Shown here: positions 1 through 32,000 of the stretch, one piece after another
How positions within the stretch are numbered: position 1 is the first letter of the stretch
Layout: each line of letters begins with the position of its first letter
DNA from: Desulfocapsa sulfexigens DSM 10523
GTDB taxonomy: Bacteria; Desulfobacterota; Desulfobulbia; Desulfobulbales; Desulfocapsaceae
DNA length: 32,000 bases
Reading direction: 5' to 3'
NCBI RefSeq assembly: GCF_000341395.1
Contig: NC_020304.1
Location: forward strand, 1,620,001-1,652,000
Position numbers and translations under genes: made by a program
Notes under the pieces: model-generated
Told to the model about the DNA's origin: nothing
The model's database searches: none
Seen by the model: only the letters and a program-made list of their open reading frames with translations

Positions 1-2702
1 AAAATAAAAGAGTAATTTTCTTTTTGATCCTGCTGTTGCTGATGTTTGGCAATTGGCTGTCCAATGGCTTATCACAACCATTGCAGGAGGTGAAAATCGG
101 TGTACTGGCCAAGCGGGGTCCTGAAATAGCTCTTAAAAAATGGTCGGCAACGGCGGATTACCTGTCCCAGGCACTTCCTGGGTATCGTTTTCAGATTGCA
201 GCCCTTGATTTTACGGAAATCCATGCAGCTGTTCAAGAAGGAACAATTGACTTTGTGCTCGCCAACTCGGCATTTTATGTGGAACTGGAAAAATTGTATG
301 GGGTCAAGCGGATAGCAACTCTTCTCAACCAGGACAGCTCCGGTCGGCAGACCACCATGTTTGGCGGGGTAATCCTGGCCCGCTCTGACAGAGAGGATAT
401 CCGGGAAATTCGGGATCTGAAAGGGAAAAGCTTTATGGCCGTGGAGCAGCGTTCTTTTGGGGGCTGGATCATGTGCTGGCGGGAGCTGCATCGAATGGGG
501 CTTGAGCCGGAAAAATTTTTCTCCTCACTGCAATTTGGCCAGACTCATGATGCTGTTGTGGCGGCAGTTCAAAGGGGAGACGTCGATGGAGGTACTGTCC
601 GGACTGACACTCTGGAGCGGATGGCTGAAGGGGGTGATATCAATCTGGATGATTTTCATATTCTCAATGAGCAGCAGGTGGAAAACTTTCCTTTCAGGAT
701 AAGTACTTCTCTTTACCCCGAATGGCCCTTCGCGGCCGTGAAAGACACTTCTCTTGACCTGGCTCGCCAGGTTGCCTCGGCTTTACTGGCTATGAAGGCA
801 GATGCCCCGGCAGCCATTGCAGGAAAAAGTGCCGGCTGGACCGTGGCACTGAATTACCAGCCCGTTCACGATTGCCTTATGGAGCTACGTATAGGACCCT
901 ATTCGGATTTTGGTTATTTCAGCTTTTATGATGTAGTGAAAAAGTACTGGCTGCAGCTTGTTCTTCTGTTCCTTTCTTTTACCATTGTTGTATTGACTTC
1001 TCTTTATATTCTCCGGCTCAATCGGAGGATCAGGCAGAAGAAAGAGGAAGTTGATGAGTTGAACAGAACTCTTGAGGCTAAGGTCCTGGAACGTACCAGA
1101 AAGGTAAACAGCCTTCTTGACCAGGAACTGTACCTTCGTGAAATAATGGAAACAATCGCTGAGGTGAATGGCCTCCTTATCTCAGCAACAGATATGGATA
1201 TGCTGTTACAGGAGGCTTGCCGGGTAATGGGGGAACATGGGCATTACGCCTATAGCTGGATCGGTTTGTTGGAAAACAATGTGGTGAGCAGAGTTTTTAC
1301 CAGCGATGACTCTGTCAGGTTTCCGAGTGATCCTCCTTATGATCCGATGGATACCGAGGATTCTTTTTCATTAACACCCGCTGCGCATTGTATGGCAAAG
1401 AACCAAACGGTGGTTGTGCGACAGAGCAGTACTGTCAGTACTGTTTCTCCCTGGCTGGATCTGGCTGAAGTTACGGAATATCAATCTGTTATCTCTTTGC
1501 CTCTTCGTGCCGATCAGTACAGCTCACCGTTGGGTGCTTTCAGTGTTTACACTCTGCGACTGGAGGGGTTTGAAGAGGAAGAAATTGCCATGCTCGAGGA
1601 GCTCGCCGGTGATATCGGTTTTGCTATCAATGCCTTCAGACAGAAAGAGCAGGTCGCAAAGCTAGAGAGAGAACGCACTGAAAATTACGAAGAGACTATT
1701 CTCTCCTTTGCCAATATTATTGATCACAGAGACACTTATACTGCCGGACATACCACACGGGTAGCCCATTACTGTAAGCTGCTCGCCAGGGAAATGGGCC
1801 TTGGAGAAGAAGAAACAGGGATCCTGCAAAAGGCAGCCGTTCTTCATGATATTGGTAAAATTGCCACGCCGGATAGTGTTCTGCTTAAACCCGGTAAGCT
1901 TTCCGACCTGGACTATGATCTTATTAAGCTCCATGCGCTGGCAGGATATGAGATACTCTCGGGTATCGGGATGTATGAAGATCTGGCAGTGATCATACGG
2001 CACCACCATGAGCGATATGACGGAATGGGCTACCCGGATCATCTTTGCGGGGAGGGCATCCCACTTCTATCCAGGGTTCTTACTGTCGCCGACGCTTTCG
2101 ATGCTATGACAACCAATCGTATTTACAAGCCAAGAAAGGCTATTTCTGAAGCGCTACAGGATTTGCAAAGACTTAGCGGAAGTCAGTTTGACCCCGCTGT
2201 TGTAGCTGCAGCCCTCAATGTGCTCAGGGATGTGGAGGTGCCAAAAGCCATTTCTCAGTTGCCAATAACACAGATGGAGCAACGCCGTTTTTCCTATTTT
2301 TTTAATGATAAATTGACAAGTTTATACAACGAAGATTACCTCCAGATTATTCTGCAAAACAATAAGGATCTCCATGAATACCACTGTTTGCATAGTATTC
2401 ACGTAAAAAAACTCCAGCAGTATAACCAGCATCAGGGATGGGAATCTGGGAACATTTTGATGCAGAGGATTGCACTTGAGCTGGAGGAAACCTTTCCTGA
2501 AACCCTGCTGTTTAGAGCACATGGCCAGTATTTTATAATAATTTCCAGAGAACATTTTGAAATCAATGCGGCAGAGCTGTCGTTTGCCTGTCTCAAGGAG
2601 ACCGGGGTGGCTTTTGAGCTGGATCACCTTGATTTGCAAAAAGACACTGTCTATACTATTAATAATATGGATAAATTTATAGTTCAGTCAGGGGAAGACT
2701 AG
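1..2702 (+). CDS. Multidomain signalling protein: periplasmic PhnD-like solute-binding domain, TM, GAF, HD-GYP phosphodiesterase, degenerate GGDEF
   Basis: ORF track gives 24..2702 (TTG). The frame stays open back to nt 3, and the residues there (NKRVIFFLILLLLMF...) look like a signal-peptide n/h-region, so the true start is probably just upstream of the window. HD-GYP signature: HDIGK ... HHHERYDGMGYP. The C-terminal LTSLYNEDYL ... FRAHGQYF looks like a GGDEF domain with the GGDEF motif replaced by HGQYF. Confidence 0.85.
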   Translation, partial: NKRVIFFLILLLLMFGNWLSNGLSQPLQEVKIGVLAKRGPEIALKKWSATADYLSQALPGYRFQIAALDFTEIHAAVQEGTIDFVLANSAFYVELEKLYGVKRIATLLNQDSSGRQTTMFGGVILARSDREDIREIRDLKGKSFMAVEQRSFGGWIMCWRELHRMGLEPEKFFSSLQFGQTHDAVVAAVQRGDVDGGTVRTDTLERMAEGGDINLDDFHILNEQQVENFPFRISTSLYPEWPFAAVKDTSLDLARQVASALLAMKADAPAAIAGKSAGWTVALNYQPVHDCLMELRIGPYSDFGYFSFYDVVKKYWLQLVLLFLSFTIVVLTSLYILRLNRRIRQKKEEVDELNRTLEAKVLERTRKVNSLLDQELYLREIMETIAEVNGLLISATDMDMLLQEACRVMGEHGHYAYSWIGLLENNVVSRVFTSDDSVRFPSDPPYDPMDTEDSFSLTPAAHCMAKNQTVVVRQSSTVSTVSPWLDLAEVTEYQSVISLPLRADQYSSPLGAFSVYTLRLEGFEEEEIAMLEELAGDIGFAINAFRQKEQVAKLERERTENYEETILSFANIIDHRDTYTAGHTTRVAHYCKLLAREMGLGEEETGILQKAAVLHDIGKIATPDSVLLKPGKLSDLDYDLIKLHALAGYEILSGIGMYEDLAVIIRHHHERYDGMGYPDHLCGEGIPLLSRVLTVADAFDAMTTNRIYKPRKAISEALQDLQRLSGSQFDPAVVAAALNVLRDVEVPKAISQLPITQMEQRRFSYFFNDKLTSLYNEDYLQIILQNNKDLHEYHCLHSIHVKKLQQYNQHQGWESGNILMQRIALELEETFPETLLFRAHGQYFIIISREHFEINAAELSFACLKETGVAFELDHLDLQKDTVYTINNMDKFIVQSGED

Positions 2703-2832
2703 AAACGACGCTTCACAAGCCCTGTTTTGATATAAAACTGTTTGGTCAATGTTTCCTTGTGGTGATAAAATATAAGCAGTCAAAGAAAAAAAGCAGGGTG
2801 TCAAAAAGTTACAAACCCAGAGGAGGGCAATC

Positions 2833-3273
2833 ATGACGACATTTTCCAAAATTTTGCTGCCGATTGACTTTACCGAGTGTTCTACTGCTGTTTTGTCTCA
2901 CGCCAAACTGATGAAAGAGAAATTCGATGCTGATATCTATCTCCTTTACGCTATGCCGGGTTCCGAGCAGTACAAGGGGCTCAATATGGACTCTGAGTGG
3001 CTTGTCAATTATGGGCACTCTCTGAAACGGGAAGCAGAGAATGCCATGGAGAACTTTATTAATCAGCATATGCAGGGCTTTGAGCCGAAAAAGGCTGTGG
3101 TGAGAATAGGTGAAGTTGTTACAGAGACTGCCACCTATGTGGACGAAGAGGGTATTGATCTGATCATAACAGCGAGTCATGGGTGTCGCACCGCAGAGAA
3201 CAGGATATATGGTTCAATCGCCGAGGGAATAAGTCGTGAATCGGGGTGTCCGGTGATGATTGTTCACCCCTGA
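2833..3273 (+). CDS. Universal stress protein (UspA family)
   Basis: 146 aa. N-terminal KILLPIDFTE, C-terminal GSIAEGISRESGCPVMIVHP, both typical of Usp. GAGGAGGG Shine-Dalgarno 6 nt upstream of the ATG. Confidence 0.85.
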   Translation: MTTFSKILLPIDFTECSTAVLSHAKLMKEKFDADIYLLYAMPGSEQYKGLNMDSEWLVNYGHSLKREAENAMENFINQHMQGFEPKKAVVRIGEVVTETATYVDEEGIDLIITASHGCRTAENRIYGSIAEGISRESGCPVMIVHP

Positions 3274-3348
3274 TGGTGGGCAGAAAAATAAAACATCCCA
3301 AACCTGGTTCGGGATACAGGGTGACTCGGTGTCGGGGAATGGCGTTAC

Positions 3349-4125
3349 ATGTTTACCAAAGAGAATAAAACCCATTTTCACCGTGCCTGGATCAGGTTGA
3401 TTTTTGCCTATCTGTCTGCATTCTTCCTCAGTTTTGCAGTTGGATCTTTCCTCATACAAATCATGGGGATGTCCCCGGAAACACTGTTTGAGTTTTCTAC
3501 TAAACGTGTTTCCTATGCCTTCCCAGTATTTCAAGCTGGAACAGAACTCGGAGTTGATCTGGGGCTTGTGTTGTTTTTCTGGAACAGCCTGGCCTCTATC
3601 ATTACTATTTCATTTCTCTATACTGCACCGCTCTTTAATCCCCGGGACACCCTCCTTTTTCCACAAACGATACGGAAGATGCTCTGTGGCAGAAGAAGAA
3701 TGAAACTACTCTGTTTTCTCCCGGGATGCTTGAAGTTTGAAGAAGAGTCGCTTCGCAGGGTCTATGTGTGGCTGATGGTACCCTGGTTGGGAATGATACT
3801 GCTTGGTATGGAAAGTGGGCTGACCGTTTCAACGTCAAGCTATGCGTTTGGATCCTATGGCGTAGGCTTTCTTTCCCTGATCCCCCACGGCGTAGTGGAA
3901 ATTCCGACCATTGCCCTTGCCGGAGCAGTCGTGTTTGCCGTACATCTGGTAATCAAAAAAGAATCGGTGGAAAAGAATTCGGAAGAAATATTTGCATTTA
4001 TTAATAGTTTTAAACAGGAGGTTCCTTTGAGACGAATAGTCCTGTTCGTCATGTCTTTTTTGTTTGTTGCCGGGCTGGTTGAAGGTCACATCACACCGAA
4101 AATCCTGGATGCTCTGGTTCAATAA
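3349..4125 (+). CDS. Integral membrane protein, SpoIIM-like (stage II sporulation protein M / DUF95-type)
   Basis: 258 aa with multiple hydrophobic spans. The IPHGVVEIPTIALAGAV motif resembles the conserved HG-x-x-E-(I/L)-P segment of SpoIIM-family proteins. Confidence 0.55.
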   Translation: MFTKENKTHFHRAWIRLIFAYLSAFFLSFAVGSFLIQIMGMSPETLFEFSTKRVSYAFPVFQAGTELGVDLGLVLFFWNSLASIITISFLYTAPLFNPRDTLLFPQTIRKMLCGRRRMKLLCFLPGCLKFEEESLRRVYVWLMVPWLGMILLGMESGLTVSTSSYAFGSYGVGFLSLIPHGVVEIPTIALAGAVVFAVHLVIKKESVEKNSEEIFAFINSFKQEVPLRRIVLFVMSFLFVAGLVEGHITPKILDALVQ

Positions 4126-4159
4126 TTGAGTCACCTGTTCTAAGGGGTGACCGTGTCAA

Positions 4160-5050
4160 TTAGGAGAGATCCTTCTGCTTCCTAAATGAAAACGTCGTTA
4201 TGAAGATACCTGTGAAAACCAGCACCATCCCCTGGACATGATAGCCCAGTAGAACCTCTTCTAAAAAAACAATTGCCAGGATGGTACTGAATACCGGCAT
4301 CAAATGGATAAAAGGCCCAGCCCGGTTTGCCCCCACCTCCCTGATTGCCCGGGTCCAGCAGATAAATGCCAGAATTGAGGCAAACAGAGCTACATAGCTG
4401 ATGGTCAGTATGGTCTCAATATTTATTTGTATGTGTTTGCCACTCTGTATTTCAAACAGATAACAGGGCAGAAGAAACACCAGTCCCGTCAGCATAATAC
4501 CGGTCAAGTAGGTGATGGGATGCAGGCCTGCCGGATAATGTCTCAAGTTTGCTGAGTAAAAGGCCCAGACAAGAGCTGCCACCAGTACCAGCAGGTCACC
4601 CTGGTTAAATGTCAGTTGCTGCAAGGTGTTTATGTTCCCCTTTGCAATGATTAACAGAACACCGCTTAAAGAAATAAAGACTCCGATGGACTGTCTCATG
4701 CTCAATGGTTCCCGGTAGATTAGTAAAGATATGAGAACGATGATTATCGGTATACAGGAGTTTACCAGAACAGCATTAATTGCTGTGGTCGATTGCAGGG
4801 CGAGATAGATGAAAGTATTGAATCCGGCAACTCCCAGGATCCCCTGCCAAAGCATAAACCGCCGATGTTGAATCAGAAGTTTTCGTTGTTCGTAGACGCG
4901 TCGCAGGCCAAAGGGGGCAATGATCAGTAAGGCCAGAGTCCAGCGCCAGAAGGCGAGGCTTACCGGTGGAATCTCGGCATGCATGCCTCGACTTAAGACA
5001 AAGTTCCCAGACCAGAAAAGGGCACTTAGGGTGAGCAGTAGATATGGCAT
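4160..5050 (-). CDS. EamA/DMT-family transporter
   Basis: 296 aa, about 10 predicted TM helices in two similar halves. N-terminus LLTLSALFWSGNFVLSR is typical of EamA/RhaT-type permeases. Confidence 0.8.
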   Translation of the reverse strand: MPYLLLTLSALFWSGNFVLSRGMHAEIPPVSLAFWRWTLALLIIAPFGLRRVYEQRKLLIQHRRFMLWQGILGVAGFNTFIYLALQSTTAINAVLVNSCIPIIIVLISLLIYREPLSMRQSIGVFISLSGVLLIIAKGNINTLQQLTFNQGDLLVLVAALVWAFYSANLRHYPAGLHPITYLTGIMLTGLVFLLPCYLFEIQSGKHIQINIETILTISYVALFASILAFICWTRAIREVGANRAGPFIHLMPVFSTILAIVFLEEVLLGYHVQGMVLVFTGIFITTFSFRKQKDLS

Positions 5051-5266
5051 AAAGATAGGTTGTTGTAGATGGTTATTAAATGTTCATTGCATTCCCTTTA
5101 GGGAACATGTTTAACCAGATGAAGACCGACTGTGAGTTCTTCCATGGATTGTGTGCTCTGGATTGTTATGAGTACAATAATTACATTGACAATGTCAAAA
5201 ATATGTTTGGATGATAGATGTTTTGTCTGGTGCATACCACTTTGGTTTCCATAGAAGGATTATAAA

Positions 5267-5857
5267 ATGCTGGATAATATCCTGCCCTTTGTCTTGTTTG
5301 TTGTTGCTATGACCGGAACGCCTGGCCCCGGCAATCTTACTATGATGGCTATCGGGCAGACCACTGGCTTTGCCAGTTCCATTCCGTTTCTTATCGGGAC
5401 GGCTGTGGGGTGCCTGATGCTCGATACTCTGGTTGCCTGTGGCCTGGGGGAGATTATCGTTGCTTCCCCTGCGATTGCCACCCTTCTGCGTATTGGAGGT
5501 GTGGTTTATATTTTGTATCTGGCCGGGAAGATACTGGTGCTGCAATTGAATACCAAAAAACTCGAAAAGCGGTTTTCATTTTTTGAGGGGTTTCTGATTC
5601 ACCCGTTAAGTCCAAAGAGCTGGGCCATGGCAATTGTTGCCTTTAGTCAGTTTATGAATCCGGACCATCCGCTTTTGCCTCAGGTTATGGTTTTTGTCCT
5701 CACCTTTTTGATAGGCCTGTTGCTGTTTCACAGCTCGTGGTGCGCGGCAGGGGCGCTTATTCCTCGTCTGGTCAGTTCCAGACGGATATTGTTCGGCGTG
5801 AATTGTATTATGGTTACACTTATGCTTGGTGCTACCGGGTATGCCATGTTTGTCTGA
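5267..5857 (+). CDS. LysE/RhtB-family amino-acid exporter
   Basis: 196 aa, hydrophobic. N-terminal FVVAMTGTPGPGNL matches the conserved TPGP motif of LysE translocators. Confidence 0.8.
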   Translation: MLDNILPFVLFVVAMTGTPGPGNLTMMAIGQTTGFASSIPFLIGTAVGCLMLDTLVACGLGEIIVASPAIATLLRIGGVVYILYLAGKILVLQLNTKKLEKRFSFFEGFLIHPLSPKSWAMAIVAFSQFMNPDHPLLPQVMVFVLTFLIGLLLFHSSWCAAGALIPRLVSSRRILFGVNCIMVTLMLGATGYAMFV

Positions 5858-6038
5858 AGTTCATTTCTAGGCTTCCAAGTAAGGACCAGAAAAAAGTTCA
5901 AAGATGAATTGAATACCTATAGTTCTGTAAAATAGAGAAAAAAACGAAGCTACTGCGGTAGTTTTGCCGTGCAGAGTGAAGCGTTAAGGAATTGATTGAA
6001 TACACAGTAATGTAATGGTCAGGATAATAGGCCGGCCT

Positions 6039-6071
6039 AGAGTTTGTCTGCCGGATTGGCAGACAAACTCT
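6039..6071. terminator. Perfect 14-bp stem / 5-nt loop hairpin between convergent genes (putative bidirectional terminator)
   Basis: AGAGTTTGTCTGCC ggatt GGCAGACAAACTCT, lying between the 3' ends of the LysE gene (+) and the carbonic anhydrase gene (-). There is no clear U-tract on either side, so terminator function is inferred only from position and stem strength. Confidence 0.5.
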
Positions 6072-6115
6072 CCAGGCCACCTGATCATCAATTGTTCTTG
6101 ATTTTTGAGCTATAC

Positions 6116-6898
6116 TTATTTTGCCATTGCGTCCATGGCTCTGTTAGGATTTGCCTCAACTTTTTTCAGGATTTCTGTGGTTTTTGCTTCAGGTAACCAG
6201 TTGACTTTGCCAGTTGATACGTCGTAGATAGCTCCTACAACTTTGGCTTTCCCGGAGTTAACAAGATCTCGAGAAACAGGGCTTTTCATAAACAGATCCT
6301 CCATTCCCTGCCAGATGTTCTCTTCAATTGCATAGGGTATTACGTCAGCACCATGAGCTGTTGGATTGTCTGCAATTGCTTTTTTCACAGCTGGGATGAT
6401 GTTGTCAACCAGAGTTGGGATGTTTCTTTCAAGTGGATGACCATGACCTTGTACGGCATTTGTCACTGCAGTTACAGCCCCACACTGAGTATGTCCAAGC
6501 ACCACAAAGACAGGGGTGTTTACATGAGCCAGGCCGTATTCAACAGATCCTGCTTCATCAACATCCAGCACATTTCCGGCCACACGAATAACAAAAATAT
6601 CCATGATTCCGGCATCAAAGAGAATCTCAACAGGAACCCTGGAGTCAGAGCAAGCGATTATGGTTGCATAGGCGTAGTCTCCCTGATCTTCTTTGCCGGC
6701 CAGGGCCAGTCGGGCAGCATCAAGATGGGGTTGAGTGGATTTACCGTTAACAAAACGCTCGTTACCGGCTTTGAGCAAGGCTATTGCCTCATCCGGACTT
6801 GGCTTGGCTGCTTTTGTGCCACTGGCCAGAACTGGACCTGTGGTGAGAGCCACGAAGCAAAAAGCTGTTACAATTGATTTTAAAAATTTTGTGTTCAT
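6116..6898 (-). CDS. Secreted beta-class carbonic anhydrase
   Basis: Beta-CA zinc-ligand motifs CSDSRV and GHTQCGAV. I moved the start from the ORF-track 7003 to the ATG at 6898 (MNTKFLKSIV...ASG signal peptide), which has AGGAGG 6-7 nt upstream. Confidence 0.85.
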   Translation of the reverse strand: MNTKFLKSIVTAFCFVALTTGPVLASGTKAAKPSPDEAIALLKAGNERFVNGKSTQPHLDAARLALAGKEDQGDYAYATIIACSDSRVPVEILFDAGIMDIFVIRVAGNVLDVDEAGSVEYGLAHVNTPVFVVLGHTQCGAVTAVTNAVQGHGHPLERNIPTLVDNIIPAVKKAIADNPTAHGADVIPYAIEENIWQGMEDLFMKSPVSRDLVNSGKAKVVGAIYDVSTGKVNWLPEAKTTEILKKVEANPNRAMDAMAK

Positions 6899-7221
6899 TA
6901 CATTCCTCCTTTGAAATATTAGTTGCTGTAAGTAAAATCCGTTTTTCAATAGCCCAGGTCGTCTATAACAAAAAAACTGATTGTGCCCTGGCGTAAAGAG
7001 CATCGTTTGGCTCGGTTGTTCTTGTTGGTCGATAAGCTGTCGATTTTAAAGCATTTAATTGCTTCAACTCTGTCCTGAGTAAACTTTCCATAGCTGATAA
7101 CAATAGTAGGTATATCTCTCCTGAAGCTCCTTAAAAAGATGCTGAAACAGTGCTATTGTATAGCTGTTGATACGGCCCTATTCCTCAGTGTCCATTTAAA
7201 CTGTCTTTTGTCAGCATTTTT

Positions 7222-8187
7222 TTAGTCAGAATGGAGTGCCTGATGCAGTTCAATTTTATTGGAAACCATCAATTTTTTGTAAACAGATTCAATATGACGT
7301 CGAACTGTTGCGGGACTCAACTCTAAATCCGTAGCAATTTCTTTATAGGTCAAGCCCGAAGCAAATATCCTGGCTATCTGGTCTTCACGCTTGCTCAATA
7401 AATCAGTGACATCATTTGCCGGGTATACCTGAAGTAATATCATATCGTCTATTTGTTTGCGGATAAAAACAAGCTTCCTTCTCTTCAGGGGGAGGCTGGC
7501 TTTTGTGTGGAGCCAGGCCGCAACTGATTTTGGTAGCACCGGCCCTGACCACTGTGGCCATTGCTGTTTTAGCAGCTGAATACACTCCGGCTCGGAAAAT
7601 CTGATCCAGGCCTTGTTATCACATAAGACAAGAGCGCTTGTAGAATTCACTTTTGCTAAATTCACCATATGCTGAATCTGATTAGCGTGCAAAGCATTTA
7701 TCATCAAGGGAAATACAAACTGTTTTGCCAATTGCTCTTTGTCGGTAAATGTTTGTTCCGGGTTTTGTCTATAGAGACTCATTATTTCCAGAAGACCTGT
7801 TTTCGGATTTGGTATTGCCGTGGAAATTGCATTTTCAATACCAAACAATTTGGAATGTTGTTGGTAGATTGCAAGGTTTTCACGTTCATGACGGGAATAA
7901 AAATCGAAAACATCAAGAGTTTTTCCGGGATTTGCAATTAATCCGGCTAAAAGCTTGTCTTGGTGTTTTATCTGCTCCCATGAATCCATCAAACTGTTTG
8001 GAAGGTTATATAAAAAGACATTGTTCAGCTGCAATTCCTGAGTATAGCCTCCAGCCCAGAGAGCCATATCAAAGGGGATCAACTTCATCAGGTGATCCAT
8101 TACCTGCTGTTTAAATTGTCCCGCAGGAAATCTGTTGATGGAATGGATTAGTTTTCCGATGAAAATTTGATTTTCCTGATTCAGCAT
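7222..8187 (-). CDS. LuxR-family transcriptional regulator (C-terminal HTH; N-terminal domain of unknown type)
   Basis: The C-terminal LSKREDQIARIFASGLTYKEIATDLELSPATVRRHIESVYKKL is a LuxR/GerE-type HTH. The about 250-aa N-terminal region has no motif I recognise. Confidence 0.8.
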   Translation of the reverse strand: MLNQENQIFIGKLIHSINRFPAGQFKQQVMDHLMKLIPFDMALWAGGYTQELQLNNVFLYNLPNSLMDSWEQIKHQDKLLAGLIANPGKTLDVFDFYSRHERENLAIYQQHSKLFGIENAISTAIPNPKTGLLEIMSLYRQNPEQTFTDKEQLAKQFVFPLMINALHANQIQHMVNLAKVNSTSALVLCDNKAWIRFSEPECIQLLKQQWPQWSGPVLPKSVAAWLHTKASLPLKRRKLVFIRKQIDDMILLQVYPANDVTDLLSKREDQIARIFASGLTYKEIATDLELSPATVRRHIESVYKKLMVSNKIELHQALHSD

Positions 8188-8361
8188 CCTGCCATTTAAT
8201 CTTATTTATTCAATAAAAGAAAAAATAGGGCATTTGCCCGATTGAATCTAATTACCAATTATGATTTAGTTTTCGCGTTCATACAGCATAATTTTGATAT
8301 AACAATTCATCAACAACAATTCATCATTTTCTTTAACAAGGGACGAGGGGGAATAAAACAC

Positions 8362-9645
8362 ATGCAACTACACAGTAAGGAATGCTCTGGTAACTCGATT
8401 TATCTGGCAATTATTTTAGCTATATTTTTGTATGGGCTGGCAGTTTTGGTACCAATAACAGCTCTTGCCGACTGCCCTGGAGGGGTCGCCCCTTCTGGAA
8501 GTACGGTGTATTCCGAAGGCCCTTCTACAACTGTATGCAAGACGGATGGTGCCTATAGTTCACAGACCATCCGGTGGCTAACGCCAGATGGATATACCTG
8601 TGATACAACCGTGGAGACTCGTGATCCTAATTCAGATAGTCAGTGCGGAATTGGACCGGTTCTTCCAGATTTAGATTTTAGGGAAATTATTACTCAAAAA
8701 GAGTGGGTAAAAATAAAGCAGCAGTATGCCCATGAAGCTGCCATCGGGGGTGCCAATAGCCGTATGAAAATTATTACCGATGAGCAATTTCTTATGAAGT
8801 GGGGACCTGATGCTGAAGGAACCCGGAAATCAGTGGAGGACGCTTTAAATTCCGGAAATTTGGATGACGGGCCAGTATATCGAGACCCAATATTAGAGGA
8901 AAATGATGGTCGTGCTCCAAAGGAATATAGGTACACTCCGTCAGATTTACCGGTGTGGGATTTTGGGGTTTCCTTACAGGGCGGGGTAGAAACGAGTGAA
9001 ATCGCGCAGATTTCCGCACCAGATCGAGAATCCGACGTCAGTTCCCTGGCCCTTAACCTGCATGGGGCTAAGGATGATTTTCTCTTCAACGGGCAATTTC
9101 ACTACCGTGCCCTGCGGGGAACCGGTATTGATGACGGGCAAGACTCCGACGAATACGGCCTACTCATGATGGGGGGATACCAATGGTTACACCAGTCTGA
9201 AAATGGGGTGAATCTGATGTTTCACGGGTTTTTGGATTTGTCCGGCAACGACTACGGTGATGCCGGAGATCAGACCCGGTATGTCCCAGGAGCCGGTATA
9301 TCCGTGGATGGCTGGACTCCAGTGGGGAAATTGAAAATGGCCTATCTTTTCAGTCATGACCGCAATGCCGATAATGATCTTGAAATCACGGATGAAAAAT
9401 ACCTGAATGTGAACAATATGTCCCTTGCCTACACCCTCCCCTTGACCCGGGCCCTGTTCCTGAATTCAAGTCTGAGCTATTTATATATCATGGATATTCC
9501 TGATGGTATGGATGACAGTAGTACCTCTTTTGATGTCGGCCTAGCCTATAATTGGCAACGCTTTAATATGGGAATTACTTATGTGAAAAGTTTAGATGGC
9601 TATGGGCGGGAAGGGGTTAATTTTTTCGCCGGATATTCCTGGTAA
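8362..9645 (+). CDS. Secreted protein with C-terminal outer-membrane beta-barrel-like domain (autotransporter-like)
   Basis: I moved the start to the ATG at 8362 (MQLHSKE..., then a hydrophobic signal-like segment ending ALADC). The C-terminal half has alternating amphipathic strands and ends in FFAGYSW, an aromatic terminal residue typical of OM beta-barrels. No specific family recognised. Confidence 0.5.
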   Translation: MQLHSKECSGNSIYLAIILAIFLYGLAVLVPITALADCPGGVAPSGSTVYSEGPSTTVCKTDGAYSSQTIRWLTPDGYTCDTTVETRDPNSDSQCGIGPVLPDLDFREIITQKEWVKIKQQYAHEAAIGGANSRMKIITDEQFLMKWGPDAEGTRKSVEDALNSGNLDDGPVYRDPILEENDGRAPKEYRYTPSDLPVWDFGVSLQGGVETSEIAQISAPDRESDVSSLALNLHGAKDDFLFNGQFHYRALRGTGIDDGQDSDEYGLLMMGGYQWLHQSENGVNLMFHGFLDLSGNDYGDAGDQTRYVPGAGISVDGWTPVGKLKMAYLFSHDRNADNDLEITDEKYLNVNNMSLAYTLPLTRALFLNSSLSYLYIMDIPDGMDDSSTSFDVGLAYNWQRFNMGITYVKSLDGYGREGVNFFAGYSW

Positions 9646-9663
9646 ATAAAATGGTGGTTCCGG

Positions 9664-10728
9664 ATGGTGAACTCCACCATCTGGAACCGGAAAAAACCTG
9701 TGAACTCAACCTTCAAACTAAGCGTTGTTTTTTTACTGATCCTTGTATGTTGGTTACCCGGGTGCATGCTAGTACTTCAACCGGAGCCTGTCCTTCCGAA
9801 CCTTGAGGTGTTTGAAGAAGGGGATGTGGTGGTAACCTTCGAGGGATCGATTGAATCCTGGCTTTTTTTTCTGGGTGGCCGGCCGGACAATATTGAGAGT
9901 ATTCATCCGTTTAGCCACACCGAGATGGTTTTCCGCAGTTTAGAGGGGGAATTGATGCTCGGTGGGGTTTTCGATGGAATGGTAAATTCTGCGCTTCTCA
10001 GGGAACGGATTAAAAAATTTCGGAGAATTGCTGTGTTTCGGGCTAAGGCAGGGCCGGAAAAAAGACAAAAGGCCGCTCGGGTGTTATCTGGCTGGCTTGC
10101 CAAAGATTCACAGGTGGCCAAAGCTAAATTTGATTACTCCATGAATTACCAGCCTGGCCGGACTGACGAATTTTTCTGCGCAGGAATTATCAACGAAGCC
10201 TGCCGAATCGCCGCACTGGAGCTACCCTTTAAATCGGTGGCTTTGGTCCCCAATGAACTCACCCGGCAGATTGAAGTGTTGCTCGGCGTCAAATTTGACA
10301 AAATATTGGGTATCGACACTATCTTTAGTTCTAACTATTATAACCATATTCTTTCCTGGGAAAATGATCAGATTGACAAGGATAGAATAGAATTTTCGAA
10401 ACAGATTGCTTTGTACCTGATGGCACAGTATGAGCAGGGGTGGCGTCTGAAATTGTCAGATGGGGTACATCTGTTTGCCAATATGGACACTATGCCGAAG
10501 ATCGGCCGAGCACAAATGTCCCTTCGAAGTTTTCAGAAAGCGGTTTTTAAAACCTGGAACCGATTGTCTCGGCGCGGGGAACTGGAGAAGCTTGATACCA
10601 TTGGCAAAACAGAGCTGCTTGCGACCATTTGTGATAAATACCGTGAAGAATATTTTGATTTGGCCGATGCTGCTGCTGTGGGTAATGATCATCAGCAGTT
10701 GCACACAGCCGTCCTTGCAATACCCTGA
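9664..10728 (+). CDS. Putative lipoprotein, possibly a permuted papain-like (YiiX/C92-type) hydrolase
   Basis: Signal peptide with a lipobox-like WLPGC. A His (HPFSHTEMVF) lies upstream of a Cys (DEFFCAGIINEA), the permuted His-then-Cys order seen in YiiX-like amidases. The family assignment is tentative. Confidence 0.4.
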   Translation: MVNSTIWNRKKPVNSTFKLSVVFLLILVCWLPGCMLVLQPEPVLPNLEVFEEGDVVVTFEGSIESWLFFLGGRPDNIESIHPFSHTEMVFRSLEGELMLGGVFDGMVNSALLRERIKKFRRIAVFRAKAGPEKRQKAARVLSGWLAKDSQVAKAKFDYSMNYQPGRTDEFFCAGIINEACRIAALELPFKSVALVPNELTRQIEVLLGVKFDKILGIDTIFSSNYYNHILSWENDQIDKDRIEFSKQIALYLMAQYEQGWRLKLSDGVHLFANMDTMPKIGRAQMSLRSFQKAVFKTWNRLSRRGELEKLDTIGKTELLATICDKYREEYFDLADAAAVGNDHQQLHTAVLAIP

Positions 10729-11485
10729 TGACCAGTTTGTCACCGATGAGTGGTTGCAAAAGAAAGCGATTCTGGCCAACGATTTTTTTGCTATCCATCG
10801 ACTACCGGCCGGGTACAATGGTAGCCTGATTCTCCTCCAAGCAAGCAGGATCGCTGTATCCATCCGGGAATGGTTGGATCTTCCCCCCCCTGTCATTCCA
10901 GTAAAAATACTGATTTTCTCTGCCAAAGAACCACTGGGCAGCCGTTTTTTGGAACAAAGCCGAACCCGTCATCAGGCAACTGGCTATTATGATCCTGGCA
11001 AACAGGTGCTGGTTGTTGTAGGGGAGGTAGATGATCCCCGCTTTTGGACCGTCCTGAACCATGAAATCAGTCATGCCGTGCTTTATAGCTGCATGCCAGG
11101 CAATATAGGGCTCCCTTTCTGGTTTAATGAAGGAGTGGCCACGCTTTTTGAGGGAGGTGTAGAGAACCTACAGCCACGAATCAATAATGAACGGCTGGAA
11201 TATATGCGCTATCACATTGACAAAAAAAGGCCCTTGGATATCCAAGGATTGATCCTCCTGTCCGGGTCTTCTCTGGACAACAGTAGCAGCACCTATGCTC
11301 GCGCTTGGGCAGTGACCGCATATCTTTATTTTTGTGGCTTGCCGGTGAGCACCTATGTGAAGGATTTTCCCAAAAAGGGGGCTTCAGAGATTGTGCGTTT
11401 TGAAAAATCTTTTTTATTGCCTCATGAAACCCTTGATGAATTTTCGACATCTTGTATCCAATGGATTGTGTCTCAGACACAATAA
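10643..11485 (+). CDS. Lipoprotein, MA-clan zinc metallopeptidase-like (DUF1570-type)
   Basis: HEISH (HExxH) followed by FWFNEGVATLFE. A GTG at 10643 gives a proper lipoprotein signal (MKNILIWPMLLLWVMIISSC). Alternative starts are the ATGs at 10667 and 10685. Any of these overlaps the upstream gene's 3' end. Confidence 0.6.
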   Translation: MKNILIWPMLLLWVMIISSCTQPSLQYPDDQFVTDEWLQKKAILANDFFAIHRLPAGYNGSLILLQASRIAVSIREWLDLPPPVIPVKILIFSAKEPLGSRFLEQSRTRHQATGYYDPGKQVLVVVGEVDDPRFWTVLNHEISHAVLYSCMPGNIGLPFWFNEGVATLFEGGVENLQPRINNERLEYMRYHIDKKRPLDIQGLILLSGSSLDNSSSTYARAWAVTAYLYFCGLPVSTYVKDFPKKGASEIVRFEKSFLLPHETLDEFSTSCIQWIVSQTQ

Positions 11486-11607
11486 ATTCCCCCATCTCGC
11501 TTTTGACACAAAGAGGTCATTCATTGAAAGGTCTCTTGTTAAGAAATAATTCATGCCTTAGAGGGAAGATTTGAATCTTTCATTATTAGGGAAAGCTTGT
11601 AAGAAAA

Positions 11608-12012
11608 TTATACACGTTCTTTGAGCAAATCACGTATTTCTGTAAGCAATGCTTCCTGCGCCGAGGGTTTTAGAGGCTCTGCAGGTGCTTCCTCTTCTTT
11701 TCGCTTAAGAGAGTTTATTCCTTTGATAATCATGAAAATTGTAAATGCGATAATTGTGAAATCGACCGCAGTCTGAATAAACTTTCCATAACTGATAACT
11801 ACAGCGGGTATATCCCCCGTCGCTTCTTGAATCGTGAAAGCCAACTTTGAGAAATCAATTCCACCAACTAGTACGCCTATTGGAGGCATAATAACATCAG
11901 CGACAAAGGAAGAAACGATTTTACCAAATGCTGCGCCAATAATGATGCCAACTGCCATATCCATTACATTTCCTTTCACGGCGAATTCTTTGAACTCTTT
12001 CATCATACCCAT
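11608..12012 (-). CDS. mscL: Large-conductance mechanosensitive channel
   Basis: 134 aa. [41 protein letters not shown] is the highly conserved MscL N-terminus/TM1. GGAG lies 9 nt upstream. Confidence 0.95.
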
Positions 12013-12315
12013 GATAAATTCTCCTCTAATTACGTTTGATGGTATAGAAAATATGGCTGTTTGTTTGATAATATAAATCTGGGGTTTGATCTGATCTTGC
12101 TACACGTTTCAATCAACAATTTTATCGCTTGTTCAAAAGGGGTATTATCTGTATAGCAGGTCAGTGTTTTTTCCTTCTAAGGAAGAAAAAATGTTATTTT
12201 AATCTGGAACCGATACCATACAGCCTAAAGAACAGGTCTGGTGGTCTGAAAATTGTGACCACCTTTATATTCTGTAGTATATCAATAATGAATGTAATAA
12301 AAGAAAAAGTTAATC

Positions 12316-12519
12316 ATGAATGGTGTTAATCGAAAAGATGTTAACGTTGGGTGCCGAGTCTTAATTGTTTTAAAACAGGATCAGCGTTCTGGAAAACTCA
12401 CAGAGGGGATTGTAAAAGAAATCCTGACAAAATCCCCAACCCATCCATATGGCATTAAAGTGCGCTTGGAAAGCGGTGCTGTTGGACGAGTTAAAAATAT
12501 TCAAAGTACCTCTAAGTGA
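12316..12519 (+). CDS. ywbE: YwbE-family small protein (DUF2196)
   Basis: 67 aa. VLKQDQRSGKLTEGIVKEILTKSPTHPYGIKVRLESGAVGRVKNI matches the conserved YwbE pattern. Confidence 0.8.
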   Translation: MNGVNRKDVNVGCRVLIVLKQDQRSGKLTEGIVKEILTKSPTHPYGIKVRLESGAVGRVKNIQSTSK

Positions 12520-12525
12520 TAAAAA

Positions 12526-13866
12526 ATGGCCGACAATAACATTGTAGAATTAACCCCATTCCGTGCAGATCTTACCCGTGCAATGGCGCGTCGTGGTGAA
12601 CGACTTTTAGCGTCCACCGACTTGGCAGAGCAGGTTGCAGCTCTGGAACCCTTGGAAGCCTACTACATTGTCAGGGATGTCGGCTTTGATCAGGCCCTTC
12701 CTATTCTTCTTCAGCTCAATCAAAAACAATTGGAGACTTGTGTCGATCTTGATTGCTGGAACCGTCACGACTTCGCTGTCACCAGTCTTGATGAATGGCT
12801 GACTGCTTTTTCACTTGCTGGTCCAGAAATTCTGGCGGAGACGTTCTTCTCACTGGACTATGTGGTTCAGCTTCTTTTTATGGCTAAAACCGTAACGGTG
12901 TACGACCCTGATACCGATGAGGTTCCGCAAATGGTCATGGAGGGAAACACGTCTCGGGCCATGACTCCGGATGGTTTTTATCTCTTGGAGTCCAAGGAAG
13001 ACGTTAACCTCAAAATACATCCTTTTACTCTGTTGGACGCCTTGTACCAATACGACTTGACGGCTGCTCATCAACTCCTTAGCGAGGTTCGCGTGGATCT
13101 GTCAATTCAGATTGAAGAAGAAGCCTTACATTTCCGTAGTGGTCGTATGCAGGATATTGGTTTTGTGCCTCCCGACGAAGCTGTCCTTCTTTTTACTCGG
13201 CCGGATATTCGCAAATCATCACCTCGACCTCAAAAGCCAATTGGTGGTCCAGTTAGTCACGTACCATCCGTCTATGCAAAATCCTTGATCGAGACCACCC
13301 TGTTACAACAGGCTTTGTCCCTGATAACAAGCCAGGAAGAGCTGTCACGTCTGGAGCAGGAGATTGTCTGGACTATAAACAGTGCAATTGTTGCCTATGG
13401 GGAAAAGACGCAGGATACGAAACAGATTTCCGACATTGCAGAACGGGTGCGGGACACAATTTCTCTAGGTTTGGAATCATTGTTGGCTAAAGATGCATTT
13501 GAGAACCAAGTGGACAATGTAACAGCTGTCGCCAAAGCATCCGACTTGTTGGGCAGTTGCTATATAAGTGACCTGTTTCGGCACGGTTTTGCTGCCACAC
13601 AAGACCTCCAGCAGGAGATACGACTGGCTCTTCGTGATTCTGTATTTCGCGCCTGGTATGATCTTGCCGAGAGCGAGCAGTCCGATGATCCTGAGGATCG
13701 TCTGGAGCGTGCCTTTGTGTCTGCGTTACTGGGGCGTCATCCCTTGCGCGGTGGTTTTGATCTGGCTAAGGTTGAGGATGTTAAGGCTTTTGCCTGTCTG
13801 GCTGAGATCGATGCAGCTCACGTCCGTTTGCAACTGTTGGTCGCCAATATCTGTGGTTTGTCCTGA
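12526..13866 (+). CDS. Hypothetical acidic cytoplasmic protein (446 aa)
   Basis: Long ORF starting 6 nt after the ywbE stop codon. No motif I can assign. Confidence 0.6.
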   Translation: MADNNIVELTPFRADLTRAMARRGERLLASTDLAEQVAALEPLEAYYIVRDVGFDQALPILLQLNQKQLETCVDLDCWNRHDFAVTSLDEWLTAFSLAGPEILAETFFSLDYVVQLLFMAKTVTVYDPDTDEVPQMVMEGNTSRAMTPDGFYLLESKEDVNLKIHPFTLLDALYQYDLTAAHQLLSEVRVDLSIQIEEEALHFRSGRMQDIGFVPPDEAVLLFTRPDIRKSSPRPQKPIGGPVSHVPSVYAKSLIETTLLQQALSLITSQEELSRLEQEIVWTINSAIVAYGEKTQDTKQISDIAERVRDTISLGLESLLAKDAFENQVDNVTAVAKASDLLGSCYISDLFRHGFAATQDLQQEIRLALRDSVFRAWYDLAESEQSDDPEDRLERAFVSALLGRHPLRGGFDLAKVEDVKAFACLAEIDAAHVRLQLLVANICGLS

Positions 13867-13918
13867 TATCCCTGATCAAGTAATGATCACAAGTAAAAAG
13901 AAGAAGTAAAAAGGGTCG

Positions 13919-13978
13919 GAGTGAAATTAAATCGAGAACAACGGTAAAGTACTGATAGTTTGATTTCACTCTGGCCCC
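13919..13978 (-). repeat. 60-nt imperfect palindrome, copy A (attC-like cassette boundary element)
   Basis: GAGTGAAATTAAATC...GTTTGATTTCACTC. Arms GAGTGAAAT / ATTTCACTC pair. 51 of 60 positions are identical to copy B at 16582..16641 by hand alignment. It overlaps the stop codon of the 13966..14604 gene. Confidence 0.6.
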
Positions 13979-14604
13979 TCCAATTCCTTGTCATCGCAAT
14001 CGGCTGGTAAGAAGGTGATTTTGAAAAAGCTATTACCACCCGCGGGAGTATATTCACCTGTATGTAAGCTCACTGTTACGAGTTCATCCTTCAATTGCGA
14101 AAGACTAGCACTCATTAAAATGCGTGCTTTGATCTTAAGGTCCCCTGCAAAGCATATGGTGTCTTGATCATTGTCCTGTCGTTCCGAAATGCCACCGTAT
14201 GTCTCTTCTTTGCATACGACCTTGAATGGCCCTTCTGTGGTATACAAACGTATTCTTGTTCTTCCTCCATGCAAATGCACATGTTTAGTGACTGTGTAGC
14301 AACCCACTCTCACTTTTGTTGGGGTATCCACTTCTATTGTACCTTCGAGGTCGACAGCAAAGGTGCAAATACTTTTCTTCTCATTGTCGACAAGCCATCG
14401 CGAAGTTGCGATAGCGCTACCCTCGATTTCAATCATATCAGATGTGCTGTTCAAAGTTACACTATCACCGCAATGTTTGTTGTTCACGGACTCCAGAACC
14501 TTAAAGCCTGTTACTTCCCAATTGGCATAGCCAAAGGCAAAAACACTGGATTGTGAAAGAGTGATAAGAAGTACGAGCGTAACAGCTAGCAAAGAATATC
14601 TCAT
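13966..14604 (-). CDS. Secreted hypothetical protein (212 aa, signal peptide, 6 Cys), last gene of the RiPP-like module
   Basis: N-terminal MRYSLLAVTLVLLITLSQSSVFA signal peptide. Composition looks beta-rich. 71 nt downstream of the radical SAM gene, same strand. Confidence 0.7.
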   Translation of the reverse strand: MRYSLLAVTLVLLITLSQSSVFAFGYANWEVTGFKVLESVNNKHCGDSVTLNSTSDMIEIEGSAIATSRWLVDNEKKSICTFAVDLEGTIEVDTPTKVRVGCYTVTKHVHLHGGRTRIRLYTTEGPFKVVCKEETYGGISERQDNDQDTICFAGDLKIKARILMSASLSQLKDELVTVSLHTGEYTPAGGNSFFKITFLPADCDDKELEGPE

Positions 14605-14675
14605 AATGTCCTCAAAACTTACTCTGATCCCTTTATTTGTTATTTGTTAATTTATCTTTGGCGCTATTCTATCCG

Positions 14676-16109
14676 TTAATAGAGACGGGTTGTAAGAGGA
14701 GCTGCCTTTGGACAAAATGGATTGGTGGTAAACAGGCGACCATAGGCTTTATATGTGTCTTTAAAACAATGCCCTTTTACCATGACACAAAATTCAAAAT
14801 TATCACATTCATAGCATGAAGAATTTTTAAAGTTTTCTTTTCTAGGATATGCTAGTTCCTTTAACTCTTGAGAGTTCCATACTGATTCAAGACTCGAGTC
14901 AGTTAAATCACCAACTAAAAAAGGTCCATTTTGCGGTACTTCCTCACAAATAGACACCTTTCCATCCGGTGCGATAATAAGTGAACTGCGGCCAGAAGAA
15001 CAACTGGGTCGATCTTTGAGCCAGTAATGAGCCCGCTCCTGATCGCTCATCATCGTCGGCTCGGGTAATCGATTATGGAAAATAGTTATTCCATCTGAAC
15101 CATACTTGTTTGCCAGCCAGTTCATTTTATCATCGAATTCTAGGAGTTGGTTCTCTCCTAATAGTATAGAATTGTTGTCTTTGTTCATTGATCGAAAAGC
15201 AGGTGAAAATTTCATTTCACAAATCCCGAGGTCACGGAGTGTAATGATTATATCTTCCAATTGATCAAAGTTGTGTTGAGTTATAATACTATTGGTACGA
15301 GTAAATATCTGTGTGTCTCGTAAATTCTCAAGGGTTTTAATAATCCGAGCATGTTGTCCAGATCGTCCTAAGATTAAATCCCCGGTCGATGAATTTGCGG
15401 CATCAACGCTTACTTGAAGATAATCAAGTCCTACTTCTTCAAGCCGCCGCACAATCTGTTTGTCGAGAAAAGCTTTGGTGGACATATCTACAACTATCCC
15501 AAGCTTTAAAGCATGCGCAATAATTTCAATTACGTCTGGATGACAGAAGGGATCACCGCCGCAAAAATTAACTTGGTTAGTGCCAAGTCTTCCCATCTCA
15601 TCGATTAATTCCAGAATCCGACTAGTTGCCAATTGGTAGTTGCCAGGAACTTTTCTTCGACAAGCGTAACAATATATACAGTCAGCCTGGCAGTTAAAAG
15701 TGATTTGAAAGATCAAAGAAATCGGCGCTTCAAGCCTTGTTTTCATGTCAAGGTGTTGCGCTGGAATAATGAAATCCGATGGATTAAATCGTTTAACTAT
15801 TTTGCCGACTGCATCTCGAATAAGCATCTTACCGTCTGGAGTGATGTAATTCAAAACCTCCATTAACTGTTTCCTGGAATCGGTGATGGGCAGACCTGAA
15901 AGGAATGAAATTATACCTACGACCTCCCCAACAGTTCGTTTCCCATCCAGAAGTGAAAAAATTGAAGCAGCTGGGGAGGGTAATACACCATACTCAAGTT
16001 CGAGATGAGGAAGATAGGAGATAACAACTTTTGTTTTTTCTCGACGCATGAAGACAAAAGGAGAAATTCCTAATACTTCATTGTCTCTAAATCCTTTTTC
16101 ATCAAGCAT
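14676..16109 (-). CDS. Radical SAM / SPASM-domain peptide maturase with N-terminal PqqD-like RRE
   Basis: CxxxCxxC in FNCQADCIYCY. GGDPF SAM-binding-type motif. The C-terminal Cys pattern C-x12-G-x4-C ... CxxCx5Cx6C ... C is typical of SPASM auxiliary 4Fe-4S sites. The N-terminal about 100 aa with LLDGKRTVGEVVGIISFL resembles a PqqD-like RiPP recognition element. Confidence 0.9.
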   Translation of the reverse strand: MLDEKGFRDNEVLGISPFVFMRREKTKVVISYLPHLELEYGVLPSPAASIFSLLDGKRTVGEVVGIISFLSGLPITDSRKQLMEVLNYITPDGKMLIRDAVGKIVKRFNPSDFIIPAQHLDMKTRLEAPISLIFQITFNCQADCIYCYACRRKVPGNYQLATSRILELIDEMGRLGTNQVNFCGGDPFCHPDVIEIIAHALKLGIVVDMSTKAFLDKQIVRRLEEVGLDYLQVSVDAANSSTGDLILGRSGQHARIIKTLENLRDTQIFTRTNSIITQHNFDQLEDIIITLRDLGICEMKFSPAFRSMNKDNNSILLGENQLLEFDDKMNWLANKYGSDGITIFHNRLPEPTMMSDQERAHYWLKDRPSCSSGRSSLIIAPDGKVSICEEVPQNGPFLVGDLTDSSLESVWNSQELKELAYPRKENFKNSSCYECDNFEFCVMVKGHCFKDTYKAYGRLFTTNPFCPKAAPLTTRLY

Positions 16110-16127
16110 ATAAGTTTCAGATAATAA

Positions 16128-16508
16128 TCATGTTGCTTTTGAACCACAGACTTGCCCATATGTACATGTAACGGGACCACCACCAGAATTTTTACCGCAG
16201 ACTTCATTTCCACATGTCCCGCTAGACTTACAGGTAACATCTGCATCAGAATTGCACGCTGAACCGGTACAAGCACCACCATCACAACTCGAGCTTGCAA
16301 GACAGGCCACGTGCGAACAAACTCCTGCCAAACAATCGTCAGGCCAGATCTTCGCTTCATTAACGATACCGATGAAGTCTTCATAGCCTGCTTCCTTATA
16401 AGCGTTCTTCAATTTAAGCCATACTTCCGAGGACTCTCCCTGACATGCGTTATCCACAATTGATTTTAGAAATTTTAAATCTCGACCTTCTTGTTTTTTT
16501 ACTGACAT
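16128..16508 (-). CDS. Cys-rich RiPP precursor peptide candidate (126 aa: about 58-aa leader plus 68-aa core with 11 Cys)
   Basis: GAGGAG lies 6 nt upstream of the ATG. The stop codon is 18 nt before the maturase start. The core is C-LAGV-C-SHVA-C-LASSS-C-DGGA-C-TGSA-C-NSDADVT-C-KSSGT-C-GNEV-C-GKNSGGGPVT-C-TYGQV-C-GSKAT, rich in Gly/Ser/Ala/Thr. Confidence 0.75.
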   Translation of the reverse strand: MSVKKQEGRDLKFLKSIVDNACQGESSEVWLKLKNAYKEAGYEDFIGIVNEAKIWPDDCLAGVCSHVACLASSSCDGGACTGSACNSDADVTCKSSGTCGNEVCGKNSGGGPVTCTYGQVCGSKAT

Positions 16509-16581
16509 GTTTTCTCCTCACTCACATTGACCCAGAGGGTAATGTCCCAAAACTTGATTAGTTGAGTAGTAATAAAGGACA

Positions 16582-16641
16582 GAGTAAAATTATAGCGAGA
16601 GCGACGGTAAAGTGCTGATGGGTTGATTTCACTCTGCCCCC
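16582..16641 (-). repeat. 60-nt imperfect palindrome, copy B (attC-like cassette boundary element)
   Basis: GAGTAAAATTATAGC...GGTTGATTTCACTC. See copy A. It lies between the rhodanese stop codon (16663) and the precursor gene. Confidence 0.6.
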
Positions 16642-16662
16642 TTTGTTTCTGTAATAAATGAT

Positions 16663-17049
16663 TTAAGGGTGTGATGGTATTTTTCCAGGTGTGCTTTTCT
16701 TACCTTCTGTTGCATAGCCATCTCGTTTCCACCAATCGAGGCCACCAAGCAATTCTTTAACCTTAAATCCAAGTTTTGAGAATTTAAGCGCACCTTTTGT
16801 TGAGGCATTGCAACCAATGCCATCGCAGTAAGTTACATATGTTTTCGTTTTGTCAAGATTACTTGTTGTTAGTTCGGACGTAGTGCTATGAGGAAAATTC
16901 ACTGATGAAGGAATATGCTCAACTTCAAAAGCTTGTTTTGACCGAGCATCTACAACAATGATATCTTGATTATTTTCCAAAGCCTCAAACAGATCCCACG
17001 AGTCTGTTTCATAGTTTAATTTTGCCTCGTAAAACTCAATTTGATTCAT
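16663..17049 (-). CDS. Rhodanese-domain protein (single-domain sulfurtransferase-like)
   Basis: 128 aa. IVVDARSKQAFEVEHIPSSVNFP and an active-site-loop-like YCDGIGCNAS. AAGGAA lies 9 nt upstream. Confidence 0.75.
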   Translation of the reverse strand: MNQIEFYEAKLNYETDSWDLFEALENNQDIIVVDARSKQAFEVEHIPSSVNFPHSTTSELTTSNLDKTKTYVTYCDGIGCNASTKGALKFSKLGFKVKELLGGLDWWKRDGYATEGKKSTPGKIPSHP

Positions 17050-17091
17050 AGCTATTGTTCCTTTGCGTATCGAAGAATTAAGCAGCAGCGT

Positions 17092-17142
17092 GGGGTGAAA
17101 TTGAGCGGAAGCCCGCGCCGTCCGCTGGAATGATGGGCTTGG
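17092..17142 (-). repeat. attC-like element related to copies A/B (weaker)
   Basis: GGGGTGAAATTGAGCGGAAG shares the GTGAAATT arm with copies A and B. It contains an AGCGGA(11 nt)TCCGCT stem. It directly follows the stop codon of the 17143..18450 gene. Pairing of the outer arms is poor. Confidence 0.3.
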
Positions 17143-18450
17143 CTATTCCACATTTTTACCTGATTCAATTGCTTCATATTCTTCAGGGTAATGCTCTTTC
17201 ATACAATCAGGGCATATGCCGTGACTGATATTTGCGTCAGAATTTTTGTGAATATAAACATCCACTTGTTCCCAGTATCCTTTGTCGTCACGAACTTTTT
17301 TACAAAATGAACAAAGAGGCAGAATCCCTTGTAAGGTTTTAATTTCATCAAAAGCCTTATTGAGTTCTTTAACATGTCTTTCTAGTTCTGCTTCTGCTTG
17401 TTTATGTGCTTCAATTTTTTTAGACAGTATGATGTTTGACTTATATATTTTTACTGCCATCAGTACGATTGAAATTAGGAGGATAAAAATGATTACGGTC
17501 TGGATCATATGCTGGGTGATGAAGCCACGGACAGTAATTATGCCGTAATCCTTATAGGGTCCGACGCGCAATTCTTTTAAAAGCTCATGCGCCTGTTGAT
17601 AATCGTAGGGAAGCGTCCATTCTTGGAACCCTGCCTTTTGAGCTACAGGGCTGTTGCTCTCAAGAGACAGCAGAGCTTTAGCGACATCCTTACTTAACTC
17701 ATTGGTTGCATTACGGGTCTTAGCAAAAGCCCATTCTGGATAAAGCTCTGAGCTTACCATCATGGGGAAGTCAGGATAATGCTTGGGGGCTAAAACACGA
17801 AAATTATCAAGATCAATCCGATTTGATTCTGAGAACTTCTCCAACATACCAGTTCTAATAACCGCGACATCTACAACCCCATCCAATACAGCCTGTATCT
17901 CCTTAGGCTGATCGCCAAGAAATTTTACTTCTTTGGCATCGTTATATGGATAAAAACCATGAGTCAGCATCTCCTTATAGCCGACCAGCCAACCGCCAAA
18001 GCCAAGTTTAGCAACACCACAGATGGTTTTGCCATATAAGTCTTCTATTGTTTTTATCCCACTATCAGCACGGGTGATTAATGTTGAGCCGAACTCGGCC
18101 ACTCCCCCTTTTTTTACCATTGTGAGGATGCGGGATATGCCAAAGTTCAACTCGAGATCCACATAAATTGCGGGCTGGGTAATAACGAAATCTATTTCCT
18201 GGTTTAAAACAAGGTTCCTAATACGGTCGAGTTCAATAGGCGGAACAGGAATCAGCCTAAAGTCATATTGAGGCAGAGACAATTGGAGGTAATCGATGGT
18301 TGGTTGCCATTCATCCTTGGCTATTTCAACTCCAGAGAGTGCAACAACCAGGACGTTTACCTTGTTCTGTTCATGGCTCTCAATGTGTTTAAATCCGGTA
18401 AGCGAAAGGAAACAAAATAATGCAATTAAACTTGCAATAAAACGTTTCAT
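17143..18450 (-). CDS. Membrane-anchored sensor-like protein: periplasmic PhnD-like binding domain, TM, coiled coil, C-terminal CxxC...H...CxxC tail
   Basis: The periplasmic domain is clearly paralogous to that of the first gene in the window (shared IDFV, FGGW, LYPEW-FA, ELR-GPY-D-G blocks). The tail is LPLCSFCKKVRDDKGYWEQVDVYIHKNSDANISHGICPDCMKEHYPE. No kinase, cyclase or HD domain. Confidence 0.8.
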   Translation of the reverse strand: MKRFIASLIALFCFLSLTGFKHIESHEQNKVNVLVVALSGVEIAKDEWQPTIDYLQLSLPQYDFRLIPVPPIELDRIRNLVLNQEIDFVITQPAIYVDLELNFGISRILTMVKKGGVAEFGSTLITRADSGIKTIEDLYGKTICGVAKLGFGGWLVGYKEMLTHGFYPYNDAKEVKFLGDQPKEIQAVLDGVVDVAVIRTGMLEKFSESNRIDLDNFRVLAPKHYPDFPMMVSSELYPEWAFAKTRNATNELSKDVAKALLSLESNSPVAQKAGFQEWTLPYDYQQAHELLKELRVGPYKDYGIITVRGFITQHMIQTVIIFILLISIVLMAVKIYKSNIILSKKIEAHKQAEAELERHVKELNKAFDEIKTLQGILPLCSFCKKVRDDKGYWEQVDVYIHKNSDANISHGICPDCMKEHYPEEYEAIESGKNVE

Positions 18451-18474
18451 AAGAGTTGGTTGCCTATAGTAGAC

Positions 18475-18552
18475 GTTTAACGATCAATGTCACTTGCACC
18501 ATCAATGAATTTGCAGCGTCAGCGCCGCCGTGTTTCTCGGCGTCAAGTGAAC
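18475..18552 (-). repeat. Truncated attC-like site (core GTTAAAC plus inner inverted repeats; inverse core missing)
   Basis: Read on the minus strand: GTTCACTTGACGCC ... GGTGCAAGTGAC ATTGATC GTTAAAC. The last box matches GTTRRRY exactly and lies 24 nt upstream of the 18450 start codon. The place where the RYYYAAC box is expected is occupied by the IS110-family remnant. Confidence 0.5.
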
Positions 18553-18668
18553 AGCCATGATAATAAATATGGCCTTGCCTTGGATGAAATAGAATAGTGG
18601 AAGCACGACCAAGCATATTTACTCAAACCAAAGGAAGCCATTTTGTGAAATTTTAGACCAAACAACAT

Positions 18669-18830
18669 TTGTATTACTGCGGAATCGATCTTCATGCCAG
18701 AAAAATGTATGTCGTTGTAATCAATGATAAAGGAAAAATGCTCCTCCACAAAAACATCAAAACTTATACAGATGAAAAGATGATAGTTATATCAGCCTTT
18801 CTGGAAGATACAGATATTGGAGTTGAATGA
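18669..18830 (+). pseudogene. N-terminal fragment (53 codons) of an IS110-family DEDD transposase
   Basis: Translation (TTG) YYCGIDLHARKMYVVVINDKGKMLLHKNIK... matches the conserved IS110-family N-terminus (compare LYAGIDLHSNNSHLAILDQDDKRVFHKKL in the intact copy at 25440). It ends prematurely at TGA 18828..18830. Confidence 0.6.
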
Positions 18831-18834
18831 GTTC

Positions 18835-19059
18835 TCTGCTGATATTAACTTGCAGATTTCTGCATACAGTGCCTCTGCCTGTTCCAGAAACAGATCAGCT
18901 ACTGCCGGATCAGAATGCCCCCGCCCGCGCTTCCTTGATAATACCGATCGAGATCTCCAGGCCGAACGGTTCCTTGTCTGACTGCCACCTATCTCAAATC
19001 CTAATCATCCCCAATGATCCTATAGAAGACCTTGCATATAACAATTTTTTTTGGGGCAT
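18835..19059 (-). pseudogene. Decayed transposase remnant, IS3-family OrfA-like (frameshifted)
   Basis: Minus-strand pieces in three frames: MPQKKLLY..., FGLEISIGIIKEARAGA, PAVADL...AEALYAEICKLISAENSF. They resemble the HTH/leucine-zipper OrfA of IS3-family elements. No intact ORF. Confidence 0.35.
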
Positions 19060-19237
19060 TGGTAGTATTCTCGCTGACGAATGTTACGCATAAGAGGAGG
19101 CAAGAGTGCATGGCAATGACGTGGCAAACCCAAAGAATATCTGGTATATCTGAAGGTTTTTAAAAACCGCTATGTTCTTGCCGTCCCTTTAATGCGATGG
19201 TTTGGTACTATACTCTGTGAATGAGAGTATCTTTAAG

Positions 19238-19873
19238 CTAATTGTTGATTTCAACGAGGTCTGTTTGCATTAGCTCCAGTTGTTTTTCATACTCCATTAT
19301 GTGAGCTACCTTTTTGACAAAATTAGAATCATACCCAAAACGCTTGAGGAGATGAAAACCAACCTCTATTCCGGAAGTAATACCACCTCCAGTAACGATG
19401 CGACCAGTATCAACGACTCTGTGCCGATCAATTATACATTTGGGTGCGATCTGTGCTAGCCTATCAATTGGTGCAATTAGCTCACTTGGGTCTTGGCTCT
19501 TTCTGTTGGTTGCCTGAACACCATCAAGCAAGCCGGCAACACCATAAACCCAAGAGCCTGTACAGACGCTGACCAGCATAGTCTCTTCTGGAAGTGCTTT
19601 TACAAAGTTGATTAGCCTTTTATTATGAATCTCAGATCGTAAACCAATGCCACCAGGAACAAGAAATGCGTCCATGCTTGGATTGTCGTTCAGACCGTAT
19701 TTTGGTATGACTCGCAGGCCGGCTGTTGCCATAACAGGTGCCATAGTATCTGCAATGATAAATGTTTCCAATTCCGGGTCCATTCTTTTGGCTACCGCAA
19801 AGACTCCTGTTGGCCCAGCCCAGTCAATGACTTCTGCATTGTCACAAATATAAACACCTAATCTTTTTTTCAT
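19238..19873 (-). CDS. DJ-1/PfpI-family protein
   Basis: I moved the start to the ATG at 19873 (MKKRLGVYIC...), which has GGAG upstream. The nucleophile-elbow SVCTGSW and FLVPGGIG are typical of the DJ-1/ThiJ/PfpI fold. Confidence 0.8.
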   Translation of the reverse strand: MKKRLGVYICDNAEVIDWAGPTGVFAVAKRMDPELETFIIADTMAPVMATAGLRVIPKYGLNDNPSMDAFLVPGGIGLRSEIHNKRLINFVKALPEETMLVSVCTGSWVYGVAGLLDGVQATNRKSQDPSELIAPIDRLAQIAPKCIIDRHRVVDTGRIVTGGGITSGIEVGFHLLKRFGYDSNFVKKVAHIMEYEKQLELMQTDLVEINN

Positions 19874-19904
19874 AGTTTTCTCCTTGTTGATTATTGTTAA
19901 AGGT

Positions 19905-19917
19905 AGACCGGTCTGTC
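19905..19917. promoter_or_regulatory. Candidate TetR operator copy 1 (AGACCGGTCTGTC)
   Basis: One of three AGACnnGTCTGTC 13-mers. It lies 32 nt upstream of the DJ-1 start codon. Its core AGACCGGTCT is a perfect palindrome. Confidence 0.5.
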
Positions 19918-19978
19918 TGTGGTCGCGAAAATTAAAGCCATCTATGCATATTATCATTCCTCCTTTAAGCTGGCGCAC

Positions 19979-19991
19979 AGACAGGTCTGTC
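19979..19991. promoter_or_regulatory. Candidate TetR operator copy 2 (AGACAGGTCTGTC)
   Basis: Part of the palindrome ACAGACAGGTCTGT (19977..19990), in the TetR / DJ-1 intergenic region. Confidence 0.5.
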
Positions 19992-20012
19992 TGTGTTGTT
20001 GTAAAAAATATA

Positions 20013-20600
20013 TTACCGATTCAGTAAGCTTTTGACTGCTTGCTGAGCGGCTTCAATGGGCCAAGTATCATTGTAATTTTGACTGGAAACGATAGCTCCC
20101 TCGACCAACACATAGACCATTTGCACAGTTTGCTGAATTTCCAGTTCTGCGTAAGAGGAATTCGCCTCGATAAGGTCATGAATAATATTTTGTAAATAGG
20201 CCTGAAGGTCATTTTTATGCTTAATGACCTCCTCTCTTATTTTTGTATCTATTGCTGGTACTTCTGCGGCTATATTTAAAAAAGCACAGCCTCTGAAATT
20301 ACTTTCCGACATCCACTTTTTTAAAAAATCAAACACTGCCATTAGTTTTTCTTCGGCAGTACTTTTTTCTGATACGCTTTCCTTCAACCATCCCATCCAT
20401 AAAACATGTCTAGCTTGAAGATATGCAATACATAATGCCTCTTTAGATGGAAAGTGAGCATAAAATGTGGCCTTTGCTACTTTTGACTCAGAGATTATTT
20501 GATTAATGCCTGTAGCTAAATACCCTTGAGTATAAAAGAGATTAAGAGCTGTTTCAATGATGCGGTCTCTAGCGCTGCTTTCAATAATTTTTTGTAACAT
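20013..20600 (-). CDS. TetR/AcrR-family transcriptional regulator
   Basis: The N-terminal HTH RIIETALNLFYTQGYLATGINQIISESKVAKATFYAHFPSKEAL is typical of TetR_N. Confidence 0.9.
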   Translation of the reverse strand: MLQKIIESSARDRIIETALNLFYTQGYLATGINQIISESKVAKATFYAHFPSKEALCIAYLQARHVLWMGWLKESVSEKSTAEEKLMAVFDFLKKWMSESNFRGCAFLNIAAEVPAIDTKIREEVIKHKNDLQAYLQNIIHDLIEANSSYAELEIQQTVQMVYVLVEGAIVSSQNYNDTWPIEAAQQAVKSLLNR

Positions 20601-20620
20601 TGTTCAATGATACGCTAGAC

Positions 20621-20633
20621 AGACTTGTCTGTC
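20621..20633. promoter_or_regulatory. Candidate TetR operator copy 3 (AGACTTGTCTGTC)
   Basis: Part of the palindrome GACAGACTTGTCTGTC (20618..20633), 18-33 nt upstream of the TetR start codon. This is a position expected for autoregulation. Confidence 0.5.
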
Positions 20634-20664
20634 AAGTCTGTTTTGTGTTTTGCCGGATCTGGAC

Positions 20665-20730
20665 GTCGAACGCCGCAATTCAGTGGAGCCGACGCCAGCG
20701 AGGCTTCCGTGTGGGATTGCATTGTTAGAT
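20665..20730 (-). repeat. attC-like recombination site (66 bp)
   Basis: Minus strand: ATCTAAC (perfect RYYYAAC, 3 nt after the GNAT stop codon) AAT GCAAT ... GGAAGCC tcgctggcgtc GGCTCC ... ATTGC GGC GTTCGAC. It has nested inverted repeats and terminal AAC/GTT boxes. Confidence 0.6.
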
Positions 20731-20733
20731 TTC

Positions 20734-21294
20734 TTAATAGTCAGACCTAATAAGTCCAAAGCACTTAAGGTCATGAAATCGTACCTTCCAATATCCGCTT
20801 TCCCTTAGTAGCCCCTCTTCTTTGAACCCTAGCTTCTTTAACACTGCCTCCGAAGCACCATTGCCTGGAACAGTATCTCCTTGAATTCTATTTAACTCCC
20901 CGCAAGGTAGACCACCTGAGAAGGCTATTTTGATTGTTTCTCTTAATGCTTCAGTAGCGTAACCATTACCCCAAAAGTCTTTAGATATATCGTAGCCGAC
21001 AACTGAACTTCTCATTTTAGAATTCCATGAGTTAAACCCACACGTACCAATAAAATCACCATTGTCTTTCAGGCGAATAGCCCATCTAATACCTAGAGCC
21101 TCATCAAATCTTTTTTTGAATAGCTGGATCAAGGTTGATGCCTGATCAATACTGGAAAAAGCCTCAAGATCATAATATTTAATAACATCTTTGTTTGAAA
21201 AGTGTCGATACAGTACCTCGGAATCCTCTTTTACTAATTCATTCAATATCAACCTATCTGTACTTAATTTAGGGAACAGCAAGGTTGTCTCCAT
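20734..21294 (-). CDS. GNAT-family N-acetyltransferase (RimJ/RimL-like)
   Basis: 186 aa. WAIRLKDNGDFIGTCGF ... GYDISKDFWGNGYATEAL ... GASEAVLKKLGFKEEG is typical of Acetyltransf_3/RimJ-type GNATs. Confidence 0.85.
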   Translation of the reverse strand: METTLLFPKLSTDRLILNELVKEDSEVLYRHFSNKDVIKYYDLEAFSSIDQASTLIQLFKKRFDEALGIRWAIRLKDNGDFIGTCGFNSWNSKMRSSVVGYDISKDFWGNGYATEALRETIKIAFSGGLPCGELNRIQGDTVPGNGASEAVLKKLGFKEEGLLRESGYWKVRFHDLKCFGLIRSDY

Positions 21295-21330
21295 AAAATA
21301 TGCCGATCACGTTTAAAAGGTTAAAATTAG

Positions 21331-21388
21331 TGAAGCCAACTCCAAAGAACGTGCGTGCTTCGCAAGTCTTGTTGGTCGATATGTTGCA
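21331..21388 (-). repeat. attC-like element, 'GCCAAC' subfamily, copy 1
   Basis: TGAAGCCAACTCCAAAGAACGTG ... CTTGTTGGTCGAT. Arms GCCAAC..AAGAAC / GTCTT.GTTGG pair with bulges. 21 of 23 nt are identical to 28837..28859. Confidence 0.45.
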
Positions 21389-21466
21389 TTCTTTTTGTGC
21401 TGAGCTTAGTCGCGCTTGGTTTGTATTAAATTTGTCGCACTTCAAAGTTGAAGATAGGTTTATGTT

Positions 21467-22057
21467 TTAATCTCTGGTTGTTAGCCAGGTCTCAATGTCG
21501 GGGAGATTTTGCCAAACATCACTATATGTTTCATGTTTTTTCAGAACATTTACTACCATCGGTAGTGGTTCTGCCCATATTTCTGGTAAATCAATTTCTT
21601 CATCAATCTGAGTTGAAAATGCAAGACACTCAATTGGTGGGGTGAACTGTGCATTAACATTTTCCTTATTTCCCCTTGGGTCTACACGATACCATCCTAT
21701 CTCTGGTAGAAATATTGCGTTTAGACCATGTAAACAAAATGGGGCGCCATTATCATCTCGGCTCAGACGTTGGTAACAAAGTCCGGTTGGGATAGAGTTC
21801 GCTCTTAGTAATGCAGCTAACAAATGACTTTTGGCATAACAGTAACCCGTCCCAGCAGCTAAGACCTCAGATGCTGAGCATGTAACTGGGTTTAGGGCAA
21901 AGTCATTACTATGTTTTATTGTGTCTCGTACCCACTCGAAACATACTTTCGCAATATCTGTATGACTACTAAGGCCTTTTGCAAGCTCTTTAGCTTTGAC
22001 AGAAACTTCTTTATGCTCCCAATCAATAATGTCTGAAGATTTAAGGTAGTTCTGCAT
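21467..22057 (-). CDS. Transglutaminase-like cysteine peptidase superfamily protein
   Basis: Cys-His-Asp arrangement: GTGYCYAKSHLLAALLRANSIP ... HGLNAIF ... GWYRVDPRG. Confidence 0.8.
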   Translation of the reverse strand: MQNYLKSSDIIDWEHKEVSVKAKELAKGLSSHTDIAKVCFEWVRDTIKHSNDFALNPVTCSASEVLAAGTGYCYAKSHLLAALLRANSIPTGLCYQRLSRDDNGAPFCLHGLNAIFLPEIGWYRVDPRGNKENVNAQFTPPIECLAFSTQIDEEIDLPEIWAEPLPMVVNVLKKHETYSDVWQNLPDIETWLTTRD

Positions 22058-22096
22058 GATGATTTTTTTACTTACTTGTTGCTAATTTTATTTGAA

Positions 22097-22165
22097 ATAT
22101 AACGCAGTCAATATTTGACGACAAGAGCGTAGTGTGTGACCATCAACTTGATGGCCATGTTATAA
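22097..22165 (-). repeat. attC-like recombination site (69 bp)
   Basis: Minus strand: TTATAAC ... CCATCAAGTTGATGG ... GTTATAT. The terminal boxes are 6/7 complementary. The GTTATAT box lies 39 nt upstream of the transglutaminase-like start codon. Confidence 0.5.
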
Positions 22166-22193
22166 GCTTCTTTTGCCTTATTGGATTCATGTA

Positions 22194-22571
22194 TCATGTT
22201 GATAGTAGTCCAGCTAAGCCAAGCAAGGAAACTGTAGCGAAAAGCCAAGTTGATGGAAAGCGGAAGGGGTTAATGTTACCTTTCCGTGCAACAGCTGCAC
22301 TCAATAAAGAGGATGCTCCAGTAACTATGGTTAAAAACACGGCTAGTTCTGGGCGATCAGGATTGAGTGCGACGTATGCATACCCGCCACCCATAGTAAA
22401 TGTCAGTATGGTTGTAACGTGCCAACAATAATAATTGAGCCATTTGGATGCAGTTGGCAAATCAGAATTTGCAAGTAGTGGCTCTGCTACGCGGGGGCCA
22501 CCGACAAAAGTATGCACCGAAAAAGTGATGGCACTCATAATGGTTGCAGCCCAAAGAAAGTATGCCTGCAT
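22194..22571 (-). CDS. Small integral membrane protein (about 4 TM), unknown function
   Basis: I moved the start to the ATG at 22571 (MQAYFLWAATIMSAITF...). The ORF-track start at 22628 adds a non-hydrophobic extension with no RBS. Confidence 0.6.
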   Translation of the reverse strand: MQAYFLWAATIMSAITFSVHTFVGGPRVAEPLLANSDLPTASKWLNYYCWHVTTILTFTMGGGYAYVALNPDRPELAVFLTIVTGASSLLSAAVARKGNINPFRFPSTWLFATVSLLGLAGLLST

Positions 22572-22739
22572 GTCTCTATACCTCGAATAGGAGATCGGTA
22601 AGTAAATCATAAACTCTTGGGGACACATCTCCGAGCAATGTAATAGGACCAGCTATTATTATACAACTCATACAAAGGAGGTAATGCCCCATGAGAATAA
22701 AAATATGGTAGCAATCCCGGAAAATGTAAGAAATATGTT

Positions 22740-22832
22740 TTACAACCTGACCTTCTTTGATCCCTTTCGTGAGGGGGGTTACCAAGAGTTCAAAGAGCGG
22801 CGAGGAATATTCCTCTCAATCCATTTGTTAAC
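22740..22832 (-). repeat. attC-like site (93 bp) containing a perfect 14-bp palindrome
   Basis: Minus strand: GTTAAC overlaps the GNAT stop codon. Then GAGGAATATTCCTC (22802..22815, perfect palindrome), then TCTTTGA / TCAAAGA arms, ending in GTTGTAA. The fit to the consensus is only moderate. Confidence 0.35.
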
Positions 22833-23259
22833 ATAATGATAATGTTCCATTTTTAATCATTTCGACTTCATTTTGAAATATGGCCATGGCGGTTTTCATT
22901 TTCTTGAATCCAAGCTTTACGTAAAAGCCTTCTGTTCCAGGATTAGCGTATAGAATGATTTTTTTATGCCCTTGTGATTGATCAATCAGATTCTGAATAA
23001 TCTTCTTTCCTATCCCCGTCCCCTGATAATCAGGATGAACTGCAACATCTGCGAGATAAGAACAATCAAGTCCATCAGCTAGCGCTCGACCTCCTCCAAT
23101 TAAGTTGCCCTCATCAAATACGAAACATTTAAATTTGCTATTTGTGAATACGGTTTCTAAATCATCAGCTAATTTTGTACCAAGTGGGGCAACTCGATAC
23201 AATTCAGACAGCTCAAACCAGTTAATTTGAGATTGATCTAATTGCCAAGTAATATTCAT
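22828..23259 (-). CDS. GNAT-family N-acetyltransferase (143 aa)
   Basis: VAVHPDYQGTGIGKKIIQNLI (acetyl-CoA-binding Q/RxxGxG motif). The start overlaps the upstream aminotransferase stop codon by 4 nt (ATGA). Confidence 0.85.
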   Translation of the reverse strand: MNITWQLDQSQINWFELSELYRVAPLGTKLADDLETVFTNSKFKCFVFDEGNLIGGGRALADGLDCSYLADVAVHPDYQGTGIGKKIIQNLIDQSQGHKKIILYANPGTEGFYVKLGFKKMKTAMAIFQNEVEMIKNGTLSLC

Positions 23260-24434
23260 CTATCTAAAGTCCTTTTTTTTGCATTTATGATGGATTTGAA
23301 AGTGTTGACAAATTTGTTAAACTCTTTTTCCGTTGTCACAAGAGGAGGGTCAATCCTAAACAAGGCTTTTCGGTTGCATACAATAAAACCTTGTTCAATC
23401 AAATCGTTATAGATATCATCTCCTACTTTTTTGCTTACCAATTCGACAGCAAACATTAGCCCCTTACCACGAACTTCCAAAACAATTTCACCATCTACGA
23501 GAGACTCTAGTTGAGAAAGAAACAAGCGGCCATTTTTTTCAGCATGTTCAATGATGTTGTTGCTTTGTATTTGTCGTATTACCTCGTTGGCGATTGCTGC
23601 ACCGAGTGGGTCATTTTGATGTGATTGTAGGTAGCTGAACGGCTTTGCTTTGCGCACCTCCTTTACGCTCCCGGGGCTGAGGACAGCCACACTTACTGGA
23701 TATCCATTACCAATTCCTTTACCAATTGCAATCATATCCGGAGTAATGCCATAATGCTGAAAACCAAACCATTTTCCTGTACGACCGATGCCAGTTGTTA
23801 CTTCATTGGCAATAATTTTACCTTTGTTTTTCCTGACAATATTGGCTAAATTTTGAACCATAGATTTAGGGGGAAATCTAACAAAACCTGAAGCACTACC
23901 AGGTTCAAAGATAAACTCTGATATATTGTTTGGTAGGTTTGTAAATTTGTAGCACTCAGTGGAACATTTTTTATTTTTTGGACATGATTCACAGTATTGC
24001 CAATCAAAAATATGCCAATCGGTATCTCTATCGATTACAGAGCGGTATGACCCTAAATATGCATCGTGTAAAGCCAAAGTGATTTTTTTCTTGGAGATGT
24101 GCGTTGTGATTTGTCGCAAGAGTTCTATAGCTTCACTGCCAGAACTAAGAAAAGTGACTTCCCCATTTTTAAAACTTGTGAGAGATAAGATTGTATCGGC
24201 AGCTTTTTCTAAAATTCTATTTGAATAGCAGAATCCTGTGTGCATTACGGATTCAATTTGATTCTTTATAACATCATTTATTTGCTTATTTTTATGGCCT
24301 AACGCTGTACACCATATACCAGATTCCAAATCCATATATTGTTTTCCACTCTCATCAATCAGGTACACACCATGACTGTCAACGATGTTTGGAATTTTCA
24401 ATTCATGTATGGAATAATTGCCAATGTTTTTCAT
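23256..24434 (-). CDS. Class-III (PLP-dependent) aminotransferase
   Basis: SGSEAIE, ANEVTTGIGRTGKWFGFQHYGITPDMIAIGKGIGNGYP (PLP-lysine region). It contains an unusual Cys-rich insertion, WQYCESCPKNKKCSTECYKF. Confidence 0.85.
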   Translation of the reverse strand: MKNIGNYSIHELKIPNIVDSHGVYLIDESGKQYMDLESGIWCTALGHKNKQINDVIKNQIESVMHTGFCYSNRILEKAADTILSLTSFKNGEVTFLSSGSEAIELLRQITTHISKKKITLALHDAYLGSYRSVIDRDTDWHIFDWQYCESCPKNKKCSTECYKFTNLPNNISEFIFEPGSASGFVRFPPKSMVQNLANIVRKNKGKIIANEVTTGIGRTGKWFGFQHYGITPDMIAIGKGIGNGYPVSVAVLSPGSVKEVRKAKPFSYLQSHQNDPLGAAIANEVIRQIQSNNIIEHAEKNGRLFLSQLESLVDGEIVLEVRGKGLMFAVELVSKKVGDDIYNDLIEQGFIVCNRKALFRIDPPLVTTEKEFNKFVNTFKSIINAKKRTLDR

Positions 24435-24461
24435 TATACTTTATTTTGTTGATGGCGATAA

Positions 24462-24595
24462 TTTTAACACATAGTGTGCTTGTAGGACTTGCCGGCCATG
24501 GAATTAGCGTGAACTTTGAGCGTGGCCAAAAACTTGGCCTACAACCAAGAATGGCGCGTGTGAGCCGGTCAGAGTGTAAGCTTTTGTGAGCATTT
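24462..24595 (-). repeat. attC-like inter-cassette palindrome
   Basis: Inner arms GCTTGTAGG (24478..24486) / CCTACAACC (24538..24546). A GTTAAAA box (24462..24468 on the minus strand) lies 27 nt upstream of the aminotransferase start codon. No clear RYYYAAC box next to the upstream stop codon. Confidence 0.4.
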
Positions 24596-25234
24596 TCATA
24601 ATTTTTCTAGTAATTGTTTTTCATAGGCAGGATCAGGTCTAAAACCATATCCTTTGGCTTTGTCCAATGGCTTTTTAGCTTTTGAGTAGTTGCCTTTTTG
24701 ATATTCAAGAATCGACCAATTTAATAAAATTAGAGGATGTTTAGGTTCGATTTTTGTAGCTTCTTGAAATAGTTTTTCTGCTTTGATAAAAGACTCATGA
24801 GGATTTTTATCCTTTTCTTTCAAGTAAGAACCTAGAAAAGTATATGAGTATGCAAGGTCTCCTAAAATTAAACCATTTTCGGGAGCCATTGATTTTGCCA
24901 AATTGAGGTAGTTGATGGACTCGTTAATGTTGAATAATGGATCTTCCTGAGCCGCTCTATTACCCATGATTAAGCCAAAACCCCACAATGCATCAAGGTT
25001 GTTATGATCAAACATCCAGGCTTGGTTGAACCGTTTTATTGCTGTATCGTGATCTCCTTTATAGAAATATTTCCAGCCTAATTGTGCCGTTTCCCTACTA
25101 AGCTTTTTATCTGGTTGTATGTGTGACTTGTTTGCACCGCCATACATCGGCATTTCGTTGGATGGTCTGTCACTCGCAAAAGCCACAGAATGAAGAATGA
25201 GAAAAATAGATAATAGGAGAACCGATACTTTCAT
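24596..25234 (-). CDS. Secreted TPR-repeat protein
   Basis: Signal peptide MKVSVLLLSIFLILHSVAFA. Repeated 34-aa TPR-like units (GDHDTAIKRFNQAW..., YSKAKKPLDKA...). Confidence 0.75.
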   Translation of the reverse strand: MKVSVLLLSIFLILHSVAFASDRPSNEMPMYGGANKSHIQPDKKLSRETAQLGWKYFYKGDHDTAIKRFNQAWMFDHNNLDALWGFGLIMGNRAAQEDPLFNINESINYLNLAKSMAPENGLILGDLAYSYTFLGSYLKEKDKNPHESFIKAEKLFQEATKIEPKHPLILLNWSILEYQKGNYSKAKKPLDKAKGYGFRPDPAYEKQLLEKL

Positions 25235-25439
25235 GATGTCCTTTTTTGATGGTTAACTCGTCAGCTGTGTATTTTAAAAGGGAAAGTCTTCTTTGGCCTT
25301 TGAGGCCCAGCAAAAGCCAAAAGCAGATTTGATAATCATATAAAAGGCACCTCGGCCTGAAACTCAAGATCGAGCTTCAGGCCCAACCAAGATGGTTGTA
25401 TAATTGAGGTAGATAAACCATTACAAAGGAGGTGCCTTT

Positions 25440-26462
25440 ATGACTTCATTATACGCTGGAATCGATCTGCATTCAAACAATAGTCATTTAGCTATACTGG
25501 ATCAGGATGACAAACGAGTCTTTCACAAGAAACTTCCCAATATGGAAGATGTTCTGCTGGCTGAGCTCAAACCATTCCAAGATGAATTGTCTGCTGTTGT
25601 GGTGGAATCGACTTTCAATTGGTATTGGCTTGTAGACTGCCTGATGGAACAACGGTACGAGGTATTGCTGGCAAATCCTGCGGCCATGCTGCAGTACAAG
25701 GGGCTTAAGCATGTTGACGACAAACATGATGCCTTTTGGCTGGCCCATATGGCGAGGTTGGGCATTCTTCCACAGGGTTATATTTACCCTAAAGAGGAAA
25801 GACCTTTTCGTGATTTGCTGAGAAAAAGAGGTCATTTGGTTCGTCTGCGAACATCCGTAATCAACAGCCTGCAGGGGATCATCAGTCGAAACTGCGGCTG
25901 TAGCTTGAGCGGCAACAAGATGAAGCGCATGCGCGAGAATCATGTGGCGCCTCTTCTGACCGCTAATGAAGATCTTGCATTTAGTGGTGAAGTGTCCAGA
26001 GAGGTAATTGATTTTCTCGGACAGCAGATATCTCGGATTGAGCCTTTGGTGCTTGAGAAAGTACAACTACGCAAACCATTTCAATGCTTGCAGAGCATAC
26101 CGGGAGTTGGCAAAATCCTCTCTTTAACAATTATGCTGGAAACCGGACCAATCACTCGTTTCAAGAAGGTTGGTAATTTCACATCATATTGTCGCAAAGT
26201 ACCGACAACCTGGACAAGCAACAGCAAAAAGAAGGGCAAGGGAAACAGTAAAAACGGTAACAAGTATCTGGCCTGGACCTTTTCTGAGGCTGCGGAGTAT
26301 TCTCGACGCCACAGTGATCAAGCCAGAGCATTTTTCAATCGGAAAGCAGCCAGGACGAATAAATCGGTAGCCTACAGTGCGCTGGCGCACAAGTTGGCAA
26401 GGGCTTCTTACTACATGATGAGGGATCAGGTATGTTTTAACCCGAACAAGCTTTTTACCTAG
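25440..26462 (+). CDS. IS110-family (DEDD) transposase/recombinase
   Basis: 340 aa. N-terminal YAGIDLHS..., ESTFNWYWL, KHVDDKHDAFWLAHMARLGILP, C-terminal LQSIPGVGKILSLTIMLETG. AAGGAGG lies 8 nt upstream. Confidence 0.92.
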   Translation: MTSLYAGIDLHSNNSHLAILDQDDKRVFHKKLPNMEDVLLAELKPFQDELSAVVVESTFNWYWLVDCLMEQRYEVLLANPAAMLQYKGLKHVDDKHDAFWLAHMARLGILPQGYIYPKEERPFRDLLRKRGHLVRLRTSVINSLQGIISRNCGCSLSGNKMKRMRENHVAPLLTANEDLAFSGEVSREVIDFLGQQISRIEPLVLEKVQLRKPFQCLQSIPGVGKILSLTIMLETGPITRFKKVGNFTSYCRKVPTTWTSNSKKKGKGNSKNGNKYLAWTFSEAAEYSRRHSDQARAFFNRKAARTNKSVAYSALAHKLARASYYMMRDQVCFNPNKLFT

Positions 26463-26573
26463 GAATGGCCGAGACGGCGAACCTGAAAAGGGGTTGGTTG
26501 AAACCACCAGACTTGATTGGCAACCGTCTCGCCCTGTGATGATTTATTTTTACCGCCCATGGCGTGAACCACT
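26463..26573 (+). ncRNA. Candidate IS-encoded guide RNA (bridge/seek-RNA-like) in the 3' non-coding end of the IS
   Basis: The long hairpin 26467..26534 has a CGAGACGG/CCGTCTCG stem plus flanking pairs, enclosing a large interior. That interior holds AAGGGGTTGGTTGAAACCACCAG (26488..26510), which repeats the IS right end (26574..26597), and CCTGAAA, which matches the flanks. No expression evidence. Confidence 0.3.
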
Positions 26574-26884
26574 AAGGGGTTGGCTTACAACCACGAGGCC
26601 TGAAACAAACGCTTGGACACGTCATGGAACCAATAATTTTCTAGGCCCACAATTGTGGGTAGGGGCTGTATGGAAGACAAATGGCTGTTTCACTATGAGT
26701 TTTGAGGAATATTTGCCACACAGCCATTTGTTTCCTGCTGGTTCATAGATCCTGAGGCTGACTGGTGCGGTAATATTACCAACACGACAACTCTGAAATA
26801 TAGGGTGCGGAAGAAAGGAATAGTACAAAGACAGAGAGAGCAGCTGGACTTTGACTAAACCCTTGCAAGGGAAATGATCACTTT

Positions 26885-27217
26885 TTACTTAGTGGGTGAT
26901 CCCTTTATTTTTTCCTTAGCCTTGTAGCCATATTGAGTATCGCCAAATTGTTCTGATAAATATTTGTACAAACCAAGAGCTTCATCTTGTTTTTCGAGTT
27001 TTTCTAATGCAAGGGCTTTTAAAAATACAATTTCAGCTTTCATTTCTCGAGATGGCTCCTCATAGTTTTCGGCACGAGAAGTAAGTGCTAGCACGTCTTC
27101 ATAATTTCCATCATCATAACTACTGTATGCTTTACTCAGTGCACCTCTTTGAGCTAAAGTACTGCTACATCCGCTAATCAGTAGGGCTAACATAAAAAAA
27201 ACGATATTTTTTTTCAT
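26885..27217 (-). CDS. Small lipoprotein with TPR-like helical repeats
   Basis: MKKNIVFFMLALLISGC lipobox. The helical repeat composition (YEDVLALTSRA..., EALGLYKYL...) resembles YbgF/BamD-type TPR proteins. Confidence 0.7.
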   Translation of the reverse strand: MKKNIVFFMLALLISGCSSTLAQRGALSKAYSSYDDGNYEDVLALTSRAENYEEPSREMKAEIVFLKALALEKLEKQDEALGLYKYLSEQFGDTQYGYKAKEKIKGSPTK

Positions 27218-27233
27218 TGATGACTTCCTTTAA

Positions 27234-27321
27234 TTATAACGCCTTACGTCACCGTCAGCAAAAAGACAGAGCGAGGAACGAACGACGCCTTTTGATGTTT
27301 GAGTGCATGTGATTGTTATGG
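27234..27321 (-). repeat. attC-like recombination site (88 bp)
   Basis: Minus strand: CCATAAC directly abuts the ArsM stop codon (TAG|CCATAAC), and it ends GTTATAA 16 nt upstream of the lipoprotein start codon. ATAAC/GTTAT are complementary. The GC-rich interior has partial pairing. Confidence 0.5.
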
Positions 27322-28119
27322 CTATGGTTTTACTGCCTCAATAGTTGCCGAAACAACGTAATCCTCAACTTTACTTCCAGGCGCCCAGTTACGAATAAAG
27401 GTTTTACTTTCGTCTTTTTGCCTGATCTGGATATTCTCGAAGCCGGCTTGCTGTAACATAGATTCGAGTTCTTGGACGTAAGATGCGCCAGCGATACAAC
27501 CAGTATACATTGCCATATCTTCCTTTACGTCGCCAGGCATCTCAGCGGTGGCAACAATATCGGAAATTGCCAACCTCCCCCCTTGTTTTAATACGCGGAA
27601 TGCCTCACGGAACACCCTTTCTTTCTTGGGAGAGAGGTTGATTACACAATTGGAAATGATGACATCAATAATCCCATCGGCAATTGGCAGGTTTTCCAAC
27701 TCCCCCAGGCGAAAATCGACATTTTCATAACCTGAAATATCAGAATTTTGGCGAGCTTTGCTTACCATTTCCGGTGTCATATCAACACCTATAACTTGCC
27801 CTGATTCGCCAACTTCCTTAACGGCAAGAAAGGAATCAAAACCACCACCACTCCCCAAATCTAAAACAGTCTCGCCAGATTTTAGTAAGGCTATAGCTTT
27901 GGGGTTTCCGCAACCTAAACCCATATTTGCACCGTCTGGTACCTCATTTACATCAGCATTTGAATAACCGAGTTCCATTGAGGTGGCTTTTGCATCGGGG
28001 GCAGATTTGCCGCAACATGAAAATGCTGAACATCCACAACCGGAATTGCCTGATTCGGCAACCTTGCCATACTGTTCACGAACGGCTTTGCGAATATTGT
28101 CATTACTTAACTGTGTCAT
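27322..28119 (-). CDS. arsM: Arsenite S-adenosylmethionine methyltransferase-like (ArsM-type class I methyltransferase)
   Basis: I moved the start to the ATG at 28119 (MTQLSNDN...), which has AAGGAGA upstream. Cys-rich N-terminus GCGCSAFSCCG, GLGCGNP, SAM motif VLDLGSGGGFD, ISNCVINLSP, and a later conserved Cys (YTGCIAGA). Confidence 0.8.
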   Translation of the reverse strand: MTQLSNDNIRKAVREQYGKVAESGNSGCGCSAFSCCGKSAPDAKATSMELGYSNADVNEVPDGANMGLGCGNPKAIALLKSGETVLDLGSGGGFDSFLAVKEVGESGQVIGVDMTPEMVSKARQNSDISGYENVDFRLGELENLPIADGIIDVIISNCVINLSPKKERVFREAFRVLKQGGRLAISDIVATAEMPGDVKEDMAMYTGCIAGASYVQELESMLQQAGFENIQIRQKDESKTFIRNWAPGSKVEDYVVSATIEAVKP

Positions 28120-28207
28120 TGTTGTCTCCTTTGATGAGGTTAAAAAAGATACGTACACTCTTGTAGACGGAGACAAGCAAAAAAGGATGCATATTTTATT
28201 GAGCTAG

Positions 28208-28753
28208 CTAGCAATATTTACAATATTTATTCTTTTTCTTATACGAAACCAATGTGTTGTTGTGATTGATTTCAATTTGACAGCAGTCATGTAGCATTGT
28301 TTTTAGTAAAGCTCTGCCCCTTTGAACTCTTGATTTTGCGCCAGACAATGAAATGTTTTCCATTTCTGCTATTTCTTTTTGGTTTTTATGCTCTAATTCA
28401 GAAAGCCGAACAGCTTCACGATATTTATCAGGTAGTTCTTTAACCATCGGCTCAAGACATGATGATAATTCTTTTCTGATTGTTTCCTTTTCATCGTGTT
28501 GAGGTTGCTCTATCCAATCAGGCAGATTTTTGGTTGGTCTTCTTGAACGATAGTAGTCTATTACCGTATTTCTAGTTATTTGATACAACCAACTCTCAAG
28601 CTTTTTATTTTCCTTCAGAGAATCAATTCGAGTATGTATTTTTATAAATACATCTTGGAGGAGATCATCCACCACATCTTCAGCAACTTTACCTCTTATG
28701 AAGGCGGTTAACTTCATGTGGTATTCATGCCAGATGTTTTCGGTTGATTTCAT
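28208..28753 (-). CDS. ECF-type sigma-70 factor with Cys-rich C-terminal tail (SigZ-like)
   Basis: I moved the start to the ATG at 28753 (MKSTENIW...), which has AAGGAA upstream. Region 2 (DLLQDVFIKIH, SWLYQITRNTVIDYYR) and region 4 (EIAEMENISLSGAKSRVQRGRALLK) are present. The tail is HDCCQIEINHNNTLVSYKKKNKYCKYC. Confidence 0.8.
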   Translation of the reverse strand: MKSTENIWHEYHMKLTAFIRGKVAEDVVDDLLQDVFIKIHTRIDSLKENKKLESWLYQITRNTVIDYYRSRRPTKNLPDWIEQPQHDEKETIRKELSSCLEPMVKELPDKYREAVRLSELEHKNQKEIAEMENISLSGAKSRVQRGRALLKTMLHDCCQIEINHNNTLVSYKKKNKYCKYC

Positions 28754-28836
28754 GCTGATTCCTTTTGAGGCGAATAGCGCCCGAGCTAACCGGCTTGCCA
28801 ACCAGTTGGCTACCAATTTTAGACGATTGTAATTGT

Positions 28837-28885
28837 TGAAGCCAACTCAAAAGAACGGGTGTGGTCGCTAGTCGGGTTGATTAGT
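28837..28885 (-). repeat. attC-like element, 'GCCAAC' subfamily, copy 2
   Basis: TGAAGCCAACTCAAAAGAACGGG ... GGGTTGATT. 21 of 23 nt are identical to 21331..21353. A further AGTTGGCT/AGCCAACT inverted repeat extends towards the sigma gene. Confidence 0.4.
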
Positions 28886-28916
28886 TTGTTTTTAAAAGCA
28901 GGCACCTATGGTATCT

Positions 28917-29771
28917 TTATTTCTTTTTGAATAATTTGTAAATTGCAGAAAAGTCTTCTTGATCCATACCTTCTTCAAATGTTCTAGCGTAAAGTTCTTT
29001 TATTACAGAGCCCGTAAAAAGAGTTTTTTTCTGTTCATATGCTAAGTCTTGGAGGCAATGAAGATCTTTATATATTAAGGCACATGAAAAATGAGTTGAA
29101 AAATCTTCTTCCAGTAACTTCATCTTCTTGGCGTTGAGCACGAGGGAATTTCCACCGCCTACAGATAAAATTTCTAATATTTCTTTCTTTGCGATTCCAA
29201 TTTCTTCACCTAGGGACAAGGCTTCAGCAATAGTTGCCATAAAGCTGCCTAATGCAAGATTATTGATCAGTTTCATTTTTGTAGCTAGTGCTGGCTCATT
29301 AAAATAAAAAAGATGTTTCCCAATATTTTCCAATAATGGTTTAACCTTTTCATATCCTGTTGTATCACCGCTAACTAAAACTGTAAGAGAGCCTTGTGAT
29401 GCAGGAACAACGCTACCTAGTACTGGAGCTTCTAGATAAGTAGCCCCTGCATTTTTGCAAAGTTCATGGAAATTTGAAACTTCTTTAAAATGGTTTGTAG
29501 ATAAGTCTATAATAATCTTTCCTGCAATTTCACCGGACAAAATTCCATTTTCTTGGGTAAGAACAGAATTGACAGCATTGCTGTCAAACATACATAAAAA
29601 AACAACTTCGGCATTTTGAGTAACTGAAACGGGAGATGATGCAATTTCAACCAACATGCCCTCGGATTTCGAATGAGTTCTGTTCCAAACAGTCAGATTA
29701 TGACCACAGTCTAAAAGTCTTCCGGCAATTGCTTTGCCAAGGTGTCCAAGCCCTATGAATCCTAATTGCAT
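28917..29771 (-). CDS. NAD(P)-dependent dehydrogenase, 3-hydroxyisobutyrate / 6-phosphogluconate dehydrogenase-like family
   Basis: N-terminal Rossmann motif MQLGFIGLGHLGKAIAGRLL. Length and the central LEAPVLGS / helical C-terminal domain fit the HIBADH-type fold. Confidence 0.8.
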   Translation of the reverse strand: MQLGFIGLGHLGKAIAGRLLDCGHNLTVWNRTHSKSEGMLVEIASSPVSVTQNAEVVFLCMFDSNAVNSVLTQENGILSGEIAGKIIIDLSTNHFKEVSNFHELCKNAGATYLEAPVLGSVVPASQGSLTVLVSGDTTGYEKVKPLLENIGKHLFYFNEPALATKMKLINNLALGSFMATIAEALSLGEEIGIAKKEILEILSVGGGNSLVLNAKKMKLLEEDFSTHFSCALIYKDLHCLQDLAYEQKKTLFTGSVIKELYARTFEEGMDQEDFSAIYKLFKKK

Positions 29772-29802
29772 ATTGTTACCTCAATAATTTTATTTGGGAG
29801 GC

Positions 29803-30672
29803 TTATCGTAAAGCGTAACCGACTGGCAAAAACCGAGTGACCGATAGGGAGCGGAGCTTTTGCAAATCCGAGTTTACGCGTTTGTTATGTTTTATTTCGC
29901 CTGTGAATTGGCTCCATCCTTGGTGAACTGTAAATCCATATACTGAGGATAGTGCTTCATCAAGTGTTTTACCTTGTTCTAGTGCGGTAAATAGTTTCCT
30001 AAACTTGCTCGGACTCATATCGTGTAACCACCTTACATACATTTCACTCTGTCGATAAAACATATGTGTTTTTAAGCCAAAGCTGCTTGCTGTTTTCCTG
30101 AATATAAGGGCACCAGAACCATTTGGTTTGATGGTCTTTCCTTGGTATATAGCTTCAGCTGCTTCTTGCTCAGTAACCTTTTCGGCTCCACCCCCATTTG
30201 ACACATAGACTGCCAAACCTTCTTTGAACCACACTGGTAATTTGGTTTGATAATTCCAACGACCAATATCCTGGGTGTGCTGTAAGTGTGACAGCTCATG
30301 CGTGAGTATCCCTGGAATTCTATTTTTTTGTTTTAATAACTTTGGAGAAGCAAACAGCCTATCTCCAATAACGCAGCTAGATGGATATTTTGAAGCACAA
30401 TAAGAAGAAAAGCTGTCAATAGATTTTGTTACGTAGATTACTACAGGTTTTTCGAATGCTCCTTGCTTGTTTTCAATAGTTTGTACGGCTGCCTCCAAGT
30501 ATGGAGCTATTTCTTCAGCATATTTTATAGAACCATCTTCATACTTTATCCGGGAATCTTGTTTCAAACTCTGAAACCCGTCTGTTGATTTTGTCATTGC
30601 GAGCACAGTGCTAAACGTTGTGCACCCATTTAACGCCAATAGACAAAAAATGATTATAGATATATAGCGCAT
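29803..30672 (-). CDS. Lipoprotein, MA-clan zinc metallopeptidase-like (paralogous in motif to 10643..11485)
   Basis: I moved the start to the ATG at 30672 (MRYISIIIFCLLALNGC lipobox), which has AGGAG 6 nt upstream. HELSH (HExxH) and VWFKEGLAVYV. The last about 28 codons are read from the attC-like site. Confidence 0.7.
   Translation of the reverse strand: MRYISIIIFCLLALNGCTTFSTVLAMTKSTDGFQSLKQDSRIKYEDGSIKYAEEIAPYLEAAVQTIENKQGAFEKPVVIYVTKSIDSFSSYCASKYPSSCVIGDRLFASPKLLKQKNRIPGILTHELSHLQHTQDIGRWNYQTKLPVWFKEGLAVYVSNGGGAEKVTEQEAAEAIYQGKTIKPNGSGALIFRKTASSFGLKTHMFYRQSEMYVRWLHDMSPSKFRKLFTALEQGKTLDEALSSVYGFTVHQGWSQFTGEIKHNKRVNSDLQKLRSLSVTRFLPVGYALR
29813..29890 (-). repeat. attC-like recombination site (78 bp) embedded in the 3' end of the peptidase ORF
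   Basis: Minus strand: ACATAAC AAACGC GTAAACTCGG ... CTCGGTTTTTGC CAGTCG GTTACGC. The inverse core ACATAAC is the exact complement of the GTTATGT box at the 5' edge of the same cassette (30688..30694). Confidence 0.55.
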
Positions 30673-30687
30673 GGGCACTCCTATCAA

Positions 30688-30775
30688 ACATAACGACCCA
30701 ACTCAGGCGACCGCTGCCGCAAGGCGATGCCAGGAGTGGTGCGGTGGCCGGTCGAACTGAAGCTCCGTATTATGC
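30688..30775 (-). repeat. attC-like recombination site (88 bp), uppermost one visible
   Basis: Minus strand: GCATAATAC ... GTTCGACCGGCCACCGC ... GCGGCAGCGGTCGCC ... GTTATGT. The interior arms CGACCG..CCGC / GCGG..CGGTCG pair. The GTTATGT box lies 15 nt upstream of the peptidase start codon. Confidence 0.5.
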
Positions 30776-31389
30776 ATTTCCTGAAATAACTGTTGTACTA
30801 AAACCTTCATCAGAGGTGGGGGCAACAAAATACTTTGTAACCTGCTCAAACATCTCTGGCGTATCAGTTGCCGCCCTCTCGGGCTGTTCAGCGCGCCTTT
30901 TAGCGATCCGCACTATGCAGGCATCGTTTGACAAATCAATGTAGATTTTCCTCAGTCTCTTTGCATAGCAGTGTTAAATAAATGGATAGTGTCCATGATA
31001 TTACCTTATGTCTGGTCACTTTTTCCACTTATTTTCGTACTGTGCTAGAGTATGTGAAAAACATCACCCATTTATTTCCTTTTACTTATATTTTCTACCA
31101 TATCAAATAGTAAGGCAACTAGATGGAAAGACAATGCCTGTCAACAACAGATTGCTTTAGAAGCTGTGAATATGTATCACATATATAGTGGAGGGTCCGG
31201 CGGTGAGGTTAATAAGTACCGTGATATAAGTTTGTTGGATGACTTTATGGTGATCCTGTCAAGGTGTGAGTATTTAGCCGGTAGTTCCCCGTTGACTCAA
31301 ATAACAACTTTAATTGATCATAGCAGAACTCTGTAGTAGTGTTTTGTCGATAGAGGTTCTTAGATGATTAGCAAGAGTGGGAGTTTTGA

Positions 31390-32000
31390 ATGGAATACAG
31401 ATATATCGGTCAAAGTGGCCTTCGGGTAAGTCCTGTTTGTCTTGGAACTATGACCTTTGGCTCCATGTGTGATAAAAAGACATCCTTTGCTATTATGGAT
31501 AAGGCTTATGATGCCGGGATTAATTTTTTAGATACTGCCGAGGTTTATCCGGTACCACCAAGGGCAAATACTATTGGTATAACGGAAGAAATTGTCGGTG
31601 AGTGGCTGCAGGGAAAAAACAGGGATTCCTTGATTATCGCGACAAAGGTTGCCGGTGCCGCTTCTGGCTGGTTTGTGCCGCCGGTACGTTCAGGGCTCAC
31701 TGCCATTGACGCCCACCATATCATAAAGGGTGTTGAAGGAAGTCTTCGTCGTTTGAAATGTGATTATATCGACCTGTATCAAATGCACTGGCCTGATTCC
31801 GTTGTCCCACGAGAAGAGTCTATGGAGGCTTTTGACAGTCTTGTTCGATCGGGAATGGTTCGTTATCTCGGGACATCCAATGATACCGCTTACGGAACAA
31901 CTAAATCCAATATGATTGCAAAATATCAGGGGTATAAGCGTTTTGAATCTATTCAAAATAACTTTTCACTCCTGAATCGCAGATTCCTTGATGAGATGGT
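31390..32000 (+). CDS. Aldo/keto reductase (3'-partial, runs off the window)
   Basis: Not in the ORF track because no stop codon is reached. Hand translation: MEYRYIGQSGLRVSPVCLGTMTFG ... AGINFLDTAEVYP ... IDLYQMHWPD ... VRYLGTSN. All are classical AKR motifs. Confidence 0.85.
   Translation, partial: MEYRYIGQSGLRVSPVCLGTMTFGSMCDKKTSFAIMDKAYDAGINFLDTAEVYPVPPRANTIGITEEIVGEWLQGKNRDSLIIATKVAGAASGWFVPPVRSGLTAIDAHHIIKGVEGSLRRLKCDYIDLYQMHWPDSVVPREESMEAFDSLVRSGMVRYLGTSNDTAYGTTKSNMIAKYQGYKRFESIQNNFSLLNRRFLDEM

Follow-up and report, generated by a model that had tools for sequence, protein, structure and literature searches.

A conserved two-gene locus encoding a putative RiPP-type precursor with an 11-Cys core and its radical SAM-SPASM maturase in Desulfocapsa sulfexigens DSM 10523

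The stretch of DNA analysed here (the window) covers 32,000 nucleotides of Desulfocapsa sulfexigens DSM 10523 (NC_020304.1, positions 1,620,001 to 1,652,000). It contains three co-directional minus-strand ORFs, corresponding to UWK_01445, UWK_01444 and UWK_01443, at the coordinates given by a first-pass annotation made from the letters of the sequence. The ORF at 16128..16508 (100% identity to UWK_01445) encodes a putative precursor of 126 aa, with its stop codon at 16128-16130. Exactly 18 nt downstream, as that annotation had also reported, lies UWK_01444 (14676..16109, minus strand), a predicted radical SAM/SPASM peptide maturase of 477 aa. The third ORF, UWK_01443 (13966..14604, minus strand), follows after 71 nt without a terminator in between and encodes a 212-aa protein. 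The ribosome-binding site claimed for the precursor gene can be read as a Shine-Dalgarno GAGGAG at 16514..16519 (minus strand), 5 nt before the ATG and within a block homologous to the related locus L001 that ends at 16522. No prominent promoter or terminator signals were found around the precursor and maturase genes. Directly upstream of the precursor gene are a rhodanese gene and a TtrS-like sulfur-sensing gene, the host being a sulfur-disproportionating bacterium. These two genes were considered as functional partners and ruled out because they are conserved at no related locus.

The precursor can be divided into a leader of approximately 58 residues (nt 16335-16508, minus strand) and a core formed by residues 59-126 (nt 16131-16334, minus strand). 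The leader is charged, with 8 K, 6 E and 5 D among 58 residues, while 82% of the 68-aa core consists of G, C, S, A, V, T, D and N, and Cys accounts for 16% of it. The 11 core Cys are located at positions 59, 64, 69, 75, 80, 85, 93, 99, 104, 115 and 121, with a Cx4C or Cx5C arrangement in eight of the ten spacings. This agrees with the first reading in the Cys positions, the core length, the prevailing spacing and the charged leader; it had missed a further, twelfth Cys, which lies in the leader (position 22). Across 11 family members, R9, D10, C59, V63, C64, C69, C75, A79, C80 and C85 are invariant, and K34, G41, C93, T98, C99, C104, C115 and C121 are kept in at least 90% of the sequences, meaning that six core Cys are invariant and the other five nearly so. 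Within the leader, the motifs RD(L/I/V) and LK..(L)KE.GY are conserved. Compared to L001, dN/dS is 0.135 for the complete precursor, 0.195 for the leader and 0.094 for the core, values which indicate strong purifying selection and a core that is more conserved than its leader. Together with the Cys content and the conservation across relatives, the low core value argues against a Cys pattern arisen by chance. A 104-aa ORF that overlaps the precursor gene in a different frame (16070-16384) was dismissed as an artefact, since the precursor frame is the conserved one.

A search with the precursor returned no NCBIfam family at E-values up to 1 and none in Pfam. Likewise, the NCBIfam and Pfam HMMs for Nif11-type and NHLP-type leaders matched neither the precursor nor six of its relatives. 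Based on these searches, the leader appears to be of a type not previously described and absent from the curated families. A precursor of 126 aa with a core of 68 aa is also at or past the usual size range of RiPPs.

The maturase belongs by Pfam score to the radical SAM superfamily (Radical_SAM PF04055, 80.6 bits against a cutoff of 29.5) and to the SPASM subfamily (PF13186, 42.6 bits against a cutoff of 21.5). The CxxxCxxC motif seen in the first-pass annotation was located as CX3CX2C at residues 140-147 (15669..15692, minus strand), with C140, C144 and C147 all present in 29 of 29 homologues. In this superfamily the motif sits in a partial TIM barrel and binds the [4Fe-4S] cluster that cleaves SAM. 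The SPASM domain (14712..15002, minus strand; Pfam match at residues 370-436) carries seven Cys, at 370, 388, 432, 435, 441, 448 and 466, whose conservation was read from per-column Cys frequencies. The canonical SPASM motif, CX9-15GX4C ... CX2CX5CX3C ... C, holds two auxiliary [4Fe-4S] clusters. The full seven-Cys domain proposed earlier is indeed present, though spaced CX12GX4C ... CX2CX5CX6C ... C, with X6 in place of X3 throughout the family. The CX3CX2C and seven-Cys SPASM motifs are retained in 28-29 of the 29 homologues. As no eighth SPASM Cys is conserved, only seven protein ligands would be available for the two [4Fe-4S] clusters, and the same number is found for the auxiliary clusters in the CteB structure (PDB 5WHY/5WGG). 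With a dN/dS of 0.114 relative to L001, the maturase also appears to be under strong purifying selection.

The N-terminal part of the enzyme (residues ~1-122; 15744..16109, minus strand) is a predicted RRE, a PqqD-like winged-helix domain. It had no match to Pfam PqqD (PF05402) above the gathering threshold, and this model matched three of 20 N-terminal domains of the family, with a best E-value of 0.075. A family profile of the domain compared to the PDB gave PqqD structures as its best two matches (5sxy, E=0.011; 5vrd, E=0.18). In the AF2 model, strands at residues 19-23, 28-32 and 39-43 are followed by helices at 45-52, 60-71 and 75-89 (pLDDT above 90), and the fold-search alignments to the RRE-bearing SuiB and CteB run over the full length (470-508 columns). 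This supports a PqqD-like RRE at the level of the fold, while by sequence the domain stays below threshold; the PqqD-like element of the first reading therefore stands on profile and fold, not on the Pfam threshold.

The complete AF2 model (pLDDT 94.4) is most similar in fold to SkfB, SuiB, PqqE and CteB, with SkfB as the best match (E 1.6e-18; TM-score 0.73 normalised to the target). An anaerobic sulfatase maturase (anSME) ranked below these RiPP maturases, with an E-value of ~4e-13. Enzymes of the anSME type have no RRE, carry eight Cys that fully ligate their auxiliary clusters and are accompanied by the gene of a sulfatase substrate that contains a C/S-x-P-x-R motif. By comparison, the window maturase has a predicted RRE, conserves only seven Cys and has no adjacent sulfatase gene, and anSME is absent from its top NCBIfam matches; the grouping with anSME raised as a check in the first-pass annotation is not observed. 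There was no NCBIfam equivalog for the maturase. Its best match was PqqE, with 104 bits against a cutoff of 381, and the matches to MftC (99), AhbD (94), StsB (79), AlbA (57) and PapB (55) are likewise far under their cutoffs, so that these scores do not appear to separate the enzyme classes.

The two genes occur together well beyond this genome. At ten further loci (L001, L002, L004, L006, L007, L010, L011, L012, L013 and L015), over which the maturase identity falls from 77% to 28%, the maturase homologue is directly preceded by a Cys-rich ORF, and such an ORF also accompanies a more distant Mesorhizobium relative. Between the window and L001, DNA homology is limited to 14678-16522, that is, to the precursor and the maturase. 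The comparison indicates a genuine conserved pair, whose members are neighbours in every related locus examined; the pairing first proposed is supported, including the conservation of the small ORF that had been named as its check. The gene pair and the extent to which it is conserved, the arrangement of domains and the retention of the Cys are direct observations. The family itself is rare. Eight precursor relatives came out of an exhaustive search covering 1.84 billion protein representatives, and a scan of genome contigs found maturase relatives in at least seven of 185,579 species genomes, a lower bound because the scan did not return D. sulfexigens itself. Members are scattered over the phyla, in Desulfobulbia, the CPR group Colwellbacteria, Planctomycetota and Chloroflexota. 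The first reading had found the precursor far longer than SCIFF and ACGX-type substrates and its leader not obviously of the Nif11 or NHLP type; the pair indeed matches none of the curated RiPP families in NCBIfam and Pfam (SCIFF, ACGX, Nif11, NHLP, CefA), and a literature search found no publication on it. The precursor ORF is often overlooked by gene callers, L007 and L011 being examples, which helps to explain why the family escaped curation.

The first-pass annotation had included UWK_01443 as a secreted partner. Its description of the protein holds: 212 aa, six Cys and a typical Sec signal (MR followed by a hydrophobic segment and VFA|F). It has no match in NCBIfam or, at E-values up to 1, in Pfam, and its UniRef name, 'Organic solvent tolerance-like N-terminal domain', was set aside as unconfirmed. 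Among 5.8 billion proteins only one homologue was found, in which all six Cys are kept, and the AF2 model built from the resulting alignment of two sequences was unusable (pLDDT 34.7). The homologous DNA (86.6% nt identity) is bounded at 13982-14621 and is located in a different context, without the rSAM gene. Moreover, UWK_01443 is absent from all ten related maturase loci. Since the gene is missing there and its homologue sits elsewhere without the pair, the module consists of two genes, not three, and UWK_01443 is a separate, unlinked neighbour.

A module of three genes, in which the 212-aa protein acts in immunity, as a chaperone, as a receptor or as a processing factor, was nevertheless considered as one mobile cassette. 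The co-directional genes with a terminator-free 71-nt spacing speak for it, as does a pair of 78-nt hairpin repeats which bracket exactly the three genes. Copy 1 (13902..13979) is at the 3' end of the 212-aa gene and copy 2 (16565..16642), with 82% identity to it, is located between the rhodanese stop codon and the precursor gene. The stem-loop of copy 1 has a folding energy of -19.8 kcal/mol (z = -2.1) and the 17-bp stem of copy 2 one of -24.6 kcal/mol (z = -5.6). A 12-mer search allowing two mismatches found no further copies in the window, the total count being not above that of shuffled sequence; Rfam gave no match for the window, a hairpin-pattern scan of metagenome contigs gave four chance matches with similarity confined to the pattern, and the repeat was not found at other related loci. 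Integron gene cassettes are marked by a 3'-terminal attC site, whose ends read RYYYAAC and GTTRRRY, with an IntI integrase and attI nearby. Here, the outer stem of the repeat is GGGG/CCCC, without AAC/GTT ends, and no integrase was found among the scanned window ORFs of at least 110 aa, a set that leaves out overlapping, opposite-strand and antisense ORFs. For lack of both the R''/R' consensus ends and a window integrase, the attC reading was rejected. The mobile cassette claimed earlier is thus supported in part: for it are the bracketing repeats and two units, the pair and UWK_01443, each with sharply bounded homology and each in unrelated contexts elsewhere; against it are the lack of attC-type ends, of an integrase in the window and of the repeat at other loci. 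In addition, the homology to L001 stops at the rSAM stop codon and the dN/dS of UWK_01443 (0.64) points to a very different evolutionary regime. The comparative context largely refutes the three-gene module, which is very improbable, and the correction to two genes saves wasted effort on a spurious partner.

For the remaining pair, both the architecture and a substrate rich in Cys would fit the sactipeptide/ranthipeptide class. In sactipeptides, the Cys sulfur is linked to the alpha-carbon of the acceptor residue, and in ranthipeptides to its beta or gamma carbon. The best explanation, which we consider probable, is a minimal two-gene RiPP-type system in which leader-guided modification installs multiple Cys thioether cross-links. 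The UWK_01445 product would be the precursor, its leader probably being bound by the N-terminal RRE of the maturase, and the enzyme would work repeatedly on the core with its 11 conserved Cys. The chemistry would most likely be that of CteB, SkfB, AlbA and PapB: the thiolate of a substrate Cys would coordinate auxiliary cluster I at its open iron site, a hydrogen would be taken from the acceptor residue by the 5'-deoxyadenosyl radical, and an intramolecular S-C thioether (sactionine or ranthionine) would form. Repeated rounds might then yield a heavily cross-linked mini-protein of ~7 kDa. Leader binding by the RRE, the sacti- or ranthi-type chemistry, the number of cross-links and the fate of the product are all inferred.

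Sactisynthases are paraphyletic with formers of C-C and C-O bonds (PMC10288494), so a Cys-rich substrate is suggestive of thioethers and not a proof of them. It might thus be that the pair is genuine and the rSAM enzyme installs another change, such as C-C or C-O cross-links, epimerisation, conversion of Cys to formylglycine or dehydroalanine, or thio-oxazole-type chemistry, the Cys of the mature product then forming disulfides or binding metal. The best family scores (PqqE, MftC, AhbD) belong to enzymes of which none forms thioethers, SuiB (a Lys-Trp C-C bond) and PqqE are among the top fold matches, function is not readable from sequence in this clade (PMC10288494), and the conserved V63, A79 and T98 could be the true targets. 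Against this, dense Cys is the sole feature common to the substrates of the whole clade, despite very different leaders and lengths, and the open ligand site of the seven-Cys SPASM domain is suited to the binding of a thiolate. Such a non-thioether change is rather unlikely in our judgement, and thioether formation is retained as the preferred chemistry.

Several known systems resemble the pair in part. SkfB, AlbA and StsB form thioethers between Cys sulfur and C-alpha on a leader-bearing peptide. They share with the window maturase an N-terminal RRE, a radical SAM domain and auxiliary clusters, but it scores only 79 bits against a cutoff of 625 for StsB and 57 against 850 for AlbA. In known sactipeptides, the core comprises 20-35 aa and contains 3-4 Cys connected in hairpin fashion, whereas in the present core 11 Cys are spread evenly over 68 aa. 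CefA (NF038108, 'Cys-every-fifth RiPP peptide') has a comparable Cx4C periodicity in a small-residue core. NF038108 gave a sub-threshold score with the precursor at L011 of subfamily B (15.9 bits against a cutoff of 30) and no match with the window precursor or the other family members tested; the Cef-type maturase model is not among the top NCBIfam matches of the window maturase, and a literature search on CefA found nothing. The ACGX system (TIGR04340, rSAM_ACGX) likewise pairs an rSAM-SPASM enzyme with a repetitive Cys/Gly/Ala-rich substrate. The window precursor, however, has no ACGX repeat, and the ACGX maturase model is outside the top 25 matches of its enzyme; distant relatives reach only 43-53 bits with this model (cutoff 400).

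A further parallel is drawn with SCIFF (CteA-CteB), which is widespread in Clostridia. Both are minimal two-gene units of a peptide and an RRE-rSAM-SPASM enzyme without a dedicated protease or exporter, both cores are Cys-rich, composed of small residues and highly conserved instead of hypervariable, and both enzymes have a seven-Cys SPASM domain without an eighth ligand, CteB being aligned over 470 columns. In contrast to SCIFF, the window precursor is nearly three times as long (126 vs ~45 aa), has 11 instead of 6 Cys and an unrelated ~58-aa leader, and belongs to a rare and phylogenetically scattered family. With the SCIFF models (TIGR03973/TIGR03974), the precursor has no match and the maturase model is outside the best 25.

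As the first-pass annotation had stated, a scan of neighbouring ORFs in the window found no RiPP-type peptidase or exporter near the pair, and none was found in the five contexts with long-leader precursors (125-150 aa). Relatives of subfamily B have short GG-type leaders, and at L007 an S8 peptidase and an ABC exporter are encoded next door, which fits RiPP logic for the wider clade. Because the long-leader subfamily has no dedicated protease or exporter and conservation is stronger in the core than in the leader, the product may resemble a SCIFF-like conserved, possibly cell-associated product more than a fast-evolving secreted bacteriocin. The same two features, with the long precursors and the rhodanese and TtrS-like genes directly upstream in a sulfur-disproportionating host, would also fit a 126-aa product that stays whole and cell-associated, as a QhpC-like subunit or a metal or sulfur binder, with the rSAM enzyme as its dedicated protein maturase and the 'leader' as a docking domain. 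QhpC/QhpD are the gamma subunit of quinohemoprotein amine dehydrogenase and its rSAM-SPASM maturase. As in the present pair, an rSAM-SPASM enzyme occurs there with a leader-bearing polypeptide, in which (~80-110 aa in Qhp) it installs several Cys thioethers, and the peptidase and exporter at L007 are qhp-like. On the other hand, qhpA/qhpB dehydrogenase genes are missing, neither a peptidase nor an exporter occurs at the window locus, the top NCBIfam matches of the maturase do not include QhpD, no candidate partner enzyme co-occurs, and the rhodanese and sensor genes are conserved neither at L001 nor at any other locus. This whole-protein product seems improbable, and it differs from the preferred cross-linked RiPP in the fate of the product only, the enzymology being the same.

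RiPPs made by rSAM-SPASM enzymes are a kind already known, and within it the family of this pair appears to be uncharacterised. They are a productive source of new cross-link chemistry, and with only two genes the pair offers a clean and minimal system for tests, from an anaerobe that is in culture and has a sequenced genome; its substrate is unusually large and regular, with 11 conserved Cys. It is conceivable, though doubtful, that the product is a hyper-cross-linked mini-protein of a new class: a ~68-residue core with up to ~10 rSAM-installed thioether or other Cys-derived bridges at a Cx4-5C period, made with a leader type and a maturase clade outside the curated families. To our knowledge, ~10 bridges would be far above any characterised sacti- or ranthipeptide. 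The stronger conservation of the core than of the leader and the lack of export machinery would in this case make a conserved intracellular or envelope role possible, e.g., in metal or sulfur handling, rather than one as an antibiotic. If ~10 thioethers are indeed installed processively, few known ribosomal peptides would be as heavily cross-linked as this product, and the maturase would be useful as a scaffold-stapling catalyst.

The three minus-strand ORFs, which the first-pass annotation had read as a RiPP-like module carried on a mobile cassette, are each 100% identical to an annotated gene of the Desulfocapsa sulfexigens DSM 10523 chromosome, the source of the window. The precursor gene (16128-16508) is UWK_01445 (AGF78005/WP_015403696), annotated as hypothetical, the maturase gene (14676-16109) is UWK_01444 (AGF78004/WP_015403695), annotated as a generic radical SAM protein, and the third ORF (13966-14604) is UWK_01443 (AGF78003/WP_015403694), again hypothetical. 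On re-reading the sequence, all coordinates and features given for these ORFs were correct. The precursor is preceded by the RBS GAGGAG, 5 nt ahead of the ATG, and consists of 126 aa with core cysteines at positions 59, 64, 69, 75, 80, 85, 93, 99, 104, 115 and 121; an additional cysteine at position 22 had been missed. The gap to the gene of the 477-aa maturase is 18 nt, and a further 71 nt separate the maturase gene from the 212-aa ORF, whose product carries six cysteines and a signal peptide of the Sec type.

The small ORF and the radical SAM enzyme, proposed earlier to act together, can be regarded as a genuine pair. A word-indexed search with the precursor returned one relative (P0002, 79% identity), and only eight were identified at E ≤ 1e-3 when 1.84 billion cluster representatives were searched exhaustively with HMMER. 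The genomic loci of maturase homologues, ranging from 77% down to 28% identity, were also surveyed. Within the closer clades, a Cys-rich ORF is located directly upstream of the maturase homologue on the same strand wherever upstream sequence is available (the closest locus, L001, and L002, L004, L006, L007, L010, L011, L012, L013 and L015). At two of these loci, both of the short-leader subfamily, the Cys-rich precursor ORF is missing from the source annotation, namely a 115-aa ORF at L007 (4510-4857), where an opposite-strand 48-aa ORF was called instead, and a 114-aa ORF at L011 (3573-3917). These low-complexity Cys/Gly/Ser/Ala genes are systematically overlooked by gene callers, and the precursor family is therefore probably under-counted in protein databases. 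As seen in an alignment of 11 long-leader precursors, R9, D10, C59, V63, C64, C69, C75, A79, C80 and C85 are invariant, while K34, G41, C93, T98, C99, C104, C115 and C121 are kept in at least 90% of them. Compared to the L001 orthologues (dS around 1), dN/dS is 0.135 for the precursor (leader 0.195, core 0.094) and 0.114 for the maturase. These low values indicate that the precursor ORF is a strongly constrained protein-coding gene, the constraint being higher on the core than on the leader.

Pfam identifies a Radical_SAM and a SPASM domain in the maturase, with the CX3CX2C motif at residues 140-147 and the seven SPASM cysteines at 370, 388, 432, 435, 441, 448 and 466. Searching NCBIfam release 20 gave 73 sub-threshold matches and no family membership, the highest score being that of PqqE (104 bits vs a cutoff of 381); next in rank are MftC, TIGR04053, AhbD, Nif11-class maturase 3, GeoRSP, StsB and others. 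The clade relatives likewise show sub-threshold NCBIfam matches without membership. A very confident AlphaFold2 model built with 29 homologues (pLDDT 94.4, pTM 0.91) was compared to the PDB, with RiPP maturases ranking on top: SkfB (E 1.6e-18), SuiB (483-508 aligned columns, and thus including the RRE of SuiB), PqqE and CteB (470 aligned columns). The enzymes anSME, viperin and MoaA rank below these. Exactly seven C-terminal cysteines are conserved across the 29 homologues, without a conserved eighth; position 347 is a cysteine in 59% of them and an arginine in the window enzyme. Consequently, two [4Fe-4S] clusters would share seven protein ligands. Such a seven-ligand arrangement occurs in CteB, where the substrate cysteine is coordinated by the free iron of auxiliary cluster I.

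The N-terminal 122 residues of the maturase score below the Pfam PqqD threshold. For a profile of 20 N-terminal domains of the family, the two top-ranking PDB matches are PqqD (E 0.011 and 0.18), spanning the characteristic 'L.L.DG.rT..ei' segment, and in the AlphaFold2 model three strands precede three helices, as is typical of an RRE. Based on profile and model, the domain is accepted at the fold level as an RRE and putative leader binder.

In the most likely mode of action, the RRE would capture the precursor leader and the core would be threaded into the enzyme barrel, where a core cysteine thiolate would ligate auxiliary cluster I. Reductive SAM cleavage would lead to the removal of a hydrogen from an acceptor carbon and the formation of an S-C bond, a cycle that might be repeated along the Cx4-5C array. 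The two genes very probably form a RiPP-type pair with a radical SAM-modified product. For thioether chemistry specifically, the chances are put at little better than even. The NCBIfam scores fail to tell one enzyme class from another, and sactisynthases are known to be paraphyletic with respect to enzymes that make C-C and C-O bonds (PMC10288494).

No neighbouring RiPP peptidase or exporter is found at any long-leader locus examined, a trait that the system has in common with SCIFF. Short-leader precursors instead have GG-like motifs at the leader end (LSLDAVGGG, LSLVSMRGG); an S8 peptidase and an ABC exporter are encoded at one locus of this subfamily and an Rce1-like protease at another. 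A still more distant relative (30% identity) comes from the cultured rhizobium Mesorhizobium amorphae (L024; 3658-3894, 4001-5512, 5523-6893), where a 78-aa precursor ending in GCDSCTVCPCMICW is encoded together with two consecutive radical SAM genes, with no NCBIfam family matched at E ≤ 1e-20. The leader of this precursor contains 'LIKKKGLKV', similar to the motif LK..KE.GY in leaders of the window family. A distant 126-aa precursor at L012 (3565-3945), downstream of a B12-binding radical SAM gene, has a long helical-looking leader and a Cx2C/Cx3C C-terminal core (GCPFCTTCITSCLECVTSCTACVACSNDVF).

The 212-aa protein had been considered a module partner, which is not borne out. A blastn comparison of the window to L001 gives a single block (14678-16522, 77% identity) that precisely covers the RBS, precursor and maturase and ends at the maturase stop codon; downstream of it, L001 encodes a different 125-aa protein. 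Among 5.8 billion proteins, the 212-aa protein has one homologue, located on short contigs, with nucleotide homology (86.6%) limited to window positions 13982-14621 and an upstream gene that does not encode a radical SAM enzyme. All six cysteines are conserved in this homologue, and dN/dS is 0.64 vs 0.11-0.13 for the pair. The 212-aa protein is thus an orphan among secreted proteins, for which neither a family nor a fold could be detected (AF2 pLDDT 34.7). Given the separate homology blocks, contexts and dN/dS values, the trio consists of two neighbouring units that each occur independently of the other.

A 78-nt direct repeat is present in two copies in the window (13902-13979 and 16565-16642), each immediately 3' of a minus-strand gene. 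The copies are 82% identical and fold as a stem-loop with a 17-19-bp stem and a loop of about 25 nt (z = -2.1 and -5.6), the loop sequence also being conserved. The repeat has no attC-type ends, no match in Rfam, no counterpart in L001 and L008 and no true match in a metagenome scan. Candidate identities are an element of the REP or MITE type, a terminator common to both genes, or a site of recombination. Horizontal movement would agree with the sharp homology boundaries that both units show in their different contexts. No integrase was found among the scanned window ORFs of at least 110 aa. The earlier interpretation is partly supported, in that the pair stands, the third gene falls outside it and the mobile cassette is a possible reading.

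An intact IS110-family transposase (DEDD_Tnp_IS110 and Transposase_20; 25440-26462, plus strand) lies about 9 kb from the module, and a 53-aa ORF about 2.2 kb upstream (18669-18830, plus strand) is similar to an IS110 N-terminus ('YCGIDLHARK...', 24% identity and E 2e-6 in a pairwise comparison), perhaps as the remnant of an IS. At the related metagenomic locus L006, a Y1 (IS200-like) transposase gene (3720-4376) directly precedes the pair and a VapB antitoxin gene (6694-6885) follows it, which fits a location in mobile or accessory DNA. In the window, co-directional small accessory-type genes (19238-24434, minus strand) encode a DJ-1/PfpI protein, TetR, two GNAT acetyltransferases, a transglutaminase-like protein and a class-III aminotransferase. 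Their GC content of 0.38-0.41 is lower than that left of 14 kb (about 0.47), which would place the module at the edge of an apparent accessory island. A 435-aa protein (17143-18450, minus strand) has a periplasmic Phosphonate-bd domain resembling the tetrathionate sensor TtrS (158 bits), then a transmembrane segment and a coiled coil, with a C-terminal CxxC...CxxC motif (CSFCKKVRDDKGYWEQVD...HGICPDCMKEH) replacing the histidine-kinase domain. A second Phosphonate-bd sensor (24-2702) is fused to GAF, HD-GYP and GGDEF domains.

The maturase clade was detected in only 7 of 185,579 species-representative genomes, a lower bound, all of them MAGs (Colwellbacteria, Bythopirellula, Planctomycetaceae, Anaerolineales, Gammaproteobacteria, Terriglobales and Delongbacteria), and a protein search gave 48 clusters at E ≤ 1e-10, mostly singletons. 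Neither precursor nor maturase matches a curated family in NCBIfam or Pfam. The sole lead is a sub-threshold match of one distant precursor to the 'Cys-every-fifth RiPP peptide CefA' (15.9 bits vs a cutoff of 30); literature searches returned nothing on the CefA family and no paper mentioning the accessions of the pair. The pair is classified as belonging to the already known RRE-dependent radical SAM-SPASM kind of RiPP systems, and what is new in it is an undescribed leader type together with an unusually long, regular 11-Cys core.

Follow-up and report, generated by a model that had tools for sequence, protein, structure and literature searches.

The window analysed here is a stretch of 32,000 nucleotides from the chromosome of Desulfocapsa sulfexigens DSM 10523 (3,986,761 bp), carrying UWK_01442 and the genes onward in the source annotation; eight of its proteins are identical to AGF78002-AGF78022. 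Judged by sequence comparison, the locus is a hypervariable stretch of this chromosome. Homology to the relatives L100, L101 and L103 stops at 13879, and between the LysE gene and the aldo/keto reductase gene the relatives carry different DNA, which is unrelated and without attC signal. The GC content is 40.5% in 13880-30775 and 45.2% in 1-13879, a drop of 4.7 points that bears out an earlier note, in which the region was thought to be richer in AT than its left flank. The same note had described co-oriented minus-strand genes of unrelated function between 13.9 and 30.8 kb, and an ORF and Pfam scan confirmed both orientation and content: all large ORFs in 13966-30687 lie on the minus strand, with an IS110-family transposase as the sole exception. 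Other annotations add, at 18.8-19.2 kb, two small ORFs of 88 and 41 aa on the plus strand. Contigs from four sequencing runs all show one and the same gene order. In two Logan contigs, L001 and L003, the sequence departs from that of the window at 26904, 46 nt before the contig ends.

Table 1. Genes, units and attC-like sites of the variable stretch, from right to left (window positions; sites are numbered by falling R2 score)
Feature	Position	Strand	Description
Site #3	30688..30775	-	R'' GCATAAT (core AAC to AAT), R' G|TTATGT; R2 17.9 bits
Cassette 1, MA-family peptidase, lipoprotein-like	29803..30672	-	Pfam PF13485
Site #6, attC of peptidase cassette	29801..29890	-	R'' ACATAAC; R' core G|ATAAGC (GTT to GAT); R2 13.0 bits
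Unit 2	27322..29771	-	
3-Hydroxyisobutyrate-type dehydrogenase (unit 2)	28917-29771	-	Pfam
ECF sigma factor (unit 2)	28208-28816	-	Pfam
Arsenite methyltransferase ArsM (unit 2)	27322-28176	-	Pfam; NCBIfam NF008823, 373.8 bits
Site #2	27234..27321	-	R'' CCATAAC followed by AAT; GGC before R' GTTATAA; R2 18.7 bits
Unit 3	22194..27217	-	
TPR110 (unit 3)	26885-27217	-	Pfam
IS110-family block with non-coding flanks, interrupting unit 3	25235..26884	+	Transposase 25440-26462; Pfam PF01548/PF02371
TPR212 (unit 3)	24596-25234	-	Pfam
Eroded attC homologue upstream of aminotransferase	24462..24590	-	Both cores mutated relative to the better-kept L008 copy
Class-III aminotransferase (unit 3)	23256-24434	-	Pfam; overlaps GNAT
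GNAT (unit 3)	22828-23259	-	Pfam
Small protein UWK_01453 (unit 3)	22194-22628	-	
Site #1	22097..22165	-	R'' TTATAAC, R' GTTATAT, 6/7 complementary; R2 21.4 bits, top window match
Unit 4	20734..22057	-	
Transglutaminase-like protein (unit 4)	21467-22057	-	Pfam
GNAT acetyltransferase (unit 4)	20734-21294	-	Pfam
Site #7	20665..20730	-	ATCTAAC-AAT-GCAAT...ATTGC-GGC-GTTCGAC; R2 11.8 bits, nhmmer 8.4 bits
Unit 5	19238..20600	-	
TetR regulator (unit 5)	20013-20600	-	Pfam
DJ-1/PfpI protein (unit 5)	19238-19978	-	Pfam
Site #8	19036..19089	-	Match limited to R boxes (GCGTAAC ... GTTATAT); R2 10.6 bits
Site #5	18476..18565	-	7-bp L-box stem TCACTTG/CAAGTGA; R'' core mutated (TATTATC), R' GTTAAA; R2 14.8 bits
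Unit 7, PhnD-type periplasmic sensor protein	17143..18450	-	Pfam PF12974
Site #4	17069..17143	-	L boxes match well (TTCCAGCGGAC ... GCTGCTTAATTC); both R boxes lost (GCCAAGC); R2 16.4 bits, nhmmer 6.6 bits
Left end of strain-specific block	13880..17049	-	Rhodanese 16663-17049 and RiPP-like trio (126 aa, radical SAM/SPASM, 212 aa); Pfam

The genes fall into fewer and larger units than the earlier note assumed (Table 1). Unit 2, whose genes are separated by spacers of 31 and 100 nt, holds no attC-like site in its interior. Unit 3 includes UWK_01453, which is conserved at 70-92% identity across phyla, and the aminotransferase, homologues of which have attCs on both sides in L038 and adjoin arrays in L039 and L060; the transposase interrupting this unit shows 45-50% identity to ISGsu4-like transposases. 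The sensor protein of unit 7 has a homologue in L111 with 81% nucleotide identity, confined to the coding region. Besides operon-like spacing, the region contains promoter- and operator-like sequences that are specific to single units. Upstream of unit 5, a promoter (TTGACA-17-TATCAT, 20635-20607) and an operator palindrome (20617-20643) are predicted, and a promoter-like repeat, D2, precedes the ECF sigma factor (28807-28863) and a GNAT gene (21301-21357). The RiPP-like trio is flanked by two copies of D1, a 78-nt hairpin repeat. A repeat search of the window returned only D1 and D2, in two copies each and neither of them attC-like; there is no junction repeat family because the attC-like sites are not alike. 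It is unusual for cassettes to form units of three to five genes that include regulators, which counts against a cassette reading.

For the detection of attachment sites, we used a covariance model, R2, trained on 16 bona fide attC sites from class 1 cassettes and two environmental arrays, none of them from the window. Its eight best window matches (sites #1 to #8) are all on the minus strand, spread over 17.07-30.78 kb, and each falls at a gene junction, while the best plus-strand match in the window reached 9.6 bits. With filters off, the maximum in 180 kb of control DNA (95.5 kb from Desulfocapsa relatives and 84.6 kb from other genomes) was 12.4 bits. In a search of 1.58 Mb with default filters, comprising the window and 99 comparison loci, other matches of at least 14.3 bits occurred only in the integron arrays of L060, L039 and L038, and the four window matches at 16-21 bits were unequalled outside real integron arrays. 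The R2 E-values are rough, coming from a shortened calibration, and at genome scale these four window matches would fall near E = 1. A held-out true attC (L039, 9106-9206), structurally strong at -34 kcal/mol, scored only 16.4 bits under R2, and the window scores are therefore within the range of genuine divergent sites. Moreover, in a sequence-only HMM search (nhmmer), window junctions provided three of the seven best non-training matches in 1.66 Mb, site #1 being the best. Under a narrower first model, R1, the window scored at noise level and real class 1 attCs at 27-81 bits. Pair counts taken on alignment A7 carry a bias, since that alignment had been fitted to the model.

Taken by junction, attachment-site-like elements oriented as the genes are present at seven or eight places, site #8 being the weakest and possibly a chance match. 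The junction at 17.1 kb (site #4), which had been called weak, ranks fourth under R2. At 28.8, 25.3, 22.7 and 21.3 kb the junctions hold no attC-like site, and no attC-like signal was found to the left of 17069, so that the assignment of 13.9-17.0 kb, with the rhodanese and the RiPP trio, to the array lacks attC support. The boxes at 24462 and 25251, which the earlier note had taken for attC ends, likewise gained no support from R2, and the element at 24462..24590 gave no match in the window. Its homologue in L008 (1676-1798), with GAAC and GTTATGT intact, scored 16.7 bits; the element is common to both loci together with the downstream gene and not with the upstream gene. The aminotransferase junction does not show the cassette pattern, in which a gene is shared along with its own attC and homology stops at G|TT.

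A cassette is identified by the occurrence of one gene with its own attC in several arrays, where homology stops at G|TT on either side, and this is what we found for the MA peptidase. Its unit is an integron gene cassette, and other arrays carry it with the same ends. The attC of about 90 nt (site #6) is kept in three other genomes (L128, L129 and L131), of which L128 contains a canonical large array; neighbours on both sides differ in all three, and homology stops at the R' site. The 5' junction G|TTATGT is the same in the window, L128 and L131, where it stands behind three different upstream attCs. A comparison of site #6 with the attC of the same cassette in the three genomes gave 78% mean column identity, 22 conserved pairs and three compensatory pairs; the L-box stems are conserved, and the R'' box is complementary at 7/7 positions to GTTATGT at the cassette's own 5' end. 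Site #6 is also related to attCs of L039 and L038. The attC of the cassette itself encodes the final 28 peptidase codons, beginning with HN at the R'' box; in homologues this tail (HNKRVNSD...) either recurs or is cut short. Hence ACATAAC at 29884 does not stand near a stop codon, as had been thought: the ORF reads through it to a stop at 29803-29805. Site #3 itself is the attC of an upstream cassette that was lost or had no ORF; its TTATGT forms the 5' end of the peptidase cassette and is conserved. The junction-precise comparison at G|TT, proposed as a check in the earlier note, was thus positive for one cassette.

A typical attC has RYYYAAC and GTTRRRY cores that pair, L''/L' boxes with extrahelical bases and a stable single-strand hairpin; the window sites are eroded and individually weak. 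The AAC and GTT cores are both kept in sites #1, #2, #7 and #8 and are mutated in #3 to #6, while the attC layout is recognisable in #3, #5, #6 and #7. Real attCs fold at -12 to -34 kcal/mol (z -2 to -6), the window sites at -1.5 to -15.9 kcal/mol (z +0.8 to -3.2). Site #3 forms one long hairpin closed by the R box (-15.9 kcal/mol), and site #5 reaches -13.5 kcal/mol (z -2.1). Site #1 folds at -9.1 kcal/mol (z -3.2) in a shape that is not attC-like; its R'' region is kept after the homologous gene in L132. The minimum-energy fold of site #7 is attC-shaped yet weak (-6.7 kcal/mol), the inner stems of site #2 are eroded (-5.3 kcal/mol, z +0.8), and site #8 gives -1.5 kcal/mol. In none of the window sites do intact AAC/GTT cores occur together with a stable fold of attC shape. 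Every box quoted in the earlier note is present where it was placed, but the pairing of RYYYAAC with GTTRRRY is at chance: the window holds 43 AAC...GTT 7-mer pairs (at least 6/7 complementary, 40-140 nt apart), mostly in coding DNA, and among the junctions listed there only 22097-22165 reaches 6/7. The earlier note had seen palindromes of 50-130 bp at most junctions; most junctions fold no better than shuffled sequence (z -2.3 to +1.5), and this is also true of the single-strand folds of most sites. Between sites, the R'' box of site #1 is 7/7 complementary to the R' box of site #2, and that of site #7 is 6/7 complementary to the R' box of site #1.

A tblastn search with IntI1 found no integrase across the window and a further 10 kb on its right side, where the genes are those of an aldo/keto reductase, an MFS transporter, two T2SSE ATPases and a U32 peptidase; the earlier note had correctly seen none on this side. 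Pfam identified no tyrosine recombinase among the 30 large ORFs of the window. Beyond the first attC-like site, 616 nt of non-coding DNA lead rightwards to the divergent aldo/keto reductase gene, which is conserved in relatives; a complete integron would have intI with its IntI-specific domain, attI and Pc next to the first cassette. An integrase-borne genomic island, which would have a tRNA or tmRNA gene as target, flanking direct repeats and a tyrosine or serine recombinase, does not fit a window with neither tRNA gene nor recombinase.

For this genome, Table S3 of IntegronFinder 2.0 has only two entries, both small complete integrons (one and three attC sites), and no CALIN. By that program's definition, a CALIN has at least two attC sites at program thresholds, within 4 kb of each other, and no adjacent integrase, and CALINs have been read as degraded integrons (PMC9024848). 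The present array agrees in having no adjacent integrase gene, co-oriented unrelated genes with attC-type sites between them, and at least one cassette common to other arrays at G|TT. It differs in that its sites are below the reporting level of IntegronFinder, that several junctions have no site, and that units reach five genes, with their own regulators and promoter-like sequences. Between 22165 and 27234 the sites are more than 4 kb apart. With sedentary chromosomal integrons such as the Vibrio cholerae superintegron it shares a long array of unrelated accessory genes in one orientation, strain-specific content and ORFs reading into their attC; however, it has no adjacent intI, attI or Pc, and its sites are dissimilar, whereas VCR-type sites are highly similar. 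The attCs of class 1 arrays are likewise heterogeneous in sequence and length, with the R''/L''/L'/R' layout, and TAAC-AAT...GGC-GTTA in sites #2 and #7 compares with the aadB and aadA attCs. Unlike the window sites, which fall short of this, they fold at -12 to -32 kcal/mol (z -2 to -6), and the window has neither intI1 nor resistance genes.

Overall, 17.07-30.78 kb is probably a degenerate, CALIN-like cassette array derived from an integron and without an integrase of its own, in a hypervariable locus; it may extend to the left to 13.88 kb. The R2 matches at junctions and the peptidase cassette thus support the central claim of the earlier note, an integron-type array without integrase. An integron integrase would once have inserted the units, acting on the folded bottom strand of attC and recombining at G|TT, and each insertion would have left the gene's own attC behind it, in one orientation throughout. 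With decay, core triplets would have mutated (AAC to AAT, ATC or AGC; GTT to GAT), stems eroded and some junctions lost their site entirely, so that former cassettes would now be fused into multi-gene units. Some of these units carry predicted promoters, as with the TetR promoter and operator palindrome and with D2. Most sites are probably no longer recombined, and we infer that the array is old and decaying.

We consider it unlikely that the array is still active, a working reservoir and not a fossil, with one of the two resident integrases acting in trans on its weak attC sites. Such activity would be in line with the two complete integrons of the genome, the cores retained in four sites, the complementary cassette ends of three units (7/7, 7/7 and 6/7, as read from the sequences) and the varying content of the locus among close relatives; however, the sites with intact cores are those that fold worst, the best-folding ones have mutated cores (#3 AAT, #5 ATC, #6 GAT), and the four sequencing runs show a single gene order. 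That an ordinary genomic island or plasticity zone piled up co-oriented accessory operons through other recombination, without integron ancestry and with attC-like scores due to chance, terminators or other palindromes, is very improbable and largely refuted by the 1.58-Mb search and the peptidase junctions: it would account for the chance-level R-box pairs, shuffle-level folds, R1 noise, missing CALIN entry, operon-like spacing and unit-specific promoter or operator sequences, and for the unrelated DNA without attC signal in relatives, but it leaves unexplained four matches of 16-21 bits in 14 kb, the single strand of all eight best matches and a junction-precise peptidase cassette with its attC in four genomes.

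If the region is a decaying integron-derived array, we would tentatively suggest that it is in the middle of domestication, the erosion of attC sites having fused single-gene cassettes into transcription units that acquired their own regulation. The regulation in question may be the TetR operator and, equally tentatively, the duplicated promoter region common to the ECF sigma/ArsM operon and the GNAT gene. If true, this would be one path from integron cassettes to ordinary chromosomal operons, and a considerable part of the DNA of integron origin in environmental genomes would escape standard attC thresholds.

A stretch of 14-17 kb in a complete genome, absent from the CALINs listed by the reference tool, can still be traced to integron cassettes; this took an attC model of wider scope and a comparison with other arrays that was exact to the junction. 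Counts of integron-derived DNA at default thresholds are therefore lower bounds. The array is a natural example of the fate of cassettes once the recombination machinery stops acting. For a sulfur-disproportionating bacterium, about 20 accessory genes gain a concrete origin, among them ArsM and the ECF sigma factor, DJ-1 and TetR, the rhodanese-adjacent sensor, the acetyltransferases and the aminotransferase.

The substantial ORFs between 13966 and 30687 all lie on the minus strand, with an IS110-family transposase as the sole exception (see the table), in agreement with the gene run of 13.9-30.8 kb described in an earlier note on this DNA. Eight of the encoded proteins are identical to proteins of Desulfocapsa sulfexigens DSM 10523 in the range AGF78002-AGF78022, which places the window on that chromosome. 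The run had also been judged by eye to be more AT-rich than its left flank, and the computed GC content bears this out (40.5% in 13880-30775 vs 45.2% leftward).

Genes of the block and its left neighbour, and matches of the attC covariance model R2 at its junctions
Feature	Coordinates	Strand	Remark
DUF6178 gene	12526-13866		UWK_01442
126-aa ORF, radical SAM/SPASM, 212-aa ORF	13966-16508	-	
Rhodanese	16663-17049	-	
PhnD-type sensor	17143-18450	-	
DJ-1/PfpI	19238-19978	-	
TetR	20013-20600	-	
GNAT (GNAT186)	20734-21294	-	
Transglutaminase-like protein	21467-22057	-	
UWK_01453	22194-22628	-	
GNAT	22828-23259	-	4-nt overlap with aminotransferase
Class-III aminotransferase	23256-24434	-	
TPR protein, 212 aa	24596-25234	-	
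IS110-family transposase	25440-26462	+	
TPR protein, 110 aa	26885-27217	-	
Arsenite methyltransferase	27322-28176	-	NF008823, 373.8 bits
ECF sigma factor	28208-28816	-	
3-hydroxyisobutyrate-type dehydrogenase	28917-29771	-	
MA-family peptidase	29803-30672	-	
Site #1	22097-22165	-	21.4 bits
Site #2	27234-27321	-	18.7 bits
Site #3	30688-30775	-	17.9 bits
Site #4	17069-17143	-	16.4 bits
Site #5	18476-18565	-	14.8 bits
Site #6	29801-29890	-	13.0 bits
Site #7	20665-20730	-	11.8 bits
Site #8	19036-19089	-	10.6 bits

The heptamer boxes on which the proposal of an integron-type array had been based are all present where they were reported, but taken alone they carry no weight as evidence. The window contains 43 pairs of AAC...GTT heptamers with at least 6/7 complementarity at a distance of 40-140 nt, most of them inside coding DNA, and this complementarity is reached at only one of the listed junctions. 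Simple R-box statistics, being at chance level, were dropped as evidence for or against an array. Most junctions had further been described as carrying an imperfect palindrome, which could not be confirmed, since the spacers fold no better than shuffled copies (z -2.3 to +1.5). As a reference set we extracted class 1 integron attCs from plasmid sequences; their folds have energies of -12 to -32 kcal/mol and z-scores of -2 to -6, and in eight of nine, dfrA5 being the exception, R'' and R' are paired in the minimum-energy structure. Our first reading of the whole-spacer z-scores, as a sign that attC sites are lacking, was given up, and we now take them to indicate eroded sites rather than missing ones.

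A covariance model built from eight clinical class 1 attCs (R1) gave 27-81 bits on real and held-out class 1 sites and only noise on the window (at most 13 bits, E at least 0.3). Rfam returned nothing on the window, whether at the gathering threshold or with E relaxed to 1. The published table of IntegronFinder 2.0, a program that calls a CALIN, an integrase-less cluster of attC sites, from at least two attC sites (PMC9024848), lists no CALIN for this genome, and two complete integrons (one attC with three proteins; three attCs with five proteins). At this stage the evidence favoured the absence of an array. The R1 result, however, was overturned as an argument to that effect, because the model is too narrow and dominated by aadA-type sites.

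R1 was nevertheless adequate for finding real environmental attCs, so that a broader model became possible. With IntI1 as query, tblastn across all comparison loci revealed an intI gene in L060 (56% identity to IntI1) and an intI remnant of 51 aa in L039, a Desulfobulbaceae MAG. Beside these, R1 matched five attCs in L060 and two in L039 at 16-42 bits, and a third L039 attC was found by its fold (-34 kcal/mol). The second model, R2, was built from an alignment of 16 real attC sites (A6) from which the window sequence was excluded. Its eight best window matches are without exception minus-strand sites located at gene junctions; the ninth is on the plus strand (9.6 bits). In control searches with filters off, the best match in 95.5 kb of Desulfocapsa relatives and 84.6 kb of other genomes reached 12.4 bits. 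When the window was searched together with 99 comparison loci (1.58 Mb, default filters), the matches of at least 14.3 bits were four window sites and otherwise only sites in the L060, L039 or L038 arrays. The held-out third L039 attC scored 16.4 bits, which places the window scores within the range of genuine divergent sites. Moreover, a sequence-only HMM of A6 put three window junctions among its best seven non-training matches in 1.66 Mb. The pairing in a further alignment, A7 (79.8% of cells paired), is biased towards structure, as that alignment is model-fitted, and was excluded as independent evidence. The control searches thus support the R2 signal in the window.

R2 found no site at the 28.8, 25.3, 22.7 and 21.3 kb junctions and nothing in the window left of 17069. 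Of the junctions that the earlier note had regarded as weak or short (17.1, 19.1, 21.3 and 28.8 kb), the one at 17.1 kb gives 16.4 bits.

One unit compared down to its junctions is the MA peptidase. An exact-protein look-up with a TTG start gave no match because the gene in fact begins with the ATG at 30672. The ACATAAC box at 29884 had been placed at or near the upstream stop codon; in fact, the peptidase ORF runs through the box to 29803, and its final 28 codons, beginning with HN at the R'' box (29803-29890), are its own translated attC. Homologues stop at ...GEIK or carry a tail HNKRVNSD...LP.GYA, either as the same HNKRVNSDWQKRRSLSVALLLP.GYA or in truncated forms, and the varying lengths to which it is cut are expected for read-through into non-coding DNA. 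One homologue lies in L128 (JGI Ga0675941_000070, 1-14000), a canonical array in which more than 20 small genes share one orientation. It has an IS3 insertion, and VCR-like, textbook attCs occupy almost all of its spacers (nhmmer E as low as 6e-6). There the peptidase comes after a Na/Ca-exchanger cassette and before a rhodanese cassette, and its neighbours in two further loci, L131 and L129, differ again.

The 5' end of the peptidase unit (G|TTATGT, a short leader, then ATG CG) is common to the window, L128 and L131, and the attC upstream of it differs in each. At the 3' end, all four copies (window, L128, L129, L131) carry an element of about 90 nt, [A/G]CATAAC-AA-CGCGTAAAC-TCGGA...CGGTTACGC, with 78% mean column identity, 22 conserved pairs with bulges and three compensatory pairs. 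Similarity ends at the R' position, which reads G|ATAAGC in the window. The window R'', ACATAAC, is complementary at every position to the unit's own 5' GTTATGT, as required of a circularised cassette. Cassette variation at G|TT junctions elsewhere, the check proposed for the array, is therefore positive for the peptidase, and at the sequence level these comparisons are proof that it is a cassette, precise to the junction.

For the other units the picture is more varied. Synteny around the aminotransferase in GTDB genomes showed no conserved neighbourhood. Its homologue in Desulfobacter vibrioformis (L038 9909-11212) has an attC on each side (16.5 and 29.6 bits), and homologues adjoin arrays in L039 (4811-9206) and L060 (3-5908), where intI has the same orientation as its cassettes. 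We judged these three array-linked loci among 80 GTDB loci to be far above chance. The element upstream of the window aminotransferase is homologous to L008 1676-1798, in which GAAC and GTTATGT are intact (R2 16.7 bits); in the window copy both cores are mutated and R2 finds no match. The block of attC-like element and aminotransferase is common to both loci while the upstream genes differ, which does not fit simple cassette logic. UWK_01453, which is without a Pfam family, has homologues with 70-92% identity in Ignavibacteria, Gammaproteobacteria and Candidatus Scalindua as well as on many short metagenome contigs, a distribution of the kind expected for a cassette gene that moves widely. An R''-like ATATAAC-A about 30 nt past its stop codon recurs in L132. 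In that locus, a few small genes in one orientation follow downstream of dnaE (680-5260), and one unit opens at G|TTAGAG and closes with CTCTAAC (7/7 complementary), so that the run looks like another degenerate array; a sequence-only attC HMM gave no match on it. The R'' of site #1 and the R' of site #2 are complementary in 7/7 positions, and the R'' of #7 and the R' of #1 in 6/7; given the shared ATAAC/GTTAT consensus, this amounts to modest evidence.

An integrase to the right had already been noted as missing, and tblastn with IntI1 indeed found none in the window or 10 kb beyond. No intI remnant was found in 30776-31391 or nearby, and the window has no tRNA gene. With 24% identity, a tyrosine-recombinase fragment in L105, beside truA and ppk2, was rejected as an integron integrase. 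L100, L101 and L103 lose their homology to the window at 13879, each with its own continuation. In L103, whose DUF6178 is 97% identical, DUF6178 comes immediately after LysE, with other genes beyond it, and window 6017-12279 (carbonic anhydrase, LuxR-type regulator, four hypothetical genes) is missing. In L124 (reductase 90% identical), the interval holds 7.6 kb of unrelated genes without attC signal by R2. The interval from LysE (5267-5857) to the aldo/keto reductase (31392 onward) is a plasticity zone, and 6017-12279 is a second strain-specific insertion beside the array. Four sequencing runs on near-identical strains gave contigs with this same gene order. An IS110-family element within 25235-26904, whose transposase is 45-50% identical to ISGsu4-like, adjoins the 3' end of the 110-aa TPR gene. 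Two Logan contigs, L001 and L003, cease to match the window at 26904 and terminate in a short repeat (L001 12868-12913) that recurs after the Usp gene in L103 (6768-6813).

Some units have their own promoter-like sequences. A near-consensus sigma-70 promoter (TTGACA-17-TATCAT) upstream of TetR overlaps a palindrome with 11-bp arms, AGACAGACTTGTCTGTCAAGTCTGT (20607-20643), which probably serves as the TetR operator, and a half-site related to it, ACAGACAGACCTGTCT, is present in the TetR/DJ-1 spacer (19979-20012). A 57-nt promoter-like repeat (74% identical), containing TTGGCT-N18-TAAAAT/TAAACG, is found upstream of GNAT186 (21301-21357) and of the ECF sigma gene (28807-28863), and may be a common promoter or regulator site linking two array units. 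The radical SAM/SPASM trio is flanked by a 78-nt hairpin repeat, D1 (13902-13979 and 16565-16642; 82% identical, arms of about 19 nt, loop of 27 nt), with a T-run behind the hairpin on the minus strand, so that D1 resembles a terminator that was duplicated. The idea that these hairpins are another kind of attC was rejected, given the T-run and the lack of AAC/GTT ends and of any model match.

Overall, the R2 sites, the controls and the ends of the peptidase cassette uphold the integron-type, CALIN-like reading of the earlier note, and support a degenerate CALIN-like cassette array in this region. The cores are mutated in sites #3 (AAT), #5 (ATC), #4 (AGC, without R') and #6 (GAT); #1, #2, #7 and #8 keep both cores and fold poorly, at -9.1 (not attC-shaped), -5.3, -6.7 and -1.5 kcal/mol. 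We infer that an old array is decaying here, whose former cassettes would have merged into units of two to five genes, and that it is probably mostly inactive.

What the first reader, a model, noticed from the sequence alone, without database searches (positions are those of the whole stretch)
26463..26597. Candidate bridge/seek RNA in the 3' non-coding end of the IS: a hairpin whose interior repeats the IS end and flank sequences
- Immediately after the transposase stop codon is a long hairpin (26467..26534). Its closing stem is CGAGACGG/CCGTCTCG plus two further pairs across a bulge, and it has a large interior.
- The interior contains AAGGGGTTGGTTGAAACCACCAG (26488..26510).
- That sequence matches the element's right end, AAGGGGTTGGCTTACAACCACGAG (26574..26597). 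The first 10 nt are identical, then 11 of 13 after a 1-nt gap.
- Just 5' of it is CCTGAAA, which matches the GGCCTGAAAC arms in both flanks.
- Work published in 2024 on IS621 (bridge RNA) and on IS1111/IS110 elements (seekRNA) showed that these recombinases use an element-encoded non-coding RNA. Its internal loops base-pair with the target and with the donor ends. In IS1111-type elements this RNA is encoded downstream of the recombinase gene.
- The self-similarity seen here is what such a guide would look like. It would imply an attC-like motif as the programmed target.
Basis: partly seen in the sequence, partly recalled or inferred. Interest (0 to 1): 0.65.

Follow-up and report, generated by a model that had tools for sequence, protein, structure and literature searches.

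The report
Guide RNA gene of an insertion sequence

Summary
The hairpin (26467-26534) is real. So is the similarity of its interior to 26574-26597. That second copy is not the IS right end: it is the interior of a second, paralogous stem-loop (26557-26627). Both GGCCTGAAAC copies lie inside the element.

The true boundaries are TGA 25330-25332 on the left and TGA 26897-26899 on the right.

In 45 distinct relatives both stems show compensatory changes (15 pairs; 0/500 shuffles). A covariance model finds the RNA directly after the transposase gene in 82 of 85 sources.

The two strands of loop 1 track the flanks of each element:
- The 3' strand equals the left flank plus TGA (168 vs 125.7±5.6 matches; 0/20000 shuffles).
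- The 5' strand complements the right flank (p≈5e-4).

So loop 1 is a target-binding loop, arranged in the IS1111/seekRNA order. The target is ...AGAYYTGA|CCCCTT..., not attC.

I could not assign a substrate to loop 2. A conserved block further downstream co-varies with the right end instead (0/50000 shuffles).

The window copy has a mutated block and lacks about 35 bp of the canonical right end, so it is probably immobile.

Verdict: a new member of a known kind.

The parts
25320..25332 (+). Left target half-site plus core (AAAGCAGATT + TGA). The left junction lies after 25332.
   Evidence: Conservation with relatives starts at TGATAATCAT. Flanks differ between copies in one genome. L014 carries an uninterrupted copy of its target beside the filled one.
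25333..25353 (+). Left end of the IS (TAATCAT...) with the subterminal inverted repeat ATATAAAAGGCACC at 25338-51.
   Evidence: It is nearly invariant in about 70 relatives. It is the inverted repeat of GGCCTTTTAAT near the right end of relatives.
25354..25383 (+). Variable hairpin inside the left end.
   Evidence: Inverted repeat I8. Relatives have other hairpins at this place.
25429..25439 (+). RBS region GAGGTGCCTTT, perfectly complementary to the left subterminal repeat at 25343-53.
   Evidence: Inverted repeat I7, 11/11. The same pairing is present in relatives.
25440..26462 (+). IS110-family DEDD recombinase gene (340 aa).
   Evidence: PF01548 and PF02371. NF033542 'IS110 family RNA-guided transposase', 192 bits against a cut-off of 140. 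34.6% identical to ISGsu4.
26467..26534 (+). Stem-loop 1, the target-binding loop (closing stem 26467-77 / 26524-34).
   Evidence: 8 of 10 stem pairs show compensatory changes in 45 distinct relatives. The MFE fold contains the stem.
26484..26493 (+). 5' guide of loop 1 (TGAAAAGGGG). It is complementary to the top strand of the right flank.
   Evidence: AAAGGGG pairs with TCCCTTT 26900-06 (one G·T). Family-wide, the reverse complement tracks the right flank: 236 vs 213±6.3 matches, 10/20000 shuffles. In L057, 10 of 11 positions match.
26493..26507 (+). Invariant inner hairpin of loop 1 (G-TGG ... CCA-C).
   Evidence: 98.9% paired with no variation. The same motif occurs in loop 2.
26508..26516 (+). 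3' guide of loop 1 (CAGACTTGA). It has the same sense as the left flank plus core, so it would pair with the bottom strand.
   Evidence: 8 of 9 positions equal 25324-32. Family-wide 168 vs 125.7±5.6 matches, 0/20000 shuffles. 22 mismatches are of wobble type against 5 of the reverse type. A column-by-column diagonal gives z 2.9-6.1.
26557..26627 (+). Stem-loop 2, a paralogue of loop 1 (stem 26557-66 / 26618-27). Its substrate is unresolved.
   Evidence: 7 of 10 stem pairs are compensatory. Fold z = -3.4. Its guide-equivalent positions do not track flanks or ends.
26628..26810 (+). Conserved structured region downstream of loop 2: hairpins at 26646-59, 26677-731 and 26769-80, and the conserved strands AACC..TTTTCT / GAAAT..GG. 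It is a candidate multi-branch donor-recognition domain.
   Evidence: Alignments A2 and A3 and the RNAalifold consensus, with 7 compensatory pairs in a 16-member subgroup. Assignment to the same RNA is an inference.
26748..26770 (+). Degenerate copy of the conserved block CCTGATGGGTGACTGGTGC (here CCTGA-GGCTGAC...). In relatives this block has the same sense as the right-end terminus.
   Evidence: The block co-varies with the right-end terminus: 198/208 matches vs 180.3±2.1, 0/50000 shuffles. The last base takes A, C, G and T in both. 8 of 10 mismatches are of wobble type. All other detected family members have the ATGGGTG core intact or co-changed with their own right end.
26880..26899 (+). 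Truncated right end (ACTTTTTACTTAGTGGG + core TGA 26897-99).
   Evidence: Relatives carry about 35 more bp here, including CTTGACA and GGCCTTTTAAT. The same truncation is in independent assemblies L001/L002.
26900..26915 (+). Right target half-site (TCCCTTTATTTTTTCC).
   Evidence: It matches the family's right-flank consensus CCCCTT(T).

Best explanation
The region is the 5' part of the guide RNA (bridge RNA / seekRNA) of an ISGsu4-like IS110-family insertion sequence. The element spans 25333-26899 and has TGA as its core at both junctions.

**How it most likely works**
- The RNA is transcribed with or after the recombinase gene.
- Stem-loop 1 (26467-26534) is the target-binding loop. Its 3' strand (CAGACTTGA) pairs with the bottom strand of the left target half plus core. 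Its 5' strand (..AAAGGGG) pairs with the top strand of the right target half. This is the order reported for IS1111-type seekRNAs.
- These pairings direct insertion after the TGA of sites of the form AGAYYTGA|CCCCTT.
- Stem-loop 2 (26557-26627) is a conserved duplicate of the same scaffold. With loop 1 it gives a unit of about 160 nt, like the 'long seekRNA'. What it binds is not established.
- Recognition of the element's own right end most likely resides in a conserved block about 130-160 nt further downstream, within a multi-branch domain.

**Shown versus inferred**
- Shown: the anatomy, the structural covariation, guide-flank covariation, and block-to-right-end covariation.
- Inferred: that an RNA is made, that it binds the recombinase, and that the block acts as RNA.

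**State of this copy**
The window copy has an intact gene and intact loops. However, its block is mutated, and it lacks the right subterminal repeat and the -35 box of the junction promoter. It is probably no longer mobile.
For: **Recombinase family:**

**True ends**
- Flank divergence among 4+4 copies in two genomes.
- An empty site beside the filled site in L014.

**Structure**
- 96.7% of cells are paired, and 15 pairs have changes on both sides.
- 0/500 shuffles reach this, and slid controls give 32-46% paired. Many G·U pairs fix the strand.
- Model R1 hits 82 of 85 sources, always right after the recombinase gene on its strand. About 35 of these loci were not used to build the model. There is one hit in the window, at 170.7 bits.

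**Guides**
- Left flank vs loop-1 3' strand: 168 vs 125.7±5.6 matches (0/20000).
- Right flank vs the reverse complement of the loop-1 5' strand: 236 vs 213±6.3 (10/20000).
- Wobble asymmetry: 22 vs 5.
- Diagonal z-scores of 2.9-6.1.
- Examples of redirected elements: L013, L006/L012, L016, L057.

**Right-end block:**

**Size and order** agree with published seekRNAs: short form 82-96 nt, long form 148-172 nt, top-strand match lying 5' (PMC11187229; PMC13604230).
Against: - There are no expression or binding data.
- Rfam has no matching family, and the published bridge-RNA models could not be run.
- Right-flank tracking is modest beyond the CCCC.
- The window's own 3' guide has one non-wobble mismatch to its flank.
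- Loop 2 has no demonstrable substrate, and no guide for the left end was found. The donor side of the mechanism is therefore incomplete.
- The recombinase is only 23-25% identical to ISPa11/ISEc11.
- Covariation counts include related sequences. Rows were de-duplicated, but they are not phylogenetically independent.
Confidence: 0.85

Rival explanations
1. Classic two-loop bridge RNA, as in IS621: loop 1 binds the target and loop 2 is the donor-binding loop that reads the right-end/left-end junction of the circular intermediate.
For: - There are two paralogous internal loops in tandem, both with covarying stems.
- The base just 5' of the invariant TG in loop 2 tracks the flank (z 5.5), loosely reminiscent of handshake positions (PMC13626964).
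- In the window, L004 and L005, the loop-2 3' strand pairs with left-end positions +24..33 at 29 of 30 positions.
Against: - No recurrent complementarity of 8 nt or more (wobble allowed) to the junction ±40 nt.
- No column concordance with either end.
- The left-end hairpin match is not family-wide (p = 0.41).
- The loop-2 guide positions vary although the donor termini are nearly invariant.
- A different segment co-varies with the right end.
Confidence: 0.15
2. The stem-loops are ordinary 3'-UTR elements of the recombinase mRNA (terminator, stabiliser or attenuator) with no guide role.
For: They sit immediately after the stop codon. Hairpin 1 alone is not thermodynamically exceptional (z = -1.7).
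Against: - No T-run follows either hairpin, and the terminator scan gives nothing here.
- The unpaired loop bases co-vary with the DNA flanking each element. A terminator would not do that.
Confidence: 0.03
3. DNA-level reading: the repeated GGGGTTGG..AACCAC units and the ATGGGTGA block are repeated recombinase-binding sites or alternative ends, not RNA.
For: - The units are repeated, and the block is identical in sense to the right end.
- Some relatives carry tandem duplications of the right terminus (L015, L020, L074).
- ISPpu9 uses alternative ends (PMC12288879).
Against: - The stems around the units keep pairing through compensatory and G·U changes, which only matters for a single strand of one polarity.
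- Block/right-end mismatches are all of one wobble polarity: 8 of wobble type and 0 of the reverse type.
Confidence: 0.07
4. The flank similarity is an artefact of boundary placement: AGAYYTGA belongs to the element, so the loop merely repeats an IS end.
For: TGA, and often CCTGA, is shared by all copies within a genome.
Against: - The matching positions -3 to -5 differ between copies in one genome while the element is identical (L026-L030).
- L014 and L066 carry uninterrupted target copies next to the insertion.
Confidence: 0.03

Closest known systems
seekRNA of IS1111-type elements (ISEc11, ISPa11, ISKpn4, ISPst6; Siddiquee et al. 2024, PMC11187229)
   Same: - The RNA is encoded in the non-coding region downstream of the recombinase gene.
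- It is a stem-loop whose loop carries a top-strand match lying 5' of a bottom-strand match to the target.
- A short unit (about 70-80 nt here) sits inside a longer one of about 160 nt.
- The element has subterminal inverted repeats.
- A junction promoter is formed by the -35 box in the right end and the -10 box in the left end (seen in relatives).
- Natural redirection occurs through changes in the loop bases.
   Different: - The recombinase is only 23-25% identical to ISPa11/ISEc11. It groups with ISGsu4, which is itself 15-20% identical to IS1111 members in that paper's matrix.
- The non-coding region is much longer (437 nt from the stop codon to the right end in this truncated copy) and holds further conserved structure.
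- The target is different.
- Nothing here has been tested experimentally.
IS621 / IS110 bridge RNA (Durrant et al. 2024, PMC11208160; Hiraizumi et al. 2024, 2026)
   Same: - The recombinase is of the same type (DEDD plus Tnp domains). The IS621 structure is the best PDB match.
- The RNA has internal loops that read both strands of the DNA around a short core.
- The core is present at both junctions.
   Different: - The RNA lies in the right end, not the left end.
- The order of the guides is reversed.
- The core is TGA rather than CT.
- The second loop does not read the donor junction in the tests run here.
- The candidate donor guide lies in a multi-branch region. Durrant et al. note this for many IS1111 orthologues.
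IS1111-attC group (ISPa21, ISKpn4, ISPst6) targeting integron attC sites
   Same: The left half of their targets (CGATTTGAA*CG) resembles AGATTTGA here.
   Different: The right half and the context differ. Here it is CCCCTT..., between ordinary genes or in arrays of GCAAGACCTGACCCC repeats. No attC-like site is seen at this insertion.

Membership tests
IS110-family RNA-guided recombination system (bridge RNA / seekRNA) | DEDD (RuvC-like) plus Tnp-domain recombinase encoded in the element | tested here: met
   PF01548 E = 3.5e-17 and PF02371 E = 2.8e-15. NF033542 scores 192 bits against a cut-off of 140. IS621 8wt6 E = 5e-12.
IS110-family RNA-guided recombination system (bridge RNA / seekRNA) | Conserved structured non-coding RNA in a non-coding end, on the recombinase strand | tested here: met
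   15 compensatory pairs, 0/500 shuffles. The covariance model hits 82 of 85 sources just after the gene.
IS110-family RNA-guided recombination system (bridge RNA / seekRNA) | [quoted passage not shown] | tested here: met
   Permutation tests and wobble asymmetry. Diagonal concordance.
IS110-family RNA-guided recombination system (bridge RNA / seekRNA) | RNA segments that match the element's own ends (donor recognition) | tested here: inconclusive
   A right-end-matching block co-varies with the right end. It can also pair with the left-end start at 5-7 of 7 positions with wobble, which is not discriminating. Loop 2 shows no match.
IS110-family RNA-guided recombination system (bridge RNA / seekRNA) | Insertion without a target duplication other than the shared core | tested here: met
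   TGA is at both junctions, and L014 shows an empty site beside the filled site.
IS110-family RNA-guided recombination system (bridge RNA / seekRNA) | The RNA is expressed, binds the recombinase and is required for transposition | not testable with these tools
   No transcript or biochemical data are available.
IS110-family RNA-guided recombination system (bridge RNA / seekRNA) | Junction promoter reconstituted in the circular form | tested here: not met
   Relatives have TTGACA, then 18 nt (my count), then GATAAT across the right-end/left-end junction. The window copy has lost the -35 part.
IS1111 subgroup | Subterminal inverted repeats of 7-17 bp | tested here: inconclusive
   The left repeat is present (25338-51). 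The right repeat GGCCTTTTAAT is present in relatives but deleted in the window copy.
IS1111 subgroup | Long non-coding region downstream of the gene; top-strand match 5' of bottom-strand match | tested here: met
   The criterion is taken from PMC11187229.
IS1111 subgroup | Recombinase clusters with IS1111-type transposases | tested here: not met
   23-25% identity to ISPa11/ISEc11 against 34.6% to ISGsu4. ISGsu4 is 15-20% identical to IS1111 members. No tree was built.
attC-targeting IS1111 elements | Insertion into an integron attC site | tested here: not met
   The flanks are AAAGCAGATTTGA|TCCCTTTATT, between a TPR-protein gene and a small ORF. The family target is AGAYYTGA|CCCCTT.
Rfam families | Match to any curated RNA family | tested here: not met
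   The best E-value is 1, far below the gathering scores.

The most novel reading that the evidence does not exclude
In this ISGsu4-like clade the guide RNA would be a three-part molecule: a programmable target loop, a second paralogous loop that reads neither flank nor donor junction, and a separate multi-branch module that reads the right end. Loop 2 would then have a role not described for bridge or seek RNAs. It might bind a second copy of the repeated target, or govern excision versus insertion. The third core base would be set independently for donor and target.
Probability: 0.2. Interest if true: 0.6.

Novelty: new member of a known kind. Interest (0 to 1): 0.35.

Why it matters
It adds a well-documented natural family, more than 80 elements across Desulfobacterota, Nitrospirota, Geobacter relatives and Gammaproteobacteria, to the RNA-guided recombinases. 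The family has clear examples of natural retargeting and a defined target motif.

The unassigned second loop and the separate right-end-matching block show where the donor-recognition rules of non-IS621 elements are still open. That matters for engineering these compact recombinases.

For annotating this genome, the result is simply one IS copy, probably immobile, inserted at the 3' end of a small ORF.

Tried and rejected
- **Rfam scan**: nothing found.
- **Exact search for the empty site** AAAGCAGATTTGATCCCTTTATT in metagenomes: none found, so the window's own pre-insertion site is not directly shown.
- **Loop 2 as donor loop**, all negative family-wide:
  - 7-mer self-matches
  - wobble-tolerant 8-mer complementarity to the junction
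  - left-end hairpin hypothesis (p = 0.41)
  - column concordance
- **Reverse complement of the loop-2 5' strand versus the right-end terminus** (TTTAATGG): 8 of 8 in the window but 3-7 of 8 elsewhere, while the right end is invariant. Rejected as a guide.
- **The linker between the loops as a left-end guide** (GGUUAUCG / AUGAUU): present in some clades only, and it does not follow left-end variants.
- **RNAalifold on the whole right-end region**: uninformative because of length variation. Only a subgroup gave a consensus.
- **Promoter/terminator scan**: nothing above background.
- **GGCCTGAAAC as a target duplication**: rejected, because both copies are internal.

Full report
**1. What is at the coordinates**

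The ORF 25440-26462 (+) encodes a 340-aa protein.
- It carries PF01548 and PF02371.
- It passes NCBIfam NF033542, 'IS110 family RNA-guided transposase' (192 bits, cut-off 140).
- Its best solved relatives are the IS621 and ISCro4 recombinases.
- It is 34.6% identical to ISGsu4, but only 23-25% identical to ISPa11 and ISEc11 (sequences from the supplement of PMC11187229).

Right after the stop codon lies the inverted repeat GGCCGAGACGG 26467-77 / CCGTCTCGCCC 26524-34. The shared motif GGGGTTGG-N3-6-AACCAC occurs twice in the window, against 0.01 expected.

Folding energy alone is unremarkable for the whole stretch (z = -0.8) and for hairpin 1 (z = -1.7). It is clearer for a second hairpin at 26554-26630 (z = -3.4, 0/200 shuffles).

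**2. The element's ends are elsewhere**

I fetched 80 loci encoding relatives from reference genomes, mostly Desulfobulbaceae/Desulfocapsaceae, Geobacter relatives, Nitrospirota and some Gammaproteobacteria.
- On the left, similarity starts at TGATAATCATATAAAAGGCACCTC. In the window, TGA is at 25330-32.
- On the right, it runs to ...GGCCTTTTAATGGGTGA.
- In two genomes with four copies each, the copies are identical between these points and the flanks differ outside them.
- L014 has an uninterrupted copy of its target (GCAAGACCTGACCCTTATTTTG) just upstream of the filled one. This shows that TGA is the shared core.

In the window the right junction is GGGTGA|TCCCTTTATT, with TGA at 26897-99. Both GGCCTGAAAC copies are therefore internal. 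One is an arm of a variable hairpin in the left end. The other lies in the second RNA loop.

**3. Two paralogous stem-loops with covarying stems**

It has the same internal layout as the first: GAACC, a few variable bases, GGGG, an invariant small hairpin, variable bases ending in TG, then TTGG.A.

On an alignment of 45 distinct sequences:
- 96.7% of cells form pairs.
- 15 of 28 pairs have changes on both sides: 8 of 10 in stem 1 and 7 of 10 in stem 2.
- No shuffle of 500 reaches the observed values.
- Sliding the partner by 1-3 columns drops pairing to 32-46%.
- G·U pairs are frequent, which fixes the strand as that of the gene.

A covariance model built from this alignment finds the RNA in 82 of 85 sources.
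- It always starts at or just after the stop codon, on the same strand.
- About 35 of these loci were not used to build the model.
- The window has a single hit, 26462-26635, at 170.7 bits.

**4. Loop 1 reads the insertion site**

The bases just 5' of the invariant TGA in the 3' strand of loop 1 equal the bases just 5' of the left junction.
- Window: CAGACTTGA versus CAGATTTGA.
- L013: CATATCTGA versus CATACCTGA.
- L006/L012: GGATTTGA versus GGACTTGA.
- L016: GAGAACTGA in both.
- Over 33 distinct pairs there are 168 matches of 264, against 125.7±5.6 when flanks are shuffled (0/20000).
- With one row per guide, the figures are 129 versus 92.7±5.1.
- Mismatches are mostly guide-G opposite flank-A, or guide-T opposite flank-C (22). 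The reverse types number 5. This is what RNA pairing with the bottom strand would tolerate.

The reverse complement of the 5' strand tracks the right flank more weakly.
- 236 versus 213±6.3 matches (10/20000).
- For positions 5-10 alone, 96 versus 76.9±6.1.
- The clearest single case is L057, with CCCACCTAGAT versus CCCACCTAAAT.

A column-by-column scan on 62 insertions recovers a clean diagonal for the 3' strand (z = 2.9-6.1).

In L026-L030 the matching positions differ between copies of one identical element. They are therefore flank, not IS.

Four further elements found through the window's own 3' guide fit the same pattern.

The order (top-strand match lying 5', bottom-strand match lying 3') and the sizes agree with published values. 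One loop is about 70-80 nt and both loops together about 160 nt. IS1111-type seekRNAs are reported as 82-96 nt (short form) and 148-172 nt (long form) (PMC11187229; table in PMC13604230).

**5. The target**

Left flanks end in ..AGAYYTGA. Right flanks begin with CCCC, often followed by TT(T)AT.

In L066 the insertion sits in an array of GGCAAAACGCAAGACCTGACCCCAACACAC repeats. L072 has an inverted copy nearby.

Nothing suggests an integron attC site. The window insertion lies between a TPR-protein gene and a 110-aa ORF.

**6. Loop 2 and the donor side**

Loop 2 is as conserved as loop 1, but I could not find what it reads.
- Its guide-equivalent positions do not follow the left flank (p≈0.05) or the right flank (p≈0.8). 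Only the base next to TG follows the left flank (z = 5.5).
- They show no recurrent complementarity to the right-end/TGA/left-end junction.
- They show no concordance with end columns.
- In the window and its two closest relatives with a left end, the loop-2 3' strand pairs with left-end positions +24..33 at 29 of 30 positions (wobble allowed). This does not hold across the family.

By contrast, the most conserved block of the whole right-hand non-coding region is CCTGATGGGTGACTGGTGC, 130-160 nt after loop 2. It has the same sense as the right terminus TAATGGGTGA and changes with it.
- ATGAGTGA in L066 and L067.
- AGGGGTGA in L080.
- A last base of C, T or G in seven other types.
- Over 26 distinct types there are 198 of 208 matches, against 180.3±2.1 in shuffles (0/50000).
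- 8 of 10 mismatches are block-T opposite end-C, or block-G opposite end-A. None is of the reverse type.

RNAalifold on a 16-member subgroup places the block in a multi-branch domain with three covarying hairpins. This fits the remark by Durrant et al. that many IS1111 orthologues have donor-binding bases in a multi-loop (PMC11208160).

The same block can also pair with the left-end start at 5-7 of 7 positions if wobble is allowed. This does not discriminate between elements. I found no separate guide for the left end.

That the block acts as RNA is an inference.

**7. State of the window copy**

All relatives have CTTGACA about 22 nt from the right terminus. With GATAAT across the junction, this would form a promoter in the circular form (18-nt spacer by my count).

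The window copy lacks about 35 bp here, including this box and the right subterminal repeat. The deletion appears to lie between two TAATGGG-like repeats.

Its block reads CCTGA-GGCTGAC. All other detected family members have the ATGGGTG core intact, or co-changed with their own right end.

Independent assemblies (L001, L002) show the same arrangement.

The gene and both loops are intact, but the copy is probably unable to excise normally. This is an inference.

**8. Comparison and verdict**

The feature works like a seekRNA/bridge RNA and meets the tested defining features on the target side.

It is not a close member of the IS1111 clade by protein similarity. Its donor side is only partly resolved.

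Guide RNAs in IS110/IS1111 elements have been known since 2024 and are predicted in most catalogued members. This is therefore a new member of a known kind.

Noticed in passing
window 25343-25353 and 25429-25439: The left subterminal repeat AAAGGCACCTC is perfectly complementary to the ribosome-binding region GAGGTGCCTTT just before the ATG. The same pairing is kept in relatives. Transcripts that start upstream of the repeat (read-through or junction-promoter transcripts) could have the RBS sequestered. A conserved TATAAT at 25399-404 lies between the two.
   Followed up: partly
window 26880-26899 and 26748-26770: This IS copy lacks about 35 bp of the canonical right end (the -35 box and the right subterminal repeat). 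It also carries a 1-nt deletion plus a substitution in an otherwise highly conserved block. It is probably a stranded copy.
   Followed up: yes
window 26885-27217 (- strand): The 110-aa ORF ends inside the IS: its last codons (..S-P-T-K-stop) are read from the core and the right end. Without the insertion, the frame would run on for about 23 codons into the left flank. The insertion may therefore have changed this protein's C-terminus.
   Followed up: no
L066 about 2940-3140; L014 upstream of 1387; L072 upstream of 1406: The target motif (GCAAGACCTGACCCC...) occurs as tandem or inverted repeats next to the insertions. This suggests that the family targets a REP-like repeated element.
   Followed up: partly
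L015 about 1539-1582; L020; L074 about 1554-1592: The last 19-22 bp of the right end (for example CAAGGGGCCTTTTAATGGGTGA) are tandemly duplicated in three unrelated elements.
   Followed up: no
L026-L030, 2520-2805: This element carries about 285 extra bases between the stop codon and the guide RNA. So the RNA need not abut the gene.
   Followed up: no
L053, L016, L019, L038, L043, L048, right junctions: The third base of the 'core' at the right junction can be A, C, G or T and follows the internal block. The left junction keeps TGA, as in loop 1. Donor and target cores therefore seem to be specified separately, and the exchange point lies 3' of the core on the top strand.
   Followed up: partly
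window 26677-26731: A long perfect-stem hairpin (ACAAATGGCTGT / ACAGCCATTTGT) is present in the closest relatives with compensatory changes. It is absent or short in others. It looks like a variable arm of the downstream domain.
   Followed up: no
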